NCBI GenBank assembly: GCA_963791345.1
Contig: CAWBRS010000010.1
Coordinates: 38,656 to 102,655 of the forward strand
Direction of reading: 5' to 3'
DNA length: 64,000 nucleotides
Source of the DNA: an uncultured Thermoleophilia bacterium
GTDB lineage: Bacteria > Actinomycetota > Thermoleophilia > UBA2241
Part shown: one piece after another, positions 1 through 64,000 of the stretch
Layout: each line of letters starts with the position of its first letter
Position numbering within the stretch: the stretch's first letter is position 1
Translations under genes and position numbers: made by a program
The notes under the pieces: model-generated
What the model was told of the DNA's origin: nothing
The model's database searches: none
The model's input: only the letters and a program-made list of their open reading frames with translations

Positions 1-213
1 GGTGGCGGCGACCGCCGCCACCGCCGCCAGGGGCAGCGGCAGGCCGAGCCCGGCGAAGAACACGCCCAGCATGCCGCCGAGCATGAAGAACTCGCCCTGG
101 GCGAAGTTGATCGCCCCCGTGGCCGCGAAGATGATCGTGAAACCCAGGGCGACGAGCGCGTAGATCGAGCCGTTCTTGAGGCCCGCGATCAGGAACTGCA
201 GCAGTTCGTCCAC
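1..213 (-). CDS. Branched-chain amino acid ABC transporter permease (LivH-like); only the 5' part is present and the gene runs off the left edge
   Basis: Reverse-strand translation from GTG (213) reads VDELLQFLIAGLKNGSIYALVALGFTIIFAATGAINFAQGEFFMLGG..., the conserved LivH-type N-terminus. It lies directly downstream of the binding-protein gene. Confidence 0.75.
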   Translation of the reverse strand, partial: MDELLQFLIAGLKNGSIYALVALGFTIIFAATGAINFAQGEFFMLGGMLGVFFAGLGLPLPLAAVAAVAAT

Positions 214-428
214 GAGGTCAATCCCACGCTCTCGTCGTCATCGCCCTGCGCTGCGGTCGTGCTGCGCCGGGGTCGCGGCCCCGGACCCGGCTGCGGGTCC
301 GGGGCCGCGACCCCGGCCGTGCGGCGCATCGGCCGCGCGGCCCGGAGCACGGTCGGGCGGCGCTTCGCTCGCGCCGCCCGACTCGTGCCACGCACCGGTC
401 GCCCGGCCGGCGTCCGGTCGCACGCCGG

Positions 429-1625
429 CTACTCGACCAGCGTCCACTCACCGCCGGCGATCTCGTACATCGTGAGGTCGTCGACGGTCATCCCGTTGTG
501 GTCCTCGGGCGTGAAGCTGAAGGTGCCGCCGATGCCGACCCAGCCGGAGGTCGCCTCGATCTCGTCGCGGAGCCCCTCGGCGGTGAGGTCCCCGTCGATG
601 CGCCGCGCCGCCTCGACGATCAGGTAGAGGGCGTCGTAGGCGTGGCCGGCGAACGTGCTGGGGGCGTCGCCGTAGGCGGCCGTGTAGCGGTCGATGAAGT
701 CGGTGGCCACGGTGAAGGCCTCGGTCCCCTCGCCGTACGCCTCGGGGATGAGGACTTTGCCGGCGGCGAACCTGACGCCCTCGGCCGCCTCGCCGGCGCC
801 GTCGATGAACTCGCGGCGGGCGATGCCGTGGCTGCCGAACAGCGGCAGGTCGATGCCCAGGTCGACGGCGTTCTTGACGATGATCGCCGCCTCCGCGCCG
901 GCGGTCCAGAAGACGACCGCCTCGGCGTCGGAGTTCTTGATCTTCGTGAGCTGGGTGGTCATGTCGGTGTCGCCGGGGTTGAACGTCTGGTCGGAGACCA
1001 CCTCGACGCCCACCTCCGGCGCGACCGCGGCGATGACCGCCTGGCCGTCCGCGCCGAAGCCGCCGCTGTCGCTGATCAGGCCGATCTTCGTGATCCCCTG
1101 AGCCTTGATGTGCTCGAGCGTGAAGGGCACGACGATGAGGTTGGACCACGGGGTCGCGAAGACGAGCGGGTCGACCGGGTTCGTGATCACGGTGCCGCCG
1201 GCCATCGAGACCTGCGGGATGCCGGCGCGCTGGACGTCGCCCCGCGCGGCCATCGTCTGGCCGGTGCCGGTGGCGCCGATGATGGCGATGACGCCGTCCT
1301 GCTCGATCAGCTTGCTCGCCGCGGCGACCGCCTTGGCCTCGTCGGTGGCGTCGTCCTCGATGATGACCTCGATCGGCCGGCCGTTGACACCGCCGTCCTC
1401 GTTGATCCGCGCCACTTCCATCTCGATGACGTTCTTCTCGGGTTCACCGAGGCCGGCGTAGGTGCCGGTGAGGGAGACGATGGCGCCGATCTTGATCGGC
1501 TCGCCGCCCTCGGCGGCCTCCTCCTCGCCGCACGCCGCAGTCATGACCGCCAGCGAGACCGCGAGCGAGACCGCCAGCGCGGCCGTCAAGACCGCCATCG
1601 AGAGCTTCAACGTCCGTCCACGCAT
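429..1625 (-). CDS. Branched-chain amino acid ABC transporter substrate-binding lipoprotein (LivJ/LivK-like)
   Basis: 398-aa ORF with a signal peptide and lipobox (..LAVMTAAC). The mature part (IKIGAIVSLTGTYAGLGEPEKNVIEMEVARINEDGGVNGRPIEV..) is typical of the Leu/Ile/Val-binding family. Ends in TAG. Confidence 0.85.
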   Translation of the reverse strand: MRGRTLKLSMAVLTAALAVSLAVSLAVMTAACGEEEAAEGGEPIKIGAIVSLTGTYAGLGEPEKNVIEMEVARINEDGGVNGRPIEVIIEDDATDEAKAVAAASKLIEQDGVIAIIGATGTGQTMAARGDVQRAGIPQVSMAGGTVITNPVDPLVFATPWSNLIVVPFTLEHIKAQGITKIGLISDSGGFGADGQAVIAAVAPEVGVEVVSDQTFNPGDTDMTTQLTKIKNSDAEAVVFWTAGAEAAIIVKNAVDLGIDLPLFGSHGIARREFIDGAGEAAEGVRFAAGKVLIPEAYGEGTEAFTVATDFIDRYTAAYGDAPSTFAGHAYDALYLIVEAARRIDGDLTAEGLRDEIEATSGWVGIGGTFSFTPEDHNGMTVDDLTMYEIAGGEWTLVE

Positions 1626-2181
1626 GGTGTGTTCCTCCGTCCGATTCGTGTGCGCGCTCCGACTGGCTCAGCTGCGCGCGATGTCCCTGGGGATGACGAG
1701 CGCGGCCGGGCGGTCCTCGAAGGCGGGACCGGACGACCGATGTCGGTGAGGGTGGCGGCGGCGCGGGTCGGGGGCGGGGGAGCGGAGAGGGCGGCCGCTT
1801 CGGCGCCGACCGTCGCGCCGGCGCGCGCCGCTGCCGGCGCCGCCTCTCCGGCGACGGGTGCGACGGCCGTGCCGCTGCTCCACTGCATACGACTCACGCA
1901 GCCCCCCTGCGCTGTCGTGGCGGCCTCTCGCTGGTGCCGGCCGCCAAAGTGGGCTGCATGATAGCACGGAGCGCCGGTGCGCGTACGCCGCGACGGGGCG
2001 CATCCTTATGCGCCGGGTCATGCGCGAAGCGCCGTGTCGTGCCGGCAGACCGGCGCCCGTCCTCCCGGCGCCGACCGCTCCCCCTCGATGCTTACCGCCC
2101 TCGTCCGGCCGGGTAGGTAGCGCTCACGGGGCCGCCGGAGCCATGCCGGCGTGCGCGTCAAGGAGCGGAGGAGGTCACCGG

Positions 2182-5041
<2,860 letters not shown>

Positions 5042-5079
5042 CCGGCCGACGTCAGACGAGGCGTGGGTATCATGAGCGC

Positions 5080-6219
5080 ATGACTCCCGCGCCCTCCGTC
5101 CCGTCGTTCGAGCAGGGGCCGATCCGCCCGCCGAGCGAGGCCTACAGCCTGCTCGTGCGCGTGATCCGCAACTGCACCTGGAACCGCTGCACCTTCTGTC
5201 CCGTGTACAAAGGCACGAAGTCCTCGCAGCGGCCGCTCGAGGAGGTGCTCGCCGACGTCGACGCGATGGCCGCGGCGGCCGCCGTCCTGCGCGCCGAAGG
5301 CCGTGGCGCGCTGCACGGCGGCCGCCTGCCGCAGGAGGCCTTCCAGGTCATGCTCTTCCTGCACGGCGGCGAGCGCCACGTCTTCCTCCAGGACGCCGAC
5401 CCGCTGGCGGTGAAGCCCGACAAGCTCGCCGCGGTGGTGGCGCGGGTCCGAGAGCGTTTCCCGACCGTCGAACGGGTGACGACCTACGGGCGCGCAGCGA
5501 CGCTCGCCCGCAGGAGCACGGCACAGCTCGGTGTGTTGCGTGAGGCCGGCCTGACCCGTGTGCACCTCGGCCTCGAGTCGGGCGCCGACGAGGTGCTCAT
5601 GGCGATCGACAAGGGCTGCACGTCGGGGGACCTGATCGCGGCCGGCACGAACGCCGTGCAAGCCGGCCTCGAGCTCTGCTTCTACCTGATGCCCGGGCTC
5701 GGGGGGCGCGAGCAGGCGACCGCGCACGTCGCGGGCTCCGCCCGCGTGATCCGCGCGGTCGCCGCCGCCGCGCCCGCCGAGCGCCCGCTCGTCGTCCGCC
5801 TGCGCACCGCCGCGGTCGTGCCCGGCACGCCGCTCGCCGATCGCCAGGCGGCTGGCGAGTTCTCCCTGCCCGACGACGTCGAGGTCGCGCGGGAGCTGCG
5901 CGACCTTCTCGAGCAGATCGGCGACGCCCGGCTCGAGCTGCGCGCCGACCACGCCCTCAACCTGCTGCCCGGTCTCGAGGGGTCGCTGCCCGCCGACCAC
6001 GAGCGGCTCCTGGGGATGCTCGACAGCTACCTCGCACTGCCGCGGGCGCAGCAGGCGCGCTTCGCGATCGGCGCCCGCCTGGGCCTCTTCCACGAGCTCG
6101 CCGACCTCGACGACCCCGTTCGCGCGGCCCGTCTCGAGGCCCAGTTCGCGGGCTACGAGCAGCCCGACGCCGACGAGCTGCTGGCGGCGGCGACGGCGCT
6201 GCGGGCGCGCTTTCTCTGA
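5080..6219 (+). CDS. Radical SAM domain protein of unknown specificity
   Basis: 379-aa ORF. A Cys triad sits near the N-terminus (VIRNCTWNRCTFCPVYKG), followed by a TIM-barrel-like body. The spacing is CX4CX2C rather than CX3CX2C. Confidence 0.7.
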   Translation: MTPAPSVPSFEQGPIRPPSEAYSLLVRVIRNCTWNRCTFCPVYKGTKSSQRPLEEVLADVDAMAAAAAVLRAEGRGALHGGRLPQEAFQVMLFLHGGERHVFLQDADPLAVKPDKLAAVVARVRERFPTVERVTTYGRAATLARRSTAQLGVLREAGLTRVHLGLESGADEVLMAIDKGCTSGDLIAAGTNAVQAGLELCFYLMPGLGGREQATAHVAGSARVIRAVAAAAPAERPLVVRLRTAAVVPGTPLADRQAAGEFSLPDDVEVARELRDLLEQIGDARLELRADHALNLLPGLEGSLPADHERLLGMLDSYLALPRAQQARFAIGARLGLFHELADLDDPVRAARLEAQFAGYEQPDADELLAAATALRARFL

Positions 6220-6315
6220 GGGCGGGTGCCGTGCCGCCCGTGGTCGCGCGTCGCCCGGCGTGACGTTGCCGCGGCCCCGGCGCCCACGCCCGTGCCGCGA
6301 GCGCGTACGCGCTCG

Positions 6316-6945
6316 TCAGATGGCCCGCCCATCGGTCCCGATGTCACCCGTCAGGTATCTCTGGACGGTAGGCCCGACGGAGGCGACGAGCTCGTCGACG
6401 CTCGCTGAGGCCAGCGGCTCGAGGCGGCCGATGAAGCGCATCACCGCGAGGCCGATGAACTGCGAGCCCACGAGCGTCGCGCGCAGCGGTGCGTCGGGCA
6501 CGCCTAGCCTCTCCGTGATCGGCGCGAAGACCTCGCGCACGAGCAGGTCGCGGGTCATCGCCATGGCCTTGTCGTTGGTCATCGCCGAGCGCAGCATGGC
6601 CATGAGGCGCACCCGGTTCTCGGGCGGCTCCCACGCCTCGAGGAAGGTGCGGACGATGATCGCCCCGAGCTGCTCCGGGCCGGCGGCGACGCCGCGCTCG
6701 AAGATCTGCCGCGGGCTCACCGGGAGCTCGAGGGCGGCCTCGAAGAGGCCCTCCTTCGAGCCGAAGTAGTGCAGGACGAGGGCCGGGTCGACCCCGGCGG
6801 CGGCGGCGATGCCGCGCAGCGTCGCGCGGTCGTAGCCGGCCTCCGCGAACGCGGCCCGCGCGGCGCCGAGGATCGCCTCGCGCGTGCCGCTGTCGCCCGG
6901 TCGCCGGCCGGTCGCGCGCGCGGGCCTGTCTGCGGCGCCGCTCAT
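6316..6945 (-). CDS. TetR/AcrR family transcriptional regulator
   Basis: 209 aa from ATG 6945. It has the N-terminal HTH TREAILGAARAAFAEAGYDRATLRGIAAAAGVDPALVLHYFGSKEGLF. Its start overlaps the MFS stop by 4 nt. Confidence 0.9.
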   Translation of the reverse strand: MSGAADRPARATGRRPGDSGTREAILGAARAAFAEAGYDRATLRGIAAAAGVDPALVLHYFGSKEGLFEAALELPVSPRQIFERGVAAGPEQLGAIIVRTFLEAWEPPENRVRLMAMLRSAMTNDKAMAMTRDLLVREVFAPITERLGVPDAPLRATLVGSQFIGLAVMRFIGRLEPLASASVDELVASVGPTVQRYLTGDIGTDGRAI

Positions 6946-8708
6946 CGTTCCCCGGTGACCGGCGCGGCGGCTTCGGCGGCCAGTCCCGCCGCCGCCCGTT
7001 CGGCGCGGTTCATCTCGTGGTGTCCCTCGTGCTCGCCGAGGCGCCGGCCGACGAAGAGCGCCGGGATGGCGGCCAGCAGGGCCGCCAGCGCCATAGCGTA
7101 GAACGGCCAGGTGAACGAGGCGGCGACGTTGTCGCGGAAGATCGCCGCGATCTCGGTCTTGAGGGCCGCCTGCTGCTCCGCCTCCGGCGATCCCGGCGGC
7201 GCCGCGGGTGCGCCCACGAGCGGGTCCTGCGAGGTCAGCCGCGGGTTGCCCTCGCCGACCTTGGCGGCGGCGGCCGTCGCCGCCAGGCCGGCGGTGATCG
7301 CCTGCTTCGCCTCCGCCGGCAGGGTCGGGTCGTCGCGCACGACCTGCGCCGCCTCCCGGGACGCGTCGACGACGTTGTCGGCGATCGTGCCCGAGAACAG
7401 CGCGACGACCACCGCCAGGCCGACGGAGAAGCCGACCTGGCGCAGCGTGTTGAGGGCACCCGAGCCGACCCCCGCGACCTGCGGGGGCAGGGAGCCCATG
7501 GCGGCGGCCGACAGCGCCGGCATCGAGAAGCCGATGCCGGCGCCGATCAGCACCACCCGCCACGTGACGTCCCACAGGTTCGAGTCGCCGCCCAGCTGGG
7601 CCAGCAGCACGAGGCCGGCGAAGAAGAACAGCGCTCCGATCAGCGCCGGGACGCGCGGTCCGATCCTGTCCACCAGCCGGCCCACGTTGGGCGCGACGAT
7701 CAGCGCGGTCAACGGCATCGGCGTGATCGCGATCGCCGCCCTCAGCTCGCTGTAGCCGAGCACGTTGACGAGGAAGATGACGAGCAGGAACATCGTGCCG
7801 CCCATGGCCGCGCCGACGAACATCATCGCGGTGTTCGCGGCGGTGAACGAGCGGATCCGCAGCAGACGGAAGTCGAACATCGGCGAGGGCGTGCGCAGCT
7901 CCCACCACATGAAGAGGGGGAAGCTCGCGAAGGCGACGGCGAAGAGCCCGAGGATCCGCCCCGAAGTCCAGCCCCAGTCGTTGCCCTGGATGAGGGCGAG
8001 CACGAGGCAGAAGAGGCCGACGGCCGAGACGAGGATGCCGCGCAGATCGATGCCTTGCGCCTGCCGGTTCGGGCGGCGCTCCGGGATCAGGACGACGGCC
8101 ATCACGAGGGCCGCCACGCCCACCGGCACGTTGACGAAGAAGATCCAGTTCCAGGAGAGGTACTCGATGATGAGGCCGCCCAGGGTCGGGCCGACTGCGG
8201 CGGCGATCGTGCCCGTGGCGCCCCAGACGCCGACCGCCATGCCGTGCCGGTGCCGCGGGAAGGCGGCCAGGAGGATGGCGAGCGAGATGGGCGCCATCGC
8301 CGCGCCGCCGACGCCCTGCCCGATGCGGAACGCGATCAGCCACTCGATGTTCGGGGCGAGACCGCAGGCCAGCGAGGCGAGCGTGAAGATCACGAGGCCG
8401 CCGGCGAAGACGAGCTTCTGGCCGTGCTTGTCGGAGATGCGGCCCATGGAGAGGAAGAGGACGGCGAGGGCGAGGCTGTAGGCGTTGAGGACCCACGAGA
8501 CGCGGGACACGGTCGTGTCGAAGTCGTCGAGGATCGCCGGGATGGCGATGTTGACGATGGTGACGTCGAGCAGCGCCATGAACATGCCGAAGCTGACCGC
8601 CGCGAGGATCCACCACTTGCGCGGGTGACCGGTGTCGAGGGCGGGTGGCGCCCCAGGGGCGGAGGCCGCGCCGGCCGGGTCGGGTGCAGGCGGGGAGAGC
8701 GCGTTCAA
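6942..8708 (-). CDS. MFS transporter, DHA2 (EmrB/QacA, 14-TMS) drug-efflux family
   Basis: WWILAAVSFGMFMALLDVTIVNIAIPAI..., LSMGRISDKHGQK, and multiple TM segments. No ATG/GTG lies upstream of the first TM segment. TTG 8708 overlaps the ATPase stop (TTGA), so the start codon is uncertain. Confidence 0.8.
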   Translation of the reverse strand: MNALSPPAPDPAGAASAPGAPPALDTGHPRKWWILAAVSFGMFMALLDVTIVNIAIPAILDDFDTTVSRVSWVLNAYSLALAVLFLSMGRISDKHGQKLVFAGGLVIFTLASLACGLAPNIEWLIAFRIGQGVGGAAMAPISLAILLAAFPRHRHGMAVGVWGATGTIAAAVGPTLGGLIIEYLSWNWIFFVNVPVGVAALVMAVVLIPERRPNRQAQGIDLRGILVSAVGLFCLVLALIQGNDWGWTSGRILGLFAVAFASFPLFMWWELRTPSPMFDFRLLRIRSFTAANTAMMFVGAAMGGTMFLLVIFLVNVLGYSELRAAIAITPMPLTALIVAPNVGRLVDRIGPRVPALIGALFFFAGLVLLAQLGGDSNLWDVTWRVVLIGAGIGFSMPALSAAAMGSLPPQVAGVGSGALNTLRQVGFSVGLAVVVALFSGTIADNVVDASREAAQVVRDDPTLPAEAKQAITAGLAATAAAAKVGEGNPRLTSQDPLVGAPAAPPGSPEAEQQAALKTEIAAIFRDNVAASFTWPFYAMALAALLAAIPALFVGRRLGEHEGHHEMNRAERAAAGLAAEAAAPVTGER

Positions 8709-10433
8709 TGGGGATCCTTTCGCGGTCTGTCGGCGGCGAGCGCGAGCTCCACGAACGTCTCTTCGAGTGTGGCGGGGACGAGGCGCAGGCCGGCGGCGAC
8801 GTGACGCGCCTCGAGGGCGGTACGCACGCGCGCCACGTCGCCGCCGGCGACGCGCAGGGTCCGTCCGTGCAGGGCGACCGGGAGACCGGCGTCCGCGAGG
8901 ACGCCGAAGGCGGTCGCCCAGTCGCTCGTCTCGCCCGCGGTGCGGACGGGTCTCGTCGCCGGCTTCCGGTCCTGCGGCCGCCGCCGCGGACGCCTCACCC
9001 GCCGTGTCGGATGCGTCGCTCCCGAGCTCCACTTCGACGGCCCGGCGGTCGCCGACGATCGCTGCCTCCGGGCCCTCGGCGACGACCCGGCCGGCGGCCA
9101 TGATGACCAGCCGGTCGCACTGCGACGCCTCTTCGAGGTAGTGCGTCGTCACGAGGACGCCGGCGCCCTGCGCCGCCGCCTCGTGTACGGTGTCCCAGAG
9201 GCGGGCGCGCGCCCGAGGGTCGACGCCCGAGGTCGGCTCGTCGAGGACGAGCAGTTCGGGCGCGTGCGCCAGCGCGGAGGCGAAGGCGAGTCGTCGCCGG
9301 AGGCCGAGGGGGAGGTCGCGGACGAGCCTGTCCTCGGCCTCGGCCAGCTCGGCGTCGAGCGGCGGCGGCGAAGTGCCGAACGCCGCCGCGGCGAAGGTCA
9401 GGTTCTCGGCGACGGTGAGGTCCTCCCACAGGCCGAGTCCCTGGGGCACGTAGCCGAGGCGCCGTCGCGCGGCGCGCGAGGGCGGCGCCCCGAAGAGCAG
9501 CGCTTCGCCGGCCGACGGGCGCAGCAGGCCGAGGAGCATGCGGATCAGGGTCGTCTTGCCGGCCCCGTTCGCGCCGAGCAGCCCGACCACCTCGCCGGCG
9601 CCGACGTCGAGGTGGGCGCCGTCGACGGCGACGAGGTCGCCGAAGCGGCGCACCACGGCGCGCATCTCCGCGAGAGGCGCGCCGCCGGCCGCGCCCGCGG
9701 ATGCGTCCGCGACCGCGGCGGCAGGCCGTCCCGTCGTTGCGGCATGCTCCCGCGGACCCTTCGCGGCGTCTCGGGCGGCGGTCGCCAGGGGCCGCGGCAA
9801 CGCCGCGGCGACCGCCTCCGGCGGCCCCGCGGCGACGGCGCGGCCGCCGTCGAGCACCAGCACCCGGGCGGCGCGCTCGGCTTCGTCCAGATACGTCGTC
9901 GTGACCAGCACCGCGGCGCCGTCCGCGGCCGCGCCGGCGATGAGCCGCCAGAGCTCGCTGCGGCTCACGGGGTCGACGCCCGTCGTCGGCTCGTCGAGGA
10001 CGAGCAGCTTCGGCTGGTGGAGCATCGCCAGGGCGAAGGCGAGCTTCTGCCGCATCCCTCCCGAGAGCCGTCCGGCCAGTCTCCCGCGCGCCGCGGCGAT
10101 GCCGGTCTGCTCGAGCAGCCGGGCGGCGCGGCGCTCGCGCTCGTCGCCGGTCAGCCCGTAGGCGCCCCCGGCGAAGGCGATGTTCTCGTCGACGGTGAGG
10201 TCGGCGTAGACGCCCACCGCGCCCGAGATGTAGCCGATGTCCTGGCGCGGGGGGCGGCGCACGCTCCCGGAGTGAGGCACGATCCCGACCAGCGCGCGCA
10301 GCAGCGTGGTCTTGCCGGCGCCGTCGCCGCCGACGACGACCGTCACCGACCCCGGCAGGATGTCGACGCTGACGGCGTCGAGGGCGGTGCGCGAGCCGTA
10401 GCGCACGCTCAGGTCCGAGACCCCCCAGCTCAT
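8705..10433 (-). pseudogene. ABC transporter ATP-binding protein with two fused NBDs, one frameshift near the 3' end (or assembly indel)
   Basis: ATG 10433 overlaps the permease stop (ATGA). Walker A motifs are GGDGAGKTT and GANGAGKTT, with signature LSGGMRQK. The conserved C-terminal tail (ETSDWATAFGVLADAGLPVALHGRTLRV...VPATLEETFVELAL, track ORF 8705..8998) is in a different frame. The junction is ~8930-8965. Confidence 0.8.
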
Positions 10434-11680
10434 GCCGGCGCCTCCTCTCGCGTCGCACCTGCCGAGGGGCCGTCGGCCGCGCCGGCCGGCCCGCCGTTCC
10501 CGACCGAGGCGCCCCCGCCGGCATCCGCCCGCCCCGCCGGGCCGGCCGGCGCGAGATCGCGCCTGAAGCGCAGGGTCGACAACGTGAACACGCCGGCTGC
10601 CATGACGGCGAGCACGAGGAAGGGCAGCCAGAGGGCGTCGATCGGGGCGCCGCGCACCATCACCCCGCGAGCGATCTTGACGAACCACGTGAGGGGCAGC
10701 AGGTAACCGATCCAGCGCACGCCCCACGGCATCGCGTAGAGGGGGAAGAAGAGCCCGCTCAGCAGGAACTGCGGGACCATCGTCATGATGGCCAGCTGGA
10801 TCGCCTGCCCCTGCGTCTGCGAGACGGTCGAGATCAGGACTCCGAGGCCGAGGGTGACGAAGAGGAACAGCAACGAGCCGAGGGTGAAGGTCGCGACCGA
10901 GCCGCGGAAGGGGACGTCGAAGAGGAGCATGCCGACGGCGACGATGACCGCCATGTCGATGGCGGCGATGGCGAGGTAGGGGGCGATCTTGCCGATGAAG
11001 ACGTCGCGCGGGCGGAAGGGCATGACGGCGAGCTGCTCCATGGTGCCCGTCTGGCGCTCCCGCACCACGCCGAGGGCGGTCGCGATGGTGCCGATGAAGA
11101 CCAGGATGATGCCACACAGCCCCGGCACCATGATCACCGCCGTGCGCAGGTCGGGGTTGAAGAGGACCTCGGTCTCGGCCGCGCCGATGACGGCGACGGC
11201 CTCCTGCGCCGCGGCCGGCGGCGCCGCCGCGTCGTCCGCCGACCCGGCGGCGTCCGGCGACGACCCGGCCCCGTCCGTCTCCTGCAGGCCCCCGGCCATC
11301 GCCTGGGCCGCCGAGACGCGGCGCAGCGCCGCCTGGGCGGCGAAGAGCTCCGACCCGTCGATCAGCACGGTGGCCGCCTCGCCGGCCGCCGCCGGGGTCA
11401 CGAAGGCGACGACCGCCTCGCCGCGGCGAAGCGCCTCCTCCGCGGCCGCACGGTCGTCGCCCGGCCGTACGGCGACGACCTCGAACTGCTCGGGCAGCCG
11501 CGGTTCGACCAGCACCGCCGCCTCCCCCACGATCACGGTGGGGATCTCCTTCACGTCGAAGCTCGCCGCGTAGCCGAAGACGACGAGGAAGAGGAACGGC
11601 AGGAGGAAGAGCATGGCGACCGTCCGCCGGTCACGCCGCAGCTGCCGGAACTCCTTGACGACGATCGCCCACATGCGCAC
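10430..11680 (-). CDS. ABC-2 type transporter permease
   Basis: 416 aa. It starts with the typical MRMWAIVVKEFRQLRRDRRTVAMLFLLPFLFLVVFGY, has a large extracytoplasmic loop and then 5 C-terminal TM segments. GGGAGG RBS upstream. Confidence 0.85.
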   Translation of the reverse strand: MRMWAIVVKEFRQLRRDRRTVAMLFLLPFLFLVVFGYAASFDVKEIPTVIVGEAAVLVEPRLPEQFEVVAVRPGDDRAAAEEALRRGEAVVAFVTPAAAGEAATVLIDGSELFAAQAALRRVSAAQAMAGGLQETDGAGSSPDAAGSADDAAAPPAAAQEAVAVIGAAETEVLFNPDLRTAVIMVPGLCGIILVFIGTIATALGVVRERQTGTMEQLAVMPFRPRDVFIGKIAPYLAIAAIDMAVIVAVGMLLFDVPFRGSVATFTLGSLLFLFVTLGLGVLISTVSQTQGQAIQLAIMTMVPQFLLSGLFFPLYAMPWGVRWIGYLLPLTWFVKIARGVMVRGAPIDALWLPFLVLAVMAAGVFTLSTLRFRRDLAPAGPAGRADAGGGASVGNGGPAGAADGPSAGATREEAPA

Positions 11681-11725
11681 CTCCCGGTCGTGGGCGCCCG
11701 GCCCCAGGTCCGGGCGCCGATAAAC

Positions 11726-11755
11726 TCAACGCTTGTTGAACTCTACAGGCGTTGA
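11726..11755. promoter_or_regulatory. Candidate operator (inverted repeat TCAACGC-N16-GCGTTGA) in an AT-rich divergent promoter region
   Basis: ctCAACGCttgttgaactctacagGCGTTGaat is the only AT-rich patch between the efflux operon (minus) and the SLT gene (plus). The operon ends with a TetR regulator. Confidence 0.4.
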
Positions 11756-11949
11756 ATTCTTCGGTCAAGCCCAGGCGTCGGGCGGCGGCCCGGCGATCGC
11801 GCTCCCGCGCCCGTCGAGCGGCGATCGCGTCCCCGCGTCCGTCGGGCGATGCGCCGCAGACACCTCGACAGTTGTCTCTTGCCGGGGCGTCTGATATGTT
11901 CATCAGCCTGTGCGAGGGGGGTGCATGCCGCCCTCCTCGAGGAGGGGGT

Positions 11950-12924
11950 GTGAGCGAGCCGAACTCGACACCTGCGCGCAGCTGCATGCTGCGCGGCGTT
12001 CTCGTTGCCCTGATCGCCGTAGTCGGCGCCTTCGCCGTCCCCGCGGCGCACTCCGTCACCCTCGAGAGCGAGCGCCAGAAGGCGCGGGCGCTGGCCGCCG
12101 AGGTCGACGGGCTCGACGCGCGCATCGACGCCGCCGTCGCCCGCTACGCCCAGGCCACGCGGGCGCTCGAGGCCGTGCGCGCCTCGGTCGCGGGCAATCG
12201 CCGCGCCGTGCGCGAGGCGCGCCGCCAGGTCGACCTGGCGCGGGAGCTGCTCGCCGAGCACGCCCGCTCGATCTACAAGCAGTCGACGCCGACCACGGTC
12301 GACGTGTTGTTCGGCGTGGCCAGTTTCGGCGACCTCGTGAGCCAGCTCGAGCTGCTGCAGCGGCTGGGCGCCGGCGAGGCCGACTATCTGCGCGCGCTGC
12401 GTCAGGGTGAGCGTGCGCTCGAGGAACGCTCGCTGGCCCTGACCGCCGACGAGGCCACGGCCGAGCGTCTGGTCGCCGAGCGCGCTGCCGATCTCGAGCG
12501 GCTGCGCTCGTTCTTCGCTGACCGCCGCGAGCTCCTGGCCGGCGCCGAGGAGAGCGTCAGGGAGCTCGCTGCCCAGACCGAGCCGGCGACGCCGCGGCCG
12601 TCCGTCGCCGAGAGCGCCGACGCCGGCGACGGCGAGTGGTGGCCGATCATCCAGCGCGCGGCGGTGGCCAACGGGGTGAGCGCCGACGGCATGTACCGGC
12701 TGATGATGGCCGAGTCGGGCGGCTCGGCGACGATCGTCGGCCCCGGCGGGTACCACGGCCTGTATCAGTATTCGCTCACCACCTGGCGGGGCTCGTGGAA
12801 CCCGTACCGGTCGGCGAGCATCTACAACGGCGAGGCGCAGATCAAGGCCTCCGCCCTCGCCATCTCCCGGGGCTGGGGCCCCTCCTTCTGGCCGACGACC
12901 TTCGACTGGGCGTTCCGCGACTGA
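11950..12924 (+). CDS. Secreted coiled-coil protein with a C-terminal SLT/lytic-transglycosylase-like domain
   Basis: GTG 11950 follows GGAGGGGG (alternative ATG 11986). It has a signal peptide (LRGVLVALIAVVGAFAVPAAHS), a long Ala/Arg/Glu coiled coil like the RipA/NlpC N-domains, and a C-terminus ..YRLMMAESGGSATIVGPGGYHGLYQYSLTTW.. with an E-S catalytic-type motif. Confidence 0.7.
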   Translation: MSEPNSTPARSCMLRGVLVALIAVVGAFAVPAAHSVTLESERQKARALAAEVDGLDARIDAAVARYAQATRALEAVRASVAGNRRAVREARRQVDLARELLAEHARSIYKQSTPTTVDVLFGVASFGDLVSQLELLQRLGAGEADYLRALRQGERALEERSLALTADEATAERLVAERAADLERLRSFFADRRELLAGAEESVRELAAQTEPATPRPSVAESADAGDGEWWPIIQRAAVANGVSADGMYRLMMAESGGSATIVGPGGYHGLYQYSLTTWRGSWNPYRSASIYNGEAQIKASALAISRGWGPSFWPTTFDWAFRD

Positions 12925-13080
12925 CCTCGCGTTCGCCGCGCGCCTGCGGCCGGCGCCCGAGCCGCGGGGTGTGACACTCCGGCAAGTGACCCCTTGAGAC
13001 TGCGCCGACGGCCTCGCGCCGCGAGGGATCGGCGCCGTGCCCGGCGGCCGTGTGACGTGAGATTCTGTGCGGGACCACGC

Positions 13081-13125
13081 TTGACACACCGGCGCCCGGG
13101 CCTATGATGTGTGCGACTTTGTGCG
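13081..13125 (+). promoter_or_regulatory. Sigma-70-like promoter (TTGACA-16-TATGAT) followed by a direct-repeat operator TGTGCG-N4-TGTGCG, for deoR copy 1
   Basis: TTGACA 13081-86 and TATGAT 13103-08. TGTGCG sits at 13110-15 and 13120-25 (10-bp phasing). The same arrangement occurs almost base-for-base at 28320-28364. Confidence 0.6.
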
Positions 13126-13157
13126 CTTTGCCGATTCCGGATGGAGGCCAGCCGGTC

Positions 13158-13952
13158 GTGCCCCCGCAGGACGTGCCCGAGCTCCACGAGATGATCCCGG
13201 CGCAGCGGCGCGCCCGCATCTCGGAGCTGCTGCAGGAGCGGCGGGCCGTCCGCGTCTCCTCCCTCAGCCAGGACCTCGGCGTCTCCGAGATGACGATCCG
13301 CCGCGATCTCGAGCGCCTCGAGGGCGAGGGTGTGCTCATGCGCACGCACGGTGGGGCCGCGCTCAGGCGGCACATGGTCGAAGAACCCTTCTACCTCGAC
13401 CGTGTGTCGGCCAACGCCGAGCAGAAGCGCCGCATCGCGGAGAGTGCCGCCGCGCTGATCCAGCCCGGTGAGAGCGTGTTCCTGAGCTCGGGCACGACGG
13501 CGGCGCAGGTGCTCCGCCACGTCGACCCCACCCTCGAGGCGCGCGTCATCACCCACAACGTCGGCGCCCTCGCCGAGGCTCAGGGGCTGCGGCTCGAGCT
13601 CATCTGCGTGGGCGGCCGCTATCGGCCGCGCGCGAACGCCGTCGACGGCCCCCTGGGCGTCGCCGAGATCGGCCGCTTCCACGCCAGCCGCATGTTGCTG
13701 GGGGTCGACGGACTCGACCTCGAGGAGGGTCTGACCACCCCGACCGTCGGCATGGCCGCCATGGAGCGCGCGATGATCGCCCAGACCCGGGGTGAGGTCG
13801 TCGTGCTCGCCGATCGCAGTAAGATCGGGGTGGTGGCCGATGTCGTCATCTGCGGGTTCGACCAGGTCGACGCCGTCATGCTCGACGACGGTGTCGACGA
13901 AGCCGTGCGCGACGAGCTGACGTCGATGGGCGTCCGCTGCATCGTGGTGTGA
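13158..13952 (+). CDS. DeoR family transcriptional regulator (copy 1)
   Basis: The GTG start lies 10 nt after GGAGG, and both are conserved in copy 2. HTH is ERRAVRVSSLSQDLGVSEMTIRRDLERLEGEGVLMRTHGGA, with a DeoR C-terminal sugar-phosphate sensor domain. The track ATG 13104 lies inside the -10 box and is unlikely to be used. Confidence 0.85.
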   Translation: MPPQDVPELHEMIPAQRRARISELLQERRAVRVSSLSQDLGVSEMTIRRDLERLEGEGVLMRTHGGAALRRHMVEEPFYLDRVSANAEQKRRIAESAAALIQPGESVFLSSGTTAAQVLRHVDPTLEARVITHNVGALAEAQGLRLELICVGGRYRPRANAVDGPLGVAEIGRFHASRMLLGVDGLDLEEGLTTPTVGMAAMERAMIAQTRGEVVVLADRSKIGVVADVVICGFDQVDAVMLDDGVDEAVRDELTSMGVRCIVV

Positions 13953-13998
13953 GCGGTCGGCGCCCGCAGGGCAGGCCGCGCCGCGGGGGGAGGATACC

Positions 13999-15207
13999 TT
14001 GGACGTGAGCGAGGCCAACCGGCTCTTCGAAGTCGCCGAGCGTCTGGCGGCGGACGCCGGCGCCCTCCGGCGGGCGCTGGAGATCGAGTTCCTCAGCTCC
14101 CAGCTTGCCGAGGTGGTGGCGAGCGACTACGACCTCGGCGAGATCGACCGCGTCGAGCAGATCCTCGGCGGGTTCGAGAACCTGAGCTTCGCCGTCTGCA
14201 CGCGCGCCGACGCCGGCGAGCGGCGCCATTTCGTGCGCAAGTACAAGTACGGGACCGTCGAGCGCGAGATCCGCTACGAGCACGCGCTCGTGCGCCACAT
14301 CAGGGGCAAGGGCTTCGATCTCGCGGCGGAGGTGCTGGAGACGCGGCACGGCGACACCGTCGTGACCCGCGAGGAGCTGCGCGACGGGGAGCGGGTCACG
14401 CGCTACTTCGCCGTGTACGAGATGCTCGGCGGCGAGGACACGTACAGCTGGGTCAAGAACCGCCTGAGCGACGCCGAGTTCGAAGAGGGCGCCCGCGTCC
14501 TCGCCCGGTTCCACTACGCGGCGCACGATTTCGACCCCGGCGAGCTCGTGCGCGAGCAGCCGCCCATCATGGAGTTCCTCGCGACGCTCCCCGACACGTT
14601 CCGCGGGCTGGCCGCACGGTCGACCGGCACGAAGTACGACGCGTTCTTCGTCGCCAGGCTGCCCCGCATCCTGGAGGCGATCGAGCGCGGTCTTGCCCTC
14701 GCACCCGAGCTCGAGGGGCTACCGCGCTGCCCGGTCTTCTGCGATTACCACCCCGGCAACCTCAAGTGGCGCGACGAGAAGGCGGTGGGCCTCTTCGACT
14801 TCGACTGGGCCAAGCTCGACTACCGCCTCTTCGACGTCGCCGTCGGTCTCGTGTACTTCTGCAGCTCCTGGGAGGGCCGCGACGACGGCGAGATGCGACT
14901 CGACAAGATGCGGCTCTTCATCGACGCCTATCAGGACGAGGCGGCGCGCCTCGGCACCCCCGGACCGATGGGGGCCGGCGAGCTGGCGGCGCTGCCGCGC
15001 ATGGTGGCGATCGCCGCTCTCTACGTCGTGAACTGGGACATCGTTGCCTACTACAAGGAGCGACGGCCGAACGACGACGAGTACCTGTTCTTCCTCGAGC
15101 ACAACGTGGCCTTCGTGGAGTACATCGAGGACCACCTCGACGAGGTCGCCGCCATTGCCGCAGCCGCCACCCGTGCCCCTCGAGGTCGCGGGGGAGAGGG
15201 AGCGTGA
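13999..15207 (+). CDS. Phosphotransferase of the APH/homoserine-kinase-II-like kinase family
   Basis: 402 aa with a TTG start after GGGGGGAGGA (alternative GTG 14005). The catalytic loop/DFD region is FCDYHPGNLKW...GLFDFDWAKLDYRLFDVA. Confidence 0.7.
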   Translation: MDVSEANRLFEVAERLAADAGALRRALEIEFLSSQLAEVVASDYDLGEIDRVEQILGGFENLSFAVCTRADAGERRHFVRKYKYGTVEREIRYEHALVRHIRGKGFDLAAEVLETRHGDTVVTREELRDGERVTRYFAVYEMLGGEDTYSWVKNRLSDAEFEEGARVLARFHYAAHDFDPGELVREQPPIMEFLATLPDTFRGLAARSTGTKYDAFFVARLPRILEAIERGLALAPELEGLPRCPVFCDYHPGNLKWRDEKAVGLFDFDWAKLDYRLFDVAVGLVYFCSSWEGRDDGEMRLDKMRLFIDAYQDEAARLGTPGPMGAGELAALPRMVAIAALYVVNWDIVAYYKERRPNDDEYLFFLEHNVAFVEYIEDHLDEVAAIAAAATRAPRGRGGEGA

Positions 15208-15211
15208 CGAG

Positions 15212-16666
15212 ATGAAGTTCGTGGAGCTGCTCACCGACGCCCAAGTGACGCGCACGCACGAGGCCTCGCTCGAGGTGCTCGAGCGCGCCGGCATCCTCGT
15301 CCACAACGAGGCGGCGCGCGAGGTCCTCCGCGGGCACGGCTGCCGGGTCGACGGTCAGACCGGGCTCGTGCGCCTGCCCGCCGACGTGGTGGAGCGCGAG
15401 CGCGCCAAGGCGCCGGCGAGCTTCACCTTCCGCGGCCGCGACCCGCGCTTCGACCGCACGATCCCCGACGACGGCCCCATCGTCGTGACCGGCTCCTCGG
15501 CGCCCAACATCGTCGACCCGGCCACCGCGGTCGAGCGCCGCGCCACCTCGGGCGACATCGCCGCGATCGCCTACCTGGTCAACGAGCTGCCCGGCTTCGA
15601 CGTGTTCAGCATCTCGACGCTGGCCGACGACGCGCCTGCCGGTCAGCTCAGCCTGAGCCGCTTCTACCCGGCGCTCAAGAACTGCCTCAAACCGGTGCGC
15701 AGCAACACGCCGACCATGGACGACCTGTACCAGGTCGTCGAGCTCGGCGAGCTCATCGCCGGCGGCCCCGAGGCCTACCGGGAGCGGCCGCTCATCAACC
15801 ACCACTACTGCCCGATGGTGAGCCCGCTCACGATGGACGTCGAGTCCACCGAGGCGGTCATGTGGCTCACCGAGAAGGGCCTGCCCGTCTACACCACCGT
15901 CGTGCCGAACGCCGGCCTCACCGCGCCCATGACGCTGCTCGGCTGCCTCGTCGTCGGCAACGCGGAGTTTCTCGCTGTCACCGCCTTCCAGCAGATGGTC
16001 CGCGAGGGCACGCCGGTGATCTACGCGAGCCTGCCCACGGTCGCCGACATGCGCACCGGCGCCTACGCCCCGGGGGCGATCGAGACGGGCACACTGATCG
16101 CCGCGCAGGCGCAGCTCGCGCGGTTCTACAACGTGCCCTCGGGCGGCTACGTCGGCCTCACCAACGCGCACGCCAACGACGCCCAGTCGGGCTTCGAGAC
16201 CGGCATGAACACGGTGCTCGCCGTCTCGGCCGGGGCCACGCTGCTCAACATGGGCGGCCTCCTGAGCTCGCTCATGGCCTTCGACTTCGCCAAGTGCGTG
16301 ATCGACAACGAGATCGCCCTCATGGACAAGCGGGTGTGGCGTGGGCTCGAGTTCAGCGAGGAGAACCTCGCCGTCGACGAGATCATCGGGGCCGGACCGG
16401 GCGGCAGCTACATGAGCCGCAAGCACACCTCGGCGCGCATGAAGACGACGGCCGTGCTGCCGCGGCTCGCGGCCCGCGACATGCGCGCCCAGTGGGAGCA
16501 GGCGGGGCGCCCCGACATCCACGGGCGGGCCGCGGCCGAGGCGCGGCGCATCCTCTCACGGCCGAACCCCGTCGTCTGGGGCGAGGAGCTCGACCGCCGC
16601 ATCCGCGACCGCTTCCCCGGGCTCGTGGCCGGCGACGTCGTGGTGCCGGAGGCGGCGGGCGTGTAG
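15212..16666 (+). CDS. MttB-superfamily (trimethylamine methyltransferase family, COG5598) methyltransferase, non-pyrrolysine member
   Basis: ATG 15212, 484 aa. It has the typical family opening LTDAQVTRTHEASLEVLERAGILVHNEAAREVLRGHGCRVD..VRLPADVVERERAKAPASFTFRGRDP. The ORF is uninterrupted with no internal TAG. Ends in TAG. Confidence 0.8.
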   Translation: MKFVELLTDAQVTRTHEASLEVLERAGILVHNEAAREVLRGHGCRVDGQTGLVRLPADVVERERAKAPASFTFRGRDPRFDRTIPDDGPIVVTGSSAPNIVDPATAVERRATSGDIAAIAYLVNELPGFDVFSISTLADDAPAGQLSLSRFYPALKNCLKPVRSNTPTMDDLYQVVELGELIAGGPEAYRERPLINHHYCPMVSPLTMDVESTEAVMWLTEKGLPVYTTVVPNAGLTAPMTLLGCLVVGNAEFLAVTAFQQMVREGTPVIYASLPTVADMRTGAYAPGAIETGTLIAAQAQLARFYNVPSGGYVGLTNAHANDAQSGFETGMNTVLAVSAGATLLNMGGLLSSLMAFDFAKCVIDNEIALMDKRVWRGLEFSEENLAVDEIIGAGPGGSYMSRKHTSARMKTTAVLPRLAARDMRAQWEQAGRPDIHGRAAAEARRILSRPNPVVWGEELDRRIRDRFPGLVAGDVVVPEAAGV

Positions 16667-16761
16667 GCGAGCGGGCGCGCGGGTCGACACCGCGACGCAG
16701 CCGAGGTCCGGCCGGGCCGGACCATGACGACGGTAAACAGACGGACCCAAAGGGGGACCTG

Positions 16762-17409
16762 ATGGCGGACACAGAGATCTTCGCGAAGCTCAAGCAGGCC
16801 GTGATCGACCAGGACGAGGACGCTGTGCTGGCCGCGGTCGACGAGGCCCTCGCCGGCGGCGTCGAAGCCAAGGCGGTCATCGACCAGGGGCTCCTGCCGG
16901 GCCTCAACGTCATCGGCGAGCAGTTCGAGTGCGAGGACATCTTCCTGCCCGAGCTCATGCAGGCGGCGCTGGCCTTCCAGTCGGCGATGGTCATCCTCGA
17001 GCCGAAGATCAAGGAGAGCGGGGCGGAGGGCCCCAAGAAGGGCAAGGTCGTGCTCGGCACCGTCAAAGGCGACCTGCACTCCATCGGCAAGAACATCCTG
17101 AAGCTCCTCTACGAGACCTCGGGCTTCGAGGTCTGGGACCTCGGCATCGACGTCGACCTGTTCCAGTTCGTCGACAAGGCGAAGGAGGTCGACGCCGACA
17201 TCATCGCCATGTCGGCCTTGCTGACGACGACCCTGGTCGGGCAGAAGGACCTCATCGAGGCGCTCACGGACCAGGGCACGCGCGACCGGTACAAGGTGCT
17301 GATCGGCGGCGGCGCGACAACGAAGGAGTGGGCCGACACGATCGGCGCCGACGGCTGGGCGGCGAGCGCCTACGAGGCCGTGACCCTGTCCGCGACGCTG
17401 GTCGCCTGA
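16762..17409 (+). CDS. Corrinoid (cobalamin-binding) methyl-carrier protein, MttC/MtbC/MtgC-like
   Basis: 215 aa with an N-terminal helical cap (IFAKLKQAVIDQDEDAVLAAVDEAL..G). The B12-binding domain has the DxHxxG motif (GDLHSIGKN) and MSALLTTT. Confidence 0.9.
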   Translation: MADTEIFAKLKQAVIDQDEDAVLAAVDEALAGGVEAKAVIDQGLLPGLNVIGEQFECEDIFLPELMQAALAFQSAMVILEPKIKESGAEGPKKGKVVLGTVKGDLHSIGKNILKLLYETSGFEVWDLGIDVDLFQFVDKAKEVDADIIAMSALLTTTLVGQKDLIEALTDQGTRDRYKVLIGGGATTKEWADTIGADGWAASAYEAVTLSATLVA

Positions 17410-17449
17410 GGCGGCGGTCCGCGATCCCCACGATCACGAGGAGCACGAG

Positions 17450-18832
17450 ATGATCGACCTTATCGAGGTCTTCGAGCGCGCCGAGAGCGGCCCGCTCACC
17501 TCCGAGACCGACTACTACATGAAGCGTTACGTCCCCAAGCTCAGCGAGGTGATCGCGCGCCACAAGGTCAAGTGGGACAAAGCGACCATCATCAACACCG
17601 ACGACGCGCTCACCGACGCGGTCTTCGAGGCGGCCGTCGACCTGATCGCCGAGGCCGGCGCGTACTGCCCCGAGACCAACCGCGTCATGCAGTTCACCCG
17701 GGACGAGATCGTCACCGCCTGCGCGCAGTGCCCGAAGGCGGCCACGTTCGGCGAGGGCCGTGAGCGCAAGACGATGTACGGTCGCCGCCCCGACACCACG
17801 GACGACCGCCCGTGGGTGCACGTCGGCGGCGGCATCTACACGACCGACGAGCAGGTCTACGTGGACACCGTCGAGAAGATGGCGTCCTTCGACATCGTCG
17901 ACTCGGTGAGCGTGCCCTCGATCCTGCACCTGCGTGGCAAGGACGCGCGCGTACGTTCGCCGCAGGAGATCCTCGTGGCCTGCAAGACGGTGCGCCTGGC
18001 GCGCGAGGGCATCCGCCGCTCGGGGCGCGCCGGCCTGCCGATCATCAACGGCATCTCGGCCGCCTCACAGCCGGCCTCGATGTTCGCCGCGAGCTACCCC
18101 GATTTCGGTCTGCGTCCGAGCGACGGCTTCCTCATCGACTTCCTCAGCGAGATGGTCGTCGGCTACGAGGCCCTGCAGAAGGTCGCCTTCTACAACAGCA
18201 TCAGCGCCAACATCGGCTCGACCTCGACGCCGCTCTTCGGCGGCTACGCCGGCGGCGCCGAGGGCATCGCCGTGCAGGCGACCGCCTACATGATCATGGG
18301 CACGCTGATCTTCCGCGGCAGCTACCACTACAACGCCCCGCTGCACAGCAAGCTGCACCTGAGCTCGACCAGGCCCCTCATCTGGGCGATCGCCATGTCC
18401 AACGCCGCCGTCGGCCGCAACATGGGCTACCCGATGGTCAACCTTCCCTACCTCGGCGGCGGCTCGGGCACGAAGCAGTACCACTACGAAATGGCGTGCT
18501 ATATGCTCGCCGTTGTGACATCGGGTGGAAACGTCTTCTCGGGGCATCCGGCCATGGCCGTCCAGGCGGACTCGCTCGTGCCCGACGACCACAAGTTCCA
18601 CGCCGAGATCGGCCTCGCCGCCGCGAAGCTCACGCGCGCCCAGGCCGAGCCGCTCGCGCAGAAGCTCTTCCCGCTGTTCGGCGACAAGCTCAAGGACCCG
18701 GACAAGGGCCTCACGTTCCAGGAGGTCTACGACATGAAGACCAAGCGGATCGCCAGCGCCGACTACCAGACGGCGATGGACGAGGTCCGCAGCGAGCTGG
18801 CCGACATGGGTCTCGAGGTGCCGGTCTCGTGA
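17450..18832 (+). CDS. MtmB-superfamily (monomethylamine methyltransferase family) protein, non-pyrrolysine member
   Basis: 460 aa, similar in length to archaeal MtmB (~458 aa) and collinear with it as I recall the sequence. Examples are PLFGGYAGGAEGIAVQATAYMIMG versus PIFGGYAGGIEETTIVDVATHINA, and the C-terminus GLTFQEVYDMKT..DEVRSELADMGLEV versus GKTFQECYDVKT..GARKKLEDLGLVF. The region equivalent to the Pyl site reads RAGLPIINGISAASQ with no TAG. Confidence 0.8.
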   Translation: MIDLIEVFERAESGPLTSETDYYMKRYVPKLSEVIARHKVKWDKATIINTDDALTDAVFEAAVDLIAEAGAYCPETNRVMQFTRDEIVTACAQCPKAATFGEGRERKTMYGRRPDTTDDRPWVHVGGGIYTTDEQVYVDTVEKMASFDIVDSVSVPSILHLRGKDARVRSPQEILVACKTVRLAREGIRRSGRAGLPIINGISAASQPASMFAASYPDFGLRPSDGFLIDFLSEMVVGYEALQKVAFYNSISANIGSTSTPLFGGYAGGAEGIAVQATAYMIMGTLIFRGSYHYNAPLHSKLHLSSTRPLIWAIAMSNAAVGRNMGYPMVNLPYLGGGSGTKQYHYEMACYMLAVVTSGGNVFSGHPAMAVQADSLVPDDHKFHAEIGLAAAKLTRAQAEPLAQKLFPLFGDKLKDPDKGLTFQEVYDMKTKRIASADYQTAMDEVRSELADMGLEVPVS

Positions 18833-19740
18833 CGGGACTCACTCCCGAGGCGGCGATCGCCCGCATCGACGACTGGCGCGGCAAGGCCGTCGACTGGCAG
18901 GAGATCGGCGGCGGCATCACCAACCACAACTACCTGATCACCGTCGACGAGGGCCGGGGCGGCAAGTACGTGCTGCGCATACCCGGCGCCGGCACCGACA
19001 CGTTCATCGACCGCGGCCGCGAGCTCGGCAATCACGAGTCGACGGCCGCGGCCGGCGTCTCGCCGCCGCTGCTGCACGTGCTCGAGCCCGAGAAGTGCAC
19101 GGTCGTGCCGTTCATCCAGGGTGAGACGATGCACCCCGAGACGCTCGCCGGCCACCCTGACCGGCTCGAGAAGGTGGTCGACGTCATCAGGACCTACCAC
19201 GACAGGGCCACCTTCTCCAACGACACGAGCGTCTTCCCGATGATCCGCCGGTACTTGCAGATGGCCGCCGAGGTGAAGGCGTGGTTTCCGCCCGACTGGC
19301 CGCGCCTCATGGCCGTCGGCGCCGAGATCGAGGCAGCGATGGGGCGCGCCGCGCCGCGCCCCGTCGCCTGCCACAACGACCTGCTCTCCGAGAACTTCAT
19401 CCTCGACGGCGACGGCCGGATGTGGCTCATCGACTGGGAGTACGGCGGCGTGAACGACCCGTACTTCGACCTCGGTGACTTCTGCGTCGAGCACCCGCTC
19501 TCGCGCGACGAGGAGCGCCTCATCATCACCAGATACTGCGGCGAGATGCAGGAGCACCGTTTCCACCGCATGCTCCTGCACAAGATCGTCGCCGACCTGT
19601 GGTGGAGCATCTGGGCGTTCATCCAGGAGCGGGTGTCACGGCTCGACTTCGACTACCGCGCGTACGGCACCGCGCGCCTCGACCGTCTGCGCGGCAACGC
19701 CGCCGACCCGGAGTACCCCACGTGGCTCGCCACGGTGTAG
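18829..19740 (+). CDS. Choline/ethanolamine kinase family protein (copy 1)
   Basis: GTG 18829 overlaps the mtmB-like stop (GTGA). It has the Brenner motif ACHNDLLSENFI and a complete choline-kinase signature LIDWEYGGVNDPYFDLGDFCVE. Ends in TAG. Confidence 0.85.
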   Translation: MTGLTPEAAIARIDDWRGKAVDWQEIGGGITNHNYLITVDEGRGGKYVLRIPGAGTDTFIDRGRELGNHESTAAAGVSPPLLHVLEPEKCTVVPFIQGETMHPETLAGHPDRLEKVVDVIRTYHDRATFSNDTSVFPMIRRYLQMAAEVKAWFPPDWPRLMAVGAEIEAAMGRAAPRPVACHNDLLSENFILDGDGRMWLIDWEYGGVNDPYFDLGDFCVEHPLSRDEERLIITRYCGEMQEHRFHRMLLHKIVADLWWSIWAFIQERVSRLDFDYRAYGTARLDRLRGNAADPEYPTWLATV

Positions 19741-19816
19741 GCGGGCGCCCGCACGGGCGCCCCGGAAGGTGCGCCGGCCGTTCTTGGGCGGCCGCGACAC
19801 GGATCGGGAGAAGCAC

Positions 19817-20629
19817 ATGAGCGACGAGGCCACTCACCCAGCCGGCCAGGTCGGCGACGAGGTCGGCGTCGGCACCCCCGACCCCGACCTCGCCAAGGTC
19901 TTCGAGGACGAGGCGTTGCGCGTGGTCGAGGCCGGCGACGCCCAGGGCGTCACCCTGCGCGTCATCGGCGCCCTGGCCTTCCACCACCACTGCCCGGAGT
20001 TCGCCTTCATGCAGGCGAAGTTCAACCGCGTCTACACCGACATCGACTTCGCCGGCTACGGCAAGCAGGACCGCGCGATCCGCGCGCTGTTCGTGTCCCT
20101 CGGCTACGACGAGGATCTGGAGATCAACGCCTTCCACGCCGAGGGCGGCCGCCTCATCTTCAACCACCCCGGCAAGCAGATCCACGTCGACGTGTTCATG
20201 GACCGCCTCTACTTCTGCCACGAGATCCCCTGGAAGGGGAGGCTCGAGGTCGACTCGCCCACCATCCCGCTGGCCGAGCTGCTGCTCGAGAAGATGCAGA
20301 TCGTGAAGATCAACGAGAAGGACATCATCGACACGATCATGCTCCTGCGCGAGCACGAGATCGGCGCCGACGACGAGGAGCACATCAACTCGGCGCGCGT
20401 GTCCAAGCTGTGCGCCGGGGAGTGGGGCCTCTGGCGCACGACGACCATGAACCTCGACAAAGTGCGGGAGTACCTCCCCCATCTCGACCTGGACGAGGAG
20501 GACAAGAGGGTGGTGTCGCAACGCGTGGCCGAGCTGTTGAGCGCGATGGACGACTACCCCAAGGGCACCAAGTGGAAGCTGCGCGCCAGGGTGGGCGACA
20601 AGAAACGCTGGTACAACGAGATCGACTGA
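19817..20629 (+). CDS. Conserved hypothetical protein, possible Pol-beta-type nucleotidyltransferase fold (copy 1)
   Basis: 270 aa. LRVIGALAFHHH...RVYTDIDFAGY resembles the G-x(n)-DxD nucleotidyltransferase core. It is paralogous to 27464..28279. The function is not recognised. Confidence 0.5.
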   Translation: MSDEATHPAGQVGDEVGVGTPDPDLAKVFEDEALRVVEAGDAQGVTLRVIGALAFHHHCPEFAFMQAKFNRVYTDIDFAGYGKQDRAIRALFVSLGYDEDLEINAFHAEGGRLIFNHPGKQIHVDVFMDRLYFCHEIPWKGRLEVDSPTIPLAELLLEKMQIVKINEKDIIDTIMLLREHEIGADDEEHINSARVSKLCAGEWGLWRTTTMNLDKVREYLPHLDLDEEDKRVVSQRVAELLSAMDDYPKGTKWKLRARVGDKKRWYNEID

Positions 20630-20656
20630 AGGGTCCACCGGAGAGGCGGCAGGTAC

Positions 20657-21658
20657 ATGGCATTCTGGAAGAAGAAGGACGGCGGTGACGGCAAGCGCGT
20701 CCGCTTGTTCTACGCGACCGACATCCACGGCTCCGAACGCACGTACCGCAAGTTCATCAACGCCGCCAAGTTCTACAAGGTCGACCACGTGGTCATGGGC
20801 GGCGACATCATGGGCAAGTTCCTCATCCCGATCGTCGACGAGGGCGGCGGGCGCCACCGCGTCACGCTCCAGGAGGATCTCACCCATGTCGAGGGCGATC
20901 AGGCTCTCGGCGAGCTCAAGGAGCGCATCGAGACGCTCGGCTTCTACCACGTGACCGTGACCGAGGACGAGCTGCGCGAGATGCAGAGCGACCAGAAGAA
21001 CATCGACGAGGCTTTCCGGCGCGAGGCGCACGCCCGGCTCGAGCGGTGGATCGCCTTCGCCGACGAGCGCCTGGACGGAACGGGGGTGAAGTGCTATGTG
21101 ACGGGCGGCAACGACGACCCGCAGGACCTGCTCGATCTGCTCGACGCGGCGCAGAGCGAGCACGTCGTGAACTGCGAGGAGAAGGTCGTCCTCCTCGAGG
21201 ACCAGTACCCCATGGCGAACTGCGGCTACAGCAACCCGACGCCGTGGAAGACGCCGAGGGAGACCGACGAGGAGACCCTGGAGCAGTTGCTCGAGAAGTC
21301 GGTGGAGGGCATCGACGATTTCACCAGCGCCATCTTCAACATGCACGTCCCTCCGTACGATTCCACGCTCGACGACTGCCCCAAGCTGGACTGGTCGACC
21401 GACCCGCCGATGCCGGTCGTCATCGCCGGCGTGCCGCAGAGCGCTCCGGCGGGCAGCACGGCGGTGCGCAAGGTCGTCGAGAAGTACCAGCCGCTCGTGC
21501 AGCTCACGGGGCACATCCACGAGTCCCGCGGTCTCGTCAAGGTCGGACGCACGACGGTGATCAACCCCGGCAGCGAGTACGGAGAGGGCATCCTGCGCGG
21601 CTGCATCTTCACGCTCGAGCCGGGTAAGGTGGTCGGCTACCAGATGACCTCGGGGTGA
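20657..21658 (+). CDS. Calcineurin-like metallophosphoesterase (copy 1)
   Basis: 333 aa with motifs ATDIHGS, GGDIMGK, GGNDD and GHIHES. Confidence 0.85.
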   Translation: MAFWKKKDGGDGKRVRLFYATDIHGSERTYRKFINAAKFYKVDHVVMGGDIMGKFLIPIVDEGGGRHRVTLQEDLTHVEGDQALGELKERIETLGFYHVTVTEDELREMQSDQKNIDEAFRREAHARLERWIAFADERLDGTGVKCYVTGGNDDPQDLLDLLDAAQSEHVVNCEEKVVLLEDQYPMANCGYSNPTPWKTPRETDEETLEQLLEKSVEGIDDFTSAIFNMHVPPYDSTLDDCPKLDWSTDPPMPVVIAGVPQSAPAGSTAVRKVVEKYQPLVQLTGHIHESRGLVKVGRTTVINPGSEYGEGILRGCIFTLEPGKVVGYQMTSG

Positions 21659-21726
21659 CGACGCGGGGGGCCGCGGTCGCCGGGGATCCGGGAGTCGAGA
21701 GAGTCAACCGGAACTGGGGGTAACGC

Positions 21727-23370
21727 ATGGCAACAGTCGCAGCCAAGCCGGAGGTCTTCAGCCGTAAGGCCTCGGGGCTCTCCAGGGTGATGTCGCCCTG
21801 GTCGGCGTACATGTACAACTTCCTGACCATGGGCGTGATCTTCCCGTGGACGTTCGTGTGGGCGCCGGCGGCGTTCCCGGGCGTCTCCGTGTGGCAGGCA
21901 TGCCTCTACGCCATCCTGCTCGAGCTGCCCATCGCCCTCGCCTACGTCTGGATGGCGACCGCGATGCCGCGCTCCGGCGGGGACTACGTCTTCCAGAGCC
22001 GCGTGCTCGGCGGGGCCATCGGCTTCCCGATCGTGATGAGCGGCTTCGTGATCTGGATCGTGCAGTGGGTCGCCCTGGCCGGCTGGCTCCTCGCCACCCT
22101 GGGCGTGGCGCCGCTGTTCATGGGGCTCGGCTACTACTACGAGAGCACCAGCCTCATCGACGCCGCCGTGTGGGCGCAGGGAGCGCAGGGCAAGGTCGTC
22201 ATCAGCATCATCGGCGCGTTCCTCATGGCGCTGCTGCTCGTGACGGGCTTCAAGAACTACGTGCGCCTGCAGTACTTCATGTTCGCGGCCACCGGCATCC
22301 TGGTCGTGATCTTGCTCGTGCAGTTCCTGCGCACCACCCCGGCCGAGTTCGCCGAGGCGATGAACAAGTTCTCCCTGTTCGTCGACGGCCGCGAGGACTA
22401 CTACAGCTTCATCCAGAAGGACGTGGCCGACGCCGGGGTGGACCTGATGCCCAAGTTCGCGCTGGGGGCCACGCTACTCGCCATCCCGATCGTCTGGACG
22501 AGCCTGCAGTGGGCGACCTACAGCGTGCAGCAGGGCGGCGAGATCAAGGGCGCCCGCGTCTTCAAGAACCAGATGTTCATCATCGTCGGCTCCATGATCT
22601 CGGTGGGCGTCGTCCTGGCCCTCATCGCGTGGGCCGAGGAGCGGGCCGTGGGCACCGAGTTCTTCAACGCAGTCTCCCACTCGTACTACTACCTGGTCAG
22701 CTCCTCGGGAGAGGGCATCGGCAGCGTCCTGCCCTTCCCCGGCATGTTCGCCATCGTGATCACGGCGAACCCCATCATCGTCGTCCTGACCGCGGTGAGC
22801 TTCATGCTCGCCTCGTTGCAGATCACCTGCAACTGCTACATCGGCATGACCCGCATCATGGTCGGCATGTCGCTCGACCGCACGCTGCCCGCGTTCCTCT
22901 CCAAGATCAGCCCGCGCTTCCGTTCGCCGGCGATCGCGCACTGGATCTACTTCGCCTTCGGGTGCTTCGCGATCTACGGCTACAACTACTGGGTCGACTG
23001 GTACAGGCTGACGCTCGGCGTCACCTTCGCCTGCGGGTACGTGTTCGTGGTCAGCTGCCTCGCGGCGGCGCTGATGCCCTACAGGGCCAAGGCGCTCTAC
23101 GATGCTTCGCCGGGCGCCAAGTACACGCTGGGCGGCTTCCCGCTGGTCACGATCTTCGGCGTCATCGGGTTCGTCTTCGGCGGCGCGGCGCTCGTCGCGT
23201 TCCTCTGGAACCCGAACTACGGCCTGCGCGGCGAGTCTCCGTACTGGGGCTACATCATGGTCGGCAGCATCTTCATGGTCTGCCTCGTCGGCTACTGGAT
23301 CGGCAGGGCCTACAACAAGAGCCGGGGCATCGACGTCAACTACGCCTTCCTCGAGGTGCCGCCGGAGTGA
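21727..23370 (+). CDS. APC-superfamily amino acid/amine permease (copy 1)
   Basis: 547 aa with about 12 or more TM segments. It carries AMPRSGGDYVFQSRVLGG, typical of APC transporters. Confidence 0.8.
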   Translation: MATVAAKPEVFSRKASGLSRVMSPWSAYMYNFLTMGVIFPWTFVWAPAAFPGVSVWQACLYAILLELPIALAYVWMATAMPRSGGDYVFQSRVLGGAIGFPIVMSGFVIWIVQWVALAGWLLATLGVAPLFMGLGYYYESTSLIDAAVWAQGAQGKVVISIIGAFLMALLLVTGFKNYVRLQYFMFAATGILVVILLVQFLRTTPAEFAEAMNKFSLFVDGREDYYSFIQKDVADAGVDLMPKFALGATLLAIPIVWTSLQWATYSVQQGGEIKGARVFKNQMFIIVGSMISVGVVLALIAWAEERAVGTEFFNAVSHSYYYLVSSSGEGIGSVLPFPGMFAIVITANPIIVVLTAVSFMLASLQITCNCYIGMTRIMVGMSLDRTLPAFLSKISPRFRSPAIAHWIYFAFGCFAIYGYNYWVDWYRLTLGVTFACGYVFVVSCLAAALMPYRAKALYDASPGAKYTLGGFPLVTIFGVIGFVFGGAALVAFLWNPNYGLRGESPYWGYIMVGSIFMVCLVGYWIGRAYNKSRGIDVNYAFLEVPPE

Positions 23371-23501
23371 TCGCACGACAGGCAGACTGAAACGGCAAAC
23401 GCACGCGCGACGACACGCTGCGACGGCAGCGCGCCCATTGAGCCCCGAGCGGCGGCCGCCGGACGCGGCGGCCGCCCCCGTCAGCAGGAAAGGCAGGGTA
23501 C

Positions 23502-24437
23502 ATGGCAACAGCGGCACACCATCTGTCGCCGGACGAGCTCATCGCCCGCATCGATGACTGGAAGGGCAAGGACATCCGCTGGGAGGAGCTCGGCGGCGGC
23601 ATCACCAACCACAACTACATCGTCTGGGTGAACGGCGGCTGGGACAACCCGGGCGGCGGCAAGTACGTGCTCCGCGTCCCGGGCGCGGGCACCGACATGT
23701 TCATCGACCGCGACGTCGAGCGCGAGTGCATGGTCGAGGCGGCCAGGATCGGCACGGCCCCCCAGGTCGCCCACGTCATCGAGCCCGAGAAGGCCATGGT
23801 CATCGACTTCATCGACGGCGAGGTCATGCACCCCGATACGATGGCCGGGCACCCGGAGCGCATCACGCAGGCTGTCGAGGCGGTCCGCGTGTACCACGAC
23901 AACGCGGTCTTCACCAACAAGATCGAGATCTTCGACATGCTCCGTCGCTACACCAAGGTGGCGAGCGACATCAACGCCCCCATGCCCGAGCGGCTCGCGG
24001 CGCTGCTGGAGCGGATGCCCGAGATCGAGGAGGCGACGGCGCGCAACCCCGTCCCCGACGTCGCCTGCCAGAACGACCTGCTCTCGGAGAACTTCATCGT
24101 CGACGCGAACGGCAAGATGTGGATCATCGACTGGGAGTACGGGGGCATGACCGACCCCTACTTCGACCTCGGTGACCACGTCATGGAGCACCCGTACTCG
24201 CGTGAGGAGGAGCGCCTCGTCATCGAGACCTATCTGGGCCACATGGACGAGCGGCTCTTCGGCCGCATGATGCTCTACAAGATCGTCTCGGCCGTCTGGT
24301 GGGATGTGTGGGCGATGATCCAGCACACGGTGTCCCAGATCGATTTCGACTACATGGAATGGGCCATGGACCGCGTCGGACGCGCCGAGCGCGGCGTGGC
24401 CGACCCCGACTACCTGAAGTGGCTGGCCGAGTGCTGA
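23502..24437 (+). CDS. Choline/ethanolamine kinase family protein (copy 2)
   Basis: 311 aa with ACQNDLLSENFI and IIDWEYGGMTDPYFDLGDHVME. It is collinear with copy 1, with roughly half of positions identical by eye. Confidence 0.85.
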   Translation: MATAAHHLSPDELIARIDDWKGKDIRWEELGGGITNHNYIVWVNGGWDNPGGGKYVLRVPGAGTDMFIDRDVERECMVEAARIGTAPQVAHVIEPEKAMVIDFIDGEVMHPDTMAGHPERITQAVEAVRVYHDNAVFTNKIEIFDMLRRYTKVASDINAPMPERLAALLERMPEIEEATARNPVPDVACQNDLLSENFIVDANGKMWIIDWEYGGMTDPYFDLGDHVMEHPYSREEERLVIETYLGHMDERLFGRMMLYKIVSAVWWDVWAMIQHTVSQIDFDYMEWAMDRVGRAERGVADPDYLKWLAEC

Positions 24438-24524
24438 GCGGGGCGCCGCGATCGCCTGTGAACGCAGCGAAAGGAGCGAGGAAGGGATGAAGCAGCACGA
24501 GATCACGCCGGAAGGAGGTTTGAC

Positions 24525-25472
24525 GTGACCGCACGGGTCTTCTTCGCGACCGACGTCCACGGGTCGGAGGTCTGCTGGCGGAAGTTCATCAACTCCGGAC
24601 CGCACTACGGCGCCAACATCCTGATCCTCGGCGGCGACATGACCGGCAAGGCGGTCGTCCCGATCATCGATCAGGGGGCGGGCAAGTACTGCTACCACAT
24701 GCAGGACGTCCGCCACGACTTCGAGGGCCAGGAGGCGCTGGCCAAGGAGACGCGCACCATCCGCGACCACGGCTACTACGCCGTGACCATGACCGCGGAC
24801 GAGCGTGACGAGTACACCAGGGACCAGGACAAGTTCGACGAGCTCTTCCACTCGCAGATGCGCAGCACCGTCGCCGACTGGGTGGAGTGGGCCGACGCCA
24901 AGCTGGCGGGCTCCGGCCTGCAGTGCATCGTGTGCCCGGGGAACGACGACCGTCACGACATCGACGGTATCCTCGCGCAGGCCGAACACATCCAGGTGGG
25001 CGAGGGCAACGTCCTCGACCTGCCGGACGGGTACCAGCTCGCCTCGAGCGGCTGGACGAACCTCACGCCGTGGGACACCCCACGTGAGGAGGACGAGCCC
25101 GAGCTGAAGAAGCGGCTCCAGGGGATCGTCGCCCAAGCGACGGTGTCGCCGGAGCGCCTCGTCCTCGGACTGCACTGCCCGCCCTACGACACGAACCTCG
25201 ACGTGGCGCCCAAGATCGACTGGGACACGCTGACGATCAAGGGGCAGGACACGGCCCACGTCGGCTCCACGGCCGTCACAGACATCATCAAGGAGGTGCA
25301 ACCTGTCCTGTCGCTGCACGGCCACATCCACGAGAGCCGTGCCGCCGAACGCATCGGGCGCACGCTGGCGATCAACCCCGGCAGCTCGTACGTGGAGGGC
25401 ACGCTGTCCGGCGTCGTGGTCGAGCTGGACGGCAAGAGCAAGATCAAGAACTACCGACTGACCATGGGGTGA
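24525..25472 (+). CDS. Calcineurin-like metallophosphoesterase (copy 2)
   Basis: GTG follows GGAAGGAGG. 315 aa with motifs ATDVHGS, GGDMTGK, PGNDD and GHIHES. It is collinear with 20657..21658. Confidence 0.85.
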   Translation: MTARVFFATDVHGSEVCWRKFINSGPHYGANILILGGDMTGKAVVPIIDQGAGKYCYHMQDVRHDFEGQEALAKETRTIRDHGYYAVTMTADERDEYTRDQDKFDELFHSQMRSTVADWVEWADAKLAGSGLQCIVCPGNDDRHDIDGILAQAEHIQVGEGNVLDLPDGYQLASSGWTNLTPWDTPREEDEPELKKRLQGIVAQATVSPERLVLGLHCPPYDTNLDVAPKIDWDTLTIKGQDTAHVGSTAVTDIIKEVQPVLSLHGHIHESRAAERIGRTLAINPGSSYVEGTLSGVVVELDGKSKIKNYRLTMG

Positions 25473-25545
25473 GCGCGCCGACGCGCGACACCAGGGGGAC
25501 GGCACCATGGTGCCGGCCGTAACCATTCGACAGGAGGGTCAACCT

Positions 25546-27279
25546 ATGGCAACAAACCCCGCACCGGAGCAGACGCTCTTCGTGCGCAAGGCCAGCGGCC
25601 TGGTCAAGGGGTGGTCCGGCGGGGACGGGTTCCGCTACTCGTTCTTCTCCGTGAACCTGTTCCTCGCCATCTGGTCGTTCGCCTACGCGACGTTCTTCCC
25701 CGAAGGCAGCCTGTTCTGGTCCATCGTCATCACCGCGATCTTCATCGTTCTCGAGATCATCGTCTACGCCGCCCTCATCTCGGCGATGCCGCGCGCCGGC
25801 GGCGACTACGTGTGGATGACGCGCATCTTCCACAGCGCGGTCGGCTTCGTGATCGCCGCTGTGGGCTGGTGGTTCATCCTCTGGCTCTGGACCCCGATCT
25901 ACGCCGACATGGGCGTCCAGACCACGATCAAGCCCATCTTCCGCATCCTCGGCCTGCACGGCGCGGCCGACTGGCTGGGGAGCCGCACGGGCATCTTCGT
26001 CGCCTCCCTCGTGGTCATCGCCATCGCCTCCACCCTGGTCGCGGTGGGCATGAAGACCTACGCCAAGTTCCAGAAGTGGGCCATGTGGATCGGCCTCGCC
26101 GGCGTCGTCATCTGCGGCATCCTGCTCCTGGTCACCTCCGGTGACAGCTTCAAGGAGAAGTTCAACGAGGCCTCCGAGAAGTACTACGGCGGCGACGCGG
26201 GCCTGCTCGACCTGACCAAGTACGAGCAGGACGACGCCGGCCTGTTCGTCTACGACGTCGACGGCAACATGGTCGCGGTCGAGGGCGAGACCCACGCCGG
26301 CGCGTTCGAGGCCATCGAGGCGATCGGCGAGGGCACCGGCATGCCGACCTCGACGTTCCAGGGCGGCATCGGCAAGTACACGTGGTTCCTCATCCCGTTC
26401 GCGCTCTTCTGGATGGCGTGGCCGAACTGGGGCGCCACCCTCTACGGCGAGGTGCGCGGCGCCAAGGACTTCCGCAAGAACATCTACCAGATGCTCGGCG
26501 GCCTCTTCGTGCCGACCTTCATCGCCCTGTCCTTCCTCGGGCTCATGACGTGGAAGGTGGGCTACCAGGCCTTCATGGGCACCATGGCGGGCTTCTGGTG
26601 GGGCATCTCGCCGATCGGTGGGGACTACGTGTCGCCCACGGCGATGATCTCCTGGATCGTGCCCAACGCGGCCTTCCAGGTCATCCTCATCGCCGCCATC
26701 TCGCTGCTCCTCTTCGGCTGGTTCGGCACGCTCTTCCTGTCGTCGACGCGCATGATCTTCGCGGCGGCCTTCGACCGGATCCTGCCTGAGCGCGTCGCGA
26801 AGGTGACCTCCAGCGGCGTGCCGGTGATCGCCCTGGTCCTCATGACCATCCCGTCGATCATCATGGCCGCGCTCTACGCCTACACGCCCGTCGACGAGGA
26901 CTACGGCGTCACCATCGTCAAGCTCTTCACCTACGACGCGACGCTCGGCATCGTCATCATGTTCCTGGGGTCGGCGCTCGCCTTCATGGTCATGAAGTGG
27001 CGCGCCAGGGCGATCTGGGACAGCTCGTCGCTGCCCAAGGGAGAGATCGCGGGCATCCCGTGGCTGTCCTTCGTCGCCGCGATCTACTCCGGGTTCATGG
27101 CGTGGGTCATCTACCGGTTCGTCGTCGACGACATGTACGGGGTCAACAACACCGAGTCGGCCATCTTCATGGGCGTCCTGTACGTGCTGGCGATCGTCAT
27201 CTGGGTCGTCGCCTGGGCGGTCCGCAAGAAGCAGGGTATGGCGCTCGAGTCCGTGGCCAAGGAGATCCCGGTCGAGTAA
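25546..27279 (+). CDS. APC-superfamily amino acid/amine permease (copy 2)
   Basis: ATG 25546 follows AGGAGGG. 577 aa with AMPRAGGDYVWMTRIF. It shares the N-terminal FVRKASGL motif with copy 1 (FSRKASGL). Confidence 0.8.
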   Translation: MATNPAPEQTLFVRKASGLVKGWSGGDGFRYSFFSVNLFLAIWSFAYATFFPEGSLFWSIVITAIFIVLEIIVYAALISAMPRAGGDYVWMTRIFHSAVGFVIAAVGWWFILWLWTPIYADMGVQTTIKPIFRILGLHGAADWLGSRTGIFVASLVVIAIASTLVAVGMKTYAKFQKWAMWIGLAGVVICGILLLVTSGDSFKEKFNEASEKYYGGDAGLLDLTKYEQDDAGLFVYDVDGNMVAVEGETHAGAFEAIEAIGEGTGMPTSTFQGGIGKYTWFLIPFALFWMAWPNWGATLYGEVRGAKDFRKNIYQMLGGLFVPTFIALSFLGLMTWKVGYQAFMGTMAGFWWGISPIGGDYVSPTAMISWIVPNAAFQVILIAAISLLLFGWFGTLFLSSTRMIFAAAFDRILPERVAKVTSSGVPVIALVLMTIPSIIMAALYAYTPVDEDYGVTIVKLFTYDATLGIVIMFLGSALAFMVMKWRARAIWDSSSLPKGEIAGIPWLSFVAAIYSGFMAWVIYRFVVDDMYGVNNTESAIFMGVLYVLAIVIWVVAWAVRKKQGMALESVAKEIPVE

Positions 27280-27310
27280 GCGCCCGAGTGCTCGCGCACG
27301 CGCCGGCGGA

Positions 27311-27343
27311 GGCGCCGGCGGCCGCTCTGCGGCCGCCGGCGCC
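27311..27343 (+). terminator. GC-rich hairpin downstream of permease copy 2
   Basis: GGCGCCGGCGGCCGC-tct-GCGGCCGCCGGCGCC is a perfect 15-bp stem. No clear U-tract follows, which is common in high-GC genomes. Confidence 0.5.
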
Positions 27344-27463
27344 CGCCCGGCCCTCCGCGAGTCGAGACACGGCCCGGCCCCCGCGGGGGCCGGGCGCAGC
27401 GAGAGGCGGCTTCAACGCGGCGGGCACGCGGCCGCGAGTCGCTCGAGGAGGCCGTGACGGACC

Positions 27464-28279
27464 ATGGCGCAGACGCCGTTCATCCTGCCGAAGGACATCC
27501 CGATCGCCGAGTACCCCGGCCCCGAGGTCTTTCTGAGCGAGGGCAAGCGACTCGTCGAGGAGGGCGAGAAGCGCGGCATCGTGATGCGGGTCATGGGCCC
27601 CCTCGCGCTCCACTACTACTTCCCGGACCAGATCGATCTGTACGCACGGCTCGAGCGCCTCGGCGAGCGCTACTTCACCGACATCGACTACGCGGCGTAC
27701 GGCAAGGGTCGCGGCAAGATGCGCGACTTCATGAAGGACATGGGCTACGAGTGCGACCAGGAGACCATGGTCATGTCCGGCAAGACGCGGCACATCTACT
27801 ACGCCGGCGCCGTGCCGATGATCGACGTCTTCTTCGACAAGCTCGACTACTGCCACGAGGTGGACTACACGGGCCGGCTCGAGAAGGACCCGTGGTCCGT
27901 GCCGCTCTCCGACATCCTGCTGCAGAAGCTGCAGATCGTCGAGATCAACGACAAGGACCTCAAGGACATCGAGTACCTCTTCGTGACCTCCGAGCTGGGC
28001 AGCGACGACGAGCACAAGATCAACATGGACTACATCGCCCAGCGCTTCGCCGGCGACTGGGGATTCTGGTACACCGCGACGCAGCTCAACCTGCCCAAGG
28101 TGAAGGAGCACTGTGCGCAGGTCCCCGCGCTGACACCCGAGATGTGTGAGCGCATCAAGGCGCAGGCCGACAAGCTGCTGGCGCGGGTCGACGCCGAGCC
28201 CAAGACCAAGGCGTGGAACAAGCGCGCCAAGAAGGGCGCTTCGAAGACCTGGTACAACGAGGGGTTCTCCGACTGGTGA
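27464..28279 (+). CDS. Conserved hypothetical protein, possible nucleotidyltransferase fold (copy 2)
   Basis: 271 aa. MRVMGPLALHYY...RYFTDIDYAAYGK, with shared blocks against 19817..20629 (..LLEKMQIVKINEKDI.. versus ..LLQKLQIVEINDKDL.., and C-terminal K.WYNE). Confidence 0.5.
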   Translation: MAQTPFILPKDIPIAEYPGPEVFLSEGKRLVEEGEKRGIVMRVMGPLALHYYFPDQIDLYARLERLGERYFTDIDYAAYGKGRGKMRDFMKDMGYECDQETMVMSGKTRHIYYAGAVPMIDVFFDKLDYCHEVDYTGRLEKDPWSVPLSDILLQKLQIVEINDKDLKDIEYLFVTSELGSDDEHKINMDYIAQRFAGDWGFWYTATQLNLPKVKEHCAQVPALTPEMCERIKAQADKLLARVDAEPKTKAWNKRAKKGASKTWYNEGFSDW

Positions 28280-28294
28280 AGCGGCCGACGAGGC

Positions 28295-28364
28295 TGTGCG
28301 GTTCTGTGCGAGGCTGCAGTTGACACAGCCCGCCCCGTCGGTACAATGTGTGCGACTTTGTGCG
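28295..28364 (+). promoter_or_regulatory. Promoter (TTGACA-16-TACAAT) flanked by two pairs of TGTGCG direct repeats, for deoR copy 2
   Basis: TGTGCG occurs at 28295-300 and 28305-310 upstream. TTGACA is at 28320-25 and TACAAT at 28342-47. A downstream pair (TGTGCG-N4-TGTGCG) lies within 28348-28364. Confidence 0.6.
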
Positions 28365-28395
28365 GTTTGACGACGTGAACGGAGGCCCCGCGGTC

Positions 28396-29190
28396 GTGCC
28401 GTCACAAGACGTGCCCGAGCTCCACGAGATGATCCCGGCGCAGCGGCGCACCCGCATCTCGGAGCTCCTGAAGGAGCGCCGCGCCGTGCGCGTCTCCTCC
28501 CTCAGCGAGGACCTCGGCGTCTCCGAGATGACGATCCGCCGCGACCTCGAACGCCTCGAGGGTGAGGGCGTGCTCGTGCGCACGCACGGGGGCGCCGTGC
28601 TCCGGCGGCGGATCGGTGAGGAGCCCCTCTACCGCGACAACGTCGCCGCCAACGCCGAGCAGAAGCGTCGCATCGCCCAGCGTGCGGCGGCCCTCATCGA
28701 GCCCGGCGAGAGCGTGTTCCTCAGCGCCGGCACGACGGCCGCCCAGGTCCTGCGCCACGTCGACCCCGCCCTCGAGGCGCGCGTCGTCACCCACAACGTC
28801 GGCGCCCTCGCCGAGGCCCAGGGTCTGGGCCTCGAGGTGATCCTCGTCGGCGGGCTCTACAGGCCGCGCTCGAACGCCGTCGGCGGCGCCGGGGCGGTCG
28901 AGCAGATCGGCCGCTTCCACGCCAGCCGCATGTTTCTCGGGGTCGACGGACTCGACCTCGAGGAGGGTCTGACCACCCCGACCGTCGGCGTGGCCGCCAT
29001 CGAGCGCGCCATGCTCGACCAGACCCGCGGCGAGGTCGTCGTGCTCGCCGACCGCAGCAAGATCGGCGTCGTCGCCGACGTCGGCATCTGCGGGTTCGAC
29101 CGCGTCGACACCGTCATCGTGGACGACGGTGTCGACGAAGCCGTGCGCGACGAGCTGACGTCGATGGGCGTCCGCTGCATCGTGGTATGA
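28396..29190 (+). CDS. DeoR family transcriptional regulator (copy 2)
   Basis: GTG lies 10 nt after GGAGG. The protein and DNA are near-identical to copy 1, including identical runs of more than 50 nt, e.g. the last ~65 nt of both genes. Confidence 0.85.
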   Translation: MPSQDVPELHEMIPAQRRTRISELLKERRAVRVSSLSEDLGVSEMTIRRDLERLEGEGVLVRTHGGAVLRRRIGEEPLYRDNVAANAEQKRRIAQRAAALIEPGESVFLSAGTTAAQVLRHVDPALEARVVTHNVGALAEAQGLGLEVILVGGLYRPRSNAVGGAGAVEQIGRFHASRMFLGVDGLDLEEGLTTPTVGVAAIERAMLDQTRGEVVVLADRSKIGVVADVGICGFDRVDTVIVDDGVDEAVRDELTSMGVRCIVV

Positions 29191-29302
29191 GCGGGTCCCG
29201 GTCGAAGATGTGGCCCCAAGGCCTCAGGAGGGCGCCGACGACGTGAGCGAGCCCCTCCGCGCGCCTGTCCGCATCCATCGCAACGATCCCTAAGGGGGAA
29301 AC

Positions 29303-30502
29303 ATGCACGAACGCAACATGCTCGAAGACCTGGTCGCCGTCAGCCCCGGCATGGAGATCTGGTGGGACTCCTCGCCGGTCATCCTCGACAACTGGTACAA
29401 GAAGATGCTCGCCAAGGCCGACCCCGGCGACCACGAGGTCCTCAAGGCCCAGTTCACGCGCATGTACAACGCGGACGACCCGATGGGCCAGCTCTTCCGC
29501 GGCGTCACGACCAACCCGCCGCTCTCGCTGCAGGCGATCAAGGACGATCCGCCGCGCTGGCAGGCCGAGGCGGCGAAGATCCTCGCCGCGAACGACGGGC
29601 TCGACACCGAGGGCCTCTTCTGGGAGCTGTACAAGCAGGTCGTCAAGCAGGGCTCCGACATGTTCCTGCCCCTGTACGAGGCCTCCGGGCACAAGGAGGG
29701 CTTCCTCTCCGGCCAGGTCGACCCGCGGAGCGCGTTCGACAAGGACGCGATGCTCGCCCAGGCGCTCGAGATCCGCGCCATCAACCCCAACGTGATGATC
29801 AAGGTGCCCGGCACCAGAGAGGGCTACGACATCATCGAGGCTCTCACCGCCAAGGGCATCCCGACCAACAACACGCTCACCTTCGTCCTGCCGCAGCTCA
29901 TGGACTGCGCGCGGTCGGTGCGTCGTGGCCTCGAGAAGGCCAAGGCCGACGGCGTCGACCTCTCGGGCTGGCGCTCGGTGATCACCCACATGGAGGCTCG
30001 CTACGGCGACCTCGGCGGCCTGCGCGAGGCCGGCGCCGAGAAGGGCATCGAGATCACCGAGGGCGACGTCCGCCTGGCCGAGCTGGCGATCTTCAAGAAG
30101 GCCTATCGCCTGGTCAAGGAGGGCGGCTACCAGAGCAAGATGCTCTCCTGCTCGCTGCGCCTCGGCCCGGTCGTCGACGGCAAGACGAAGGTCTGGCACC
30201 TCGAGGAGAAGGCCGGCGCCGACGTCGTCGTCACCTGCCCGCCGAGCCTCATCGACGAGCTCATCAACTTCCCGACCCCCGAGGACATCAAGTTCGAAGA
30301 GGGCCGCATCGCCGTCGACCCGCCCAAGGAGGTCATGGACAAGCTCATGCGCATCCCGTACTTCGAGCGCGCCTACGAGGTCGACGGCTACACGCGCGAC
30401 GAGTACAACACCCACCCCGCGCTGGTGAAGACCGCCGAGGCCTTCTCCAAGGCCACCAACGAGATGGTCGCGTTCGCCGGCAGCTGCCTCGCGAACGCCT
30501 GA
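29303..30502 (+). CDS. Transaldolase-family protein (long, 399 aa)
   Basis: GVTTNPPLSL, GQVDPRSAFDKDAM, the Schiff-base lysine context VMIKVPGTREG, and IPTNNTLTF. AAGGGGGA RBS. Confidence 0.8.
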   Translation: MHERNMLEDLVAVSPGMEIWWDSSPVILDNWYKKMLAKADPGDHEVLKAQFTRMYNADDPMGQLFRGVTTNPPLSLQAIKDDPPRWQAEAAKILAANDGLDTEGLFWELYKQVVKQGSDMFLPLYEASGHKEGFLSGQVDPRSAFDKDAMLAQALEIRAINPNVMIKVPGTREGYDIIEALTAKGIPTNNTLTFVLPQLMDCARSVRRGLEKAKADGVDLSGWRSVITHMEARYGDLGGLREAGAEKGIEITEGDVRLAELAIFKKAYRLVKEGGYQSKMLSCSLRLGPVVDGKTKVWHLEEKAGADVVVTCPPSLIDELINFPTPEDIKFEEGRIAVDPPKEVMDKLMRIPYFERAYEVDGYTRDEYNTHPALVKTAEAFSKATNEMVAFAGSCLANA

Positions 30503-30527
30503 CCACGACCCAGAAAGGACGGCGAGA

Positions 30528-31610
30528 ATGGCCGACATCAAGGACAAGATCCTCCCCTGGATCTGGACCGCCCCCGAGTACAACACCGGCATCCTCGACA
30601 AAGCCTGGGCACAGCCCGAGTGCGGTCGGATGATGCTGAACGAGAACCCCGTGCCCCCGTCGGACGCCGTGGTCGATGCCATCACCGAGATGGCGAAGAA
30701 GGGCAACCGCTACCCCGACCGCGCCTACCGCCTGCGCACCAAGCTGGGCGACCTGCACGGCGTGGCGGCCGAGAACATCGCGCTGGCCAACGGCTCCTCG
30801 GAGACGATCGACGCGATGATGCGCATCTTCCTCAAGCCGGGCGACGAGTTCCTCTGCTCCAACCCGACGTTCGAGATGTTCCCGTCGCGCGCCGGTCTCT
30901 GCAACGCCACGACGGTGCAGATCCCGCTGCGTGAAGAGGACCTGCAGTACGACGTCGACGGGATGCTGGCGGCGGTCAACGAGAAGACCAAGCTGATCCT
31001 CATCATCAACCCGAACAACCCGACGGGCATCTTCATCGACGACGCCGACCTCATCAGGTTCTGTGAGCTCGGGATCCCGCTCTGCATCGACGAGGCCTAC
31101 CTGGACTACCACCCGCAGGTCGAGGCCAAGATCGACCTCGTCAAGCAGTACCCGCACGTGTTCCTCTCGCACACCTTCTCGAAGGCCTTCGGCCTGGCCG
31201 GCGTGCGCTTCGGCTACGTCGTCGCCGACCCGACGCTCGTCGAGGCCTTCAACCTCATGTACCTGCCCTGGAACCTCAGCCTGATGGCGATCGCCGCCGC
31301 CGAGGCCATCCTCGACACGGGTGAGGTGAAGGAGAAGGTCGTCTACAACAACGAGTGGATGGCCACCTTCGTCGCGGAGCTCGAGGCCAAGGGCCTCAAG
31401 CCGTTCCCGCCGCACGGCAACTACATGCTGGTCGACGCCTCGGTGACCGGCAAGACGAGCGCCGAGATCGTCCAGGCCGGCATGGAGATGCAGAAGCTCT
31501 TCCTCAAGACCATCAAGCCGATCAACGGCAAGGACGGCTACTTCCGCGTCACGCCGGGCACGCCCGAGGAGAGCGAACGCTTCGTGCGCTTCGTGCGGGA
31601 GTACTTCTGA
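30528..31610 (+). CDS. Class I/II PLP-dependent aminotransferase of the HisC/CobD (histidinol-phosphate aminotransferase) family
   Basis: 360 aa with LNENPVPP, NPNNPTG, IDEAYLDY, and TFSKAFGLAGVRFGY (PLP lysine). Confidence 0.85.
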   Translation: MADIKDKILPWIWTAPEYNTGILDKAWAQPECGRMMLNENPVPPSDAVVDAITEMAKKGNRYPDRAYRLRTKLGDLHGVAAENIALANGSSETIDAMMRIFLKPGDEFLCSNPTFEMFPSRAGLCNATTVQIPLREEDLQYDVDGMLAAVNEKTKLILIINPNNPTGIFIDDADLIRFCELGIPLCIDEAYLDYHPQVEAKIDLVKQYPHVFLSHTFSKAFGLAGVRFGYVVADPTLVEAFNLMYLPWNLSLMAIAAAEAILDTGEVKEKVVYNNEWMATFVAELEAKGLKPFPPHGNYMLVDASVTGKTSAEIVQAGMEMQKLFLKTIKPINGKDGYFRVTPGTPEESERFVRFVREYF

Positions 31611-31715
31611 GACGTCTGACGCACGCACGACGCCCGGCCGCAGCCTCCGTCCTCCCCGGGTACGCCCGGGAGGGCGGGGGCTGACGGGCTTCCACTCGCG
31701 AACGAAAGGACCCAG

Positions 31716-33741
<2,026 letters not shown>

Positions 33742-33800
33742 ACGACGACCCTGCGAGCACGGACATCCCACAACGATTCACGGTGCGGAGGTCACCGAGC

Positions 33801-35210
33801 ATGAAGATATTGACCAGGATGGGTGACTCCTCGAACGTCGAGCTCACCCCGGACGAACTGCGTCAGGAGTTCGTCACGGGGTCCGAGGCCGCGGCGGTCA
33901 AGGCGAAGATCCCCACGCTGACCGAGAACGAGGTCGACTTCCTCGTCGACATGTTCTCGGCGCCGACGCGACTCTGGGGCGTGCAGCGCGGCAACGAGGT
34001 CGTGATGACCAAGGACGGCTGCGTCAACGCGCTCAACTCGTCGCGCATGTCGAGCGGCGTCGTCGCGCCGGTCAACCGCGAGGTGGGCGTGCGCCTCTTC
34101 GAGTCGATGCTCGGCTTCGACTCGATGGAGGTCTCGCACAACGACTACTCCGTGAAGCCGCAGCGCTTCCTCAAGGCCCTGGAGCAGCTGCACATGGAGC
34201 TTCTGCAGGAGACCACCATCTTCCCGCTGCTCTACGGCTTCATGCCCAACCTCGGGCTCTACTACCGCCCGGACGGGTCCTTCGAGAACCCCTCCGACCT
34301 GCTGCCCCTGGGCAAGATCGCCGAGGCCCGTCGCACGCAGGAAGAGGCGCTCGAGGCGTGCATGGAAGACTGCATCGAGATGAGCGACTGCATGGTCGCG
34401 ATGGGCGCCGACGGCATCGACTACGACACCGTCGCGTCGACCGGTGACGCCGAGTTCCTCGCCGTGCTCAAGACGACCGAGCACGTCGCCAACGAGACGG
34501 GCCTGCCGGTCGAGATCGGCATGTCGTCGGAGATGGTCCTCGGCTTCCACGGCCAGCTCGAGTACAACGGCGTCCGCCTCGCCGGCCTCTGGCCGCACCA
34601 GCAGCTCGACCTCTGCGAGCAGGCGGGCTGCGCGATCTTCGGCCCCGTCTGCAACACGAACACCAGGAAGACGGTGCCCTGGAACCTCGCCCGCGCGCTG
34701 ACGTTCGTGAAGGCCTGCACCGAGGTCGCCAAGATCCCGATCCACCCGAACGTGGGCATGGGCGTCGGCGGCGTGCCGATGTTCGAGACGCCTGCCGTCG
34801 ACGTCGTCACGCGCTGCAGCGCGGCGATGATCGAGATCGGCAAGGCCGACGGGTTGTAGGTGGGCACGGGCGACCCTGCCGGCATGCACCTGGCGCATCT
34901 GCTGGCCTCATCGATGGGTGGCATCCGGGCCGCTGGAGACCTGGTGGCGAGGATGCAGCTCAACAAGAAGATGAGGATCGACGACGCCAAGAGGTACGTG
35001 GCCGACAAGCTTCACGTGACGCCGCTCGACCTCTCCGATCCGACGCTGATGAGAGGTCTCAGGGAAGAGCTCGACATCGGCACGATCACCGGCGTCCCCG
35101 GTGTCGCGAAGGGCATCGCGGCGAAGGTACGCATCGCCGAGCTGCTCGACATCGAGATCAACTCCGTCGAGCAGTTCAAGAAGAAGACGGGCCTCGTCTC
35201 GGCGAAGTAG
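33801..35210 (+). CDS. mtbB: Dimethylamine:corrinoid methyltransferase MtbB homologue with an in-frame TAG (34857-34859) at the pyrrolysine position
   Basis: ATG 33801 lies 9 nt after GGAGG. Track ORFs 33783..34859 and 34860..35210 share one frame and are separated only by TAG. The joined ~469-aa product is collinear with archaeal MtbB as recalled ([54 protein letters not shown], ..[16 protein letters not shown].., [27 protein letters not shown]). Confidence 0.8.
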
Positions 35211-35230
35211 CCCGACCACCGAGCGACGAC

Positions 35231-35269
35231 CGCGGCCGGCCGCGCCCGAGGAGGGCGCGGCCGGCCGCG
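35231..35269 (+). terminator. GC-rich hairpin downstream of mtbB
   Basis: CGCGGCCGGCCGCGCCC-gagga-GGGCGCGGCCGGCCGCG is a perfect 17-bp stem starting 21 nt after the stop. Confidence 0.55.
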
Positions 35270-35673
35270 TCGCATCGTGGCGCCCGGGGAGGCCGCGGCC
35301 GGAGGCGCCGTCCGCCGCGACGACCTCCCTCGACCGATACTGAGGCGGTCGCCGAGTCGTCGTCACCCGGCCTGGTCGTCTGACAGCACTCTGAGTGCAC
35401 TCGGCCTCCTTCGGACCTTGACGGCGCCCCCCGTAATTGGTACAGATGACCTACACTTTGGGGACGAGGCGATGGCAGGGTGGTCTCGCGGTTGGAGTGG
35501 TGGGCACGGGAGTCGCCAAGCTGCACGCTCCGCACGGGCCTTCAATAGGCATGCGCTCCAAGCCTTTCCTGTGTCGTCGCCCTCTCCACGGCGGTGAGGT
35601 GACTACCCGCAGCACGGCTGCGAGTGGCTGGACAGGGCTCGACGGGACAGGGCGCGACGGAAGGGAGACATCG

Positions 35674-36462
35674 TTGGCAACCTCAGATGGCGCATCGGGC
35701 GGCCGGCTCGAAGGCAAGGTGGCGCTGATCACCGGCGCGGGCATGGGTCAGGGCCGTGAGGCATGCAAGGTCTTCTCGCGCGAGGGCGCACGTATCATCG
35801 CCGTCGATGTCGACGAGACCGCGCTGCAAGAGACGTGTGCCCTCGTGGAAGGGAACGGGGGCGAGATCGCGCCGTTCGTCGCCGACGTCAGCGACGAGGC
35901 CCAGGTGCGCGACGCCGTCGAGGGCGGCTACCGGCGCTTCGGCGAGCTGCACATCGTCTACAACAACGCCGGGGTCCTGTGGCGGGACCGCGACCTCTCG
36001 GTCGTCGACACGCCGCGGGAGAACTGGGACCGCGTCATCGCCATCAACCTCACGGGTCCCTATCTCGTCTGCAAGTACGCCGTGCCGAAGCTGATCGACG
36101 GCGGCGGAGGAGCCATCCTCAACATCGGATCGATCTCCGCCGTGGTGGGCTTCACTCGGCCCCAGGACGCCTACACCAGCGCCAAGGGAGCCCTCATCGC
36201 GCTGACGAAGTCGCTGGCCGTGCAGTACGCCAAGGACCACATCAGGGCGAACATCATCCACCCCGGCTTCATCGACACGCCGATGCAGGCGGAGGAGCTC
36301 GCCGATCCGGGCTTCGTGAAGGCCGTCGAGGAGTCGATCCCGCTGGGTCGCATCGGCAAGCCGAACGACATCGCGCGGGCCGCCCTGTTCCTCTGCAGCG
36401 ACGAGGCGTCGTGGGTGACGGGAGCGGAGCTCGTCGTCGACGGCGGCTTCCTGGCCACGTGA
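35674..36462 (+). CDS. Short-chain dehydrogenase/reductase (SDR)
   Basis: TTG 35674 follows AAGGGAG. Motifs are GKVALITGAGMGQG, NNAG and YTSAKGA. The in-frame sequence upstream (from ATG 35437) has low third-position GC and looks non-coding. Confidence 0.8.
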   Translation: MATSDGASGGRLEGKVALITGAGMGQGREACKVFSREGARIIAVDVDETALQETCALVEGNGGEIAPFVADVSDEAQVRDAVEGGYRRFGELHIVYNNAGVLWRDRDLSVVDTPRENWDRVIAINLTGPYLVCKYAVPKLIDGGGGAILNIGSISAVVGFTRPQDAYTSAKGALIALTKSLAVQYAKDHIRANIIHPGFIDTPMQAEELADPGFVKAVEESIPLGRIGKPNDIARAALFLCSDEASWVTGAELVVDGGFLAT

Positions 36463-36487
36463 GCGCGCGGACGCGGAGGGCCTGGCG

Positions 36488-37945
36488 ATGAGCGATCCGA
36501 CCGGGGCGAGAGCGTGGCAGGTCGCCTCGTTCGACGATCTCCGGCGCCACATCGAGGAGCATCGCATCGAGATGGTGTGCCTGCGGTCGGTCGACCTCAA
36601 CGGCACGTCGCGACAGCTGTGCCTGCCGGCGGCGACGGTGAGCGAGGACCTGATGACCGGCGGCATCGGCATCGGGGCCTCGTCGTTCCCCGGCGTGAGC
36701 GGCCTGGAGGCATCGGACATGAGGGCCCTGCCCGACCTCGGCAGGGTGTTCGTCGATCCCTGCACCGACACCCCCACGCTGGTGCTCGTCTGCGACGTCG
36801 TGAAGGCCGACGGCTCGCCCTTCGTCCGCGACGGTCGCGCGATCCTGCGCCGCGCCGCCGAGGAGCTCGCCGCCGTCTCGGGGGCGCTCGGGCTGCTGGC
36901 GCTGCCGGAGCTCGAGTTCTACATCTTCGACGACGTGCGCTACGCGACCGAGATGAACCGCGCGTCGTACGTGGTCGACACCGTGGAGGGCCGCTGGAAC
37001 ACGGACCGGCGCGAAGAGCCGAACCTGGGCTACAAGCTCGAACGGTTCCGCGGCATGCAGGCCATCCCGCCTCGCGACCACCTGTACGAGCTGCGCAGCG
37101 AGATGGTCTCGGCGATGCTCGCCTGCGGCGTACCCGTGAAGTACCACCACCACGAGGCCGGCGGACCGGCGCAGTGCGAGATCGAGCTGGCGTTCACGCC
37201 CATCGTCGAGGCCGCCGACCATCTGCAGATCGCCAAGGACGTCGTCAAGCAGGTGGCGGTCCGCAACGGGCACCTGGCGACCTTCATGCCGAAGCCCCTG
37301 TTCGACGAGGCGGGCAACGGCATGCACGTCCACTTCAACCTCACCGACGGTCGGCAGTCCCTCTTCTACGAGGCGGGGGAGTACGGGTGCCTGAGCGAGC
37401 TGGCACGCTTCGCCATCGGCGGCCTGCTGCACCACACGCCGGCGCTCATGGCGCTGACGAACTGCACCACGAACTCCTACCGGCGCTTCGGTCAGCTCGC
37501 GGCGCCCACCAGCCTGTTCTACTCCGTGGGCAACCGCTCGGCCGCCGTCCGGGTCCCGGCCTACGGCATGACGCCGACGGATCAGCGCATCGAGTATCGG
37601 GTCGCCGACGCGGCGGGCAACGTGCACGTGAAGCTCGCGGCTCTGGCGGCGGCGATGGCCGACGGGATACGACAGCGCATCGCCCCGCAGGAGCACGGCT
37701 TCGGCCCCTGGGACGTGAACGCGTACGAGCTCCCGGCGGAGGAACGGGCAGCCATGAAGAAGGCCCCCACGAGGTTCGAGGACGCGCTCGCCGCGCTGCG
37801 CGCCGATCATGCCTTCCTCGAGGCCGGCGGCGTCTTCGATGAAGGGTTCGTCGAGGCGTGGGCGCAGTTGAAGATGGAGCAGGAGGTGGAGGCCGTGGCC
37901 GTTCGACCCCACCCCTATGAGTTCACCCTGTACCTGGATCGGTGA
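36488..37945 (+). CDS. Glutamine synthetase family protein (type I-like glutamate-ammonia/amine ligase)
   Basis: 485 aa with LPELEFYIF, KYHHHEAGGPAQCEIEL, ATFMPKPLFDEAGNGMHVHFNL, and NSYRRF. Confidence 0.85.
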   Translation: MSDPTGARAWQVASFDDLRRHIEEHRIEMVCLRSVDLNGTSRQLCLPAATVSEDLMTGGIGIGASSFPGVSGLEASDMRALPDLGRVFVDPCTDTPTLVLVCDVVKADGSPFVRDGRAILRRAAEELAAVSGALGLLALPELEFYIFDDVRYATEMNRASYVVDTVEGRWNTDRREEPNLGYKLERFRGMQAIPPRDHLYELRSEMVSAMLACGVPVKYHHHEAGGPAQCEIELAFTPIVEAADHLQIAKDVVKQVAVRNGHLATFMPKPLFDEAGNGMHVHFNLTDGRQSLFYEAGEYGCLSELARFAIGGLLHHTPALMALTNCTTNSYRRFGQLAAPTSLFYSVGNRSAAVRVPAYGMTPTDQRIEYRVADAAGNVHVKLAALAAAMADGIRQRIAPQEHGFGPWDVNAYELPAEERAAMKKAPTRFEDALAALRADHAFLEAGGVFDEGFVEAWAQLKMEQEVEAVAVRPHPYEFTLYLDR

Positions 37946-38003
37946 TCCGACGGATCAACCCTCCGATCACGCAGCTTCGGCACGGACCTGAAGGAGTCTG
38001 AGG

Positions 38004-39445
38004 ATGGACGCGAAGGATGGTCGCGAGTCCACGACGACGGCGAGCGCCGGCGTCGTGCCGGCGGGAGTGCGCACCGCTCAAGAGGCTCGGGAGTACCTGG
38101 CCGAGCACCGCATCGACAACGTCCGGCTGGTCGTCACCGACCTCATGGGGATGGCTCGCGGGAAGCGGGTGCCCGTCGAGAAGTTCCTCAAGGCCTGCGA
38201 AGGCGGCCTCACCTACTGCCTCGCGCACTACGGATTCACGATCGACTCGGACATGGTGCCCGACCTGCCCGGTCTCGGCTGGGCGAGCGGTTTCCCCGAC
38301 GCCGTGATGTGGCCCGATCTCGGCACGCTCACGATCCTGCCGTGGGACGAGGGCTCGGCGTGGGTCATCTGCGACATGCGCTATCAGGACGGCAGCGACG
38401 TGCCCTACGACCCGCGCAACGTCCTCAAACGGCAGATAGCCAAGCTCGGCGAGTCGGACGCCGCGCTGGTGGTCGGCCTCGAGTACGAGTGCTACGTGCT
38501 CAGGGAGACCCAGCAGTCGCTGCGCGCCAAGATGTGGGACCCGGCGCAGTTCGAGGGACTCTTCGTGGGCGGCGGCTGCTACGACCAGGTGCGCACAGGG
38601 GTGGCGGGTCCGCTGATGAAGGACATCTGGCGCAACCTCTGTCGCGCCGGCGTGCCGCTGGACTCGTTCCACATCGAGCTGGGAGGCGGTCACCTCGAAT
38701 TCCCCATGAAGGAGGCCGAGGCGCTGGCGGCGGCAGACAGGGCGATCCTGCTCAAGGTGGCGATCAAGGAGATCTGCCAGCAGCACGGCCTGATGGCGAC
38801 GTTCATGGCCAAGATCGACCCCTCGTACGAGGGCCTCTCCGGCGCCGTGCACCACAGCCTGGTGGACGGGTCCGGCGCCAATCTCTTCTACGACGCGGGG
38901 CGGCCGAACGGCCTGTCGGCGGTCTTCGACCACTGGTGCGAAGGCCTGCTCCAGAACGTGGTCGACATGACGTTGATGTTGCTGCCCAACTACAACTCCT
39001 ACAAACGCCCGGTCCCCGGTTCGTACGTCGGCAACTCGACGACCTGGGGGGTCGAGAGTCGAGCCACCGCCTTCAGGGTCATCAACTTCGACCCCCACGC
39101 CGTGCGCATCGAGGCGCGCCTGGCGGCCGCCGACGCCAACCCGTATCTCGCCGTGGCCGCCACGCTCGCCGCCGGCAGCTACGGTCTGCGCAACCAGCTT
39201 GACCGTGCGGCCACTCTTCACCGGGACCGACCCGGCGATCGACGATCAGGGGCGGGCGGACGTGCAGTACATCCCGGCCTCCCTCGAGGCGGCGATCAGT
39301 CAGTTCGAGGGCAGCACGCGGATGCGCGAGTTCTTCGGCGACACGTTCTGCGACGGCGTTCCTGGCGCACCGGAGGAACGATCTCGACTGGTTCCGGCAG
39401 AGGGTGAGCGATCTGGAGCGGGCCCGCTACATGGAGTACGTCTAA
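38004..39445 (+). pseudogene. Glutamine-synthetase-like gamma-glutamyl-amine ligase (GlnA3/GlnA4/PuuA-like) with two 3'-proximal frameshifts (or assembly indels)
   Basis: Motifs are GLEYECYVL, SFHIELGGGHLEFPM, ATFMAKI..GLSGAVHHSL, and NSYKR. The C-terminus continues in two other frames: ..PLFTGTDPAIDDQGRADVQYIPASLEAAISQFEGSTRMREFFGDTF (from ~39195), then FLAHRRNDLDWFRQRVSDLERARYMEYV-TAA (from ~39357). Confidence 0.8.
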
Positions 39446-39470
39446 GCACGTCGGAGCGCGGAGGACGTCT

Positions 39471-41401
39471 GTGGCAGACGAAGCGACAGCACAGGGCTAC
39501 AACCGCAGGATCCTGCATGCCGACCTCGGCAGCGGCACCCTCGAGGTCGAAGAGCCCTCCCCAGGCTTCTATCGGACCTACCTGGGCGGCGGTCTCCTCG
39601 GGTCCTACTACGTGTTCAAGGGGACGCCGCCCGGGGTCGACCCCCTCTCTCCGGAGAACGTCCTGGTCTTCGCGCCCAGCGTCGTCACCGGAGCTGCCGT
39701 CATGGGTGCGAGCCGTTTCAACGTGAGCGCGAAGTCGCCCCTGACGGGTGCCATCGGAGACGCGCAATGCGGCGGGGACTGGGGCGCGAGACTGAAGCAC
39801 GCGGGCTTCGACGCGGTGGTCGTCAAGGGCCGTTCGCCGAAGCCCGTGTACCTGTGGATCGACGGGGGCCGAGCCGAGATCAGAGACGCGGCTCATCTGT
39901 GGGGAAAGACGACGGGAGACGCCCAGGCGCTGATCCGCAGCGAGCTCGAGGACGCCCGTGTGGAGGTCGCCCAGATCGGCCCTGCGGGGGAGAACCTGGT
40001 GCGCTTCGCCTGCATCACCGGTGGTCTCAGCCACTTCGCCGGGAGGACCGGCATGGGCGCCGTCATGGGCTCCAAGAACCTGAAGGCGATCGCGGTCCGC
40101 GGACGCCGGGCTACGGCTTCCACGACAAGGAGGCGCTCCAGGAGCTGGCGCGGAAGGGAGCGGCGGATTTCCGCGCCTCGGAGGGGCTCCAGGCGTTCGC
40201 CACGCACGGCACCGCCCTGCTCGTGTCCGTCAACAGAGGCAGGGGCAACATCGCCACCCGCAACTTCAGCGAGGGCGACCTCGAGGGCCTCGAGGCCCTC
40301 TACGGCGAGACGATGACCGAGAGCATCCTCAGCGGGAGAGACACCTGCTGGTCGTGCCCGATCAGGTGCAAGCGCGTCGTGGAGACGGAGGCCCCCTACA
40401 GGATCGAGCCGGAGTACGGCGGTCCGGAGTTCGAGACGCTCGTCACGCTGGGTCCCAACCTCGGGATCTGCGATCTGGACGTCGTCGCGAAGGCGTCGGA
40501 GATCTGCAACAAGTACGGGATGGACACCATCAGCGCCGGTGGCGTCATCGCCCTGGCGATGGAGTGCGCCGAGAGGGGGCTCATCGACGATCCCCGCGTC
40601 TCGGGTCGTGCACTCCGCTTCGGCGACGGCGAGGCCGTCCTCGGCCTTCTCGAGATGATCGCGCGGCGCGAGGGGATCGGGGACCTGCTCGCCGAGGGGC
40701 CGCAGCGAGCGGCGTCGGCGTGGGGGAGGGGCAGTGAAGACCTGGGCATCCACACCAAGAACCAGGCCTTCGCCGCGCACATGCCGCAGGTCAAGCCCAG
40801 CATGGCGCTGATCTACGCCGTGAGCCCGTCGGGGCCCGACCACATGGCGTGCGAGCACGACTGGATCGGAGCTACCGACAGCGATCTGTCCCGCGGCCTC
40901 GGCATCACGGAGACGACCGAGCTCGAGAGCCTGGACACGGCGAAGGTCAAGGCCACCATGCTCTCCCAGCTCTACTACAGCGCGATGGACACGCTCACGG
41001 TCTGCCACTTCATCTGGGGGCCGGGAGCTGTCTACACCTACGACGAGCTGTGCCGGTTGGTCCGCGACGTCACCGGGTGGACCGTGAGTCTCTGGGAGCT
41101 GATGCGGGCCGGCGAGCGGCGCGTGACCCTGATGAAGGCGTTCAACGTGAGGGAGGGCCTGGGCGTCGAGTCCGACACGATGCCGGGCAGGATGTTCGAG
41201 CCTCTGCGGGGAGGGGCGCGCGACGGCGCCCGAGTCGACGGTGAGCGCTTCGCCGCGGCACGCTCCGAGTACTACGGCGTCATGGGCTGGGACGAGGAGA
41301 CGGGCGTGCCGACTCACGGCAAGCTGATGGACCTCGGGCTGGACTGGGTCATCCCCGCGCTCGACGACCCGGCGCGGTCGTCAGGAGCAGCGTGCTGCTG
41401 A
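39471..41401 (+). pseudogene. Aldehyde:ferredoxin oxidoreductase (tungsto-/molybdopterin AOR family) with one frameshift at ~40100 (or assembly indel)
   Basis: GTG follows GGAGGA. It has the AOR N-domain (RILHADLGSGTLEVEE...GGGLLGSYY), the 4Fe-4S motif DTCWSCPIRC, and a collinear C-terminal domain in track ORF 39767..41401. The junction lies between KAIAVRG and PGYGFHDKEAL. Confidence 0.85.
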
Positions 41402-41625
41402 AGGTCAGATTCTCCGGCTTCCCGCCGTCGCTCCTGCCGCGCCCCGCGGCGGAGACGGCCGTCGAGGCCGAGCCCGGCATCACCCTGGCGGGCGTGATGC
41501 GGTCGCTGGACGTGCCCGAGGGATCGGGGATGGCGTTCGTGGTCAACGGCCGCGTCCGGCCGCCTGAGTACCAGCCCGAGGATGGCGATGACATCGCCGC
41601 CGTCCGGTCGCTGGCCGGAGGGTGA
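41392..41625 (+). CDS. MoaD/ThiS-family ubiquitin-like small protein
   Basis: 77 aa ending in ..RSLAGG (C-terminal Gly-Gly). It overlaps the AOR stop. Small beta-grasp proteins commonly accompany AOR genes. Confidence 0.6.
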   Translation: MLLKVRFSGFPPSLLPRPAAETAVEAEPGITLAGVMRSLDVPEGSGMAFVVNGRVRPPEYQPEDGDDIAAVRSLAGG

Positions 41626-42403
41626 CCGGGCCGTCGTGAGCGCGAACCACGACAGCTTCCTCCCGCCGCGCGGGACGCGAGGGGAGATAGCCGAGGAGCT
41701 GCGCCGTCGCATCCGGGGCGGCGAGTTGCCGCCCGGGCAGCGCCTGCCGACCGAGCGCGAGCTGGCCGAGGAGCTCGCTGTGTCGCGCACGACCGTGCGC
41801 GAAGCGCTGCAGGCTCTCAGGGAGGAGGGTTTCGTCGCCACGGTCCGCGGGCGCGCGGGCGGCAACTTCGTCACCGACCTCGCCCAGCCGCAGGCGCTCT
41901 GGTACGAGCGCATCCGGCAGGATCCGGGGGAGCTGGACCAGCTCTTCGACTACCGCATCGCTCTCGAATCCCGGAGCGCCTACCTCGCCGCCAGCCGGCG
42001 AGACGGCCACGCCCTGGCGACGATGCGCGAGAGCGTCCATCTGCTGGAGACGCGCGCGGCAGTCTCCCCGGAGGAGTACCAGGTCGCCTTCCGTCGGGCC
42101 GACGCGGCGTTCCACGAAGCTGTCGCCCAGGCCGCGCACAACGATCGCCTGTATCGGGCCATACGTGCGGCGCGGGGCGACATCTTCTTCCCCTTCGACC
42201 AGCTGCCGCATCCCGTCTACGTGACGCCGACCCTCGAGGCACACGCGATGATCCTGCAGGCCGTCCGCTCGGGGAACCCTCCGGCGGCGGCGAGCGCGAT
42301 GGAGACTCACCTCGAGCGGACCCGGATCGAGCTTGGCACGATCATCCTCATGATGACCGGCCGCATGTCGGACGGCGAAGAAGGCCCGGGCTCTCGTGAG
42401 TAG
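41582..42403 (+). CDS. GntR family transcriptional regulator (FadR/FCD subfamily)
   Basis: The wHTH is LPPGQRLPTERELAEELAVSRTTVREALQALREEGFVATVRGRAGGNFV, followed by an FCD-like C-domain. The start is uncertain: ATG 41582 overlaps the moaD-like gene, and GTG 41636 is the alternative. Ends in TAG. Confidence 0.8.
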   Translation: MAMTSPPSGRWPEGDRAVVSANHDSFLPPRGTRGEIAEELRRRIRGGELPPGQRLPTERELAEELAVSRTTVREALQALREEGFVATVRGRAGGNFVTDLAQPQALWYERIRQDPGELDQLFDYRIALESRSAYLAASRRDGHALATMRESVHLLETRAAVSPEEYQVAFRRADAAFHEAVAQAAHNDRLYRAIRAARGDIFFPFDQLPHPVYVTPTLEAHAMILQAVRSGNPPAAASAMETHLERTRIELGTIILMMTGRMSDGEEGPGSRE

Positions 42404-42566
42404 GGCCTCGTCGACGCCCGTGTGGCGGCCCGGGCCGGAGCGGCCGCACTCGCGGCGGCGCCAAGACTTCGTGCGGCGGGGGAAGGGAGGTCTTGACAAC
42501 ATCTCGGGCGAGGGAACAAGGTACGCGACAATGGCCACACCGGATTTCTGACTGAAGGGGGTCACT

Positions 42567-44197
42567 ATGGCAGACGAACCGTCCGTGTCGCCGACCGGCG
42601 GCGCGCCTCCAGGGGGCACGCCCGTCCATATCGACGAGGACACGAAGCAGCTGCACGAGATGGGCTACGCCCAGGAGCTCGACCGCCGCATGAGCGGCTT
42701 CTCCAACTTCGCCATCTCCTTCACGATCATCTCGATCCTGTCGGGCTGTCTGACCGTCTATCAATACGGCTTGCTGCACGGCGGCCCGCCGGTCATGACC
42801 TGGGGCTGGCTGGGCGTCGGTATAGTCGTGATCTTCGTCGGCATGTCGATGGCCGAGATCTGCTCGTCGTTCCCGACGGCCGGCGGCCTCTACTACTGGG
42901 CTGCCAAGCTGGCGCCCGGCAACAGCGCCCCGATCTGGTCGTGGTTCACCGGCTGGTTCAACCTCGTCGGGCAAGTCGCGGTCACCGCCGGCATCAGCTT
43001 CGGCTGCGCCTACTCGGTCTCGGCCTTCCTTGCCGAGTACACGGGCGACGCGGCCTGGTTCGACCCGGAGGCCACCATCGCCATCCTGGCCGTCATCCTC
43101 TTCGCACAGGGGTTGCTGAACACGTTCGGCATCAAGCTGGTGGCCCTTCTCAATGACATCTCGGTCTGGTGGCATCTCATCGGTGTGGCCGTCATCGTCG
43201 CCGTCCTGTACTGGGCGCCGGAGTCGGGCGAGCACCAGACCATGTCGTTCGTGTTCGGGAGCGAGGGCTGGAAGGCGTTCGAGGGCCTCTCTGGGTTCAC
43301 GGCGCCTGTCTACGTCGCTCTCCTCGGCCTGCTGAACGCGCAGTACACGTTCACCGGCTACGACGCCTCGGCCCACGTGTCCGAGGAGACGATCCGCGCG
43401 AACGTCCAGGCGGCGAAGGGGATCGTCAATTCGATCTGGGTGTCCTTGATCGCCGGTTTCGTCTTGCTCGTCGGCGTGAGCTGGGCGCTGCCGAAGACCT
43501 TCCCGGTCAGCTTCGGAGGGACCGAGTTCGCCTCCGTGTCCGATCTGTCCGTTGGTCATCACACCGTGGGCGGTGGCTTTCACGACCTCCGCCGGCCGGA
43601 CCATCGGCCTGCTGCTCATCCTGATCGTCATCGGGGCGCAGTTCTTCTGCGGCATGTCGTCCGTCACGGCCAACTCGCGCATGATCTACGCGTTCTCGCG
43701 GGACGGCGCCGTGCCAGGCTCGCAAGTTCTGGCACCACGTCAGCCCGAAGCGGCGCGTCCCCGTGCGCTCGGCCTGGTTCGGCGCCGTCGGCGCCTTCAT
43801 CCTCGCCCTCCCGTGGCTCTGGAGCGCCGTAGCCTACTTCGCCGTGGTCTCGATCGGGGTCATCGGGCTCTACGTCGCCTACCTGACGCCGGTGTTCCTG
43901 CGGCGCATCAACCCCAAGGCGTTCGTGCCCGGGCCCTACAAGCTCGGCTGGTACGGTCCGATCATCAACTGGATCGCCATCATCTGGGTGGTGTTCATCT
44001 GCATCATCTTCTGCCTGCCTCAGTACTCGCCCATCACAGCCTCGACCTTCAACTACACGCCGGTGGTCGTGGGCGTCGTCGTCGGCGGCGCTGGCCTCTG
44101 GTACGCGGTCTCGGCCCGCAAGTGGTTCAAGGGCCCGAAGGTCCAGGGTACTCCTGAGGAGCTCGCCGCGATCGAGCGCGAACTCACGGAGTTCTGA
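42567..44197 (+). pseudogene. APC-family amino acid/amine (GABA/choline-type) permease with two frameshifts (or assembly indels)
   Basis: Motifs are FSNFAISFTIISILSG, AEICSSFPTAGGLYYWA, and YTFTGYDASAHVSEE. It continues in frame +1 from ~43550 (VITPWAVAFTTSAGRTIGLL..ANSRMIYAFSRDGAVPGS) and in frame +2 from ~43722 (KFWHHVSPKRRVPVRSAWFGAV...). Confidence 0.8.
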
Positions 44198-44260
44198 GGG
44201 TAGCACGCAGTAGCACGACCGCCGTGTGAGCACGCCTCGCACGACGCGCACACCGCGGGA

Positions 44261-44296
44261 GCGGGCGGGGGAGGCGAAGCAGCCTCCCCCGCCCGC
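44261..44296 (+). terminator. GC-rich hairpin downstream of the permease
   Basis: GCGGGCGGGGGAGGC-gaagca-GCCTCCCCCGCCCGC is a perfect 15-bp stem, followed by TTCGTGCGT. Confidence 0.55.
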
Positions 44297-44321
44297 TTCG
44301 TGCGTCTGGTAGGCTCAGCTC

Positions 44322-45257
44322 ATGACGACGCAGGACGATCGGAGCGGCGGCCGGCCGCTGGTGATGTTCGACCACGACGGCGTCGTGGTCGACTCCTTCG
44401 CGGTGTTCGGGCCCGCCTTCGCGGCGGCCTGTGTCGAGGCCGGCATCCCCGGTGTGCGCACTCCCGACGACGTCCTCGAGCTGTTCGCCGGCAACGTCTA
44501 CGAGAGCCTGAGGGCTGCCGGCGCCGACGTGGGCCAGTCCCGGCGGGCGATGCGCGTCGCGGCCGAGGCACTCGAGCGGGAGCTGCCCCGACTGCGGCCG
44601 TTCCCCGGCATGACGGAGCTGCTGCGCGGCCTCAGCGCCGTGCATGACGTCGTCATCGTGACCTCGAACGCCGAGGGTCTCGTGAAGCGCTTCCTCGCCC
44701 GGCACGGGCTGGGCGACGGCGTCGCCGTGGCCGGCTTCGAGAGCGGCCGCAGCAAGGTCGAGAAGATCCGCGCGCTCGTCGAGTGTCACCCGGGGCAGGA
44801 TGTCTACTGGTTCGTGGCCGACACCGAAGGCGACATGCGCGAGGCGCGCCTCGCCGGAGCCACTCCCGTCGGCGTCGCCTGGGGGTGGCACGACGCCGCC
44901 CGCCTGCGCGCCGCCGGCGCCCACTGCGTGGCCGTCAGCGCCGGCGAGCTCCACCGGCTGCTCGCCGCCCGAGGACGCGGCCGGCTGATCGCCGACGGTG
45001 CGCCGGACGGAGGCGCTCGAGACCCGCGCGCCGACGGTCGGCCGAGGCGCGGCGGCCGGACGTGCTCGAAGCCGCCCAAGCACGGCCGGTCGACGGTCAG
45101 CGACGGCGCGGCGGGCGAAAATGCTCGAGGTCGCCGGGTCGCGGAACGTCGTCGGGGCGGACGTCGCTCGTCACCCGACGCCCCGTCGTGCCGCGCAGCG
45201 CGTAGCGCCCGTGCTCGACCTCCTCGAGGAGGGGCGAGTAGGCGATCCGGTTGCTGA
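44322..45257 (+). CDS. HAD-superfamily hydrolase (phosphoglycolate-phosphatase-like); 3' end uncertain
   Basis: Motif I is VMFDHDGVVVDS, motif II is IVTSN, and motif IV-like is VADTEGDMREA. The last ~90 codons are Arg/Gly-rich, unlike HAD proteins, and overlap the convergent gene by 161 nt. The true stop is probably earlier, or lost through an indel. Confidence 0.6.
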   Translation: MTTQDDRSGGRPLVMFDHDGVVVDSFAVFGPAFAAACVEAGIPGVRTPDDVLELFAGNVYESLRAAGADVGQSRRAMRVAAEALERELPRLRPFPGMTELLRGLSAVHDVVIVTSNAEGLVKRFLARHGLGDGVAVAGFESGRSKVEKIRALVECHPGQDVYWFVADTEGDMREARLAGATPVGVAWGWHDAARLRAAGAHCVAVSAGELHRLLAARGRGRLIADGAPDGGARDPRADGRPRRGGRTCSKPPKHGRSTVSDGAAGENARGRRVAERRRGGRRSSPDAPSCRAARSARARPPRGGASRRSGC

Positions 45258-46287
45258 AACTCGAGGGCTTCACGCCGCGGGCGCGACAGAGCCGTTCGAG
45301 CTCGCGGCGGTCGATGGGTGACCCGCGCTCCCTCAGCACGCTCACGAACACGAGCTCGGTGGCCTCGAGGACGGCCTCGGGCTGGAGGGGTTGGGCGGCG
45401 CGCACGTTGCGCCCGTCGACCGCGACCCCCGGGATGCGCTGGCAGAGCTCGGCGAGGACGTACTCGGGCATCACGAAGTCGCGCATGCGCTCGTCGCGGC
45501 GGACGCCGGCGTGCAGCTGGCCGACCTCGATCTCGCCGGCGACGCTGAGCACCTTGCGGACCCTCGTGACGACGGCGTTCCTGGCCACCGAGGGCAGGAA
45601 GAACCAGCCGGTGCGACGGTCGAGCCACACGAAGTCGTCGGGCTCGCTGACCACGGCGCACACGAGGTCTTCGTCGACCCAGGCGCCGACCCGGTTCGCG
45701 ACCCCTCCGGCGAGGTCGGCGATGCGGGCGGCTCCGGTGCGCCGCACCACGTCGTGAGCGGTGTCGACCACGGCGGCGACGAGCTGCCGCGTGTCGAGAG
45801 CCGGGTCGTCGGGGGAGGGGACGGCGACCTCGATGCCCCGGACGGTCGCACGCGTGAACGTGACTTCGCGACCGAGGAGCCGGGCGGCGTGAGCCAGGCC
45901 CGCCGGGTGGAACGGCAGCGCCGACACGTGCAGGTCGGCCAAGCGCCGCGCGAGGGCGCCGCTCGTGGTCGGCACGGCGTCGGCGGCCACGAGCAGCGCC
46001 TCGTCGAGCCGCGCCGCCGCCGGGGGGCCGCACGGCCCCCTGTCCGTCGGTCCGCCGCCCGCCGCCGGCTCGAGGCCCTCACGCAGGCGCGCCTCGACCC
46101 GGGCACACAGCTGCCGCGCGCGCTCGCGACTGAGGCCGCCGGCCTCGCGGCCGGCGGCCTCGAGGGTGACGCCGCCGCGGCCGTCCCAGCCCCAGTGGCG
46201 CACGGCGACGCGGGCGTCGCGCTCGGGGGCGACAGCCTCGGCGAGGCGCAGGAGCTCCTGCTCGAGCGTGGGCGGGGGAGAGGGCAT
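45097..46287 (-). CDS. Hypothetical protein with an N-terminal sigma-70 region-4-like HTH
   Basis: 396-aa ORF with high GC3. The N-terminus reads ..GREAGGLSRERARQLCARVEARL... No family was recognised beyond that. Confidence 0.5.
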   Translation of the reverse strand: MPSPPPTLEQELLRLAEAVAPERDARVAVRHWGWDGRGGVTLEAAGREAGGLSRERARQLCARVEARLREGLEPAAGGGPTDRGPCGPPAAARLDEALLVAADAVPTTSGALARRLADLHVSALPFHPAGLAHAARLLGREVTFTRATVRGIEVAVPSPDDPALDTRQLVAAVVDTAHDVVRRTGAARIADLAGGVANRVGAWVDEDLVCAVVSEPDDFVWLDRRTGWFFLPSVARNAVVTRVRKVLSVAGEIEVGQLHAGVRRDERMRDFVMPEYVLAELCQRIPGVAVDGRNVRAAQPLQPEAVLEATELVFVSVLRERGSPIDRRELERLCRARGVKPSSFSNRIAYSPLLEEVEHGRYALRGTTGRRVTSDVRPDDVPRPGDLEHFRPPRRR

Positions 46288-46456
46288 CGGGGCGGCTCCA
46301 CAGGTCGGACGGACGCGTACTGCGTGTCGCGCCTCTCAGGATGATCCTACAGCCTGGGCGTGTGCCCCGCGCAGGCCGGGATGCGACGCCGCCGGGCTTC
46401 ACAAGCCGTCTTCGTCGGCTATGATGCGGGGGACCGCACATCCCTGGGGGGCGACC

Positions 46457-47356
46457 GTGGCCGACGAGAAGGGCAAGAAGAAGCCGAGGGACTCCGCAGC
46501 CTCGCCGGCGTCGAGCGGTGACGGCCACGGCTGGCAGGTGGCGGGCGCGCCGCTCTCCGCCGACCGGACCGCGTCGGCGAAGAAGCTCGACCGCGAGGCC
46601 TACGAGCACGAGCTCGTGAGGCTGCAGGTCGAGCTCGTGAAGCTGCAGGAGTGGGTCAAGAAGGAAGGCCGCCGGGTGGCGGTCGTCTTCGAGGGCCGCG
46701 ACGCCGCCGGCAAGGGCGGCACGATCAAGCGCATCACCGAGCACCTCAACCCCCGCGTGGTGCGCATCGCCGCGCTGGCGTCGCCCAGCGACCGGGAGAA
46801 GACCGAGTGGTACTTCCAGCGCTACGTGCCCGAGCTGCCGGCGGCCGGCGAGGTCGTGCTCTTCGACCGCAGCTGGTACAACCGCGCCGGCGTCGAGCGG
46901 GTGATGGGCTTCGCCACCGAGGACCAGGTCTGGGAGTTCTTCCGCACCTGCCCCGAGTTCGAGCGCATGCTGATCCGCGACGGTCTCACGCTGCTCAAGT
47001 ACTGGTTCAGCGTGAGCGACGAGGAGCAGGAGCACCGCTTCCAGCAGCGGCTGAAGTCACCCCTGAAGATCTGGAAGCTCAGCCCGATGGACCTCGAGAG
47101 TCGCATGCGCTGGGTCGAGTACTCGAAGGCCAAGGACGACATGTTCTCCTACACGGACACGAAGGACTCGCCGTGGTGGGTCGTGAACGCCGACGACAAG
47201 CGCCGTGCCCGCCTCAATATGATCCACCACCTGCTCAGCATGGTCCCCTACGAGGACGTGGTGCCGCACGAGATAGAGTTGCCGCCGCGGCCCCCGGACA
47301 GAGGCTACGTGCGACCGCCGATCGAGTCGCAGACCTTCATCCCCGAGGTGTACTGA
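46457..47356 (+). CDS. ppk2: Polyphosphate kinase 2 (PPK2)
   Basis: Motifs are VVFEGRDAAGKGGTIKRI (Walker A), FDRSWYNRAGVERVMGF, and KIWKLSPMDLESR. The start is uncertain: GTG 46457 or ATG 46421/46424. Confidence 0.85.
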   Translation: MADEKGKKKPRDSAASPASSGDGHGWQVAGAPLSADRTASAKKLDREAYEHELVRLQVELVKLQEWVKKEGRRVAVVFEGRDAAGKGGTIKRITEHLNPRVVRIAALASPSDREKTEWYFQRYVPELPAAGEVVLFDRSWYNRAGVERVMGFATEDQVWEFFRTCPEFERMLIRDGLTLLKYWFSVSDEEQEHRFQQRLKSPLKIWKLSPMDLESRMRWVEYSKAKDDMFSYTDTKDSPWWVVNADDKRRARLNMIHHLLSMVPYEDVVPHEIELPPRPPDRGYVRPPIESQTFIPEVY

Positions 47357-47431
47357 CGCCCAAGCTCTGACGGGCGTGACGCCGTGCGCCGGCTGAGCGG
47401 GCGCCCGGCGGGCCGGCGGCTCGACGGAGGA

Positions 47432-47668
47432 TCAGTCGCGCCGCGGCCCGCGTAGCTCGCGCTCGGCAAGGAGGCCGGCGATGATGCCGGCGACGCGATA
47501 CGTGAGCGCGTCGCCGGCGATGTCGTCGGGATCGGGCAGATAGCGGCGGACGAGCTCGTGCAGAGCCTCGACACTCGCCGGGCGCGTGTGGCAGGGCAAC
47601 AGCTCGGGCGCCTCGAGGACCCAGGCGAGCCCGTCGTCGACGGGCACCGTCACGCGCCGCTGCGCCAT
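47432..47668 (-). CDS. Small hypothetical protein (78 aa)
   Basis: ATG 47668 is preceded by a near-perfect RBS (AAGGAGG, 6 nt upstream). No family was recognised. Confidence 0.4.
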   Translation of the reverse strand: MAQRRVTVPVDDGLAWVLEAPELLPCHTRPASVEALHELVRRYLPDPDDIAGDALTYRVAGIIAGLLAERELRGPRRD

Positions 47669-48110
47669 GCCAGACCTCCTTGCCGTGAGCCTCGTCGCAG
47701 GCGACGGGCGACCCCTCGAAGTCGACGCCGCCGCCGGACGGGAGGACTGGTCTGCAGCGACCGGCTCCGGAGCGGCGAGGAGCTGCACGCTCGGGCCGGC
47801 GACGGCGTCGCCCGTCAAGGTAGCACGGCGGGCGGACAGATGTTCGGTCGTCCCGGGCGCTGCATGGGGTCTCCCGGCGGCGCGAGCGACAGGCCGCCGT
47901 GTGCGGCGGGCGAGGGCCGCGCGAGCAGGCCGGCGAAAGGGGGAGGCGGCGGGCCATGATCGACGCCGCCGCCTCAGGGGGGTACCGAGCGAGGGTTTCG
48001 ACGCTTACGGCGGCGTTCCTTCAGGCCGTGTGCATCTGTCGGTCGCGCGGCTGAGGGGGCGGCTCGGGCGCGCCGGCCCGCGGGCGACACGCCGGCTTCG
48101 GTCGTGGCGC

Positions 48111-48293
48111 TCACTCCTGACGGAGTGGCACCACCAGCACCGGCACGGGGCTGCGATGCACGATCCGGTGGGCGGGGGAGCCCAGGATGGCCCCTGAGAG
48201 GGCGTCCTCGCCGTGCGAGCCGATGACGATCATGTCGGCGGAGTACGTCTCGACGGCCTGCAGGAGTGCCGCAACCGCGCCGCCCTGGCTCAC
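48111..48293 (-). pseudogene. Universal stress protein (UspA family), C-terminal fragment only
   Basis: ..VETYSADMIVIGSHGEDALSGAILGSPAHRIVHRSPVPVLVVP is the USP C-terminal ATP-binding half. An in-frame TGA lies 17 codons upstream of the GTG, and the N-terminal half is absent. Confidence 0.6.
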
Positions 48294-48359
48294 GGCCGTC
48301 TCCGCCGCGATACCCGCCTGCTCCAGCCTGCGCGGCTCGTCAGTCGCGCGGCCGCCCGG

Positions 48360-51300
48360 TCAATACACGACGAGCGTGTTGCGGCCGACGTAGCTCTGCG
48401 TGTTGCCGGCCGGGTCGGTGCCGTAGACGTAGAAGCGGTATGTGCCCTTTGCCAGGCCGCACTTCCAGCGGTACCCGAGCAGCACGTTCACCTTCTTGCT
48501 GCCGAGGAGGAACGTCCTGACCACGCTGTCGTCCAGCTTCTTGACCTTGATCGTCACCTTGGCGGTGCCGGCGTTGGGCAGGGCGTCCTTCACCTTGTAC
48601 TTGAGCGTCACGTACTCGTACTGCTTCACCGTAGCCTTGTACGGCGCCGCGGTGACCGGCTGCTGCGTGTCGATGCGCACCTCCGCCGAGTGGTAGGACT
48701 CGACGTTGCCGAGCGTGTCGGCCGAGCGGTAGTCCACACGATTGAGGCCGTCGTTCGTCCCGTCCAGAGGCGCCTCCACGACGGCCTCGATGCCGTCCTG
48801 CCAGTCGCCGTCGTCGTGGCGGAACTGAGTGACCCCGACGCCCGACGGGTCGGTCGCGCCGAACGCGAGCGGCACGGCCACGTTGTACCAGCGATCGACG
48901 ACGGGAGTCGCCGCCGTGTGCGGCGGCAGCAGGTCGTCGACGCCGTCCCCCGGCCAGAGACGCAGAGCCGCGCCGTCCAGCCCGGCGGCCCAACCGTAGC
49001 CCTCCGACTGCATCGTCACACCGCGCAGAGCCGGCGGGGTCCAACCGAGATCCTGAAGGATCCACGTCACGCCTCCGTCGACCGTCTTGAGGACCGTGCC
49101 GCCGTCACCGACGATCCAGCCCAGCTCCGCGCCGACGAACTCGACGTCCCAGAGGTCGGCGACGGTGGGCACGCCGACGTGCTCCCAGGTACTGCCGCCG
49201 TCGAGGGTGCGCAGGACCGTGCCGTTGCGGCCGACGGCCCATCCCCACTGCGAGGTGAGGCCGGTGACCGCCTCGAGGTGCTCGGTCGTGCCCGATACCT
49301 GGAGCCGCCAGCCGGCCCCGGCGTTCGCCGTGGCGAAGATCTGCCCGCTTTGGCCGACGCCCCACCCACGCAGCGGGGTGACGAAATCGACGTCACGCAG
49401 CCAGACGACGTCGGCGAGGCCGGACGTCTGGTGTCGCCACGTCGCGCCGCCGTCCGAGGTGCGGAAGACGCCTTCGCGTCCGACGGCGACGGCTCGGGTC
49501 GCGTCGACGACGTCGATGCCGTTCAGGGCCACTGAAGTGCCGGAGGTCAGCTTGACCCAGCTGGCGCCCGCGTCCTTTGTCCGCAGGATGCGGCCGCTGA
49601 GGCCGACGGCGTAGCCGAAGGAGCCGTCCAGGAAGTCGACGCCGCGCAGGTCGTTGATGACACCCGTCTTCTGCGTCGCCCAGTCGCCTCCGCCGTCGGC
49701 GGTCGCGACCATCGTGCCGTCGTCACCGGCGGCCCATGCGCCTTGCTCGCCCGAGCCGGCGACGTCCCAGAGGGCGAGGGTCGTGCCCGTCAGCTGGGCG
49801 AGCCAGCCGCCCTGCTCGACGGGCGTGCCGTAGATCGTGAACACGGCGTCCGATTCGTCGGCGCCGGTGGCCGTCGTCACGCGGACCTTGGCGAGCGGCG
49901 TCGAGTCGGCCGCGACGACCCAGGGCTGAGTGCCGTCGTTGGCCGTATCGGCGGCGATGGTCACCGGGTAGGTCGCGCCGCCGTCGAGGCTGAGCTCGAT
50001 GGTCGCCGTCCCGTTGCCGTCACCCGTCCAGGTGACGGTCTGCGGGGAGCCGATCGGCCAGCTCTCGCCGCCGTTCGGGGCCGTGACCTCGGGCGCCACG
50101 GGGCCGGTGCCCTGGGTGTAGGCCTTGAGGCAGACGTTCGAGTCCGCGAGGAAGTCCGTGACCAAGTCGTTCCACGTCGTGCCGTCCGCCGAGAAGTAGC
50201 TCTGCCCGGCCGCCGCGCTCGCGTCGCTCGAGTAGTCCCGCAACGGGATCTCGACCACGATCGGCGCCACCCACGAGCCGTCGAAGAACGGCACCGTCAG
50301 CTCGACGGCGACGATGAACGGCTGGCCCGCGGTCAGGTCCATCGGCGTGCCCAGCTGGATCGTGTGGTAGCCGAAGTCGCTGAGCGTGCCGCTGGCCTTG
50401 AGCTGCTTCGTGGCCAGGGTGGCGCCGGCGTAGACCTGGTAGGTCGCGTCCGGCGCCGGCGAGTAGAACCCGACCGCGCTGAGCTGCTCGTCGTCAGTGG
50501 CGGTGAACTTGTTGGCGAACCAGGCCGTCTCGTCGCCCGAGAAGCCCACCGATGAGACGTAGCCCAGGGGGTCGTACTGGTAGACGCGGGCGTAGTTGTC
50601 GGTCGGCTGCAGCCTGCCTGAAGACGGCGTTCGTCGCGTAGGCGAACTCGGCGTCGTAGTAGGACACGTAGAAGTAGCCGGCGTCGCCCCACGCGGAGCC
50701 CCAGCTGTTGCGCACGATGAAGGCGCCGTCGCCGGGCGGCTGGTCGTGAGCGGGAAGTTGGTGCGGCTGTAGGTGTCGTCCCAGCCGACGAGAGTGACGC
50801 CATGGTTGGCCGCGGCGGTGCCGCCGTAGTAGTAGGCGTCGGTCGCGTCGTTCCAGTAGCCCGGCATCTCGCTCATGTACATGCTGGTGGCCACGGCGCC
50901 GTACGTGGTGAGCGCGTACTTGAGGTCGTCGTTCGCGGTCGCACTGGCGCGCGGCGGCATCATCACTACCTGCTGCACGTGCTTCTGCAGGGTCAGCGTC
51001 GACGGGTCGGGGTGCACGCCGTCGGCGTAGGCGTCCTGCTCCTCGGTGAAGGGGCCGCGCCAGCGCAGCAGGTACGCAGCGGCCATCATCGGGTTGCCGC
51101 CCTCGTCCCACCTCCAGTCGAAGTCGTGGAAGTACACCATGTTGTCCTCGGAGAAGTCCCAGACCTCGCCGGGCATCAGGCTGGACTCGAGGGAGCCGTA
51201 GGCGGCGAACGCCCAGCAGGTGCCGTAGTGCCCCTGGTCCTTCGGACCGGCGTGAGCCTGCCCAGCGTGCGCAGGTCGAAGGAGGCCGCGTAGGTCAGGA

Positions 51301-51568
51301 GCTCGGGGCTGACCTGCGCGCCCTGCAGCTCGGTGAAGTCGACCGGGCCGAGGCGGAGGCCGGTGCCGTGGTCGCCGGTGCTGAGCGGGGGCGGCCCGAG
51401 GACGGTGTCGGTGGAGGAGTCGGTCGTGAGCTCGAGCGTGGCCGCCGCGCTCGGCATCGCGACGGCGGCCAGGAGGGCGAGCGCGGCGAAGGTCAGGGCC
51501 AAGGCCACGAAGACGAGGCGGACGGAGACGCATCGTCCGCCGCGCGGACACAGCACTGGCACCGACAT
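48360..51568 (-). pseudogene. Large secreted multidomain protein: signal peptide, C1 (papain-like) cysteine peptidase, beta-sandwich region, BNR/Ycf48-like beta-propeller and Ig-like C-terminus; three frameshifts (or assembly indels)
   Basis: ATG 51568 with a signal peptide (VRLVFVALALTFAALALLAAVAMPSAAA). C1 motifs are KDQGHYGTCWAFAA and NHGVTLVGWDD, plus NSWGSAWGDAGYFYVSYYD in another frame. Six or more Asp-box repeats are present (TADGGGDW, TKDAGASW, TSDGGATW, TLDGGSTW, TVDGGVTW). Frame changes occur at ~51241-51246, ~50740 and ~50615-50622. Confidence 0.75.
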
Positions 51569-51879
51569 GGGACCCCCTCTTCCGCCCGATCCGCGGGCGG
51601 GCGCCGACGTTGAGTGCACCCGGACTGACTTTACGGAGTATGCTACTCCTGCATCGGCAGGATGGCGAGCCGGCTACACGTCCGCCGGCCCGCGAACGTC
51701 ACCGTGATTGGCGACGGGCGCCGGCGTGTGGCGTCGAAAGGGGCGCCCGCCGGCGGCCGTGAGATCGGGCAGGGGAGCGCCGGTCGCCGTTGAAGACCGG
51801 AGCGCCGGCGCTCGTCGGGCCCGGTGTCGTCTCGGCAGACGAAGCCGCGGGCTGGACAGCGGCCGCGCGTCGGGGCACC

Positions 51880-53796
51880 ATGAAGGTAAAGGTTGGCGGC
51901 TCCCGTCCCGACATGGCCCATATGACCCCACACGTTCACACGCCCGCTCCGCAGCCGCCGCTGGCGGTGGCTCTGCACGGCGGGTCGCCGCGCCGCGCGG
52001 CGGTGCTCGCGACGGGCGCCGTCGTCGCGGCCGTCGCCGTGCTCATGTGCTTCGTGCTGCTCCTCTGGCCAGCGCCTGCCGCGCGGGCCACCGAGGCGAC
52101 GACCTTCAACATCGGCGGTCGCGGCTGGGGGCACGGCATCGGCATGAGCCAGTACGGCGCGTACGGCTACGCCAAGGCGGGGTGGGGCTACAAGCGCATC
52201 CTCGAGCACTACTACACGGGGGTGAAGTTCGGCACGACCCGCAACCGCACGGTGCGCGTGCTGCTGTGCAGCGGGCAGGTCGACGCGCGGGTCACCTCGG
52301 CCGCCGCCTTCAAGGTCACCGACGGCACCACGACCAAGACGATCGCCGGCGGCACGCTGGCGACGGTGACCTGGACGGGGACGGCCTACCGCGTCACGGC
52401 GGGCGGCTCGTCGTGGGTCTTCCCGACGGCGGTGACCTTCAAGGCGGGCACGGCCAAGCTGCGGCTCTACAACCGCAACGCCAACGGCTGGCCCTACGAC
52501 GACGACGGGGCGCGCTACCGCGGCTCGCTGCGTGTCGTGCGCTCGAACTCGGCCTTCATCATCGTCAATCACGTGCTGCTCGAGGGCTACCTGCGCGGCG
52601 TCGTGCCGCGTGAGATGCCGTCGTCGTGGCCGCAGCGGGCGCTGCGCGCGCAGGCCTGCGCGGCGCGCTCCTACGCGGTGCGCGGCATCAAGGACCTCGG
52701 CGCCTACGACCTCTACTGCACGGCGGCGAGCCAGGTCTACAACGGCTACGACGGCGAGACCGACGCCACCAACCTCGCCGTCTCCGTCACCGAGGGCGTC
52801 GTACCCACCTACAGCGGCACGCCCATCGTGGCCTACTTCTCCTCCACGTCCGGCGGGCACACCGAGAACATCGAGAACGTGTGGGGCGGCAGCCCTGTCG
52901 CCTACCTGAAGGGCGTGAAGGACCCCTACGACTACTACTCGCCCTACCACATCTGGGCCGACGCTCCCTACCGCTGGTCGACCGCCACGGTGACGACCAA
53001 GCTCGGCTCGCTCGTGCAGGGCACGCTGCGCACGGTCATCATCGCCGAGCACGGGGTCTCGCCGCGCGTCAAGCTCGCCTACGTGCTGGGCACCGACGGC
53101 GACACGGCCCACATCGCCTCGGCCGCCTCGGGCTGGACCCTGCGCAACAAGCTCGGCCTGCGCGACTCCTGGTTCTGGCTGCGCACCATGAGCGTCTCGC
53201 CGGCGGCCGCCGACGAGGTCAGGATCACCTACGGCGACCGCATCCTGCTCGAGGGCCGCAGCTACCCGACGATCGGCGCCGACAAGCGGATCACACTCCG
53301 GTACTACCGCGACGACGTGTGGAGCACGACGCTGGTGCCGGCAGACCGTACCCTGCGCAAGACGTTCAGCTTCCTCTACGACGGGGTCGCGCGCAGCGGC
53401 ACCTGCGTCGACTACTCCTTCCTCGGCAAGCCCGGCCGCACGACGACCTACCAGTTCGCCTACGGGCAGTCGCTCTCGCCGAAGACCACGATCGAGGTGC
53501 GGCCGCTCGTGACGGTCGCGTATTCGCCGCCGTTCCCCGCGGTGGGGGAGACGGTGACCTTCTCGGGCACCGTCCTGCCGCTGACGAGGGTGGGGAGCCT
53601 CGTCCGGCTGCAACGCTTCGACGACGTCGGTGGAGCTTGGATCACCCTCGTCGAGTCGACGATCGGCGCCGACGGGCTCTACGCGATGGACTGGGCGGCG
53701 GACACGCCCGGCACGCACCTCTTCCGCGTCACGGTGCCGGCCGGCGACCAGATGGTCTTCGGCTCGAGCCCCACGCTGACCGTCGTCGTCGAGTAG
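51880..53796 (+). CDS. SpoIID/LytB domain protein (peptidoglycan lytic transglycosylase/amidase-enhancer family) with a C-terminal Ig-like extension
   Basis: It has an N-terminal TM/signal segment, with RGWGHGIGMSQYGAYGYA and YFSSTSGGHTENIENVWG. The start is ambiguous (ATG 51880 or 51913). Ends in TAG. Confidence 0.8.
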   Translation: MKVKVGGSRPDMAHMTPHVHTPAPQPPLAVALHGGSPRRAAVLATGAVVAAVAVLMCFVLLLWPAPAARATEATTFNIGGRGWGHGIGMSQYGAYGYAKAGWGYKRILEHYYTGVKFGTTRNRTVRVLLCSGQVDARVTSAAAFKVTDGTTTKTIAGGTLATVTWTGTAYRVTAGGSSWVFPTAVTFKAGTAKLRLYNRNANGWPYDDDGARYRGSLRVVRSNSAFIIVNHVLLEGYLRGVVPREMPSSWPQRALRAQACAARSYAVRGIKDLGAYDLYCTAASQVYNGYDGETDATNLAVSVTEGVVPTYSGTPIVAYFSSTSGGHTENIENVWGGSPVAYLKGVKDPYDYYSPYHIWADAPYRWSTATVTTKLGSLVQGTLRTVIIAEHGVSPRVKLAYVLGTDGDTAHIASAASGWTLRNKLGLRDSWFWLRTMSVSPAAADEVRITYGDRILLEGRSYPTIGADKRITLRYYRDDVWSTTLVPADRTLRKTFSFLYDGVARSGTCVDYSFLGKPGRTTTYQFAYGQSLSPKTTIEVRPLVTVAYSPPFPAVGETVTFSGTVLPLTRVGSLVRLQRFDDVGGAWITLVESTIGADGLYAMDWAADTPGTHLFRVTVPAGDQMVFGSSPTLTVVVE

Positions 53797-53832
53797 CGGC
53801 GACCGCGGGCGTCGAGTAGCGGCGACCGCGGG
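53788..53832. repeat. Tandem duplication (about 23 bp x2) that includes the SpoIID-gene stop codon
   Basis: gtcgagtagcggcgaccgcggg(c) occurs twice back to back (53788-53810 and 53811-53832). Confidence 0.8.
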
Positions 53833-53922
53833 ATCCACCGCCCGCACCCGACACCGGGCGCCCCGGCCCGACGCGCCATCGTGATCGCCGGCGCTCTCCG
53901 GGCTCCTCATCGTGAGCCGCCC

Positions 53923-54018
53923 GCGCGCACCCCTGCGTGAAACGGCGCGCCCACCCGTGCGCGAAGCGGTGCGCGCACCCCTGCGTGAAGCGGCGCGCCC
54001 GCCCCTCGTGGAGGGGCG
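53923..54018. repeat. Imperfect 24-bp tandem repeat x4 in the convergent intergenic region
   Basis: The four units are gcgcgcacccctgcgtgaaacggc, gcgcccacccgtgcgcgaagcggt, gcgcgcacccctgcgtgaagcggc and gcgcccgcccctcgtggaggggcg. Confidence 0.75.
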
Positions 54019-54026
54019 GGCGCGCC
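53992..54026. terminator. Bidirectional GC-rich hairpin between convergent genes
   Basis: GGCGCGCCCGCCCCTC-gtg-GAGGGGCGGGCGCGCC is a perfect 16-bp stem followed by GTTGCCGTTCGTTC. Confidence 0.6.
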
Positions 54027-54061
54027 GTTGCCGTTCGTTCAGACGCTGAGGGGACGGGCGG

Positions 54062-54568
54062 TCAGTAGATGCGACGCCCGAAGTCGGCGGTGAAGTAGCG
54101 CCACGTGTAGGTCGAGTTCCAGCGGATCCCCGCGCCGATGTCGCGGAAGCTCGCGGTCAGGATCACCGCGCGGTGGTCGTCGGAGCCCATCCACAGGGCG
54201 ACCATACCCTCGGGGGTCGTCCAGACGGTGTCCTGATACCCCCGGCCCACGTTCTCGCCGATCTTGTAGTAGGTGCAGTCGGTCGTCGTGTAGCCGAAGG
54301 CCCGGAGTCTCGCCCCCGTCAACCAGCCACAGGACGAGACGTGGGTCACGAGGTTGCGCCTCGCCATGTCGGGCGAGTGGTACCGGGCGGCTTCTGTGAG
54401 CTTGCCGTGGAACTTGAGCGGGACGAGCCCGCGCTTCGTCCTCTCGGCGTTCACGGCGGCGATGATCCTCGCCTCACCGAGGGTGGGCTCGAGCGCCTGC
54501 GCCACAGCGGGCGAGAGCGCCAGCCCGAAGGTGAGGGTGAGCAAAAGGATGGCGAAGAGCTTCTTCAT
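54062..54568 (-). CDS. Secreted CAP/SCP/PR-1-like (YkwD-type) domain protein
   Basis: ATG 54568 follows AGGAGGAGG. It has the signal peptide MKKLFAILLLTLTFGLALSPAVAQA and the CAP blocks AVNAERTKRGLVPL, HSPDMA, GENVGRG and WMGSDDHRAVIL. Confidence 0.8.
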   Translation of the reverse strand: MKKLFAILLLTLTFGLALSPAVAQALEPTLGEARIIAAVNAERTKRGLVPLKFHGKLTEAARYHSPDMARRNLVTHVSSCGWLTGARLRAFGYTTTDCTYYKIGENVGRGYQDTVWTTPEGMVALWMGSDDHRAVILTASFRDIGAGIRWNSTYTWRYFTADFGRRIY

Positions 54569-54942
54569 GGGCGCCTCCTCCTGGTCGTTCGTCGCGACGC
54601 GGCACGCCACGACCGTCCGGCGGTGTCCATGGAGTGGCTGAGCGAATGTGGAACAGCCCCCCCGACTGTTTCGCGCAACACTAAGTAGTCAGATTCGGCA
54701 ACGCAACCCCCAGCCCTGCCCCTGGTCACGGCCACCGCTGGGGCCGGCCGCGGGCAGGTTCGTTCGACCGTGAGGGATGTGCAGTCCATCAATGAGTGCA
54801 TCGGTCAGCGGCCGGCGGCGCTTGATGCTCGTTGCCCGCCGGGGTTACGCATGTGGCCGTGGCGGGCTCCGACGATCTCGATGCCGGCGCGGTCGCAGCC
54901 GGCTCGAGGACCGCGGCGGTCGGGCGCCTTCGGGCTCCGGGT

Positions 54943-57615
54943 CTACGCCCGCAGCGGGGCGCTGCGCGGCTCCACCTCGGCGTCCTCGAACCCCGGCCAC
55001 ACGGCGCAGAACGCCGCGACCACGTCCGGGTCGAACTGGCCGCCGGAGTTGCGCCGCAGCTCCTCGAGGGCCCACTGCTGGGGCATGGCCTCGCGGTACG
55101 GCCGCTCGGAGGTCATGGCGTGGAAGGCGTCGCACACGAACACGATGCGCGAGAGCTGCGGGATCTGGTCGCCCATCAGGCCGTCCGGGTAACCGGTCCC
55201 GTCGAAACGCTCGTGGGCCGCGCGGATGACCCGGGCGATCGGCGCCAGGTACTCGATGCGCGAGATGATGCGCTCGCCGATGACCGTGTGCTCGGCCATC
55301 ACCCTGAACTCCTCCTCGGTGAGCTTCTCGGGCTTGTTGAGGATGCTGCCGGGGATGCCGATCTTGCCGATGTCGTGCAGGACGCTGGCGTACTGCAGGT
55401 CGCGCAACTCCGTCTCACCGAGGCCGAGGCGGCGGCCCACCGAGACGGCCATCTTCGCCAGCATCTGGGCGTGGTCCGCCGTGTAGTGGTCCTTGGCCTC
55501 CATGGCCGCGGCCAGCGCCGTGACGGTCTCCAGGTAGGTGGTCTCGAGGCGGGCGAAGTTGGCCGCGTTCTCGAGCGCCACGGCGGCCTGGTTCATGAGG
55601 ATCTGCACGAGCTGGATCTCGTCGTCGTTGATGTGTCGCGAGAGCGCGCAGCGCACGTCGAGGTAGCCCTCGGCGCGGTGCTGCAGGATGAGCGGCACGA
55701 CGAGACGGCGGCCGTAGTCCCACGGTTCCTGCAGCGGGGCGAGGCGCCCTAGGGCGCGGGCGACGAGGTCGTCCGCCGCCCGCGTCGCCGCCGGGGTCTC
55801 GGCTCCACCGCCGAGGCGCAGGGCGGCGGGGCAGAAGCGCTCGTCGGCCGCCGCGAGCATGATCTCGGCGGTCGTGGTCTCGCGGGGGAAGAGGCCGACG
55901 ATCCCCTCGCTGACGAGGTCGATGACGCCGGCGGCGTCGAGCGAGGCGGCGATGCCCTGGCTGATCTGCAGGATGGCGACGAGGCGCTCCTCGTGTTCGC
56001 GGCGCTGGCGGAAGAGGGCGGCGTTGTGCATGGCGACCGCCGCCTGCTCCGCCAGGCCGCGGGCGAGCTCGAGCTCGTCGCCGCTGAAGCGGCGCTCACG
56101 CTCGGTCTCGATGATCTCCATGAGCCCGAGCGCGGTGCCGTGAAACTTGAGCGGCACCGTGAGGCAGGTCTTCTCGCCCCAGTCCTCCATCGAGTCCCGC
56201 ACGTCGTCACCGAGCGTGTGGTCGGAGAGGGTCTCGACCACCATCTCACCCTGTTTGAGGATCTGGCGGTCGCTCGGGTAGTCGCCGAGGGGGTACGCCG
56301 TGCCCAGCGAATCGCCGTAGTCGACCGGCGGGGCGTCGGGGGCCGTGTACAGCGAGCGCGAGATGAGGCAGTCACGGTCGGCGTCGTACTCGTAGATCAG
56401 GCACTGCGGCGAGCCGAGCGCCACGGCGGCGCGCTCGGCGAGCTGGCCGAGGACCTCCTCGAGCACGATGCTCGAGGTCATCGCCGTGCTCGCCTCGAGC
56501 AGGGCGCTGAGCTGGCGGTTGCGCGCCTCCTGACGGCGGTACGCGGCGGCGTTGTGGATCGCCGCCCCGGCGAGCTCGCCGAGGCCGGTGGCGAACTGCA
56601 GCTCGAGCTCGCCGAACTCGCGCCGGGTCGTCGACTCGTAGAGGCGCAGGATGCCCAGAGGCTCGCCCTGGTAGCGCAACGGCACGCTGAGGACGGTCGT
56701 CTCCTGGAAGCTCGACATGCTCTCGCGCCGGTCGAGCGGCAGCGTGACGTCGTCGGCGTACTCCAGGACGATGTCGGGCGCGTGAAGGATCGCGCGCTCG
56801 CCCGGGTAGTCGTCGAGGCGATAGGCGCACCCGAGCGCGCCGTCGGTGCCGCTGGGCGTGGGTCCCCGTTCGTGGAGGGCCTGGTAGACGATCGCGTCCT
56901 CGCCGGCGTCGTACGTGTAGACGGCGGCGCGCGAGGCCTCGAGCGCCTCGCAGGCCTCGCGCGTCACCCGCCTCAGCACCTCGTCGAGGTCGACGGTCGC
57001 GTTGATGGTGCGGCTGGAGTCGACCAGCGAGGCGAGGTAGCGATTCTGCTCGGCCGTCCGCCGCCGCAGGCGGGCGTTGTGGATGGCGATCGCCGCCGGC
57101 ACCGCCAGCGTCGTCGCGATCTCCTTCTCCTCGTCGCTGAAGCGGTGTACGCCGCGCTGCTCGACGACCTCGGCGACGCCGATCGGCTGGCCGCCGAACT
57201 CCAGGGGCACCAGCAGCCAGCTCTTCTCGCCCCAGCGCTCCATGATCGCCGCGATGCCCGGGTCGAGGCCGGCGTCGTCGACGTGCAGCTCGATCGGCCT
57301 GTCCGTCTCGAGGGCGTTGCGGAAGTCGGGCAACTCGTCGACGGCGATGGTGTCGCCGAGCCACTCTTCGTCGTACGGGGTGGGCTCCACGGCCCAGGTC
57401 GCGGTCGCGACCAGGCAGCGCGTCGCGGGGATATACTCGTAGAGGTCGCACTCCCAGGCTCCGAGGGACTGGGCGGTGAGCCTGGCGATCAGGCGCAGGG
57501 TCTCGTCCAGGTCCTGGGCGGAGGCGAGCGCGGCCGTGACCTCGCGCACGAGCGCAAGGAGGTCGGTCTTCGACGTTCTGGGCGGCCCGCCTCGAGTCGA
57601 CATCTCTGAGTACAT
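54943..57615 (-). CDS. Multi-GAF (about 4) HD-GYP domain protein, putative c-di-GMP phosphodiesterase/signal transducer
   Basis: 890 aa with four repeats of a GAF-like unit, each ending ..VPL.f.g.plG..e..e. The C-terminal HD-GYP domain has DHYTADHAQ, VLHDIGKIGIP and AHERFDGTGYPDG. Ends in TAG. Confidence 0.85.
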   Translation of the reverse strand: MYSEMSTRGGPPRTSKTDLLALVREVTAALASAQDLDETLRLIARLTAQSLGAWECDLYEYIPATRCLVATATWAVEPTPYDEEWLGDTIAVDELPDFRNALETDRPIELHVDDAGLDPGIAAIMERWGEKSWLLVPLEFGGQPIGVAEVVEQRGVHRFSDEEKEIATTLAVPAAIAIHNARLRRRTAEQNRYLASLVDSSRTINATVDLDEVLRRVTREACEALEASRAAVYTYDAGEDAIVYQALHERGPTPSGTDGALGCAYRLDDYPGERAILHAPDIVLEYADDVTLPLDRRESMSSFQETTVLSVPLRYQGEPLGILRLYESTTRREFGELELQFATGLGELAGAAIHNAAAYRRQEARNRQLSALLEASTAMTSSIVLEEVLGQLAERAAVALGSPQCLIYEYDADRDCLISRSLYTAPDAPPVDYGDSLGTAYPLGDYPSDRQILKQGEMVVETLSDHTLGDDVRDSMEDWGEKTCLTVPLKFHGTALGLMEIIETERERRFSGDELELARGLAEQAAVAMHNAALFRQRREHEERLVAILQISQGIAASLDAAGVIDLVSEGIVGLFPRETTTAEIMLAAADERFCPAALRLGGGAETPAATRAADDLVARALGRLAPLQEPWDYGRRLVVPLILQHRAEGYLDVRCALSRHINDDEIQLVQILMNQAAVALENAANFARLETTYLETVTALAAAMEAKDHYTADHAQMLAKMAVSVGRRLGLGETELRDLQYASVLHDIGKIGIPGSILNKPEKLTEEEFRVMAEHTVIGERIISRIEYLAPIARVIRAAHERFDGTGYPDGLMGDQIPQLSRIVFVCDAFHAMTSERPYREAMPQQWALEELRRNSGGQFDPDVVAAFCAVWPGFEDAEVEPRSAPLRA

Positions 57616-57740
57616 CGGCGCGGCGACGGCGGCGCTTGAGAATCGCGCGAGGCGTGCGGGGAGGGCGGCTCGGGCGGCGAGTCCGGAGTCGCGTGAGACG
57701 GCCGTCGCGGCGGCGCATCGGCGCCGCCGCGACGGCCGTC

Positions 57741-57896
57741 TCAGAGCGCCGCCGCCGTGCCTGGCGCCAGCAGCAGCCAGAGGACGGTGAAGAGCACCAG
57801 CGCGATGAGCAGCAGCGCCTTGGCAGCCAACGTGTGCCCGCGGCCGATCGCCGTCCCGGGGCGCAGCGTGCGGACGTCCCTGCGAGCGACCCGCAT
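57741..57896 (-). CDS. Small predicted membrane protein (51 aa)
   Basis: ATG 57896 follows GAGGGAGGGG. It has one strongly hydrophobic helix (ALLLIALVLFTVLWLLLAP). No family was recognised. Confidence 0.35.
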   Translation of the reverse strand: MRVARRDVRTLRPGTAIGRGHTLAAKALLLIALVLFTVLWLLLAPGTAAAL

Positions 57897-58075
57897 GAGA
57901 CCCCTCCCTCTCGTCGCCTGCGACACCGACACTCTTCCCCGTTGCGCGGAGTGGCGCACACCGGCGTCGTTGAGGCTCGGCTGCGGGCGCTCACCCGTCG
58001 CGGTCCGCAGCGGGCGCGCGGACGAGCGACGACCGCGTTTCTCCGTCCGGGGTCGTCCCGTAAGATAGCGGGGTC

Positions 58076-59347
58076 ATGACCGACTTCCGCTTCGTGCACG
58101 CCGCCGACCTTCACCTCGACACGCCGTTCGAGGGTGTCGCCAAGACGGCTCCCGAGGTCGGCGAGGCTCTCCGCGAGGCCTCCCTCGAGGCGCTCGATCG
58201 CCTCGTGACCCTCACGCTCGACGAGGGCGCCGCCTTCCTCGTGCTCGCCGGCGACATCTACGACGGCGCCGAGCGAGGCGTTCGGGCCCAGCTGCGCCTC
58301 CGTCGCGCGCTGGAGCGCCTCGGCGAGCAAGGCGTGCGCACGTTCGTCGTCCACGGCAACCACGATCCGCTCTCGGGGTGGTCGGCGATCGGCGCGTGGC
58401 CCGCTGGCGTCCACGTCTTCGGGTCCGGCGACGTCGAGGCCGTCCCCGTCGAGATCGGCGGCGAGGTGGCGGCGACGGTCCACGGCGTGAGCTACGCGCA
58501 TCGCGAGACGAGCGAGAACCTCGCTCTGCGCTTCGCCCGCGGCGAGGCGCCCGGCCTCAACATCGGTGTGCTGCACGCCAACCTCGGGTCCGACCCCGAG
58601 CACGCCGCCTACGCGCCGTGCTCGCTCAGTGACCTGCGCGCCGCGCGGCTCGACTACTGGGCGCTCGGGCACATCCATCGCCGTCACGAGGTGAGCCGCG
58701 ACCCGTGGGTCGTGTACCCGGGCGACACCCAGGGCCGCAGCCCCAAGCCCGCCGAGAGCGGGGCCAAGGGGGCGCTCGTGGTCGAGGTCGCCGGCGCCGC
58801 CGTGCGCGAGGTCCGCTTCGTCGCCACCGACACGGTGCGCTTCGTGCACGGCGCGGTCGACGTCTGCGGTCTCGACGACCTCGCGGCGCTGCGCGCCGCC
58901 CTCCTCGAGACCGCCGACGCCTTACGCGTCGAGCACGCCGGCCGCGGGCTGCTCGTGCGGCTGCGGCTGCGAGGCCGAGGCCCGGCGCATGCCTTGTTGC
59001 GCGCGCCGCGGGCGGTGGCCGACCTCCTCGACGACCTCCGCGACGAGTGGCGGGGCGCCTCGCCCTTCCTGTGGCTCGAGTCGCTGCGCGACGAGACGCT
59101 CTCGCCGCTCGATCGCGACGAGGTCAGCCGGCGCGGCGACTTCTCGGCCGAGCTGCTGACGCTCGCCGACGGCTTCCGCGACGACGGCGAGCGGCGTGCG
59201 GCGCTGCTGCGCGAGCTCGACGAGCCGCTTCAGCGGGGGCGCGCCGCGCGCTGGGTGACCCAGCTCGACGGCCCCGAAGCCGAGCTCGAGGTGCTCGGGC
59301 GCGCCGAGGCGCGCGCCCTCGACCTGCTCGAGCAGGAGCAGGCGTGA
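58076..59347 (+). CDS. DNA repair exonuclease, metallophosphoesterase family (SbcD/YhaO-like)
   Basis: 423 aa with FVHAADLHLD, LAGDIYD and VHGNHD. Confidence 0.85.
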   Translation: MTDFRFVHAADLHLDTPFEGVAKTAPEVGEALREASLEALDRLVTLTLDEGAAFLVLAGDIYDGAERGVRAQLRLRRALERLGEQGVRTFVVHGNHDPLSGWSAIGAWPAGVHVFGSGDVEAVPVEIGGEVAATVHGVSYAHRETSENLALRFARGEAPGLNIGVLHANLGSDPEHAAYAPCSLSDLRAARLDYWALGHIHRRHEVSRDPWVVYPGDTQGRSPKPAESGAKGALVVEVAGAAVREVRFVATDTVRFVHGAVDVCGLDDLAALRAALLETADALRVEHAGRGLLVRLRLRGRGPAHALLRAPRAVADLLDDLRDEWRGASPFLWLESLRDETLSPLDRDEVSRRGDFSAELLTLADGFRDDGERRAALLRELDEPLQRGRAARWVTQLDGPEAELEVLGRAEARALDLLEQEQA

Positions 59348-62176
59348 CGGTGGCCCGCGACGACGCCGGGGCCGGCGGCGGGTCGGGGGCCCGCGGCGGC
59401 GACGCCGGGGCCCGGAGCGACGGCGCCCGCCCGGTCTTCGCCGCGCCCGCGCCCGCGCGCATCGTCCGTCTCGACGGCTGGTGGGTCGACGGCTTCGGCG
59501 CCCTCCGCGATCTCGAGGTCGGCGGTCTCTCCCCTCGGCTCACCGTGCTGCTCGGCGCCAACGAGGCGGGCAAGAGCACGCACCTCGCCTTCCTCCGCTA
59601 CATCCTCTTCGGGTTCCCCAAGCGCTCCACCGCGCTGCCCCAGTACGATCCCGTCGGCGGGGGGCGTCACGGCGGCCGGGTCGCGCTGCGCGATGGCCGG
59701 GAGCACTACGAGCTCTGGCGCTACAAGGACGACAAGGCGCCCCGGCTCGTCGGTCCGGGGGGTGACGAGGTCGGAGAACACGTGCTCGCGAGCCTTCTCG
59801 GGCACGCCGACGCCGGTCTCTTCCGCTCCGTCTTCGCCTTCGGCCTCAGTGAGCTGCAGTCGTTCGCCACGCTCACCGAGGAGGGCGTCCGGCAGCACAT
59901 CTTCAGCGCCGGTGTCGTCGGGGCCGGGCGCTCGGCGCGCGAGGTCAGCCGGCAGCTCGGCAGGCAGCTCGACGAGCTGCTCAAGGGCACGAGGGGCAAG
60001 GCGCAGATCAACGACCTGCTGCACGAGCTCGAGCTGCGTCGGGCCGAGCTCGTGGCGGCGGCCGGCGAGGCGGCCGCGTACGGCGAGCGGGTCGCCGAGG
60101 AGCGGCGGGCGCTCGAGGTCGCCGAGGAGCATCGCCGGCGCTCGGCCGACGAGCGCGTCGCCCGGGCGCGGCTCGCGGCCCTCGGCGAGCTGTGGCCGCG
60201 CTGGCACGAGGCCCGCGAGGCCGAGGTCGAGCTCGAGGCCCAGTCGCCCGTCGCTGCCGAGACGGTCACGACGCTTCGCGCCCTCGCCGGGGGACTGGGG
60301 GTGCGCCACGAGCGTCTCCAGCGCCGCGACGAGCTCCGCGGCGCGGCCGAGCAGGCCGACCGCGCCGTGTCGGCCACGCTCGACGAGCTGGGGGCCGGCT
60401 GGACCGTGGAGCGGGTCATGGCCGTCGACCCGTCCATCGTCGGGCGCGACGACATGCGGCAGTGGGAGCGACGTCTGTCCGTCTGCGCCGAGGCCGAAGC
60501 CGAGGCGCGGCGCGCCGAGACGGCCGCGGTCCGAACGCGCCGCCGAGCTCGAGAGCGAGCGGGAGCAGCGCGCCTCGCGGCTGCCCCAGGCTCCTCCGGC
60601 GCCGCTGGCCGAGATCGAGGCCCGCGAGGACCTGCTCGTGCGGCTGCGAGAGGCGCGCGCCGAGGTGCGCGCCGCGCAGGGCGCGGTGGGGCCCCGGGCG
60701 GCCGGCTCGCACCGCCTCCTGCTGGTCGCCGCGCTCGCCGCCGCCGCGCTGGCCGTCGCCTTCGCCGTCGTCGGCGCGACCGGCGCCGCGGGCGCCGGCA
60801 TGTGGCCCGCGGCGGCGGTGGCGGCCGTCGTCGCCGTCGCCCTGGCCGGGGTCGCCTGGGGCCGCGCCCGCCCGCCCGCCGCCGGCCTCGAGGTCGTACG
60901 AGAACGGGGCGAGGAGCTCGCGCGTCGGCTCGGGCTGCCGCCGGCGCCGTCGGCGGCCGAGATCGACGCCGTCGAGGTCCGCCTGAGGGCCGAGCGTACG
61001 GCGCGCATCGAGTACGAGGGCCTGCGGCGCCGGCTCGACGACGACGAGGCGGCGCTCGGCCGCGCACGGGCGGCGCTCGACCAGCGGCGCGCCGAGCGCG
61101 TGGGAGCTACGGAGAAGCTCGGTGAAGCCGAGGCGGAGTGGCGCCGCTTCAAGGCGGAGCGAGGCCTGCCCGAGACGCTGTCGACGGAGGGGACGGTCGA
61201 GTGGCTCGCGGCGCTCGACCGTTGCCGCGAGGCGCTGGGGCGACGCGCACAGGCGTCCGCGCAGGCGGCGGAGCTCGAGGACGAGGCCCTCAAGTGGGAG
61301 GCGACGGCGCGCGACGCCCTTGCGGCGGCAGGTCGCGAAGTCGCGCGCCTCGACGCGGCCGGTCTCGAGCTGGCGCTCACCGAGGCCTGCGCCGCGGCCG
61401 ACCGACGCGCGGAGTCGGAGCGGCGGGTGCTCGAGGCCGAGCAGGAGCTGCGGGCCCGCTTCCCGTCCGACGACGATGCGGCTCGCGTGCGGCAGGAGCT
61501 GGCCTCAGGGGACCCCGAGGTGTGGGCGGTAGCGCTGCGCGCAGCCGACGCCCGGATCGCCGAGCTCGAGCGCGAGCAGGAGCAGGCGATCCGCCAGCAC
61601 GAGAACGTCCGCCGGCGGCGCGAGGAGCTGGAGCGCTCGGCCGACGTGCCGAGGCTGCAGGCAGAGCTCGAGGGCCTGCGAGCCGAGCTCGACGACGCCG
61701 TCGCGCGCTACCGTGAGGTCAGGCTGGCGAAGGCGCTGATCGACCGTACGCTGCGCGAGTTCATGCGTACGCGACAGCCCGCGGTGCTGGCCGCGGCCGG
61801 CGCGGCCTTCGCTCGCGTCACCGCCGGCCGCTACACCGCCGTGCTTCAGCCGGAGGACTCCGACGACGACCTTCGGGTCCTGGGCGCCGACGGCGTCGCG
61901 AAGTCGCTGGCGACGCTGAGCCGCGGCACCGCCGAGCAGCTCTATCTCTGCCTTCGCCTCGGCTTGGCGCGGGAGTTCGCCGCTCGCAGCGTCGCCCTGC
62001 CCTTCGTGATGGACGACTGTCTCGTCGACTTCGACCCGGAGAGAGCCGCCGCCACGGCCGAAGTGCTGGTCGAGTTCGCCGGCGCCAATCAGGTGATGGT
62101 GTTCACCTGCCATCCCGAGACGGCAGCGCTGCTGCGCACGGTCTCGGGCGGCGACGCGGCGGTCATCGAGCTGTGA
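59344..62176 (+). pseudogene. AAA/SMC-like ATPase (YhaN/SbcC-like) with one frameshift at ~60528 (or assembly indel)
   Basis: GTG 59344 overlaps the upstream stop (GTGA). Walker A is GANEAGKST, followed by long coiled coils. A central double-TM hairpin is present (LLLVAALAAAALAVAFAVVG..AAAVAAVVAVALAGVAWG). The C-terminal signature/Walker B region is LSRGTAEQLYLCLRLGLA...LPFVMDDCLVDFD. The track splits it into 58705..61125 and 59693..62176. Confidence 0.8.
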
Positions 62177-62218
62177 CCGCGAGTGACGCGCCCGGCTGAC
62201 GGGTGACGGAGAAAAAGG

Positions 62219-62254
62219 TGGCGGGCGGTGGATGGGCCTTCGCACCGCCCGCCA
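62219..62254 (+). terminator. Hairpin downstream of the yhaN-like gene
   Basis: TGGCGGGCGGTG-(12 nt)-CACCGCCCGCCA is a perfect 12-bp stem. Confidence 0.45.
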
Positions 62255-62497
62255 GAGCACAGGGGTATCATGTCGACCGCCGCCTGGGGCCGGCGGCGGC
62301 CGGCGTAGCGCTCCTGCCGCATCTCGGAAGGACGGCCGGAGCACGCAATGCCGATGCTCTGCAGCGGCTCGGCAGGGACACCCCAATGAGTCCAACGCCG
62401 CAACGGCCGCGGTGTTAACCAACAGCGTGGACCGTCCCGGCGAGCGCGGGAGAGCCGGCGCGTGGTGCGCGGCGTGCGGGCGACACTCGACCCCCTC

Positions 62498-63442
62498 TCA
62501 GGCGAGCACGGTCAGCGCGGCGGGCACCACTTCGACCACGAGGGGCAGGTCCCCGAGCGGCTCGCCGTCGACGTCCAGGGGGAAGACGCGGCCGGCGCCC
62601 ACGGGCGCCGAGGGCGCGAGCTCGAGGCGGCGGCAGACGAAGTGCCCGACGCCGCGCTTCGTCAGGTGGGTACCGGAGTAGACGCTGGCGAAGTCCTTCA
62701 GCATCGTGACGCGGGACCGCCGCTCGATGGTGACGACGTCGAAGACGCCATCGTCGACGCGGGCGCCGGGGGCGATGCGCATGCCGCCGCCGAAGGTGTG
62801 ACCGTTGCAGACGGCGACGGCGAAGCCTTCGAGCTCACGCTCGAGCGGGGCGCCGTCCCCGAGGGTCGCGCGGCAGTCGAGGCGCCTCCGCCGGCAGGCG
62901 GCGAGCGCGGCGAGCGTCGCCAGCATGTACGCAGGGCGGCCGCCGAGCCGGTCGGGCAGCGCGGCGACGTAGCGGTCGACGAGGCCGCCGATGCCGGCGG
63001 AGAGGACGTTCACCCAGTAGCACTCCGCCGCTCGGCCGTCGGCGCCCGTGAACGCCGCCCGGCCGACGTCGACCGTGCGGCGTCGCCCGGCGCCCAGGGC
63101 GTCGAGGTACACGGCGGGGTCGTGAGCGAGACCGAGGGAACGACCGAAATCGCTGCCCGTGCCGACGGCGAGGATCGCCAGGGCCGGTCCCGCCGGCACG
63201 CCCTCGGCGAGGAGGCCGTTGGCGACCTCGTGCACGGTCCCGTCGCCGCCGAGGGCCACGACGAGCTCGCGTCCCGCCGCGGCAGCGCCCCGCGCGAGCT
63301 CGGCCGTGTGGCCGGGGCGGGCGCTGACGACGAGGTCGACGTCGCCCACGCGCTCGCGGACCGCGGCGAGCAGTGCCTCGATGTCCTGGGCGCTGTGGCC
63401 CCGGCCGGCGGCGGGGTTGGCGATGACGAGTGGGCGCGACAC
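62498..63442 (-). CDS. Diacylglycerol/lipid kinase family protein (YegS/BmrU-like)
   Basis: 314 aa with LVIANPAAGRG and VVALGGDGTVHEVANGL. Confidence 0.85.
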   Translation of the reverse strand: MSRPLVIANPAAGRGHSAQDIEALLAAVRERVGDVDLVVSARPGHTAELARGAAAAGRELVVALGGDGTVHEVANGLLAEGVPAGPALAILAVGTGSDFGRSLGLAHDPAVYLDALGAGRRRTVDVGRAAFTGADGRAAECYWVNVLSAGIGGLVDRYVAALPDRLGGRPAYMLATLAALAACRRRRLDCRATLGDGAPLERELEGFAVAVCNGHTFGGGMRIAPGARVDDGVFDVVTIERRSRVTMLKDFASVYSGTHLTKRGVGHFVCRRLELAPSAPVGAGRVFPLDVDGEPLGDLPLVVEVVPAALTVLA

Positions 63443-63591
63443 CCGCCGAACGCTACCAGACGGACGCCGGCTTGGGGAGGAGGATGGGACGCGCCGGAGG
63501 CGCCCGTGGCCCGCGTGGGGCCGGCGTTCAGGTCACGCCGTCGAGGACGTGGCCGGCCCGCAAGCCGGGCCGTCGGGGGTGTGGTCGGCGT

Positions 63592-63801
63592 TCAGGCGAC
63601 GCCGGCGGGCGCGCGGACCGGGTCATCGACGCGCACGAAGGTGCGGCACGACCCGGTACACAGCCCGCAGTCGATGCACAGATCCTGATCGACGCGTGGC
63701 GCGGAGTGGATGTCGTCCTGGACGATGGCGCCGGTGGGGCAGACGTGGACTGTGGGGCAAGCGTGGTTCTTCGGGCAGAAGCGCTCGTCGACGGCGATCA
63801 T
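63592..63801 (-). CDS. Small 4Fe-4S ferredoxin-like protein
   Basis: 69 aa from ATG 63801, with two Cys clusters: CPKNHACPTVHVCP and CIDCGLCTGSC. Confidence 0.6.
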   Translation of the reverse strand: MIAVDERFCPKNHACPTVHVCPTGAIVQDDIHSAPRVDQDLCIDCGLCTGSCRTFVRVDDPVRAPAGVA

Positions 63802-63909
63802 GGGGTCTCCGTGGGTCGTGTGGGGTCGTGGTCGCTGCACGAGTCTATACCCCCAGGGGGTATATGTCGACACCGTCGCGGCCAGGTGCGGCTGCGATAG
63901 GATGACGGC

Positions 63910-64000
63910 GTGAGCATCGACGACACGTTCGCGACGCGCGACGACCCCCTGCTCGTCAAGACCGCGGAAGGCTGCCCGTTGCCCCTGCGGCTGCTGGGGC
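63910..64000 (+). CDS. Start of an unidentified gene (possibly an HxlR-type regulator); runs off the right edge
   Basis: GTG 63910, reading VSIDDTFATRDDPLLVKTAEGCPLPLRLLG.... The C-P-x-x-x-x-L-L-G stretch faintly resembles HxlR N-termini. Only 30 codons are visible. Confidence 0.25.
   Translation, partial: MSIDDTFATRDDPLLVKTAEGCPLPLRLLG

Follow-up and report, generated by a model that had tools for sequence, protein, structure and literature searches.

A putative choline-type N-demethylation island with three methyltransferase superfamilies and one corrinoid protein gene in an uncultured Thermoleophilia bacterium

Introduction

The dimethylamine system of Methanosarcina consists of MtbB, MtbC, and MtbA together with RamA. 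In the acetogen E. limosum, the choline (phosphocholine):THF system MthK/MthB/MthC/MthA phosphorylates choline before demethylating it and ends at dimethylaminoethanol; the substrate of MthB is phosphocholine, and the gene for the activase, RamQ, is located apart from the others (Jiang et al. 2025, PMC12155760). RamQ, MtqC, and MtqA are common to several methyltransferases of this organism, with one MtqC and one MtqA serving MtpB, MtcB, and MtyB, all of the MttB family (PMC12155760). The MtqB/MtqC/MtqA system of Methanococcoides methylutens Q3c acts on tetramethylammonium and choline by means of MtqB, a non-Pyl MtmB homologue whose gene directly adjoins its corrinoid gene; MT2 and RamA, both shared, have their genes at other loci (Kashyap et al. 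2026, PMC13044021). In Ruegeria, MtgC/MtgD serve both betaine demethylation and methionine synthesis (PMC12478193).

Here, we analyzed a 64-kb stretch of DNA from an uncultured Thermoleophilia bacterium (Actinomycetota), hereafter called the window, which carries an island resembling the MthKBC and MtqBC systems. As in the Mth system, the gene of a non-Pyl MttB-superfamily enzyme adjoins a small corrinoid protein gene and one for an APH-type kinase, the activase gene is not in the cluster, and, judging from the kinases, phosphorylation would precede demethylation. The island differs in having no MthA-type THF methyltransferase in or near it, in the missing Arg312 equivalent of its MttB-like protein, in its high-GC soil actinobacterial host, and in its additional MtmB-like and Pyl-MtbB enzymes, which would allow demethylation past the first methyl group. 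With the Mtq system it has in common the MtmB homologue gene directly beside a corrinoid gene, the choline link, and, presumably, the sharing and separate placement of MT2 and RamA. That system is, however, archaeal, uses coenzyme M as acceptor, and has no kinase, whereas the carrier gene of the island is flanked by a second methyltransferase gene from another superfamily.

The likeness to Methanosarcina lies in mtbB, with its Pyl-encoding UAG at the canonical site and strong full-length similarity (PF09505, TIGR02368). Unlike in Methanosarcina, there is no adjacent mtbC and no MtbA, Pyl-MttB, or Pyl-MtmB in the window, and mtbB sits in a bacterium amid kinases, phosphoesterases, and sugar-phosphate enzymes; here, its product may act on a derivative of N-methyl-ethanolamine instead of DMA. 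The shared-carrier systems of E. limosum and Ruegeria combine one corrinoid protein with several methyltransferases, as proposed here, but the three E. limosum enzymes come from one superfamily (MttB), whereas each of the three candidates of the island represents a different, unrelated superfamily, and one of these depends on Pyl.

Results

Because the G+C content of the window is 65-78%, genes were called by third-position GC (GC3). The host is an uncultured soil and peat actinobacterium. The four core genes, encoding an MttB homologue, a corrinoid protein, an MtmB homologue, and the UAG-containing mtbB, are all co-stranded (Table 1). Pfam scans, alignments, and a six-frame search bore out an earlier sequence-only reading, according to which MttB-like, MtmB-like, and mtbB genes occur with a single corrinoid gene, and its start codons and Shine-Dalgarno sequences for the four genes agree with ours.

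Table 1. Features of the island (window coordinates)
Feature	Coordinates	Strand	Evidence
Promoter-like site TTGACA-16-TATGAT directly followed by direct repeat TGTGCGACTTTGTGCG (putative DeoR operator), head of unit 1	13081..13125	+	
DeoR-family regulator 1; true start probably downstream of 13104	13104..13952	+	Pfam HTH_DeoR + DeoRC
APH-family phosphotransferase, candidate MthK-like small-molecule kinase	13999..15207	+	PF01636; weak homoserine kinase type II match
MttB-superfamily methyltransferase, non-Pyl (Leu in place of MttB's Pyl), distinct subfamily; S/G/N/L at MtgB substrate-binding positions	15212..16666	+	PF06253 MTTB (Pfam scan, E 5e-80); TIGR02369 (353 bits, below cut-off 525); residue test
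Corrinoid (cobalamin-binding) protein, sole one in window; clade adjoining MtmB-like genes	16762..17409	+	B12-binding_2 + B12-binding domains (Pfam scan); DLHSIG (DxHxxG) motif
MtmB-superfamily methyltransferase, non-Pyl; Ile199 aligned to Pyl202 of M. barkeri MtmB	17450..18832	+	PF05369 MtmB (full-length, E 3e-65)
Choline/ethanolamine-kinase family protein 1; GTG start overlaps MtmB-like stop	18829..19740	+	PF01633
Unknown protein 1, paralogue of 27464-28279; predicted nucleotidyltransferase-like fold	19817..20629	+	
Metallophosphoesterase 1	20657..21658	+	Weak Metallophos matches
APC-family permease 1	21727..23370	+	Pfam
Choline/ethanolamine-kinase family protein 2	23502..24437	+	Pfam
Metallophosphoesterase 2	24525..25472	+	Pfam
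APC-family permease 2	25507..27279	+	Pfam
Unknown protein 2, no Pfam family, > 900 homologues	27464..28279	+	
Promoter-like site TTGACA-16-TACAAT + TGTGCGACTTTGTGCG repeat, head of unit 2 (contains mtbB)	28320..28364	+	
DeoR-family regulator 2	28348..29190	+	
Transaldolase/FSA-family protein	29303..30502	+	
HisC-like class I/II aminotransferase	30528..31610	+	Histidinol-phosphate aminotransferase family, score below cut-off
Transketolase, frameshift-split near 32819-32824	31716..33741	+	
mtbB, dimethylamine-type methyltransferase; one in-frame TAG only (UAG, Pyl), 34857-34859, canonical Pyl site; stop codon also TAG	33801..35210	+	PF09505, TIGR02368 (match over 33783/33801-35210)
Accessory genes: SDR, two glutamine-synthetase-like ligases, aldehyde:ferredoxin oxidoreductase (frameshifted), GntR/FCD regulator, APC permease (frameshifted)	35437..44197	+	
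HAD-family hydrolase; directly 3' of mtbB in compact cluster form	44322..45257	+	

Pfam scans of all GC3-supported ORFs in the 64 kb revealed neither a second B12-binding protein nor any URO-D, MtrH, pterin-binding, or RACo/RamA domain. When the 64 kb were searched in six frames by tblastn, two corrinoid seeds had their sole match at 16762-17409, and seeds for RACo and MeTr gave zero matches; an Anaerolineales locus, serving as the positive control, was matched by both of the latter. No tRNA genes were found in the window. The earlier statement that no activase or methyl acceptor transferase is recognizable in the window holds: RACo/RamA-type and MeTr-type genes are missing from both searches, URO-D and MtrH domains from the scanned ORFs. 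The suggestion that partners might be encoded elsewhere was answered in part: RamA/RACo-type genes sit on other contigs in five related cluster-bearing MAGs, whereas a methyl-corrinoid:acceptor methyltransferase (MT2) was not found in any cluster-bearing genome examined. The activase gap in the window is ordinary. Since separate placement of partner genes is normal in bacteria, as E. limosum illustrates, the absence of activase and MT2 from the window is unremarkable in itself.

Both transcription units start from the same near-consensus promoter with the TGTGCGACTTTGTGCG repeat, each copy in front of a DeoR paralogue, and the two regulators are 84% identical. The layout of promoter-like site and repeat upstream of DeoR is conserved in the 17 relatives inspected. 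In addition, the APH kinase gene stops 4 nt ahead of the start codon (ATG) of the MttB-like gene, and the GTG start of the next kinase gene overlaps the MtmB-like stop (GTGA); by these junctions, translation of either non-Pyl methyltransferase gene is coupled with that of an adjoining kinase gene.

Related loci were compared across ~50 Thermoleophilia/Actinomycetota genomes (species-level MAGs). The triad of MttB-like, corrinoid, and MtmB-like genes is present in all 47 related loci with enough flank, and Pyl-mtbB is kept in 29 of the 37 informative ones. An APH kinase accompanies the cluster in 42 of 47 loci and a choline/ethanolamine-type kinase in 30 of 37. Of 38 loci spanning 15 kb or more, 35 have exactly one corrinoid gene within about 10 kb. 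The compact layout is illustrated by relative L001, in which DeoR, APH, MttB, Corr, MtmB, ChoK, MPE, permease, MtbB, and HAD genes follow one another on one strand; the gene content separating the methyltransferases differs among relatives. This gene arrangement is not due to chance.

Discussion

We propose that the locus forms the core of a conserved catabolic island, under DeoR control, that removes methyl groups from a choline-type N-methylated amino alcohol in successive corrinoid-dependent steps, with substrates probably handled as phosphate esters. The APH-type and LicA-type kinases, each coupled to one non-Pyl methyltransferase gene, would prepare these substrates, and the metallophosphoesterases and APC permeases would help with uptake and processing. 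The non-Pyl MttB-subfamily, non-Pyl MtmB-subfamily, and Pyl MtbB enzymes, each presumably assigned to its own methyl group, would all deliver to one shared corrinoid protein, encoded between the MttB-like and MtmB-like genes. An ATP-dependent reductive activase and a presumably THF-dependent methyl-corrinoid:acceptor methyltransferase would be encoded outside the island. Our confidence in a choline-type (phospho-amino-alcohol) N-demethylation island with a shared carrier is evenly poised; on this reading, the cluster points to an undescribed route for the complete N-demethylation of a choline-like compound.

The earlier idea of a tri-, di-, and mono-N-demethylation line fails in its literal methylamine form, while such a series on a choline-type skeleton is still plausible. 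Roles of the non-Pyl MttB-like and MtmB-like proteins as TMA and MMA enzymes were rejected, as characterized non-Pyl relatives take quaternary amines. The MttB-like protein has no Arg312, which is reported to be conserved in MtcB, MtpB, MthB, and MtyB, and it lacks His348 as well, a residue kept less strictly in the four enzymes. By these residues it is not demonstrably MthB-like, and the Arg/His criterion lends no support to a phosphate- or carboxylate-bearing substrate. Because the acid-binding Arg/His of the characterized members is missing, the island is only a putative member of the MthKBC and MtqBC families.

The number of methyltransferases involved depends on mtbB, and to regard it as a dead gene cut off at its TAG, with two working methyltransferases only, seems to us extremely improbable. 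Neither pyl genes nor tRNA-Pyl turned up in the window or among the cluster loci retrieved, and several genes in the window are frameshifted; however, all 34 sequences have the in-frame TAG at the canonical Pyl site, the 112-116 codons 3' of it are 86-94% identical in protein with synonymous exceeding non-synonymous differences (822:316), and third-position GC remains high past it. A working MtbB might instead have an MtbC-like carrier of its own elsewhere, so that the carrier in the window would be cognate to the adjoining non-Pyl enzyme(s) only and two or three parallel systems would exist. We regard this as doubtful but worth serious weight. Four relatives (L031, L039, L053, and L060) have a second corrinoid gene, Corr2, beside the cluster, whose product is 38-40% identical to the first and reaches 225 and 214 bits with the Pyl-cognate model TIGR02370 (cut-off, 215 bits), compared with 199 for the window carrier. 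The mtbB of the window also lies in the separate, DeoR2-led unit, and in deltaproteobacterial relatives every methyltransferase has a carrier of its own. The window carrier groups with the corrinoid protein adjoining their MtmB-like genes (55-58% identity), while a second, MtgC-like carrier adjoins their orthologous MttB-like gene (62% identity); the latter type is absent from the window, where the MtmB-associated type alone remains. Yet most long loci have a single carrier nearby, the compact form has mtbB in a co-directional string with that carrier, service of several methyltransferases by one carrier is established in E. limosum, and promoter and operator are common to both units, with near-identical regulators. 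We infer from the operon-like synteny with one corrinoid gene in ~50 genomes that one carrier may serve all three methyltransferases, and the DeoR promoter and operator shared by both units support a common carrier, as does the retention of the MtmB-associated carrier type alone where deltaproteobacterial clusters have two carriers. Either a shared carrier or partners encoded elsewhere had been envisaged, and each gains partial support: single-carrier synteny speaks for the former and the activase genes of related MAGs for the latter, while MT2 was not located and a second corrinoid gene does exist in those four relatives.

The three enzymes could also belong to a different series, from glycine betaine through dimethylglycine and sarcosine to glycine, with the MttB-like protein taking betaine and the MtmB-like protein sarcosine. 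The orthologous pairs of Deltaproteobacteria, which have no kinases, instead adjoin a DMGDH/sarcosine-dehydrogenase-like gene, ETF, and an ABC importer; in L017, L023, and L030, GCV_T-SHMT fusion genes come after the MtmB-like gene; and the top NCBIfam match of the window carrier is MtgC, below its cut-off. We nevertheless consider the betaine series unlikely, given that the four glycine-betaine-binding residues of MtgB are all replaced, invariantly, in the MttB-like subfamily (Ser/Gly/Asn/Leu in our protein), that a true MtgB-like protein of another Thermoleophilia locus (L261) retains Y/R/H, and that the series leaves no role for the two widely kept kinase types or the phosphoesterases. Less likely again is a methylotrophy island of unrelated systems, e.g., quaternary-amine use and genuine dimethylamine use for nitrogen, with no linking pathway. 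The summed MtbB score (344 + 146 bits) does pass the DMA-methyltransferase equivalog cut-off of 369, the content between the methyltransferase genes is variable, and glutamine-synthetase-like genes lie 3' of mtbB in the window, but the linkage is kept across about 50 species, the regulatory elements are in common, and the window has no Pyl-MttB or Pyl-MtmB to complete a methylamine pathway.

Several further genes of the island recur in relatives. The kinase encoded at 18829-19740 is 46-47% identical to, and of the same family as, the kinase adjoining Corr-MtmB-like genes in a non-actinobacterial relative (L067), which, with the Mth and Mtq precedents, would tie the island to choline-type substrates. 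The gene for unknown protein 2, whose AF2 model resembles Pol-beta-type nucleotidyltransferases in fold and which has a conserved DxD, adjoins mtbB in several relatives. The accessory set beside mtbB, found in the window, L040, and L062 only, possibly represents a gamma-glutamyl-ethanolamide-type route. One of the related loci, L035, belongs to the bog_752 MAG. At Stordalen Mire, mtxB genes are expressed by Actinobacteriota, the most active representative named being the genus Bog-752, and Pyl mtbB is expressed by some Actinobacteriota MAGs (PMC10805028).

A single corrinoid carrier in a conserved cluster

Since the window has a G+C content of 65-78%, raw ORF lists were mostly noise, and genes were therefore called by third-position GC (GC3) together with frame periodicity. 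Pfam and NCBIfam searches bore out all the elements named in the sequence-only reading, and its start codons and ribosome-binding sites proved correctly positioned. That reading had also noted a single corrinoid protein and neither an activase nor an acceptor methyltransferase in the window, with which both kinds of search agreed. Among all GC3-supported ORFs of the 64 kb, Pfam scans detected only one B12-binding protein, and domains of the URO-D, MtrH, pterin-binding, and RACo/RamA types were absent. Six-frame tblastn, seeded with the 630-aa RACo, the 260-aa MeTr, and the corrinoid protein of the non-actinobacterial locus L067, plus a second corrinoid seed from the related locus L039, detected only one corrinoid gene in the window; neither the window nor any of the Thermoleophilia cluster loci contained a sequence resembling an activase or MeTr. 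The RACo and MeTr seeds did match, in that search, the Anaerolineales locus L064, whose MeTr-like and RamA-like genes neighbour MtmB-like and corrinoid genes.

Synteny analysis by tblastn among related loci revealed the MttB-like, corrinoid, and MtmB-like genes together in each of the 47 loci whose upstream sequence was long enough. Where at least 6.5 kb of downstream sequence was available (37 loci), mtbB was found in 29, always as separate N- and C-terminal matches, and a PF01633 kinase in 30. Exactly one corrinoid gene was present in 35 of the 38 loci of at least 15 kb. The single-carrier finding is real and strongly conserved, and no description of the single carrier or of the cluster architecture was found in the literature. 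An assembly artefact or chimera behind the co-localization was rejected, given that the cluster recurs in ~50 independent MAGs.

The + strand genes of the window form a near-continuous series from ~13.1 to 44.2 kb. This is an expanded form of the compact cluster of locus L001, which carries DeoR, APH, MttB-like, corrinoid, MtmB-like, choline-type kinase, metallophosphoesterase, permease, MtbB, and HAD genes on one strand. In the window, the kinase, phosphoesterase, and permease module is present twice; inserted genes encode an extra DeoR, a transaldolase, a HisC-like aminotransferase, and a transketolase 5' of mtbB and an SDR, two glutamine-synthetase (GS)-like ligases, an aldehyde:ferredoxin oxidoreductase (AOR), a GntR regulator, and a permease 3' of it. 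The transaldolase (FSA-like), aminotransferase, and transketolase between DeoR2 and mtbB are found again close to the cluster in L027, L039, and L053; speculatively, phosphoethanolamine could be transaminated by this set to glycolaldehyde phosphate and passed into pentose-phosphate chemistry. The 3' genes, with a regulator of the GntR/FCD type, appear to resemble the gamma-glutamyl-ethanolamide route of Streptomyces (GlnA4 type). Four window genes are split by frameshifts, which suggests long-read assembly indel errors rather than pseudogenes; the transketolase is unbroken in the relative L027. In three relatives, a fusion of GcvT aminomethyltransferase and serine hydroxymethyltransferase (SHMT; ~960 aa) lies directly 3' of the MtmB-like gene, while L039 has hydroxyacid dehydrogenase and glycerate kinase genes next to its cluster and L017, L023, and L031 contain homologous ORFs; all of these are serine-cycle-like enzymes.

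Coordinates of the features discussed and loci of the RamA/RACo-type genes
Feature	Genome or locus	Position	Remark
P-type ATPase	window	1858-4718	frameshift-split
Promoter 1, TTGACA-16-TATGAT	window	13081-13108	with repeat, 13081-13125
MttB-like	window	15212-16666	stop TAG 16664-16666
Corrinoid carrier	window	16762-17409	
MtmB-like	window	17450-18832	
Protein 1 of family without Pfam model	window	19817-20629	
Protein 2 of family without Pfam model	window	27464-28279	
Promoter 2, TTGACA-16-TACAAT	window	28320-28347	with repeat, 28320-28364
Transaldolase to transketolase	window	29303-33741	three genes
Transketolase	window	31716-33741	frameshift-split, junction ~32819-32824; stop TAG 33739-33741
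mtbB	window	33783/33801-35210	in-frame TAG 34857-34859; stop TAG 35208-35210
SDR to permease, 3' of mtbB	window	35437-44197	
AOR	window	39471-41401	frameshift-split
APC permease	window	42567-44197	frameshift-split
GcvT-SHMT fusion	L017	11640-14519	
GcvT-SHMT fusion	L023	11844-14693	
GcvT-SHMT fusion	L030	4350-7379	
Corrinoid-MtmB-like pairs	L067 (GCA_054039655.1)	6177-19476	two pairs, with choline-type kinase and Wood-Ljungdahl genes
RamA/RACo-type, L071	MFD10097.bin.2.18		cluster L044
RamA/RACo-type, L104	MFD09779.bin.2.149		cluster L014
RamA/RACo-type, L119	MFD04492.bin.3.7		cluster L023
RamA/RACo-type, L168	MFD01721.bin.1.253		cluster L022
RamA/RACo-type, L174	Co_metawrap_1062		cluster L018

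Two methyltransferases without pyrrolysine

The MttB-like protein is a full-length member of the MttB superfamily (PF06253/COG5598; PF06253 E 5e-80, profile positions 26-489 of 500). It scores 353 bits against TIGR02369, the model of the pyrrolysine (Pyl)-dependent trimethylamine methyltransferase, below the cut-off of 525, and alignment to structure 7XCL places Leu at the Pyl position. On these features, it is predicted not to be the Pyl-dependent enzyme MttB. The glycine-betaine-binding residues of MtgB are Y97, R312, H348, and F356, of which R312 is reported to be conserved, and H348 less so, in MtcB, MtpB, MthB, and MtyB (PMC13080624). At these columns, our protein has Ser, Gly, Asn, and Leu, which are invariant in 47 cluster loci and also found in the deltaproteobacterial MttB-like orthologues, while an MtgB-like protein of another Thermoleophilia locus retains Y, R, and H. 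On this binding-residue test, the reading as an MtgB acting on glycine betaine was rejected. Since all four residues are replaced, the protein represents a distinct subfamily, neither MtgB nor, by that comparison, demonstrably MthB. Its gene adjoins an APH-type kinase gene (within three genes), which lies directly 5' of it in 42 of the 47 relatives, a pairing like that of MthB and MthK (reference accessions WP_341455952.1 and WP_052237066.1). Unlike MthB, in which the acid-binding Arg312 is reported to be conserved, it has Gly at the equivalent column, as assigned by alignment to MtgB rather than to MthB itself. A search for APH kinase homologues aimed at Eubacterium limosum MthK returned only Thermoleophilia-type matches (at least 61% identity). 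Across the window, 47 related loci, L002, and L065, the subfamily shares the invariant motif VP[SAT]GGY[IV]GLTN[AS]H and lacks a counterpart of the Arg312/His348 acid-binding pair of characterized quaternary-amine methyltransferases.

The MtmB-like protein matches the MtmB profile (PF05369) end to end (E 3e-65). Its Ile199 aligns with Pyl202 of MtmB (structure 1L2Q), and this position is Ile or Leu in 116/116 homologues; lacking Pyl there, it is probably not the Pyl-dependent monomethylamine methyltransferase MtmB. As a non-Pyl member of PF05369 that adjoins its own corrinoid gene, it is like MtqB (ACT9XH_RS04775), a likeness that does not imply clade placement with MtqB. In the species-representative genome collection, 60 loci encode close relatives (88-97% identity), almost all of them in uncultured Thermoleophilia/Actinomycetota MAGs from soils, peat, and sediments; more distant ones (54-72%) occur in Deltaproteobacteria, Spirochaetota, and others.

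mtbB and its pyrrolysine codon

In the window, mtbB encodes a full-length MtbB (PF09505/TIGR02368) whose only in-frame TAG falls on the canonical Pyl site, in a context (DGL-TAG-VGTGD) shared with all 33 relatives (34/34 sequences). Over the 112-116 codons 3' of the TAG, third-position GC is still high, protein identity among relatives is 86-94%, and 26 ungapped comparisons gave 822 synonymous versus 316 non-synonymous differences. The frame beyond the TAG is under purifying selection. A pseudogene reading was rejected on the conservation of the TAG and the synonymous excess. ARAGORN found no tRNA-Pyl in the window and 52 related loci, and there were no pyl genes in the window or the cluster loci, so the decoding machinery must be encoded elsewhere. 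Neither in the window nor in most relatives does mtbB have a neighbouring corrinoid gene that could be a cognate mtbC. A literature search on pyrrolysine in Thermoleophilia returned no relevant report. TAG also serves as an ordinary stop in several window genes, including the MttB-like gene and mtbB itself; the genome uses TAG as stop yet must also decode it as Pyl.

One shared carrier or partners encoded elsewhere

For the shortage of partners, the sequence-only reading had offered two explanations, namely, that one carrier serves all three methyltransferases or that the partners are encoded elsewhere. The carrier has B12-binding_2 and B12-binding domains and a DLHSIG (DxHxxG) motif; it scores 198.9 against TIGR02370 (cut-off 215.3), and its best match is MtgC (228, cut-off 310). 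Pairwise identities and a neighbour-joining tree of ~200 residues without support values group it with those corrinoid proteins of Deltaproteobacteria (55-58% identity) and L067 (56%) whose genes immediately precede MtmB-like genes. Besides orthologous MttB-like (62%) and MtmB-like (70%) proteins, the deltaproteobacterial clusters have a second carrier, which adjoins the MttB-like gene and groups with MtgC-like carriers. That this related cluster has two carriers and the Thermoleophilia cluster one is the best comparative argument for sharing. The predominance of single-carrier loci also favours it, whereas four relatives (L031, L039, L053, and L060) weigh against it, having next to the cluster a further, divergent corrinoid gene that scores marginally higher on the Pyl-cognate model than the window carrier. 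An arrangement in which one carrier lies between methyltransferases of different superfamilies and very probably shares a regulon with Pyl-MtbB is unusual and can be tested.

In related genomes, the second explanation holds for the activase. A codon-biased two-motif scan of the genome collection (DIGTN ... GICGSG) uncovered RamA/RACo-type (COG3894) genes on other contigs of five related cluster-bearing MAGs, with 37-39% identity to the Anaerolineales RamA-like protein; that of L104, the one scanned with Pfam, has the Fer2 and RACo domain set. The 8-kb loci L071, L119, and L104 each include a further MttB-like or MtmB-like gene, and a KamA-like radical-SAM gene and EamA transporters are also present in L071 and L119. 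For the methyl-corrinoid:acceptor methyltransferase (MT2), no such placement emerged: a high-GC codon-biased motif scan gave at least 120 matches, and no cluster-bearing MAG was among the 120 listed, while a profile built from Thermoleophilia and Gaiellales MT2 found at least 80 relatives (at least 74% identity), none cluster-bearing among the matches listed. Canonical modules of MttB-like, corrinoid, MeTr-like, and RamA-like genes occur in other Thermoleophilia, Gaiellales, and Solirubrobacteraceae MAGs.

Both a shared carrier and the absence of an adjoining activase or MT2 are precedented in bacteria. In E. limosum, the APH-type kinase MthK phosphorylates choline, the non-Pyl MttB member MthB demethylates phosphocholine onto MthC, and the methyl group passes to THF via MthA, with a shared activase, RamQ; one MtqC and one MtqA are common to three MttB-family enzymes (PMC12155760). 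MtqB with MtqC demethylates tetramethylammonium and choline using shared MtbA and RamA (PMC13044021), and two processes in Ruegeria depend on one MtgC (PMC12478193). No Actinobacteria were found in the supplement of PMC12155760. The lack of an activase beside the cluster is ordinary.

The same actinobacterial lineages share a second conserved locus, represented by L071, L119, L140, and L143 (8 kb each). Where the flank suffices, it encodes a RamA-like activase, one or two more MttB-like proteins, a radical-SAM protein like lysine-2,3-aminomutase, and as many as four EamA transporters, and neither a corrinoid nor an MT2 gene occurs in the 8 kb. In L067, the two corrinoid-MtmB-like pairs and a choline-type kinase stand immediately beside Wood-Ljungdahl genes (ACS/CODH, CFeSP, MeTr, and RACo). 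The two paralogous proteins of the window that lack a Pfam model (37% identity) have >900 homologues, mostly in Thermoleophilia, and one copy adjoins mtbB in several relatives. The AF2 model (pLDDT 87) weakly resembles Pol-beta-type nucleotidyltransferases, e.g., ANT(2'') and MenT, with a conserved DxD, and a phmmer search of PDB sequences with protein 2 gave no match. As candidates for the missing MT2 or activase, these proteins were rejected, since the predicted nucleotidyltransferase-like fold is neither a TIM barrel nor an ASKHA/Fe-S protein.

Regulation and translational coupling

Two near-consensus sigma-70-type promoters, conspicuous in G+C-rich DNA, each stand 5' of one DeoR paralogue (DeoR1 and DeoR2, 84% identical) and are each followed directly by the direct repeat TGTGCGACTTTGTGCG. 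This layout is kept in the 17 relatives inspected. The sites are likely to form a putative autoregulated operator, and transcripts from the two promoters are possibly leaderless. Given the common promoter, repeat, and DeoR, the MttB-like-corrinoid-MtmB-like unit and the mtbB unit are very likely controlled by one type of regulator. In addition, the APH stop codon lies 4 nt 5' of the MttB-like ATG, and the MtmB-like stop overlaps the GTG start of the next kinase gene (GTGA); these tight junctions would translationally couple each non-Pyl methyltransferase gene to a kinase gene.

Substrate and proposed pathway

The APH and LicA-type kinases, metallophosphoesterases, HAD phosphatase, and APC permeases suggest N-methylated amino alcohols that are processed as phosphate esters. 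DeoR-family members typically sense phosphorylated ligands, and the HisC aminotransferase family acts on a beta-amino-alkyl phosphate; the regulators and the HisC-like protein therefore point the same way, as does a LicA-type kinase (46-47% identity) beside the corrinoid-MtmB-like pairs of L067. The composite reading we prefer, a choline-type island for stepwise N-demethylation through a shared carrier, has in our judgement an even chance of being right. By number of methyl groups, demethylation would run from the MttB-like protein through MtbB to the MtmB-like protein; by published activities, both non-Pyl enzymes would instead act on quaternary substrates and Pyl-MtbB on uncharged intermediates. 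A bolder version, which we consider rather unlikely, has all three MtxB superfamilies methylating one carrier, with MtbB acting on the di- or monomethylethanolamine (or its phosphate) left by the non-Pyl enzymes, not on free dimethylamine, and choline fully demethylated to (phospho)ethanolamine.

If the shared-carrier, choline-type reading is true, this would be the first cluster uniting three methylamine-methyltransferase superfamilies in one pathway, with a pyrrolysine enzyme inside a quaternary-amine pathway of Actinomycetota. If the bolder version is true, a complete route from choline to (phospho)ethanolamine would supply C1 and C2 assimilation in soil Actinomycetota that are neither methanogens nor acetogens, pyrrolysine would gain a new physiological role, and the carrier would be the first shared across superfamilies. 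The shared-carrier, choline-type reading, if true, would also name candidate enzymes for di- and monomethylethanolamine demethylation, which is physiological in Methanococcoides, its enzymes being unassigned in the literature cited. Two non-Pyl subfamilies present themselves for biochemistry, namely, the MttB type without the usual acid-binding residues and the tightly conserved MtmB type.

Occurrence in soils and peat

The cluster lineage is widespread in soils and peat (~50 species-level MAGs). Multi-omics data from Stordalen Mire place Actinobacteriota among the most active bacterial methylotrophs, with the genus Bog-752 as the most active representative, and some of their MAGs express Pyl-encoding mttB and mtbB (PMC10805028). 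Pyl methyltransferases in Actinobacteriota are thereby already on record at survey level. Given this spread and the activity of Bog-752, the pathway could consume choline-derived methyl groups on a significant scale and compete with trimethylamine- or methane-forming routes. The cluster is present in L035, a locus of a bog_752 MAG from Stordalen Mire.

Follow-up and report, generated by a model that had tools for sequence, protein, structure and literature searches.

What can a protein of the monomethylamine methyltransferase (MtmB) family act upon when it carries no pyrrolysine (Pyl)? The question is raised by a gene in the window (the whole stretch of 64,000 nucleotides that was analysed) from an uncultured Thermoleophilia bacterium. 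A sequence-only reading had described its product as an MtmB relative with a sense codon in place of Pyl, coupled to a choline/ethanolamine-type kinase gene, and had proposed an N-methylated amino alcohol or its phosphate as the substrate. We examined the family and fold of this protein, the genes around it, and the neighbourhoods of its homologues in other phyla.

A complete MtmB-family protein without pyrrolysine

The gene is a 460-aa open reading frame with a GC3 of 0.94-0.95, running from an ATG at 17450, with the Shine-Dalgarno sequence GAGGAG 7 nt upstream, to a TGA at 18830-18832, and has no internal stop. When the translation was subjected to a Pfam profile search, residues 2-455 matched positions 1-450 of the 450-position MtmB model PF05369 (E 3.1e-65; 221 bits against a curated cut-off of 25). 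MtmB of Methanosarcina barkeri (PDB 1L2Q and 1NTH) was matched over residues 3-455 with an E of 1.3e-39 and an identity of about 25%. The earlier claim of collinearity with MtmB is thus borne out, as are the two blocks on which it was based: PLFGGYAGG and GLTFQEVYD correspond to PIFGGYAGG and GKTFQECYD in the M. barkeri enzyme. Ile199 (codon ATC; GRAGLPI-I-NGISAASQ) was aligned to Pyl202 of MtmB (GRPGMGV-X-GPETSLSAQ) in a pairwise alignment and also in an alignment of 119 sequences, as the proposed sense-codon replacement implies. No in-frame TAG is present at the Pyl202 position of the window gene, whose reading frame is continuous, and no in-frame stop was found in any of 78 clade sequences. 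Since position 199 is not Pyl, the Pyl-based (Pyl-imine) activation chemistry is impossible for this protein.

An AF2 model of the protein had a pLDDT of 74 and a pTM of 0.81; its input alignment was shallow (15 sequences), so that the fold is assignable while the active site is unreadable, and pLDDT fell below 50 at residues 201-266, directly after the Pyl-equivalent position. When this model was submitted to Foldseek, the top matches were 1TV2, 1L2Q and 1NTH (TM 0.82, E 1e-25), and the next family was MttB, with a TM of 0.4. As modelled, the protein has the TIM-barrel fold of M. barkeri MtmB. Residues specific to the clade include the aromatic W122, Y130, Y280, Y292, Y294, Y334 and Y351 and the basic K107, H124, R169, H366 and H381, candidates for a cation-pi cage and a phosphate site near Ile199.

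Comparison of the gene with 46 orthologues gave dN/dS values of 0.07-0.22. The same gene occurs in 173 close homologues and 80 genome loci, which rules out chance; the assembly index had no exact entry for the window protein. The gene encodes a full-length, Pyl-free MtmB-family protein. Purifying selection acts on it, and the gene for a B12-binding corrinoid protein immediately precedes it.

Members of the clade are 52-97% identical to each other and span four phyla, the hosts among the members found being uncultured Thermoleophilia (Actinomycetota), Desulfobacterota, Chloroflexota and Spirochaetota. Clusters formed at 50% identity outside the clade share no more than 39% identity with it; by these identities, the bacterial clade is discrete and well conserved. 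At E up to 0.001 the non-Pyl MtmB superfamily as a whole comprised 762 clusters, among which the residue at the Pyl position varied widely, and the full-length non-Pyl clusters nearest to Pyl-MtmB were just 24-25% identical to the window protein. No archaeal sequence appeared among the best 80 genome loci, and the name Methanococcoides did not occur among the 20 representative proteins of clusters that were looked up. In databases the clade genes are named 'monomethylamine:corrinoid methyltransferase'. For proteins that lack Pyl this label is almost certainly mistaken, and it leads to methylamine use being predicted too often from soil and sediment metagenomes.

The gene array and its corrinoid protein

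The gene belongs to a larger array on the forward strand, whose features are collected in the table.

Features of the array, with window coordinates and the evidence for each assignment
Feature	Position	Strand	Evidence
DeoR-family regulator, first gene of the array	13104..13952	+	Pfam HTH_DeoR and DeoRC
APH-family small-molecule kinase	13999..15207	+	PF01636 (APH) E 4e-23; DYHPGN and FDFD motifs
Non-Pyl MttB-superfamily methyltransferase	15212..16666	+	PF06253 E 1e-79; MtgB (9YCE/2QNE) E 1e-61
Cognate corrinoid (B12-binding) protein, 215 aa	16762..17409	+	PF02607 and PF02310; DLHSIG = DxHxxG cobalt-ligand motif
Predicted non-Pyl MtmB-family corrinoid methyltransferase (MT1)	17450..18832	+	PF05369; 1L2Q/1NTH; Ile199 at Pyl position
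Choline/ethanolamine-kinase-family kinase 1	18829..19740	+	PF01633 (Choline_kinase) 103 bits (cut-off 29)
Conserved protein 1, 270 aa	19817..20629	+	No Pfam or NCBIfam match; conserved in relatives
Metallophosphoesterase 1	20657..21658	+	Weak Metallophos matches; beside kinase in relatives too
APC-superfamily permease 1	21727..23370	+	PF13520
Choline/ethanolamine-kinase-family kinase 2	23502..24437	+	PF01633 88.8 bits
Metallophosphoesterase 2	24525..25472	+	PF14582, Metallophos
APC-superfamily permease 2	25507..27279	+	PF13520, PF00324
Conserved protein 2	27464..28279	+	Weak NTP_transf_5 match only, E 0.003
Second DeoR regulator, transaldolase-like gene, HisC-like aminotransferase, transketolase (frameshifted here)	28348..33741	+	
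mtbB (dimethylamine methyltransferase family)	33783..35210	+	In-frame TAG 34857-34859
PYLIS element (mtbB type), starting at the TAG	34857..34956	+	Rfam RF02509 68.2 bits (gathering 36), E 2.5e-14

The corrinoid gene ends 40 nt before the MtmB homologue, and the nearest NCBIfam model for its product is MtgC, below cut-off. Wherever a locus has enough upstream sequence (42/42 Actinomycetota, 19/19 others; 61 in total), the gene directly before the MtmB homologue encodes a corrinoid protein, so the adjacent corrinoid protein named in the sequence-only reading is a constant partner. Very probably, the window protein is a substrate-specific MT1 that transfers an N-methyl group from a small amine to the Co(I) of this upstream corrinoid protein.

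The MttB homologue begins 4 nt after the stop of the APH kinase gene. It has Leu at the Pyl334 position, and Gly and Met at the positions of MtgB R312 and H348, respectively, the Gly being kept in all orthologues examined. The APH kinase is annotated in databases as 'homoserine kinase type II'; among the 120 matches listed in a homologue search, only Thermoleophilia orthologues were found, and a PDB sequence search gave nothing useful. The idea that the two proteins correspond to MthK (WP_052237066.1) and MthB of Eubacterium limosum was considered; it is weakened, not supported, by the missing R312 and H348 equivalents.

The TGA of the MtmB homologue overlaps the GTG of kinase 1 (G18829-T-G-A18832), and GAGG lies 10 nt upstream. 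The kinase is canonical, with the Brenner motif HNDLLSEN and an IDWEY motif, and its PDB matches include 3DXQ (E 2e-41) and S. pneumoniae LicA, 4R77 (E 6e-24). From this overlap, co-translation and a shared substrate class had been deduced. The overlap is real, but exact abutment (d = 0) does not extend beyond the four closest relatives (L004, L005, L006 and L035), conservation being judged by the distance to the kinase alignment alone. In other Thermoleophilia the kinase alignment begins 45-295 nt downstream, or a phosphoesterase gene comes directly next. Moreover, the GTGA at the gene end is in itself uninformative, since the conserved C-terminal Ser (TCG) and the TGA behind it spell GTGA with or without a new start. 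More was read into the overlap than it can support.

Farther downstream, conserved proteins 1 and 2 are paralogues with common sequence blocks, as judged by comparing the translations by eye. PDB sequence searches gave nothing useful for metallophosphoesterase 1 or for conserved protein 2, the latter being without a PDB relative by sequence. In most Thermoleophilia loci, the kinase that comes after the MtmB homologue is of the kinase 2 type. The genes at 28348..33741, which also occur after the kinase in loci L029 and L036, possibly provide a route for a C2-phosphate product. Named members of the HisC-like aminotransferase family act on phosphorylated amino alcohols, and an aminotransferase 64% identical to that of the array stands beside an MttB-corrinoid-MtmB trio in locus L073.

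At mtbB, PF09505 matched both halves of the gene, which meet at the TAG; the N-terminal part alone scored 344 bits with TIGR02368. A single TAG at the same position was present in 31/31 Thermoleophilia loci. The in-frame TAG and the PYLIS element imply the use of pyrrolysine in Thermoleophilia; we found no paper in the literature that reports this. No Rfam element besides PYLIS, cobalamin riboswitch included, was found in the window. Nor was a tRNA-Pyl found in the window or in 49 related loci; with none in the window, the pyl genes must lie elsewhere. PylB was weighed as an identity for the radical-SAM gene at 5080-6219 and rejected, as no PylB model matched it and its only matches were weak B12/radical-SAM ones. 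GlnA-like genes are located downstream of mtbB.

Among the window ORFs scanned, there was neither a pterin-binding MT2 (PF00809) nor a RamA/RACo activase. The genes for these two functions, methyl acceptor (MT2) and reductive activase, lie beyond the window; a PF00809 pterin-binding methyltransferase gene lies beside clade members in loci L003, L060, L064, L079 and L080.

Gene neighbourhoods and the probable substrate

In all 42 well-flanked Thermoleophilia loci, the DeoR, non-Pyl MttB, corrinoid and MtmB genes occur together. A choline kinase gene was found within the locus in 35 of these and the APH kinase in 38, and most of the loci go on with a choline kinase, a phosphoesterase, a permease and mtbB, the Pyl-encoding mtbB being part of the array in 30/42. 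In Desulfohalobiaceae the order is choline kinase, OpuAC-type ABC transporter, corrinoid protein, MtmB and a second choline kinase. In Spirochaetota, two choline kinases and an APH kinase surround two corrinoid-MtmB pairs, which adjoin CODH/ACS, RACo and a pterin-binding methyltransferase; this APH kinase is 39% identical to that of the window and is divergent to the corrinoid-MtmB genes. Choline-kinase genes thus flank the clade in three phyla with differing gene orders, at some loci without an MttB gene.

Six kinase-less loci (Syntrophales, Desulfobacterales and Pelolinea) have an ABC transporter instead, for whose binding protein PhnS2, of the 2-aminoethylphosphonate type, is the best model (255 bits, E 1e-75, below cut-off). 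The MtmB homologues in these contexts are 74-79% identical to the kinase-linked ones of Desulfohalobiaceae, and the two groups of enzymes are likely to share one substrate class. A kinase or a PhnS2-like transporter was present in 42/42 Actinomycetota and in 14/19 other well-flanked loci; the remaining 5 of these 19 had neither within 10 kb. Within the clade's MttB-corrinoid-MtmB trios, the MttB proteins are 58-66% identical between phyla. Such trios also occur in two paralogous clades, beside aminotransferase and aldehyde-oxidising genes, and their recurrence fits a stepwise demethylation down to a primary amine.

We suggest, with moderate confidence, that the methyl donor is a choline-derived phospho-amino-alcohol, namely phosphocholine or the phosphate of N,N-dimethyl- or N-methyl-ethanolamine. 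The suggestion draws on the kinase linkage in three phyla with differing gene orders, on the PhnS2-like transporter (aminoethyl-phosph(on)ate type) where kinases are missing, and on the HisC-like aminotransferase of the array and its L073 counterpart. It has precedents in MthK/MthB/MthC of E. limosum, where choline must be phosphorylated before corrinoid-dependent demethylation (PMC12155760, 2025), and in MtqB, a non-Pyl MtmB homologue from Methanococcoides methylutens Q3c that uses tetramethylammonium and choline to methylate cob(I)alamin (PMC13044021, 2026). Overall, a corrinoid-dependent N-demethylase for a choline-derived phospho-amino-alcohol is the best explanation, and one on which our confidence is evenly balanced. 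The permeases would import the amino alcohol, and the APH-type and choline-kinase-type kinases would phosphorylate it. The non-Pyl MttB and MtmB homologues would then take successive methyl groups to one common corrinoid protein. A further methyl group may be removed by the Pyl-containing MtbB, or in Desulfobacterota by a dimethylglycine-dehydrogenase-like flavoenzyme. The demethylated phosphate ester might then lose its phosphate to the metallophosphoesterases or undergo transamination by the HisC-like enzyme.

Several observations count against this explanation. MtqB, the sole characterised non-Pyl MtmB homologue, takes unphosphorylated substrates; 5/19 non-actinobacterial loci lack both kinase and PhnS2-like transporter; the window holds no MT2 or RamA/RACo; the 4-nt kinase overlap is confined to the closest relatives; and the structural model is unreliable just after the Pyl-equivalent position. 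The explanation could be extended to a complete, kinase-primed route from choline to phosphoethanolamine, in which non-Pyl MttB, non-Pyl MtmB and Pyl-containing MtbB, from three unrelated families, would load one corrinoid protein in three steps, followed by HisC-like transamination to glycolaldehyde phosphate and assimilation by the transaldolase and transketolase homologues. We consider this fuller scheme doubtful.

It is unlikely that the protein is a functional equivalent of MtqB, demethylating free choline (perhaps also tetramethylammonium) while the kinases act on products or on a parallel branch. An OpuAC-type quaternary-amine transporter at the Desulfohalobiaceae loci and the loci without any kinase would suit this, as would the choline and tetramethylammonium use of MtqB and the place of its gene right after one for a corrinoid protein of some 216 aa. 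Set against it are the tight linkage of kinases in three phyla, with a PhnS2-like transporter in their place elsewhere, and the distance of the clade from other clusters, which together with the lack of archaea among the best 80 genome loci speaks indirectly against orthology to MtqB; even the full-length non-Pyl clusters nearest to Pyl-MtmB are remote. Next in order of probability, and likewise unlikely, is another methylated compound, such as an N-methylated 2-aminoethylphosphonate or a different methylated phospho-amine. The nearest model of the PhnS2-like transporter is indeed for aminoethylphosphonate, and the non-Pyl superfamily is very diverse. Kinases, however, are the neighbours found most often, and phosphonates have no need of one; moreover, no phosphonate-cleaving gene was seen in the window.

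Ranking just after these is a dimethylglycine or sarcosine demethylase, with the substrate arising from glycine betaine through the adjacent MttB, and with choline kinases as a separate module adjacent by chance in Thermoleophilia. The trios of Desulfobacterota and Pelolinea adjoin a dimethylglycine/sarcosine-dehydrogenase-like flavoprotein and ETF, and the dehydrogenase-like gene would fit glycine-betaine-derived substrates as well as it fits the phospho-amino-alcohols. The best solved relative of the MttB homologue is a glycine betaine enzyme, and stepwise corrinoid-dependent conversion of glycine betaine to sarcosine is reported for strain DCMF from physiological work, with the enzymes unassigned (PMC9768040). 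Yet the MttB homologue has no equivalents of the carboxylate-binding R312 and H348 of MtgB, a lack that also speaks against the preferred phospho-amino-alcohols; kinases stand beside the clade in three phyla, MttB-less loci included; and the transporter at those Desulfobacterota loci is PhnS2-like, not betaine-type.

That the database name is right, and the protein is a true monomethylamine methyltransferase that works without Pyl and consumes the monomethylamine left by MtbB, is very improbable. MtqB has weak monomethylamine activity (PMC13044021), and mtbB shares the array in most Thermoleophilia loci; but the clade occurs without mtbB in three other phyla, pyrrolysine is held necessary for monomethylamine activation (PMC9842639; PMC13044021), the organism evidently has the means to encode Pyl but makes no use of it in this gene, and the GlnA-like genes offer another monomethylamine route.

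An N-methylated amino alcohol or its phosphate, as originally proposed, thus appears from gene context to be the best-supported substrate class; a secondary amine in particular (N-methylethanolamine or its phosphate) is neither favoured nor disfavoured by the evidence. The earlier reading stands in part: the non-Pyl MtmB homologue and its corrinoid partner were recognised correctly, too much was made of the overlap, and the larger array (APH kinase, MttB, second module and mtbB) was missed. Its statement that non-Pyl MtmB homologues had no assigned substrate is outdated, MtqB being the only one that has.

If the phosphocholine series is the true substrate, the choline head group would be removed without the formation of trimethylamine in Actinomycetota, Desulfobacterota and Spirochaetota, and the 2025 discovery in E. 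limosum would be extended to a second enzyme family. Should the three-step route hold, this clade would provide the first demonstrated case of a Pyl-free corrinoid methyltransferase that demethylates the phosphate ester of a tertiary or secondary amine, and Thermoleophilia would join the pyrrolysine-decoding bacteria. Pyl and non-Pyl members of three methylamine methyltransferase families in one array with one corrinoid protein make a natural experiment on why Pyl is needed for some amines only. The clade is widespread in uncultured bacteria of soil and sediment, and its informative neighbours (kinases, transporters, phosphoesterases) give a short, directly testable substrate list.

Comparison with known systems

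With MtmB of M. barkeri, the window protein shares the Pfam family over its full length, the predicted TIM barrel, the GRPG and FGGYAGG motifs and a cognate corrinoid protein; it differs in its low identity and in having Ile199, with no in-frame TAG, where MtmB has Pyl202. MtgB of Desulfitobacterium hafniense (2QNE, 9YCE), which acts on glycine betaine, is the model case of an enzyme that is related to a Pyl methyltransferase, lacks Pyl itself and takes a charged N-methyl donor. It is related to the neighbouring MttB homologue, in which its carboxylate-binding residues are not conserved, and belongs to a family other than that of the MtmB homologue.

The MthK/MthB/MthC(/MthA) system resembles the array in the co-localisation of a kinase gene with MT1 and corrinoid-protein genes, and in its kinase-first logic. 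MthB, however, is of the MttB family, whereas the present finding concerns the MtmB family, and the window has no MthA-type pterin methyltransferase. R312 is reported to be conserved in MthB and the remaining acid-binding enzymes, H348 less so (PMC13080624); the MttB homologue of the window, compared with MthB by description, lacks both equivalents. Co-localisation of MthK and MthB has been described for Firmicutes and deltaproteobacteria, with Actinobacteria not listed (PMC12155760).

MtqB (ACT9XH_RS04775), compared by description, is archaeal, feeds methanogenesis via MtbA, uses unphosphorylated quaternary amines and has no kinase partner, whereas the window protein belongs to a bacterial-only clade at most 39% identical to every other cluster. 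Both are non-Pyl members of the MtmB family of about 459-460 aa, in both cases the gene comes right after one for a corrinoid protein of about 215-216 aa, and both have a link to choline-type compounds.

Family, fold and clade of the MtmB homologue

In the window, which has a G+C content of 70.6%, the open reading frame of the MtmB homologue runs from ATG to TGA with no internal stop, has a third-position GC of 0.94-0.95, and is preceded 7 nt 5' of its start by a GAGGAG ribosome-binding site. It had been read from sequence alone as a member of the MtmB family lacking pyrrolysine (Pyl), and profile search and structure prediction bore this out. Pfam PF05369 (MtmB) matched over model positions 1-450 of 450 (221 bits, E 3.1e-65), and M. 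barkeri MtmB (1L2Q, 1NTH) aligned with residues 3-455 at about 25% identity (E 1.3e-39); no NCBIfam model matched. Ile199 (GRAGLPI-I-NGISAASQ) occupied the position of MtmB Pyl202 (GRPGMGV-X-GPETSLSAQ), both when the two proteins were aligned with each other and across a family alignment of 119 sequences. When the AlphaFold2 model (pLDDT 74, pTM 0.81) was searched with Foldseek, the top matches were three MtmB crystal structures (TM 0.82), the next family, MttB, reaching a TM of only 0.4. Residues 201-266, right after the Pyl-equivalent position, had a pLDDT below 50, and hence the pocket could not be read from this model. The residues invariant specifically in the clade include seven aromatics and K107, H124, R169, H366 and H381; they would fit a cation-pi cage and an anion site.

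A homologue search returned 173 proteins. The best 120 of these were 54-93% identical, about 459-460 aa long and nearly all metagenomic; the few named ones were labelled 'monomethylamine:corrinoid methyltransferase', a database annotation that is misleading here. When 1.84 billion cluster representatives were scanned exhaustively with HMMER, 762 clusters matched at E up to 0.001. Among them, the homologue's own clade appeared at 70% and 56% identity and the next full-length cluster at 39%, a fall that sets it apart as a discrete clade within the non-Pyl MtmB superfamily, which is very large and diverse. Across this superfamily, almost any residue is found in the Pyl column of the 119-sequence alignment.

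The 80 best loci among species-representative genomes, all of them MAGs, included no archaea. Those of Thermoleophilia and other Actinomycetota, the window among them, were mostly 88-97% identical (lowest 82%), followed by Desulfobacterota, Syntrophales and one Pelolinea (Chloroflexota) at 64-71% and Spirochaetota at 55-57%. The gene is under purifying selection (dN/dS of 0.07-0.22 against 46 orthologues), and in-frame stops are absent from all clade members.

Gene neighbourhood in the window and in related genomes

Features of the window
Feature	Coordinates	Strand	Remark
DeoR regulator	13104-13952	+
APH-family kinase	13999-15207	+
Non-Pyl MttB homologue	15212-16666	+	start 4 nt past APH kinase stop
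Corrinoid protein	16762-17409	+	DLHSIG
MtmB homologue	17450-18832	+	460 aa
Choline kinase 1	18829-19740	+
Unknown protein 1	19817-20629	+
Metallophosphoesterase 1	20657-21658	+
APC permease 1	21727-23370	+
Choline kinase 2	23502-24437	+	Gln replaces His of Brenner motif
Metallophosphoesterase 2	24525-25472	+
APC permease 2	25507-27279	+
Unknown protein 2	27464-28279	+	paralogue of unknown protein 1
Second DeoR regulator	28348-29190	+
Transaldolase-like gene	29303-30502	+
HisC-like aminotransferase	30528-31610	+	histidinol-phosphate type
Transketolase	31716-33741	+	apparent frameshift about 32650-32720
mtbB	33783-35210	+	in-frame TAG, 34857-34859
SDR, two GlnA-like genes, aldehyde:ferredoxin oxidoreductase	35437-41401	+
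Split APC permease	42567-43832, 43685-44197		apparent frameshift within 42567-44197
1063-aa protein	48360-51551	-	papain-like peptidase, lectin-like, BNR-type repeats; unrelated to MtmB homologue
GAF-GAF-HD-domain signalling protein	54943-57615	-	unrelated to MtmB homologue

The TGA of the MtmB homologue overlaps the GTG of choline kinase 1 (GTGA, 18829-18832), with GAGG 10 nt upstream, as had been noted earlier. The kinase belongs to the choline/ethanolamine-kinase family (PF01633, 103 bits; 3DXQ, E 2e-41; S. pneumoniae LicA, E 6e-24) and carries the motifs HNDLLSEN (Brenner) and IDWEY. From this overlap the sequence-only reading had proposed co-translation and a shared substrate class, plausibly an N-methylated amino alcohol or its phosphate. 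That direction was broadly right, but the 4-nt overlap was given too much weight: exact GTGA abutment was confined to the four closest relatives, and in other loci either a phosphoesterase gene lay directly next or the kinase alignment began 45-295 nt further downstream. Adjacency of the kinase is thus conserved; translational coupling is not.

Proteins of the window and of three other loci were compared with 85 loci by tblastn. Of the Actinomycetota loci, 42 had 3 kb or more on each side; of these, DeoR, MttB and the corrinoid protein were each found in all 42, the APH kinase in 38, choline kinase, phosphoesterase and permease in 35 each, and mtbB in 30. Outside Actinomycetota the pair of corrinoid protein and MtmB was kept in 19 of 19 loci, in three contexts. 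Context A (Syntrophales, Desulfobacterales, Pelolinea) has an ABC transporter whose binding protein is nearest to PhnS2, a putative binder of 2-aminoethylphosphonate (255 bits, E 1e-75, below the model's cut-off). Often these loci also encode an orthologous MttB (58-66% identical); a dimethylglycine/sarcosine-dehydrogenase-like flavoprotein goes with them, and single loci have a pterin-binding MT2 (methyl acceptor) or a HisC-like aminotransferase 64% identical to that of the window. The order in context B (Desulfohalobiaceae) is SAM synthetase, choline kinase, OpuAC-type ABC transporter, corrinoid protein, MtmB, one gene, choline kinase and SAM-dependent methyltransferase. Context C (Spirochaetota) has two corrinoid protein-MtmB pairs, the second MtmB being a 37-40% paralogue, with two choline kinases around them and an APH kinase that shares 39% identity with that of the window; CODH/ACS, RACo and a pterin-binding protein lie alongside. 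Either a kinase or a PhnS2-like transporter was present within 10 kb in all 42 Actinomycetota loci and in 14 of the 19 others.

In four Spirochaetota loci (L003, 6177-11383; L079, L080, L083) the pairs are divergent, with choline kinases between them, beside the CODH/ACS cluster, a layout that would fit entry of methyl groups of choline-type compounds into the Wood-Ljungdahl pathway. Two paralogous non-Pyl MtmB clades also form corrinoid-MtmB-MttB trios (L084, 7796-16903; L085, 8001-14457); next come a class-III aminotransferase and an aldehyde-oxidising enzyme (oxidoreductase or dehydrogenase). One of these clades, 36% identical to the MtmB homologue, occurs in Thermoleophilia as well. Non-Pyl MttB and non-Pyl MtmB may be paired as a general design.

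The window encodes neither a pterin-binding MT2 nor a RamA/RACo activase. A four-gene module (choline-kinase-family kinase, 270-aa protein, metallophosphoesterase, APC permease) is duplicated (18829-23370 and 23502-28279); beyond a weak NTP_transf_5 match, the two 270-aa proteins had no Pfam, NCBIfam or PDB relative. The set from the second DeoR regulator to transketolase (28348-33741) also follows the kinase in two related loci (L029, L036), and, speculatively, it could turn phosphoethanolamine into glycolaldehyde phosphate for sugar-phosphate rearrangements. The N- and C-terminal parts of transketolase are in separate frames in the window and in one frame in L029 and L036; this frameshift and that of the split permease are either assembly indels or marks of pseudogenes. 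In L045 and L076, too, mtbB is followed by the SDR and the first GlnA-like gene; both GlnA-like genes of the window are candidates for gamma-glutamylation of a primary amine, e.g., methylamine or ethanolamine.

Pyrrolysine in mtbB

The single in-frame TAG of mtbB interrupts Pfam Dimeth_Pyl between model positions 5-353 and 355-463, and the N-terminal part alone scored 344 bits with the NCBIfam dimethylamine methyltransferase equivalog. The Rfam mtbB-type PYLIS element (PYLIS_2; 34857-34956) scored 68 bits, where the gathering score is 36, and begins exactly at the TAG. All 31 Thermoleophilia loci having both mtbB halves carry one TAG at the same position. TAG is also the ordinary stop of 8 of 37 likely window genes (22%), among them mtbB itself and the MttB homologue. 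Searches of the window, and of up to 10 kb around 49 related loci, found neither a tRNA-Pyl nor a pyl gene. The TAG, the PYLIS element and the 31/31 conservation together make it very probable that pyrrolysine is decoded in this lineage, although its MttB and MtmB homologues are Pyl-free. For uncultured Thermoleophilia, such decoding would be new to the literature searched, in which no paper linked pyrrolysine with this class in substance.

Proposed role and comparison with known systems

We infer with high confidence that the MtmB homologue acts as the substrate-binding methyltransferase (MT1), methylating the Co(I) form of its cognate, upstream corrinoid protein. With moderate confidence, the methyl donor would lie within the phosphocholine/N-methyl-phosphoethanolamine series. 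Choline-kinase-family and APH kinases recur in independent arrangements, an aminoethyl-phosph(on)ate-type transporter substitutes for them, and one lineage has an OpuAC-type quaternary-amine transporter; the phosphoesterases and the HisC-like aminotransferase, named members of whose family act on phosphorylated amino alcohols, argue the same way. Two published systems provide precedents. In E. limosum, choline is demethylated only after phosphorylation: MthK makes phosphocholine, MthB (MttB family) uses it to methylate the corrinoid protein MthC, and MthA hands the methyl group to tetrahydrofolate; mthK-mthB co-localisation was reported in Firmicutes and deltaproteobacteria (Jiang et al. 2025, PMC12155760). 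The second precedent is MtqB of Methanococcoides methylutens Q3c, a 459-aa non-Pyl MtmB homologue whose gene lies downstream of one for a corrinoid protein; it uses tetramethylammonium and choline, and weakly monomethylamine, to methylate cob(I)alamin (Kashyap et al. 2026, PMC13044021). These two papers change the earlier background, and the statement that non-Pyl MtmB homologues have no assigned substrate is outdated by MtqB.

Conservation of the trio (MttB, corrinoid protein, MtmB), also in the two paralogous clades adjoined by aminotransferase and aldehyde-oxidising genes, suggests that MttB-type and MtmB-type enzymes would take successive methyl groups off one molecule through one shared corrinoid protein, ending in a primary amine. 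In context B the MtmB-type enzyme is the sole MT1 seen and would have to act on a quaternary compound; since context A and B enzymes are 74-79% identical, one substrate class is likely for both.

At the Pyl334 position the MttB homologue next to it carries Leu, as MtgB does, and it has Gly and Met at the positions of the acid-binding R312 and H348 of MtgB; all trio orthologues examined share the Gly. R312 is conserved in MthB and other acid-substrate enzymes, H348 less so (PMC13080624). The APH kinase-MttB pair is therefore not simply MthK/MthB, and by these residues the MttB homologue looks like a subfamily unlike the characterised acid-substrate enzymes. These residues lend support to donors outside the phosphocholine series, as do five of the 19 non-actinobacterial loci, where neither kinase nor PhnS2-like transporter was seen within 10 kb. 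Demethylation of free choline, as by MtqB, is unlikely but draws on that enzyme's use of the unphosphorylated compound. Dimethylglycine or sarcosine is a distinctly unlikely donor, although betaine-derived substrates also fit the context A flavoprotein; some other donor is rather unlikely, and Pyl-independent monomethylamine demethylation is very improbable. The candidate substrates are few and testable.

No paper in the searchable literature contained both 'MtmB' and 'choline kinase', and the literature searched did not describe an actinobacterial lineage in which a non-Pyl MttB, a non-Pyl MtmB and a Pyl-containing MtbB occur together around a single corrinoid protein. MtqB takes unphosphorylated choline, whereas a phosphorylated donor is proposed here. 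The MtmB homologue is an uncharacterised, kinase-associated variant within a known class, the non-Pyl corrinoid-dependent N-methyl transferases.

Follow-up and report, generated by a model that had tools for sequence, protein, structure and literature searches.

Gene content of the locus

The window, a stretch of 64,000 nucleotides, comes from an uncultured actinobacterium of peat and sediment, whose metagenome-assembled genome (MAG; G000) was 77% complete. The features of the locus were as follows.

13056..28279, +: upstream context hosting the cassette
28320..28347, +: promoter-like site TTGACA-16-TACAAT at the left edge of the cassette, 5' of deoR2
28348..29190, +: deoR copy 2 (deoR2), DeoR/GlpR-family regulator (Pfam HTH_DeoR and DeoRC)
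29303..30502, +: divergent transaldolase-fold protein (here the TAL-like protein), 399 aa, ATG..TGA
30528..31610, +: HisC-like class I PLP aminotransferase (here the PLP enzyme), 360 aa, conserved partner of the TAL-like protein
31641..31683, +: GC-rich stem-loop in the PLP-tkt spacer, -59 kcal/mol, z -2.47
31716..33741, +: tkt, canonical-type transketolase, frame broken at 32820
33801..35210, +: mtbB, dimethylamine-type corrinoid methyltransferase, in-frame TAG at 34857-34859
35232..35268, +: 16-bp perfect GC hairpin 3' of mtbB, z -4.4

The five genes from deoR2 to mtbB were all on the plus strand, in the order claimed by the first-pass annotation, with gaps of 112, 25, 105 and 59 nt. The promoter-like site begins directly 3' of the unkB stop and matched at 11 of 12 positions (0.3 sites expected by shuffling). 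The coordinates of deoR2 are those of the longest ORF, and its true start is probably slightly 3' of the promoter. Its nearest NCBIfam models were GlpR and AgaR, all under cut-off, and it was 84% identical to deoR1 (13056-13952). The tkt gene was read in two frames, A to 32819 and B from 32821. The extra base at 32820 was missing in nine close relatives, and the break looks like an assembly error. The TAG of mtbB, a pyrrolysine position, was kept in 12 orthologous loci, and the genome encodes tRNA-Pyl, PylD and PylS.

Between 27400 and 35700, no terminator with hairpin and T tract was found on the plus strand. To this extent the earlier claim that no terminator separates the genes was correct, but a strong GC stem-loop lies in the PLP-tkt spacer (31641-31683). 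It may act as an attenuator, or as a terminator lacking a T tract, and separate tkt from the two genes before it. Because the stem-loop is strong, and spacers of similar stability occur in most relatives, the TAL-PLP and tkt-mtbB pairs may be partly uncoupled. The hairpin at 35232-35268 is likely the end of the transcription unit.

Insertion into an older operon

By comparison with related genomes, the region 28280-33750 (deoR2, TAL-like protein, PLP enzyme and Tkt) is best described as a mobile catabolic cassette, not an old operon. Two cassette-free genomes of the same genus, G012 and G003 (95% complete), had the order deoR-aph-mttB-mtmB-chk-mpe-perm-(unkB)-mtbB-SDR-GS-AOR. As unkB and mtbB are adjacent there, deoR2-TAL-PLP-tkt is an insertion; in the junction alignment, the 5.5-kb cassette lies after the unkB stop and ahead of the ribosome-binding site of mtbB. 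The link to mtbB proposed by the first-pass annotation is thus real as same-strand adjacency, but it arose by insertion, and mtbB belonged ancestrally to a kinase-phosphoesterase-permease operon.

The older operon encodes an APH/choline-type kinase, corrinoid methyltransferases of the MttB, MtmB and MtbB families, phosphoesterases and APC permeases. Within 13056-28279, deoR1, an APH kinase, an MttB-family protein, a corrinoid protein and a non-Pyl MtmB-family protein are followed by two kinase/phosphoesterase/APC-permease/unknown-protein modules. By comparison, its function is the import, phosphorylation and N-demethylation of choline-like amino alcohols. In gene content, with a kinase beside an MttB-family methyltransferase and a corrinoid protein, it resembles the choline:tetrahydrofolate methyltransferase system MthK/MthB/MthC/MthA of Eubacterium limosum (Jiang et al. 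2025, PMC12155760). There too, phosphorylation of the amino alcohol precedes its corrinoid-dependent demethylation: MthB demethylates phosphocholine but not choline, and after removal of a single methyl group dimethylaminoethanol is excreted (PMC12155760). In contrast to E. limosum, the window adds MtmB- and Pyl-MtbB-family enzymes, and its cassette would use up the carbon skeleton.

One canonical tkt was found in each genome searched, the MAG as well as the relatives. The cassette tkts formed a separate clade (95/98) that excluded the same-genus tkts from the tkt-tal locus. The tal locus of G000 was syntenic with those of G012 and G005, but lacked tkt. The cassette tkt has therefore replaced the ancestral tal-adjacent tkt, now deleted, as the only transketolase of the cell. 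For the first-pass annotation, a sole, constitutively expressed tkt/tal pair would have pointed to housekeeping. Being the sole copy applies to half of the pair: a canonical tal (270 bits) was present elsewhere, in the usual pentose phosphate pathway (PPP) locus, and no second tkt was found in the MAG. Since it is the sole one, tkt may be present here for a housekeeping need.

Conservation in relatives

The TAL-PLP pair was present in about 80 genomes from two phyla. In Thermoleophilia, tkt followed the PLP gene in 43 of 45 loci, and the TAL-like gene preceded it in 42. Co-occurrence of the pair was exact in 8 of 26 relatives, each time with tkt adjacent, and TAL-PLP-tkt-mtbB was also the order in the seven further genomes of the family sample that bear the cassette. 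This gene order is far above chance expectation. The pair was missing in half of the same-genus genomes; the Syntrophales and Desulfobacterales versions were 63-70% identical.

Neighbourhoods varied. Choline-kinase/MttB/MtmB/MtbB modules lay beside the cassette in at least seven distinct arrangements, and at the Thermoleophilia loci an ACT-family permease and kinases of the choline/ethanolamine type were present. In about 30 of the 48 Thermoleophilia loci, permease-TAL-PLP-tkt-DeoR stood alone, and no gene for a kinase or methyltransferase lay closer than 10 kb. Choline-kinase-family genes were found elsewhere in four of five genomes whose cassette had no such neighbour. In Desulfobacterota, the pair was accompanied by phosphonate/sugar-phosphate-type ABC importers, alanine dehydrogenase, ETF, an ETF-linked DMGDH-like demethylase and a divergent TK-like gene. 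An MttB-family neighbour was a 62% identical orthologue of that in the window, and two Desulfobacterales loci carried chk-like kinases. In Desulfobacterales, a genuine alanine dehydrogenase gene (503 bits) lay between the TAL-like and PLP genes. The importer binding protein matched PhnS2 (334 bits), with importer scores under the PhnS2/PhnU2 cut-offs; its nearest solved structures were AfuA, which binds sugar phosphates, and a PLP-binding protein. The regulator of the importer locus resembled PhnF/PhnR.

A transketolase was joined to the pair twice independently: canonical tkt in Thermoleophilia, and the non-orthologous divergent gene in Desulfobacterales. Together with the two-phylum conservation alongside importers, alanine dehydrogenase and N-demethylating enzymes, this bears out the earlier proposal of a functional unit of TAL-like protein, PLP enzyme and transketolase tied to methylated amino-alcohol catabolism, and not a chance neighbourhood. 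That tal, tkt and a HisC paralogue are ordinary housekeeping genes, placed by chance beside a methylamine gene and sharing no pathway, is very improbable. The single tkt per genome and the stable hairpin before it would agree with this, but the PPP-locus tal, the low transaldolase scores of the TAL-like protein, the distinct tkt clade, the patchy presence within the genus and the cross-phylum travel with the same partners speak against it.

The PLP enzyme and the TAL-like protein

The PLP enzyme scored 247.6 against the HisC model TIGR01141 (cut-off 276.55). In common with HisC (M. tuberculosis HspAT, 4R8D; Medicago HISN6, 8BJ1), it has the NENP lid, YPD motif, SKA Lys, NNPTG Asn and phosphate-anchoring C-terminal Arg, and it belongs to the same fold family. 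It differs in the imidazole pocket, where Asn103/Tyr127/Tyr261* of HspAT are replaced by Ser91/Phe115/Trp248, and in its catabolic context, with alanine dehydrogenase adjoining in Desulfobacterales. The pocket (Ser91, Phe115, Met/Leu117, Trp248) is as much like the hydrophobic pocket of aromatic aminotransferases as like a shrunken HisC pocket, and a carboxylate, not a phosphate, could be the ligand of the conserved Arg340. A second, more canonical hisC lies elsewhere in the genome, adjoining DAHP synthase. The alternative of a CobD-type phospho-amino-acid decarboxylase, making the corrinoid amino-alcohol-phosphate linker for the neighbouring methyltransferases, is not supported and is highly improbable: although the enzyme is the top CobD-model match in the 77%-complete MAG and the genome relies heavily on corrinoid enzymes, its 151.9 bits are far under the cut-off (290.55) and below the scores of other HisC-like paralogues of relatives, it was not found in G003, G005 and G012, all with the same methyltransferases, and its conserved partners are the TAL-like protein, alanine dehydrogenase and importers, not cob genes.

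The TAL-like protein was modelled with a transaldolase fold (TM 0.69-0.78). Like transaldolase B and FSA (TAL_FSA, PF00923; C. glutamicum Tal 3R5E, E. coli TalB, FsaA), it has the Schiff-base lysine, the Asp, the TTNP motif, the Asn/Thr and the Arg/Ser/Arg phosphate site. Lys167, Asp22, Asn71, Asn189, Thr191 and Arg233/Ser284/Arg286 were invariant, and it putatively binds a sugar phosphate. Identity to the known enzymes was just 20-22%, scores were far under all NCBIfam transaldolase (equivalog) cut-offs, and it has an invariant THMEARYGDLGG loop and about 100 additional C-terminal residues. At the acid/base positions, Gln138 replaces the catalytic Glu96 of TalB, and Met230 replaces Phe178 of Tal or the catalytic Tyr131 of FSA, so the protein may be no transaldolase. 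In the transaldolase of the first-pass annotation the canonical catalytic Glu is absent, and it is not the housekeeping tal.

Proposed pathway

Our main reading, with a probability of roughly 0.45, is a putative route in which phosphoethanolamine is transaminated to phosphoglycolaldehyde, from which the TAL-like protein and Tkt make pentose phosphates. Phosphoethanolamine, the fully demethylated product, would give its amino group to pyruvate or 2-oxoglutarate via the PLP enzyme, which is assigned this step because its family acts on 2-amino-alkyl phosphates. Lys167 of the TAL-like protein would form a Schiff base with a ketose phosphate and pass a C3 unit to the C2 aldehyde phosphate, giving xylulose 5-phosphate. 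Transketolase would then spread the carbon to fructose-6-P and triose-P, with DeoR as sensor of a phosphorylated intermediate. The route would not require ethanolamine ammonia-lyase. In its favour, EutB was not found in G000 or 15 relatives, leaving no alternative sink that is known.

The alanine dehydrogenase beside the pair argues for a catabolic transaminase, the nearby kinases, importers and demethylases for a phosphorylated, N-methylated amine substrate, and the recruitment of two non-orthologous transketolases for a need for this enzyme. Against the phosphoethanolamine route, the cassette-free genomes keep the entire demethylation operon and the SDR/GS-like/AOR block, which could be the real ethanolamine sink. 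Furthermore, a PhnS2-type importer would equally fit 2-aminoethylphosphonate, and about 30 Thermoleophilia loci are without a nearby kinase or methyltransferase.

Another phosphorylated or phosphonylated amine may be degraded by the same steps of demethylation, transamination and aldol/ketol transfer, which we regard as unlikely. Possible substrates would be 2-aminoethylphosphonate, with or without N-methylation, the phosphates of aminopropanol or serinol, or a phosphorylated amino sugar. The top family of the importer ('putative 2-aminoethylphosphonate' transporters PhnS2/PhnU2) and the PhnF/PhnR-like regulator suit this explanation, the changed HisC pocket alone names no substrate, and distant TAL-like relatives are found in diverse contexts, both sugar-phosphate and biosynthetic, that include HAD fusion, FBA, kinases and methyltransferases. 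However, the importer scores are below the cut-offs, and a phosphonate cannot be the product of a kinase, yet the cassette has kinases of the choline/ethanolamine type alongside it in Thermoleophilia and at two Desulfobacterales loci. Transaldolase or transketolase action on phosphonoacetaldehyde would leave the C-P bond intact, and C3/C4 amino-alcohol phosphates would lead straight to triose or tetrose phosphates, so that the two enzymes would not both be needed.

Less probable still is a kinase-free route, in which free ethanolamine enters by the permease and is transaminated to glycolaldehyde, with the TAL-like protein as an FSA-like aldolase, not a transferase. Glycolaldehyde plus glyceraldehyde-3-P would give arabinose-5-P, or plus a C3 unit xylulose, and Tkt or the TAL-like protein would move the carbon into the pentose phosphate pool. 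Glycolaldehyde is a known FSA substrate, the commonest Thermoleophilia form has the ACT-family permease in a kinase-free neighbourhood, and FSA shares the Gln at the Glu96 position. TalB E96Q/F178Y variants are in the PDB (4RZ6, 9QPK), reportedly built for aldolase activity. Against free ethanolamine, Met230 stands where FSA has its catalytic Tyr, HisC-family enzymes typically require an anionic substrate group, the Desulfobacterota orthologues lie behind phosphonate/sugar-phosphate-type importers and not amine permeases, and neither arabinose-5-P isomerase nor xylulokinase was seen in the cassette.

Relation to known aldehyde-fixing cycles

Returning to the phosphoethanolamine route, no phosphoethanolamine aminotransferase and no biological use of phosphoglycolaldehyde was found in the searchable literature, and the proposed path from amine to sugar phosphate has no prior description. 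It resembles the ribulose- and xylulose-monophosphate cycles of methylotrophs and the synthetic FSA-transketolase glycolaldehyde routes, in which formaldehyde or free glycolaldehyde is fixed: a small reactive aldehyde is added to a sugar phosphate, followed by transaldolase and transketolase rearrangement. Here, by contrast, the aldehyde would be a C2 phosphate from transamination. The methyl groups would enter the corrinoid/folate system, and the C2 skeleton would join the pool of pentose phosphates. The cassette probably sends the two carbons left over from choline or ethanolamine into sugar-phosphate metabolism.

Gene content of the locus

The source metagenome-assembled genome (G000) has 3.13 Mb, 72% GC and is 77% complete; the window corresponds to C10:38656-102655. 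Close relatives are entered in the database as uncultured Thermoleophilia, their titles naming peat, bog, lake sediment and soil. The tRNA-Pyl(CUA), PylD (185 bits), PylS (314 bits) and tRNA-Sec were all present, along with dozens of MttB-family paralogues and ~8 MtbB paralogues. Between about 14 and 44 kb in the window, the GC content was lower, at 65-69%.

The first-pass annotation had described a co-directional gene row with short gaps and no terminator, linking a transaldolase, a HisC/CobD-type PLP enzyme and a transketolase to mtbB. All genes were found in place:

28348-29190, + strand, deoR2, the second deoR copy
29303-30502, + strand, divergent transaldolase-like protein (TAL*)
30528-31610, + strand, class I/II aminotransferase (PLP enzyme)
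31716-33741, + strand, transketolase (tkt), in two frames
33801-35210, + strand, mtbB, with an in-frame TAG

The spacings were 112, 25, 105 and 59 nt, and a scan of the + strand for a hairpin plus T-tract returned no terminator. A near-consensus promoter-like site precedes deoR2. Folding revealed hairpins that the T-tract scan had missed. A 19-bp GC stem-loop occupies the PLP-tkt spacer (31641-31683, z -2.5), and the corresponding spacers had similar stability in most related loci; given this structure, tkt may be partly independent in expression. A 16-bp perfect hairpin lies 3' of mtbB.

MtbB (PF09505 / TIGR02368) was matched over its full length, with profile positions 5-353 and 355-463 flanking the TAG. 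This codon, at the pyrrolysine position, was kept in 12 orthologues. Dimethylamine and a dimethylamino alcohol are the candidate substrates. In the host operon, genes for a kinase, an MttB-family protein and a corrinoid protein adjoin each other, an adjacency shared, as a likeness of gene order only, with the MthK/MthB-type phosphocholine demethylation system, whose MttB-family enzyme MthB uses phosphocholine (PMC12155760). No methylcobamide:THF methyltransferase was seen in the window. The corrinoid-protein gene (16700-17385; B12-binding domain 17041-17382), between the MttB-family and MtmB-family genes, is hidden in simple ORF lists. Two paralogues of ~245-270 aa, unkA (19895-20629) and unkB (27464-28279), matched no Pfam or NCBIfam family. 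About eight genes of this type occur in the source genome, and unkB was 92-94% identical among related loci, above the conservation of its neighbours. It may belong to the amine modules as a part of unknown kind.

Insertion of the cassette into an older operon

Two genomes of the same genus (G012 and G003, both 95% complete) had neither the TAL-like nor the PLP gene. Their gene order was deoR, APH kinase, MttB-family, MtmB-family, choline-type kinase, phosphoesterase, APC permease, (unkB), mtbB, SDR, glutamine synthetase (GS)-like and AOR. Junction alignment showed the same layout in the window except for 28280-33750, which comes after the unkB stop and before the mtbB ribosome-binding site and comprises the promoter-like site, deoR2, TAL*, PLP and tkt. 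Because this segment is the sole layout difference, mtbB is ancestrally part of the kinase/permease operon, and its tie to TAL*, PLP and tkt is secondary. The operon linkage first noted arose by cassette insertion and was kept in each of the 7 further genomes of the family sample that bear the cassette (mtbB 87-99% identical there). In a relative (G002), a decayed and inverted second cassette copy (C8:12179-17805) lies ~6 kb from the intact one, with TAL* pieces containing TAG and frame breaks, and partial PLP, tkt and mtbB.

Downstream of mtbB, the window carries an SDR, two GS-like ligases and an aldehyde:ferredoxin oxidoreductase (AOR) at 35437-41401; the AOR is split over two frames (39471-40316 and 39767-41401). 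In G012 and G003, which have no cassette, mtbB is likewise followed by the SDR/GS-like/AOR part, with the second GS-like gene mapped only in G003. Since part of the block trails mtbB in these genomes, it may be the more ancient means of consuming the demethylated amine, through gamma-glutamylation.

Replacement of the housekeeping transketolase

The frame of tkt changes at 32820, where the window has an extra base: sequence up to 32819 encodes the N domain, and the Pyr and C domains are read from 32821 onwards. Alignment to the solved transketolases 3HYL and 8CIP was unbroken across this point, and the extra base was absent from nine close relatives ('AAGGACG' in the window vs 'AAGACG' or 'AAGGCG'). 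Three more genes, for the AOR, a permease and, outside the window, a HisC-like enzyme, showed the same kind of break, and together the breaks point to an error-prone, probably long-read, assembly. We read the tkt break as an assembly error, though not a proven one, because the nine relatives lack the base, other genes have similar breaks and tkt is the sole copy. All three transketolase domains are present, and against TIGR00232 (cut-off 682), the two frame pieces scored 480.7 and 381.2 bits and an intact cassette orthologue 881 bits. By its profile, tkt is a canonical transketolase.

Every relative searched had one canonical tkt per genome. In cassette-free genomes it lies in the usual tkt-tal locus; the same locus of the source genome is syntenic, without tkt. 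The cassette tkts formed a supported clade (95/98) that excluded the copies found in tkt-tal loci within the genus. According to synteny and phylogeny, the housekeeping tkt is replaced by the cassette copy, a clear example of an accessory island becoming indispensable.

A divergent transaldolase

The AF2 model of TAL* (pLDDT 86) has a TIM-barrel transaldolase fold, and its top Foldseek matches were the C. glutamicum and N. gonorrhoeae Tal (TM 0.66-0.78, probability 1.00). The protein reached 114 bits with Pfam TAL_FSA (PF00923; cut-off 27) and was under every NCBIfam transaldolase cut-off (best 104 bits vs 367 for NF002881; 82 vs 234 for TIGR00876). Lys167, at the position of the TalB Schiff-base Lys132, was invariant in 26 sequences from two phyla, as were Asp22, Asn71, Asn189 and Thr191 (TalB Asp17, Asn35, Asn154 and Thr156). 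A TTNP motif was present, and the phosphate site Arg233/Ser284/Arg286, equivalent to transaldolase Arg181, Ser226 and Arg228, was also invariant.

The general acid/base position (TalB Glu96) is taken by an invariant Gln138 ('SGQVDPR' vs 'SIEVDPR' in C. glutamicum Tal). An invariant Met230, in the motif T-H-M-E-A-R, stands where Tal has Phe and FSA has Tyr. This position was assigned by alignment to 3R5E and by the TalB motif ISPFVGR. The FSA signature was thus incomplete: Gln is at the Glu96 position, but without the catalytic Tyr (FsaA Tyr131, TalB Phe178 position). Gln was found in 55 of 56 sampled full-length relatives of the larger divergent clade, and Met in most.

The check for a housekeeping tal elsewhere in the genome, suggested by the first-pass annotation, was positive: the canonical gene is separate, in the usual pentose phosphate pathway locus (C10:209496-210533). 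A short TAL_FSA gene is additionally present. Distant TAL* relatives (30-45% identity; 37-45% for those at the database loci L093 3257-5209, L092 7108-12377 and L097) had mixed contexts, namely a HAD phosphatase fusion, sulfotransferase, methyltransferase, class II FBA with HAD, NUDIX, kinase with ADH, AdoMet-decarboxylase-like and AlaDH-like genes. These contexts gave no substrate hint. Several unknown sugar-phosphate pathways, in part biosynthetic, seem to make use of Gln-type TAL proteins.

The HisC-like PLP enzyme

The PLP enzyme scored 247.6 bits against HisC (TIGR01141), under the cut-off of 276.55; an exact look-up of the protein in the contig index gave no match. In M. tuberculosis HspAT, Asn176, Arg346 and a second Arg, Arg337, hold the substrate phosphate, and the imidazole ring is held in a hydrophilic pocket by Asn103, Tyr127 and Tyr261* (PMC4703992). 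The PLP enzyme keeps Lys219 (the PLP lysine) and Arg340, both invariant, and Asn164 in >90% of sequences; Lys327 is probably in place of HspAT Arg337. In contrast, the ring-binding residues correspond to Ser91, Phe115 and Trp248, all invariant, as mapped by motif and not by structure. The other hisC-like gene of the source genome was more canonical (~290 bits summed over its two frame pieces); it adjoins DAHP synthase and cmk at C10:313180-314149 (L098 4181-5150).

Conservation and neighbourhoods of the cassette

TAL* and PLP co-occurred exactly, in 8 of 26 relatives, with tkt always adjoining. Among ~48 Thermoleophilia-type loci, PLP was followed by tkt in 43/45 and preceded by TAL* in 42/45. 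Choline-type module genes were ≤10 kb from the cassette in 18 loci, in at least 7 different arrangements, and Pyl-mtbB was present in 12. The remaining loci had a minimal form consisting of an ACT-family permease, TAL*, PLP, tkt and DeoR. The window has an ACT-family (TC 2.A.3.4-like) permease at 42567-44197, split in two frames and orthologous to the gene directly 5' of TAL* in minimal cassettes of other genomes.

The TAL*-PLP pair was also found in Syntrophales and Desulfobacterales MAGs, at 63-70% identity. The Syntrophales order was a PhnS2/PhnU2-like ABC importer, a GntR/UTRA regulator, TAL*, PLP, ETF beta/alpha and a DAO-GCV_T (dimethylglycine-dehydrogenase-like) enzyme; two loci continue with a second such importer and an MttB-family protein 62% identical to that of the window. 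The closest solved structures to the importer binding protein were AfuA (sugar phosphates) and a pyridoxal-phosphate-binding protein. A split transketolase was considered for the two genes after PLP and ruled out by Pfam, which gave ETF beta and alpha. HAD hydrolases near the cassette in the two phyla had only motif I in common and were dropped as a third component.

In Desulfobacterales, the order was a divergent TK-like protein, GntR, TAL*, alanine dehydrogenase (503 bits), PLP, D-amino-acid aminotransferase, alanine racemase and others. One such locus (L075 11398-16805) has, 3' of PLP, a class IV D-amino-acid aminotransferase, an alanine racemase, a PGA_cap protein, an Asp/Glu-racemase-like protein and a Ddl-like ATP-grasp enzyme. 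Recycling of alanine via D-Ala and D-Glu may be their role, or they may have a D-amino-acid function of their own.

A possible route from phosphoethanolamine to xylulose 5-phosphate

At the level of sequence comparison, the cassette is shown to be a catabolic, regulator-controlled unit with a predicted sugar-phosphate-binding Schiff-base enzyme, TAL*. It is likewise shown that a transketolase is repeatedly needed beside TAL*-PLP, and that the cassette is associated with the import or phosphorylation of choline-like compounds and with their N-demethylation. The adjoining alanine dehydrogenase indicates a pyruvate-linked transaminase as the putative function of the PLP enzyme.

We propose that TAL* and PLP catalyse the committed steps of a pathway not described before, PLP as a phosphoethanolamine:pyruvate aminotransferase and TAL* as a Gln-type transaldolase specialised for a C2 acceptor (probability roughly 0.35). 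Phosphoethanolamine would be transaminated to phosphoglycolaldehyde, onto which TAL* would move a C3 unit from F6P or S7P, and Tkt would then redistribute carbon from the resulting Xu5P. As chemistry, this sequence of steps falls somewhat short of an even chance. It would account for the difference between the two phyla, where orthologues are preceded by kinases in one and by importers of phospho-compounds in the other, and it agrees with the use of phosphocholine by MthB (PMC12155760). If the pathway is true, TAL and TK activities would both have been recruited because the C2 phosphate is not a central metabolite. A search of the source genome and 15 relatives gave no EutB.

Against the proposed chemistry stand the odd TAL* active site, the ambiguous PLP pocket and the lack of precedent in the literature searched. 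Searches for phosphoglycolaldehyde or a phosphoethanolamine aminotransferase gave prebiotic chemistry only, and those for the gene cluster and Thermoleophilia methyltransferases gave nothing relevant. The component families are known; the cassette, the Gln-type clade and the proposed route were not found there. Another phospho- or phosphono-amine is an unlikely substrate. Many loci have no kinase nearby, which counts against the proposed chemistry, but 4 of 5 such genomes have kinases elsewhere. Choline-kinase presence does not follow the cassette, being also found in cassette-free G003 and G012. Also against it, the SDR/GS-like/AOR block could be an ethanolamine sink in all these genomes. A route through free ethanolamine and glycolaldehyde is rather improbable.

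Ordinary housekeeping was considered and rejected as very improbable. The first-pass annotation had tied this reading to a tkt/tal pair that is the only one in the genome and constitutively expressed; tkt is the only copy, but because it displaced the tkt-tal-locus copy, not because the cassette is of housekeeping nature. The CobD-type alternative for the PLP enzyme is hardly credible and was dropped: its score (TIGR01140, 152 bits against 290.55) was far under the cut-off, cob genes were absent nearby, and relatives having the same corrinoid enzymes lack the gene.

In anoxic soils, peat, sediments and guts, the head groups choline and ethanolamine are a major supply of both nitrogen and carbon. 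To our knowledge, the sole corrinoid-dependent choline route ends at dimethylaminoethanol. If the proposed pathway is true, anaerobes without ethanolamine ammonia-lyase could assimilate the full carbon skeleton of choline and phospholipid head groups via the pentose phosphate pathway, and choline mineralisation would be completed without trimethylamine release. Functions could then be assigned to a HisC-like clade and to a large transaldolase clade of >3000 database proteins that is so far unannotated, and phosphoglycolaldehyde would gain its first biological role.

Follow-up and report, generated by a model that had tools for sequence, protein, structure and literature searches.

We conclude, with a probability of roughly 90%, that the dimethylamine methyltransferase gene (mtbB) found in a 64,000-nucleotide stretch of DNA from an uncultured Thermoleophilia bacterium (hereafter the window; GC content 70.6%) is functional, and that the UAG at its codon 353 is decoded as pyrrolysine (Pyl), giving full-length MtbB. 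The mechanism is established for the MtbB family, and we infer that it operates here as well, with Pyl actually inserted into the MtbB of the window.

Identification of an mtbB gene with one internal stop

The region 33801-35210 of the window is a real dimethylamine methyltransferase gene, which is laid out as follows.

33788..33792, + strand: Shine-Dalgarno-like GGAGG, read from the sequence, 8 nt before the ATG at 33801
33801..34856, + strand: N-terminal part of mtbB, 352 codons ending before the in-frame UAG (PF09505 match)
34857..34859, + strand: internal in-frame UAG (codon 353), on the MtbB column for pyrrolysine
34860..35207, + strand: C-terminal part of mtbB, 116 codons, made only upon read-through of the UAG (PF09505 match)
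35208..35210, + strand: terminal stop of mtbB, a TAG (sequence and translation)

A first-pass annotation of this DNA had described two open reading frames in the same frame, separated only by the TAG at 34857-34859. The open reading frame listing and the sequence both agree with this, placing the frames at 33783..34859 and 34860..35210, each on the + strand. The translation of 33801-35210 contains this single internal stop and no other (469 residues when joined), and the sequence surrounding it reads GGG TTG TAG GTG GGC. The position of the GGAGG motif favours the ATG at 33801 as the start of the gene. The GC content at third codon positions, said earlier to be high on both sides of the TAG, is 0.91 before it and 0.89 after it.

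The joined product had been taken for an MtbB homologue of about 469 residues, and it indeed scores 506.8 bits against the TIGR02368 equivalog model (cutoff 369.1), with residues 5-462 of 469 covered by the match. From its sequence, the enzyme would be predicted to be specific for dimethylamine. A PDB sequence search with the joined protein returned no solved relative. Frameshift-like breaks are present in other genes of the window; the transketolase gene, for example, has one base inserted near 32821 when compared with all aligned relatives, and there is accordingly some gene decay or assembly error nearby.

The UAG occupies the pyrrolysine column

The N-terminal part of the window mtbB matches PF09505 over profile positions 5-353 (E = 1.5e-126) and the C-terminal part over positions 355-463 (E = 1.5e-48). 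The TAG therefore corresponds to profile position 354, the sole column missing between the two halves. In an alignment to the Rfam family RF02509, the UAG of the window falls on model positions 1-3, which are the opening UAG of the model; the RF02509 consensus following it translates to IGVGDP.GM, and the window has VGTGDPAGM. Moreover, mtbB genes located beside pyl clusters in six other lineages, including Clostridia, Desulfobacteraceae and Dehalococcoidales, stop at the same column (DGL*VGVGDP, with the asterisk for the stop). The earlier assignment of the TAG to the Pyl column is thus borne out by the profile, by the RNA family and by the clusters of other phyla.

Across 62 related loci from 61 Thermoleophilia/Actinomycetota MAGs, TAG was found at this codon in 64 of 64 homologous copies of mtbB and never TGA or TAA, and the codons flanking it show synonymous changes among the 64 copies. 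The N-terminal part of the window gene shares 81-99% amino-acid identity with 57 of the 62 loci, the other five being of lower identity or fragmentary. Nearly all of the best 120 database homologues of MtbB are N-terminal pieces that end at the UAG codon (about 346-356 aa, some shorter), and none among these 120 is a full-length MtbB with a sense codon at the UAG site.

Pyrrolysine machinery in related genomes

Where, then, would the genes for making and loading Pyl be located? As the first-pass annotation had noted, pylT, pylS and pylBCD are absent from the window: ARAGORN detected no tRNA gene in its 64 kb, and tblastn gave no match to PylSc, PylSn, PylB, PylC or PylD. PylSc had no tblastn match either in the window or in the mtbB loci of the relatives, which means that no pyl gene lies within 10 kb of mtbB.

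The pyl loci of relatives were retrieved using the high-GC-looking protein P0135 as bait, chosen from a 50%-representative homologue search. The MAG MFD04716.bin.1.399, which has mtbB (L021, L058), also has a tRNA-Pyl(CUA) and a pyl locus (L064) encoding PylSc (310.8 bits), PylSn (118.2 bits), PylD (205.4 bits), PylC (343.9 bits) and PylB (437.6 bits), all above the curated cutoffs. Among relatives, the scores are 308-311 bits for PylSc (cutoff 178) and 118 bits for PylSn (cutoff 51).

In the clade of the window, whose members are ~86-88% identical to it in nucleotide sequence, the pyl genes are found in two separate loci, pylSc-mtbC-pylSn and pylBCD-pylT. The former (L068-L070) consists of pylSc (308 bits), the gene for an MtbC-like corrinoid protein, which scores 219.4 bits and is just above the cutoff of 215.3, and pylSn; pylSc is also present in L072 of this clade. 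The latter was found in Zod_maxbin.0406_1, where pylB, pylC, pylD and tRNA-Pyl(CUA) lie on a separate contig (L161) of the same MAG as L006 and L068. A genome lacking pylTSBCD had been named beforehand as an observation that would speak against Pyl decoding; among the closest genomes, Zod_maxbin.0406_1 has the full set.

A pylT-type pattern occurs in at least 65 loci, all but one of them titled Thermoleophilia, Actinomycetes or Actinomycetota. Matching of isolate names places 49 of the 61 mtbB-carrying MAGs among them, and ARAGORN adds four. The first pylT pattern missed the clade of the window, in which the tRNA is only 85% identical, and a PylB-profile scan recovered the clade. When folded, the tRNA-Pyl of the relatives gives a compact cloverleaf whose anticodon loop reads CUCUAAA, and compensatory changes distinguish the anticodon and T stems of the L161 and L064 tRNAs.

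By analogy with these relatives, which belong to a different species, we infer that the organism of the window is capable of Pyl decoding and that its pyl genes would lie elsewhere in the source genome. The earlier proposal that UAG is probably Pyl in mtbB is supported in this sense, the decoding capacity of the organism itself being read from its relatives.

An improbable alternative is that the UAG is read through without pyrrolysine, the pyl genes having been lost or being absent and a near-cognate or other suppressor tRNA inserting a canonical residue at a low level, so that the dimethylamine activity would be altered or abolished. Such a state would fit the window without any pyl gene and the move of pylT and pylBCD away from pylS in its clade. 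It would also fit five of the six closest MAGs, for which pylBCD and pylT were not recovered by the exact pylT pattern or by the PylB-profile scan among the matches listed, but these searches were not exhaustive. On the other hand, the full pyl set is kept in one member of the clade (L006, L068, L161), and the three further loci of the clade that extend as far as the synthetase genes have both pylSc and pylSn intact. If a canonical residue were tolerated, one would expect a sense codon to have taken the place of the stop, whereas an invariant TAG with no sense-codon variant among the best 120 homologues is what dependence on Pyl predicts.

Selection downstream of the UAG

The region of mtbB after the TAG is under purifying selection. 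Between the window and its five closest relatives, pN/pS in the C-terminal part is 0.07-0.13, and a comparison of the window with 35 ungapped copies gives a dN/dS of 0.14 in the C-terminal part versus 0.23 in the N-terminal part. No extra stop is present in the C-terminal part in any of the 36 ungapped copies checked. The terminal stop of the gene varies across the copies (TGA in 49, TAG in 8 and TAA in 6), and reading through the terminal TAG of the window gene would append 128 codons.

Purifying selection on both parts is also predicted for a split gene, in which translation would stop at the UAG and restart at the adjacent GTG (34860), and the resulting polypeptides of 352 and 116 residues would assemble. 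GTG, a possible start, directly follows the TAG in the window and in most copies. However, the codon in this position is GTC, GTA or GTT, none of them a start, in five copies (L010, L020, L024, L035 and L062), the junction falls exactly at the catalytic Pyl column of a family with established read-through, and the Pyl machinery and mtbB co-occur in the same MAGs, all of which makes a split gene very improbable. A nonsense mutation, a pseudogene or a sequencing error, leaving an inactive fragment of 352 residues or nothing at all, would be in keeping with the frameshift-like breaks in other window genes, such as that near 32821, but is effectively refuted by the comparative data, given that the TAG is shared by all 64 copies from independent short-read and long-read assemblies (the first-pass annotation had argued that a random mutation on exactly this column is very unlikely), that the C-terminal part has a pN/pS around 0.1 and, in the 36 ungapped copies, stays free of additional stops, and that GC3 is still 0.89 after the TAG.

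RNA structures in and after the gene

RF02509 (PYLIS_2) matches the window at 34857-34956 with 68.2 bits (gathering score 36), over model positions 1-100 starting from the UAG. Two hairpins were located, one within this match and the other behind the gene.

34929..34948, + strand: small hairpin, helix 2 of the PYLIS_2 model, 72-92 nt past the UAG, function uncertain
35232..35268, + strand: perfect 16-bp G+C hairpin directly after mtbB, without a T tail (folding, -59.4 kcal/mol, z = -6.25)

In an alignment of 57 sequences, 99% of the cells of helix 2 are paired, with one covarying pair (CG in 27, AU in 16 and UA in 9), while only 66% of those of helix 1 are paired, three of its pairs forming in hardly any sequence or in none. 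The 30 codons past the UAG show no drop in synonymous variation, at 0.73-1.26 bits versus a gene mean of 0.61. The PYLIS_2 match is mostly a reflection of protein-coding similarity. With helix 1 poorly paired and synonymous variation not reduced, a PYLIS element needed for decoding was not adopted, and no dedicated Pyl insertion element was demonstrated for the window mtbB. The hairpin at 35232..35268 was not listed by a consensus terminator scan; judged from its folding, it is probably a structure at the transcript end.

Proposed pyrrolysine insertion alongside UAG stops

In the route proposed for the window MtbB, PylB, PylC and PylD would build pyrrolysine from two lysines, and the split synthetase, PylSc plus PylSn, would load it on the amber-suppressor tRNA-Pyl(CUA). 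At the UAG, this tRNA would compete with release factor 1, and where it wins, the 469-residue enzyme would be made. The Pyl side chain of MtbB would then bind and activate dimethylamine, the methyl group being passed to the Co(I) of the cognate corrinoid protein.

Of the 40 genes called with confidence in the window, 7 (~17%) end in TAG, as do about 16% of genes in the related loci. A genome-wide reassignment of UAG is ruled out by these TAG-ended genes (~17%). With roughly a sixth of the genes still ending in UAG, decoding would have to be competitive, and this competition is probably regulated or tolerated. A point against Pyl decoding is that TAG is such a common stop, and that mtbB itself ends in TAG; under Pyl decoding, its internal and terminal UAGs would have to be told apart. 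No second TAG-interrupted gene is suggested in the window, where the other TAG-ended open reading frames would extend by only 17-79 codons on read-through.

Genomic neighbourhood and a candidate corrinoid partner

Genes that may be related to the function of MtbB lie upstream of it in the window.

16762..17409 (start approximate), + strand: corrinoid (B12-binding) methyltransferase partner protein (profile scores)
24525..27279, + strand: metallophosphoesterase-like gene and amino-acid/choline-type permease (Pfam matches)

Across the class, the metallophosphoesterase-like gene and the permease are conserved upstream of mtbB: of the 62 loci, 47 have the former close to mtbB and 44 the latter, in many cases directly upstream; in the window, a DeoR-transaldolase-aminotransferase-transketolase block lies between mtbB and this pair. 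The corrinoid protein scores 227.9 bits against the MtgC-type model, 198.9 against TIGR02370 (cutoff 215.3) and 195 against the MtbC model (cutoff 350), all below the curated cutoffs, and shares 40% identity with the MtbC-like protein adjoining pylS in L070. It is the nearest candidate for the methyl acceptor in the window. In some relatives, an MtbC-like protein is encoded 4-5 kb from mtbB. As for mtbB, the island around it holds permease, kinase-like and phosphoesterase-like genes together with non-Pyl MttB and MtmB homologues, and this would point to a route that demethylates choline-type compounds step by step.

Discussion

The MtbB of the window resembles MtbB1-3 of Methanosarcina in being collinear with them from end to end and above the equivalog cutoff, in having one in-frame UAG, placed in the same column and followed by the conserved O-[VI]G.GDP.GM motif, and in matching the mtbB PYLIS model from the UAG onwards. 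Different from Methanosarcina, the host is a 70% GC bacterium and not a methanogen; there is no MtbC or MtbA gene directly beside mtbB, the neighbours being permease, phosphoesterase-like and kinase-like genes; and helix 1 of PYLIS is not kept in the lineage. As in other bacteria, the methyl group would presumably be transferred to tetrahydrofolate and not to coenzyme M.

With Desulfitobacterium hafniense and Acetohalobium arabaticum, the relatives of the window share separate pylSc and pylSn genes, pylBCD and a compact tRNA-Pyl(CUA), and, as in split-synthetase bacteria, UAG is still an ordinary stop for many genes in the lineage. In Acetohalobium, Pyl decoding is reportedly induced by the substrate. 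The differences are that the hosts here are high-GC Actinomycetota of the class Thermoleophilia, that pylSc in the relatives is transcribed divergently from pylBCD-pylT-pylSn, and that the cassette is broken into two loci in the clade of the window.

The first-pass annotation overstated the rarity of bacterial Pyl use and the exceptional standing of an Actinomycetota host, since cases in Actinobacteria have been published. Guo et al. 2022 (PMC9630628) reported two Actinobacteria with PylRS genes, and Ellenbogen et al. 2023 (PMC10805028) described the expression of Pyl-type mttB and mtbB by Actinobacteriota MAGs of Stordalen Mire; the sections consulted of these two papers devote one sentence each to Pyl in Actinobacteria. 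The phenomenon seen by Ellenbogen et al. is the same as ours and the organisms are partly the same, as the Stordalen MAGs bog_752 (L026, L191), palsa_645 and fen_672 are among our loci. Compared with those sections, what is added here is the breadth (61 MAGs with mtbB and at least 65 pylT-type loci) and the anatomy of the loci. The novelty is therefore modest: the phenomenon is already in the literature, and it is the scale, with at least 65 species-level genomes of the pylT type, that looks under-described.

We lean slightly towards the broader view that a high-GC branch of soil and peat Actinomycetota, comprising Thermoleophilia and its neighbours, is a major and largely undescribed bacterial home of Pyl decoding, in which UAG still ends about one-sixth of the genes and sometimes the Pyl gene itself, with a split cassette in the clade of the window and an mtbB island suggestive of choline-type demethylation. 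Because gene callers cut mtbB in two and its homologues are mostly N-terminal fragments, methylamine use by abundant soil and peat Actinomycetota is under-annotated. In wetlands and soils, bacteria that consume dimethylamine compete for methane precursors with methylotrophic methanogens, and this competition is the context in which mtbB was sighted by Ellenbogen et al. (PMC10805028). The PylRS and tRNA-Pyl of Thermoleophilia could also be a new source of orthogonal pairs. A lineage of 70% GC, in which UAG is both a frequent stop and a Pyl codon, would contrast usefully with the archaea and low-GC anaerobes that have been the subjects of study to date and, if our reading is true, would be a natural test case for how amber suppression is tolerated or regulated amid abundant UAG stops.

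Identity of mtbB and the pyrrolysine column

Two open reading frames on the forward strand (33783..34859 and 34860..35210) lie in the same frame and are parted by TAG 34857-34859 alone, as the first-pass annotation had described them and as the ORF listing, the sequence and its translation all confirm. Translation from the ATG at 33801, which has a suitably spaced GGAGG upstream, gives a 469-position product of the dimethylamine methyltransferase gene mtbB (33801-35210, +), with this TAG as its sole internal stop. The third-position GC is 0.91 before the TAG and 0.89 after it, high on both sides as had been noted, in a window of 70.6% GC.

The joined product, with X at the stop, scores 506.8 bits on the NCBI equivalog TIGR02368 (cutoff 369.1), and PF09505 (Dimeth_Pyl) matches both parts, with profile positions 5-353 in the first and 355-463 in the second. 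By sequence, the gene is assigned to the MtbB family, and the end-to-end homology previously claimed is upheld by both profiles. No solved structure of MtbB was found in the PDB by a sequence search with the joined protein.

The TAG corresponds to PF09505 position 354, since this is the only position absent between the matches of the two halves. RF02509, the Rfam model of the mtbB 'pyrrolysine insertion sequence', matches window 34857-34956 with 68.2 bits (gathering score 36), and its model positions 1-3 (UAG) fall on the window UAG, a direct comparison with the curated mtbB sites of archaea. Its downstream consensus translates as I-G-V-G-D-P-.-G-M, in agreement with the motif IGVGDPLGM given in the first-pass annotation for the residues after pyrrolysine (Pyl); the window reads V-G-T-G-D-P-A-G-M. 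The same stop column, DGL*VGVGDP, is found in pyl-adjacent mtbB homologues of Clostridia, Syntrophomonadaceae, Desulfobacteraceae, another Deltaproteobacterium, Dehalococcoidales and Ca. Acetocimmeria. The proposed position of the TAG at the Pyl column is borne out by all three comparisons.

Conservation of the TAG codon and selection downstream

A scan for mtbB relatives across one genome per species (GTDB) gave 62 loci with close relatives, all in MAGs labelled Thermoleophilia, Actinomycetes or Actinomycetota, many of them from the long-read 'MFD' series. All 64 mtbB copies in these loci have a stop at this codon, always TAG, and the flanking codons show ordinary synonymous variation. Of 36 ungapped copies examined, none has another stop in the 116 codons after the TAG. 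As a ratio of means, dN/dS is 0.14 after the TAG versus 0.23 before it, and the pN/pS of the downstream part against the five closest relatives is 0.07-0.13; these 116 codons are under purifying selection. The best 120 homologues in a collection of 5.8 billion proteins are nearly all N-terminal pieces of ~346-356 residues, some shorter, which cover at most 75% of the query and are the products that gene callers cut at the TAG codon; none of the 120 is a full-length homologue with a sense codon at that position.

A split gene, in which translation would restart at a GTG right after the TAG, is unlikely, because the following codon is GTC, GTA or GTT in five copies. A pseudogene or a sequencing error at the TAG is excluded by its presence in 64 of 64 copies, the lack of later stops, the purifying selection downstream and the database homologues.

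The transketolase gene (31716-33741) is split into two frames by an extra base near 32821 that none of the 11 aligned relatives has. This insertion has no bearing on the TAG, since the TAG is conserved across independent assemblies. An amino-acid permease (42567/43552), a P-type ATPase (1858/3684) and an aldehyde:ferredoxin oxidoreductase (AFOR; 39199/39767) also look split. These breaks reflect either long-read indel errors or gene decay.

Pyrrolysine machinery in the lineage

Within the window, no tRNA was found by ARAGORN and no match to PylSc, PylSn, PylB, PylC or PylD by tblastn; the first-pass annotation was correct that pylT, pylS and pylBCD are not found here. Diverse representatives of PylSc, part of the split synthetase PylSc/PylSn, were collected with the M. 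mazei PylRS sequence (a full-length match to PDB 2Q7E), and one of them, P0135, chosen for its high-GC composition, was run against the species genomes. Of the 25 loci returned, 19 are from Thermoleophilia or Actinomycetota MAGs, and for 10 of those 19 the MAG also bears a TAG-containing mtbB. The closest relative of the window, MFD04716.bin.2.196, has mtbB in one locus (L001) and pylSc in another (L070). In nine of these loci, ARAGORN places a tRNA-Pyl(CUA) a few kb away from pylSc. In MFD04716.bin.1.399, which also owns two of the mtbB loci (L021 and L058), a single locus (L064) holds the whole pyl set above the NCBI equivalog cutoffs:

PylSc, 310.8 bits (cutoff 178)
PylSn, 118.2 bits (cutoff 51)
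PylD, 205.4 bits (cutoff 150)
PylC, 343.9 bits (cutoff 248)
PylB, 437.6 bits (cutoff 348)

A pattern for pylT, drawn from the anticodon arm of these tRNAs and matched exactly, was run on the species collection and matched 65 loci, 64 of them from Thermoleophilia, Actinomycetes or Actinomycetota MAGs. By isolate-name matching, 49 of the 61 mtbB-bearing MAGs have this pattern. ARAGORN found a tRNA-Pyl adjoining pylB in three more (bog_752, SEr3G3H3I__bin_3 and MFD05942.bin.2.346) that the pattern had missed. Together with Zod_maxbin.0406_1, described below, pattern and ARAGORN at the listed PylB matches give at least 53 of 61, and the remaining MAGs are not to be read as lacking the tRNA, because the pattern is exact and the PylB count comes from the matches listed.

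The window shares ~86-88% DNA identity with the mtbB loci L001-L006, and therefore comes from another species within one narrow clade with them. The exact pylT pattern has no match in the six MAGs of these loci. The pylS loci of the clade (L068-L070) carry pylSc and pylSn together with a corrinoid protein resembling MtbC (219.4 bits on TIGR02370, cutoff 215.3), and are without pylT and pylBCD where other Thermoleophilia carry them. In Zod_maxbin.0406_1, the MAG of L006 and L068, a PylB profile scan located pylB, pylC and pylD on a separate contig (L161), where a tRNA-Pyl(CUA) comes after them. The divergence of this tRNA, just 85% identical to the rest, explains why the pattern missed it; its fold is again a compact cloverleaf whose anticodon loop reads CUCUAAA, and where its anticodon and T stems differ from those of the L064 tRNA the changes are compensatory. 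In L064, L073 and other Thermoleophilia, pylBCD-pylT-pylSn-mtbC and a divergent pylSc lie together, whereas in the window clade pylSc-mtbC-pylSn is apart from pylBCD-pylT. The cassette of the clade is in two unlinked loci, yet complete in at least one member, since Zod_maxbin.0406_1 holds both sets.

Probable UAG decoding and its sequence context

The established mechanism of the MtbB family most likely applies to the window mtbB. PylBCD would synthesize pyrrolysine, PylSc with PylSn would load it onto tRNA-Pyl(CUA), and this tRNA would read the mtbB UAG in competition with release factor 1; a Pyl residue is predicted for the window MtbB. Genome-wide reassignment of UAG is ruled out by the use of TAG as the stop of 7 of 40 confident window genes and of ~16% in related loci, with the internal mtbB codons excluded.

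Eight of the 64 copies, that of the window included, themselves end in TAG, and 49 end in TGA. The terminal TAG of the window copy (35208-35210) is thus the same codon as the one needing read-through 116 codons earlier. Its read-through would add 128 codons, and folding gives a perfect 16-bp G+C hairpin just 3′ of the gene (35232-35268).

Helix 1 of RF02509 forms poorly here, with 66% of its cells paired across the lineage, and the 30 codons that follow the UAG show no drop in synonymous variation, which if anything exceeds the mean for the gene; the RF02509 match is therefore taken as mainly protein-coding similarity. Helix 2, 72-92 nt 3′ of the UAG, has 99% of its cells paired and a single covarying pair, and this small hairpin is at most a putative cis element. 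Just before the UAG (34854-34856), Leu is encoded by TTG in 61 copies and by TTA in the other 3 of the 64; CTN is never used, despite ~90% GC3 in the lineage, and GGA-GAT within the hairpin is likewise fixed. Both may reflect a nucleotide-level context constraint on UAG decoding.

Gene neighbourhood

The arrangement in most related loci places mtbB immediately downstream of a metallophosphoesterase-like gene and an amino-acid/choline-type permease; a choline-kinase-like gene precedes that pair, and HAD and PPK2 genes come after mtbB. The kinase-like gene (choline/ethanolamine type), the metallophosphoesterase-like gene and APC-type permeases, one or two in number, stay linked to mtbB in 41-47 of the 62 loci. 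Methylamine operons usually contain corrinoid protein and activase genes, whereas mtbB in L001-L062 is linked to neither. In the window, a DeoR-transaldolase-aminotransferase-transketolase block parts the permease from mtbB. The surrounding features are as follows.

15212-16666: non-Pyl MttB-family gene, upstream of mtbB
16762-17409: corrinoid protein gene, upstream of mtbB
17450-18832 (+): full-length MtmB-family gene, no in-frame stops (PF05369, 221 bits)
21727-27279: kinase-like, phosphoesterase-like and permease neighbours of mtbB
~35210-45180: ~10-kb block of SDR, two GlnA-like genes, AFOR, GntR and permease, between mtbB and the PPK2 region

The ~10-kb block is missing from L001-L006, the closest relatives; it looks like a lineage-specific insertion, possibly with a role in amine or aldehyde metabolism. 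The MtmB homologue has Ile aligned with Pyl202 of M. barkeri MtmB (1L2Q). Demethylation of tetramethylammonium and choline was recently demonstrated for a non-Pyl MtmB homologue, MtqB (PMC13044021), which the window protein resembles. The region thus looks like a methylated-amine island in which mtbB is the one visible Pyl enzyme; any substrate route for it would be speculation.

Two further, diverged mtbB paralogues (63% and 48% identity), each with the TAG, are present in L058 (CAVXXF010000004.1, 3582-11395). They are interspersed with an AsnC regulator and two MttB-family genes that are uninterrupted and thus non-Pyl, and they adjoin AFOR, NrfD and ferredoxin genes. In L005 (CAWBNR010000008.1), the transketolase-mtbB block has an inverted second copy beside the first (11828-13233, −, and 8041-9447, +). 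The second copy carries many indels and an mtbB frameshift; it may be a genuine inverted duplication or else an artefact of long-read assembly.

Relation to known pyrrolysine systems

The decoding system of the window's relatives is of the bacterial split-synthetase type. Among 81 bacterial genomes, Guo et al. 2022 (PMC9630628) counted 'two Actinobacteria' with PylRS genes, and Ellenbogen et al. 2023 (PMC10805028) describe Pyl-type mttB and mtbB expressed by Actinobacteriota MAGs from Stordalen Mire; Stordalen MAGs are present among the loci found here. Pyl-type mtbB in Thermoleophilia is therefore a correct, well-supported observation with precedent in these two reports. A full-text literature search for pyrrolysine with Thermoleophilia gave a single paper, on an unrelated subject, and the breadth of Pyl use in Thermoleophilia and the anatomy of their pyl loci appear to be under-described.
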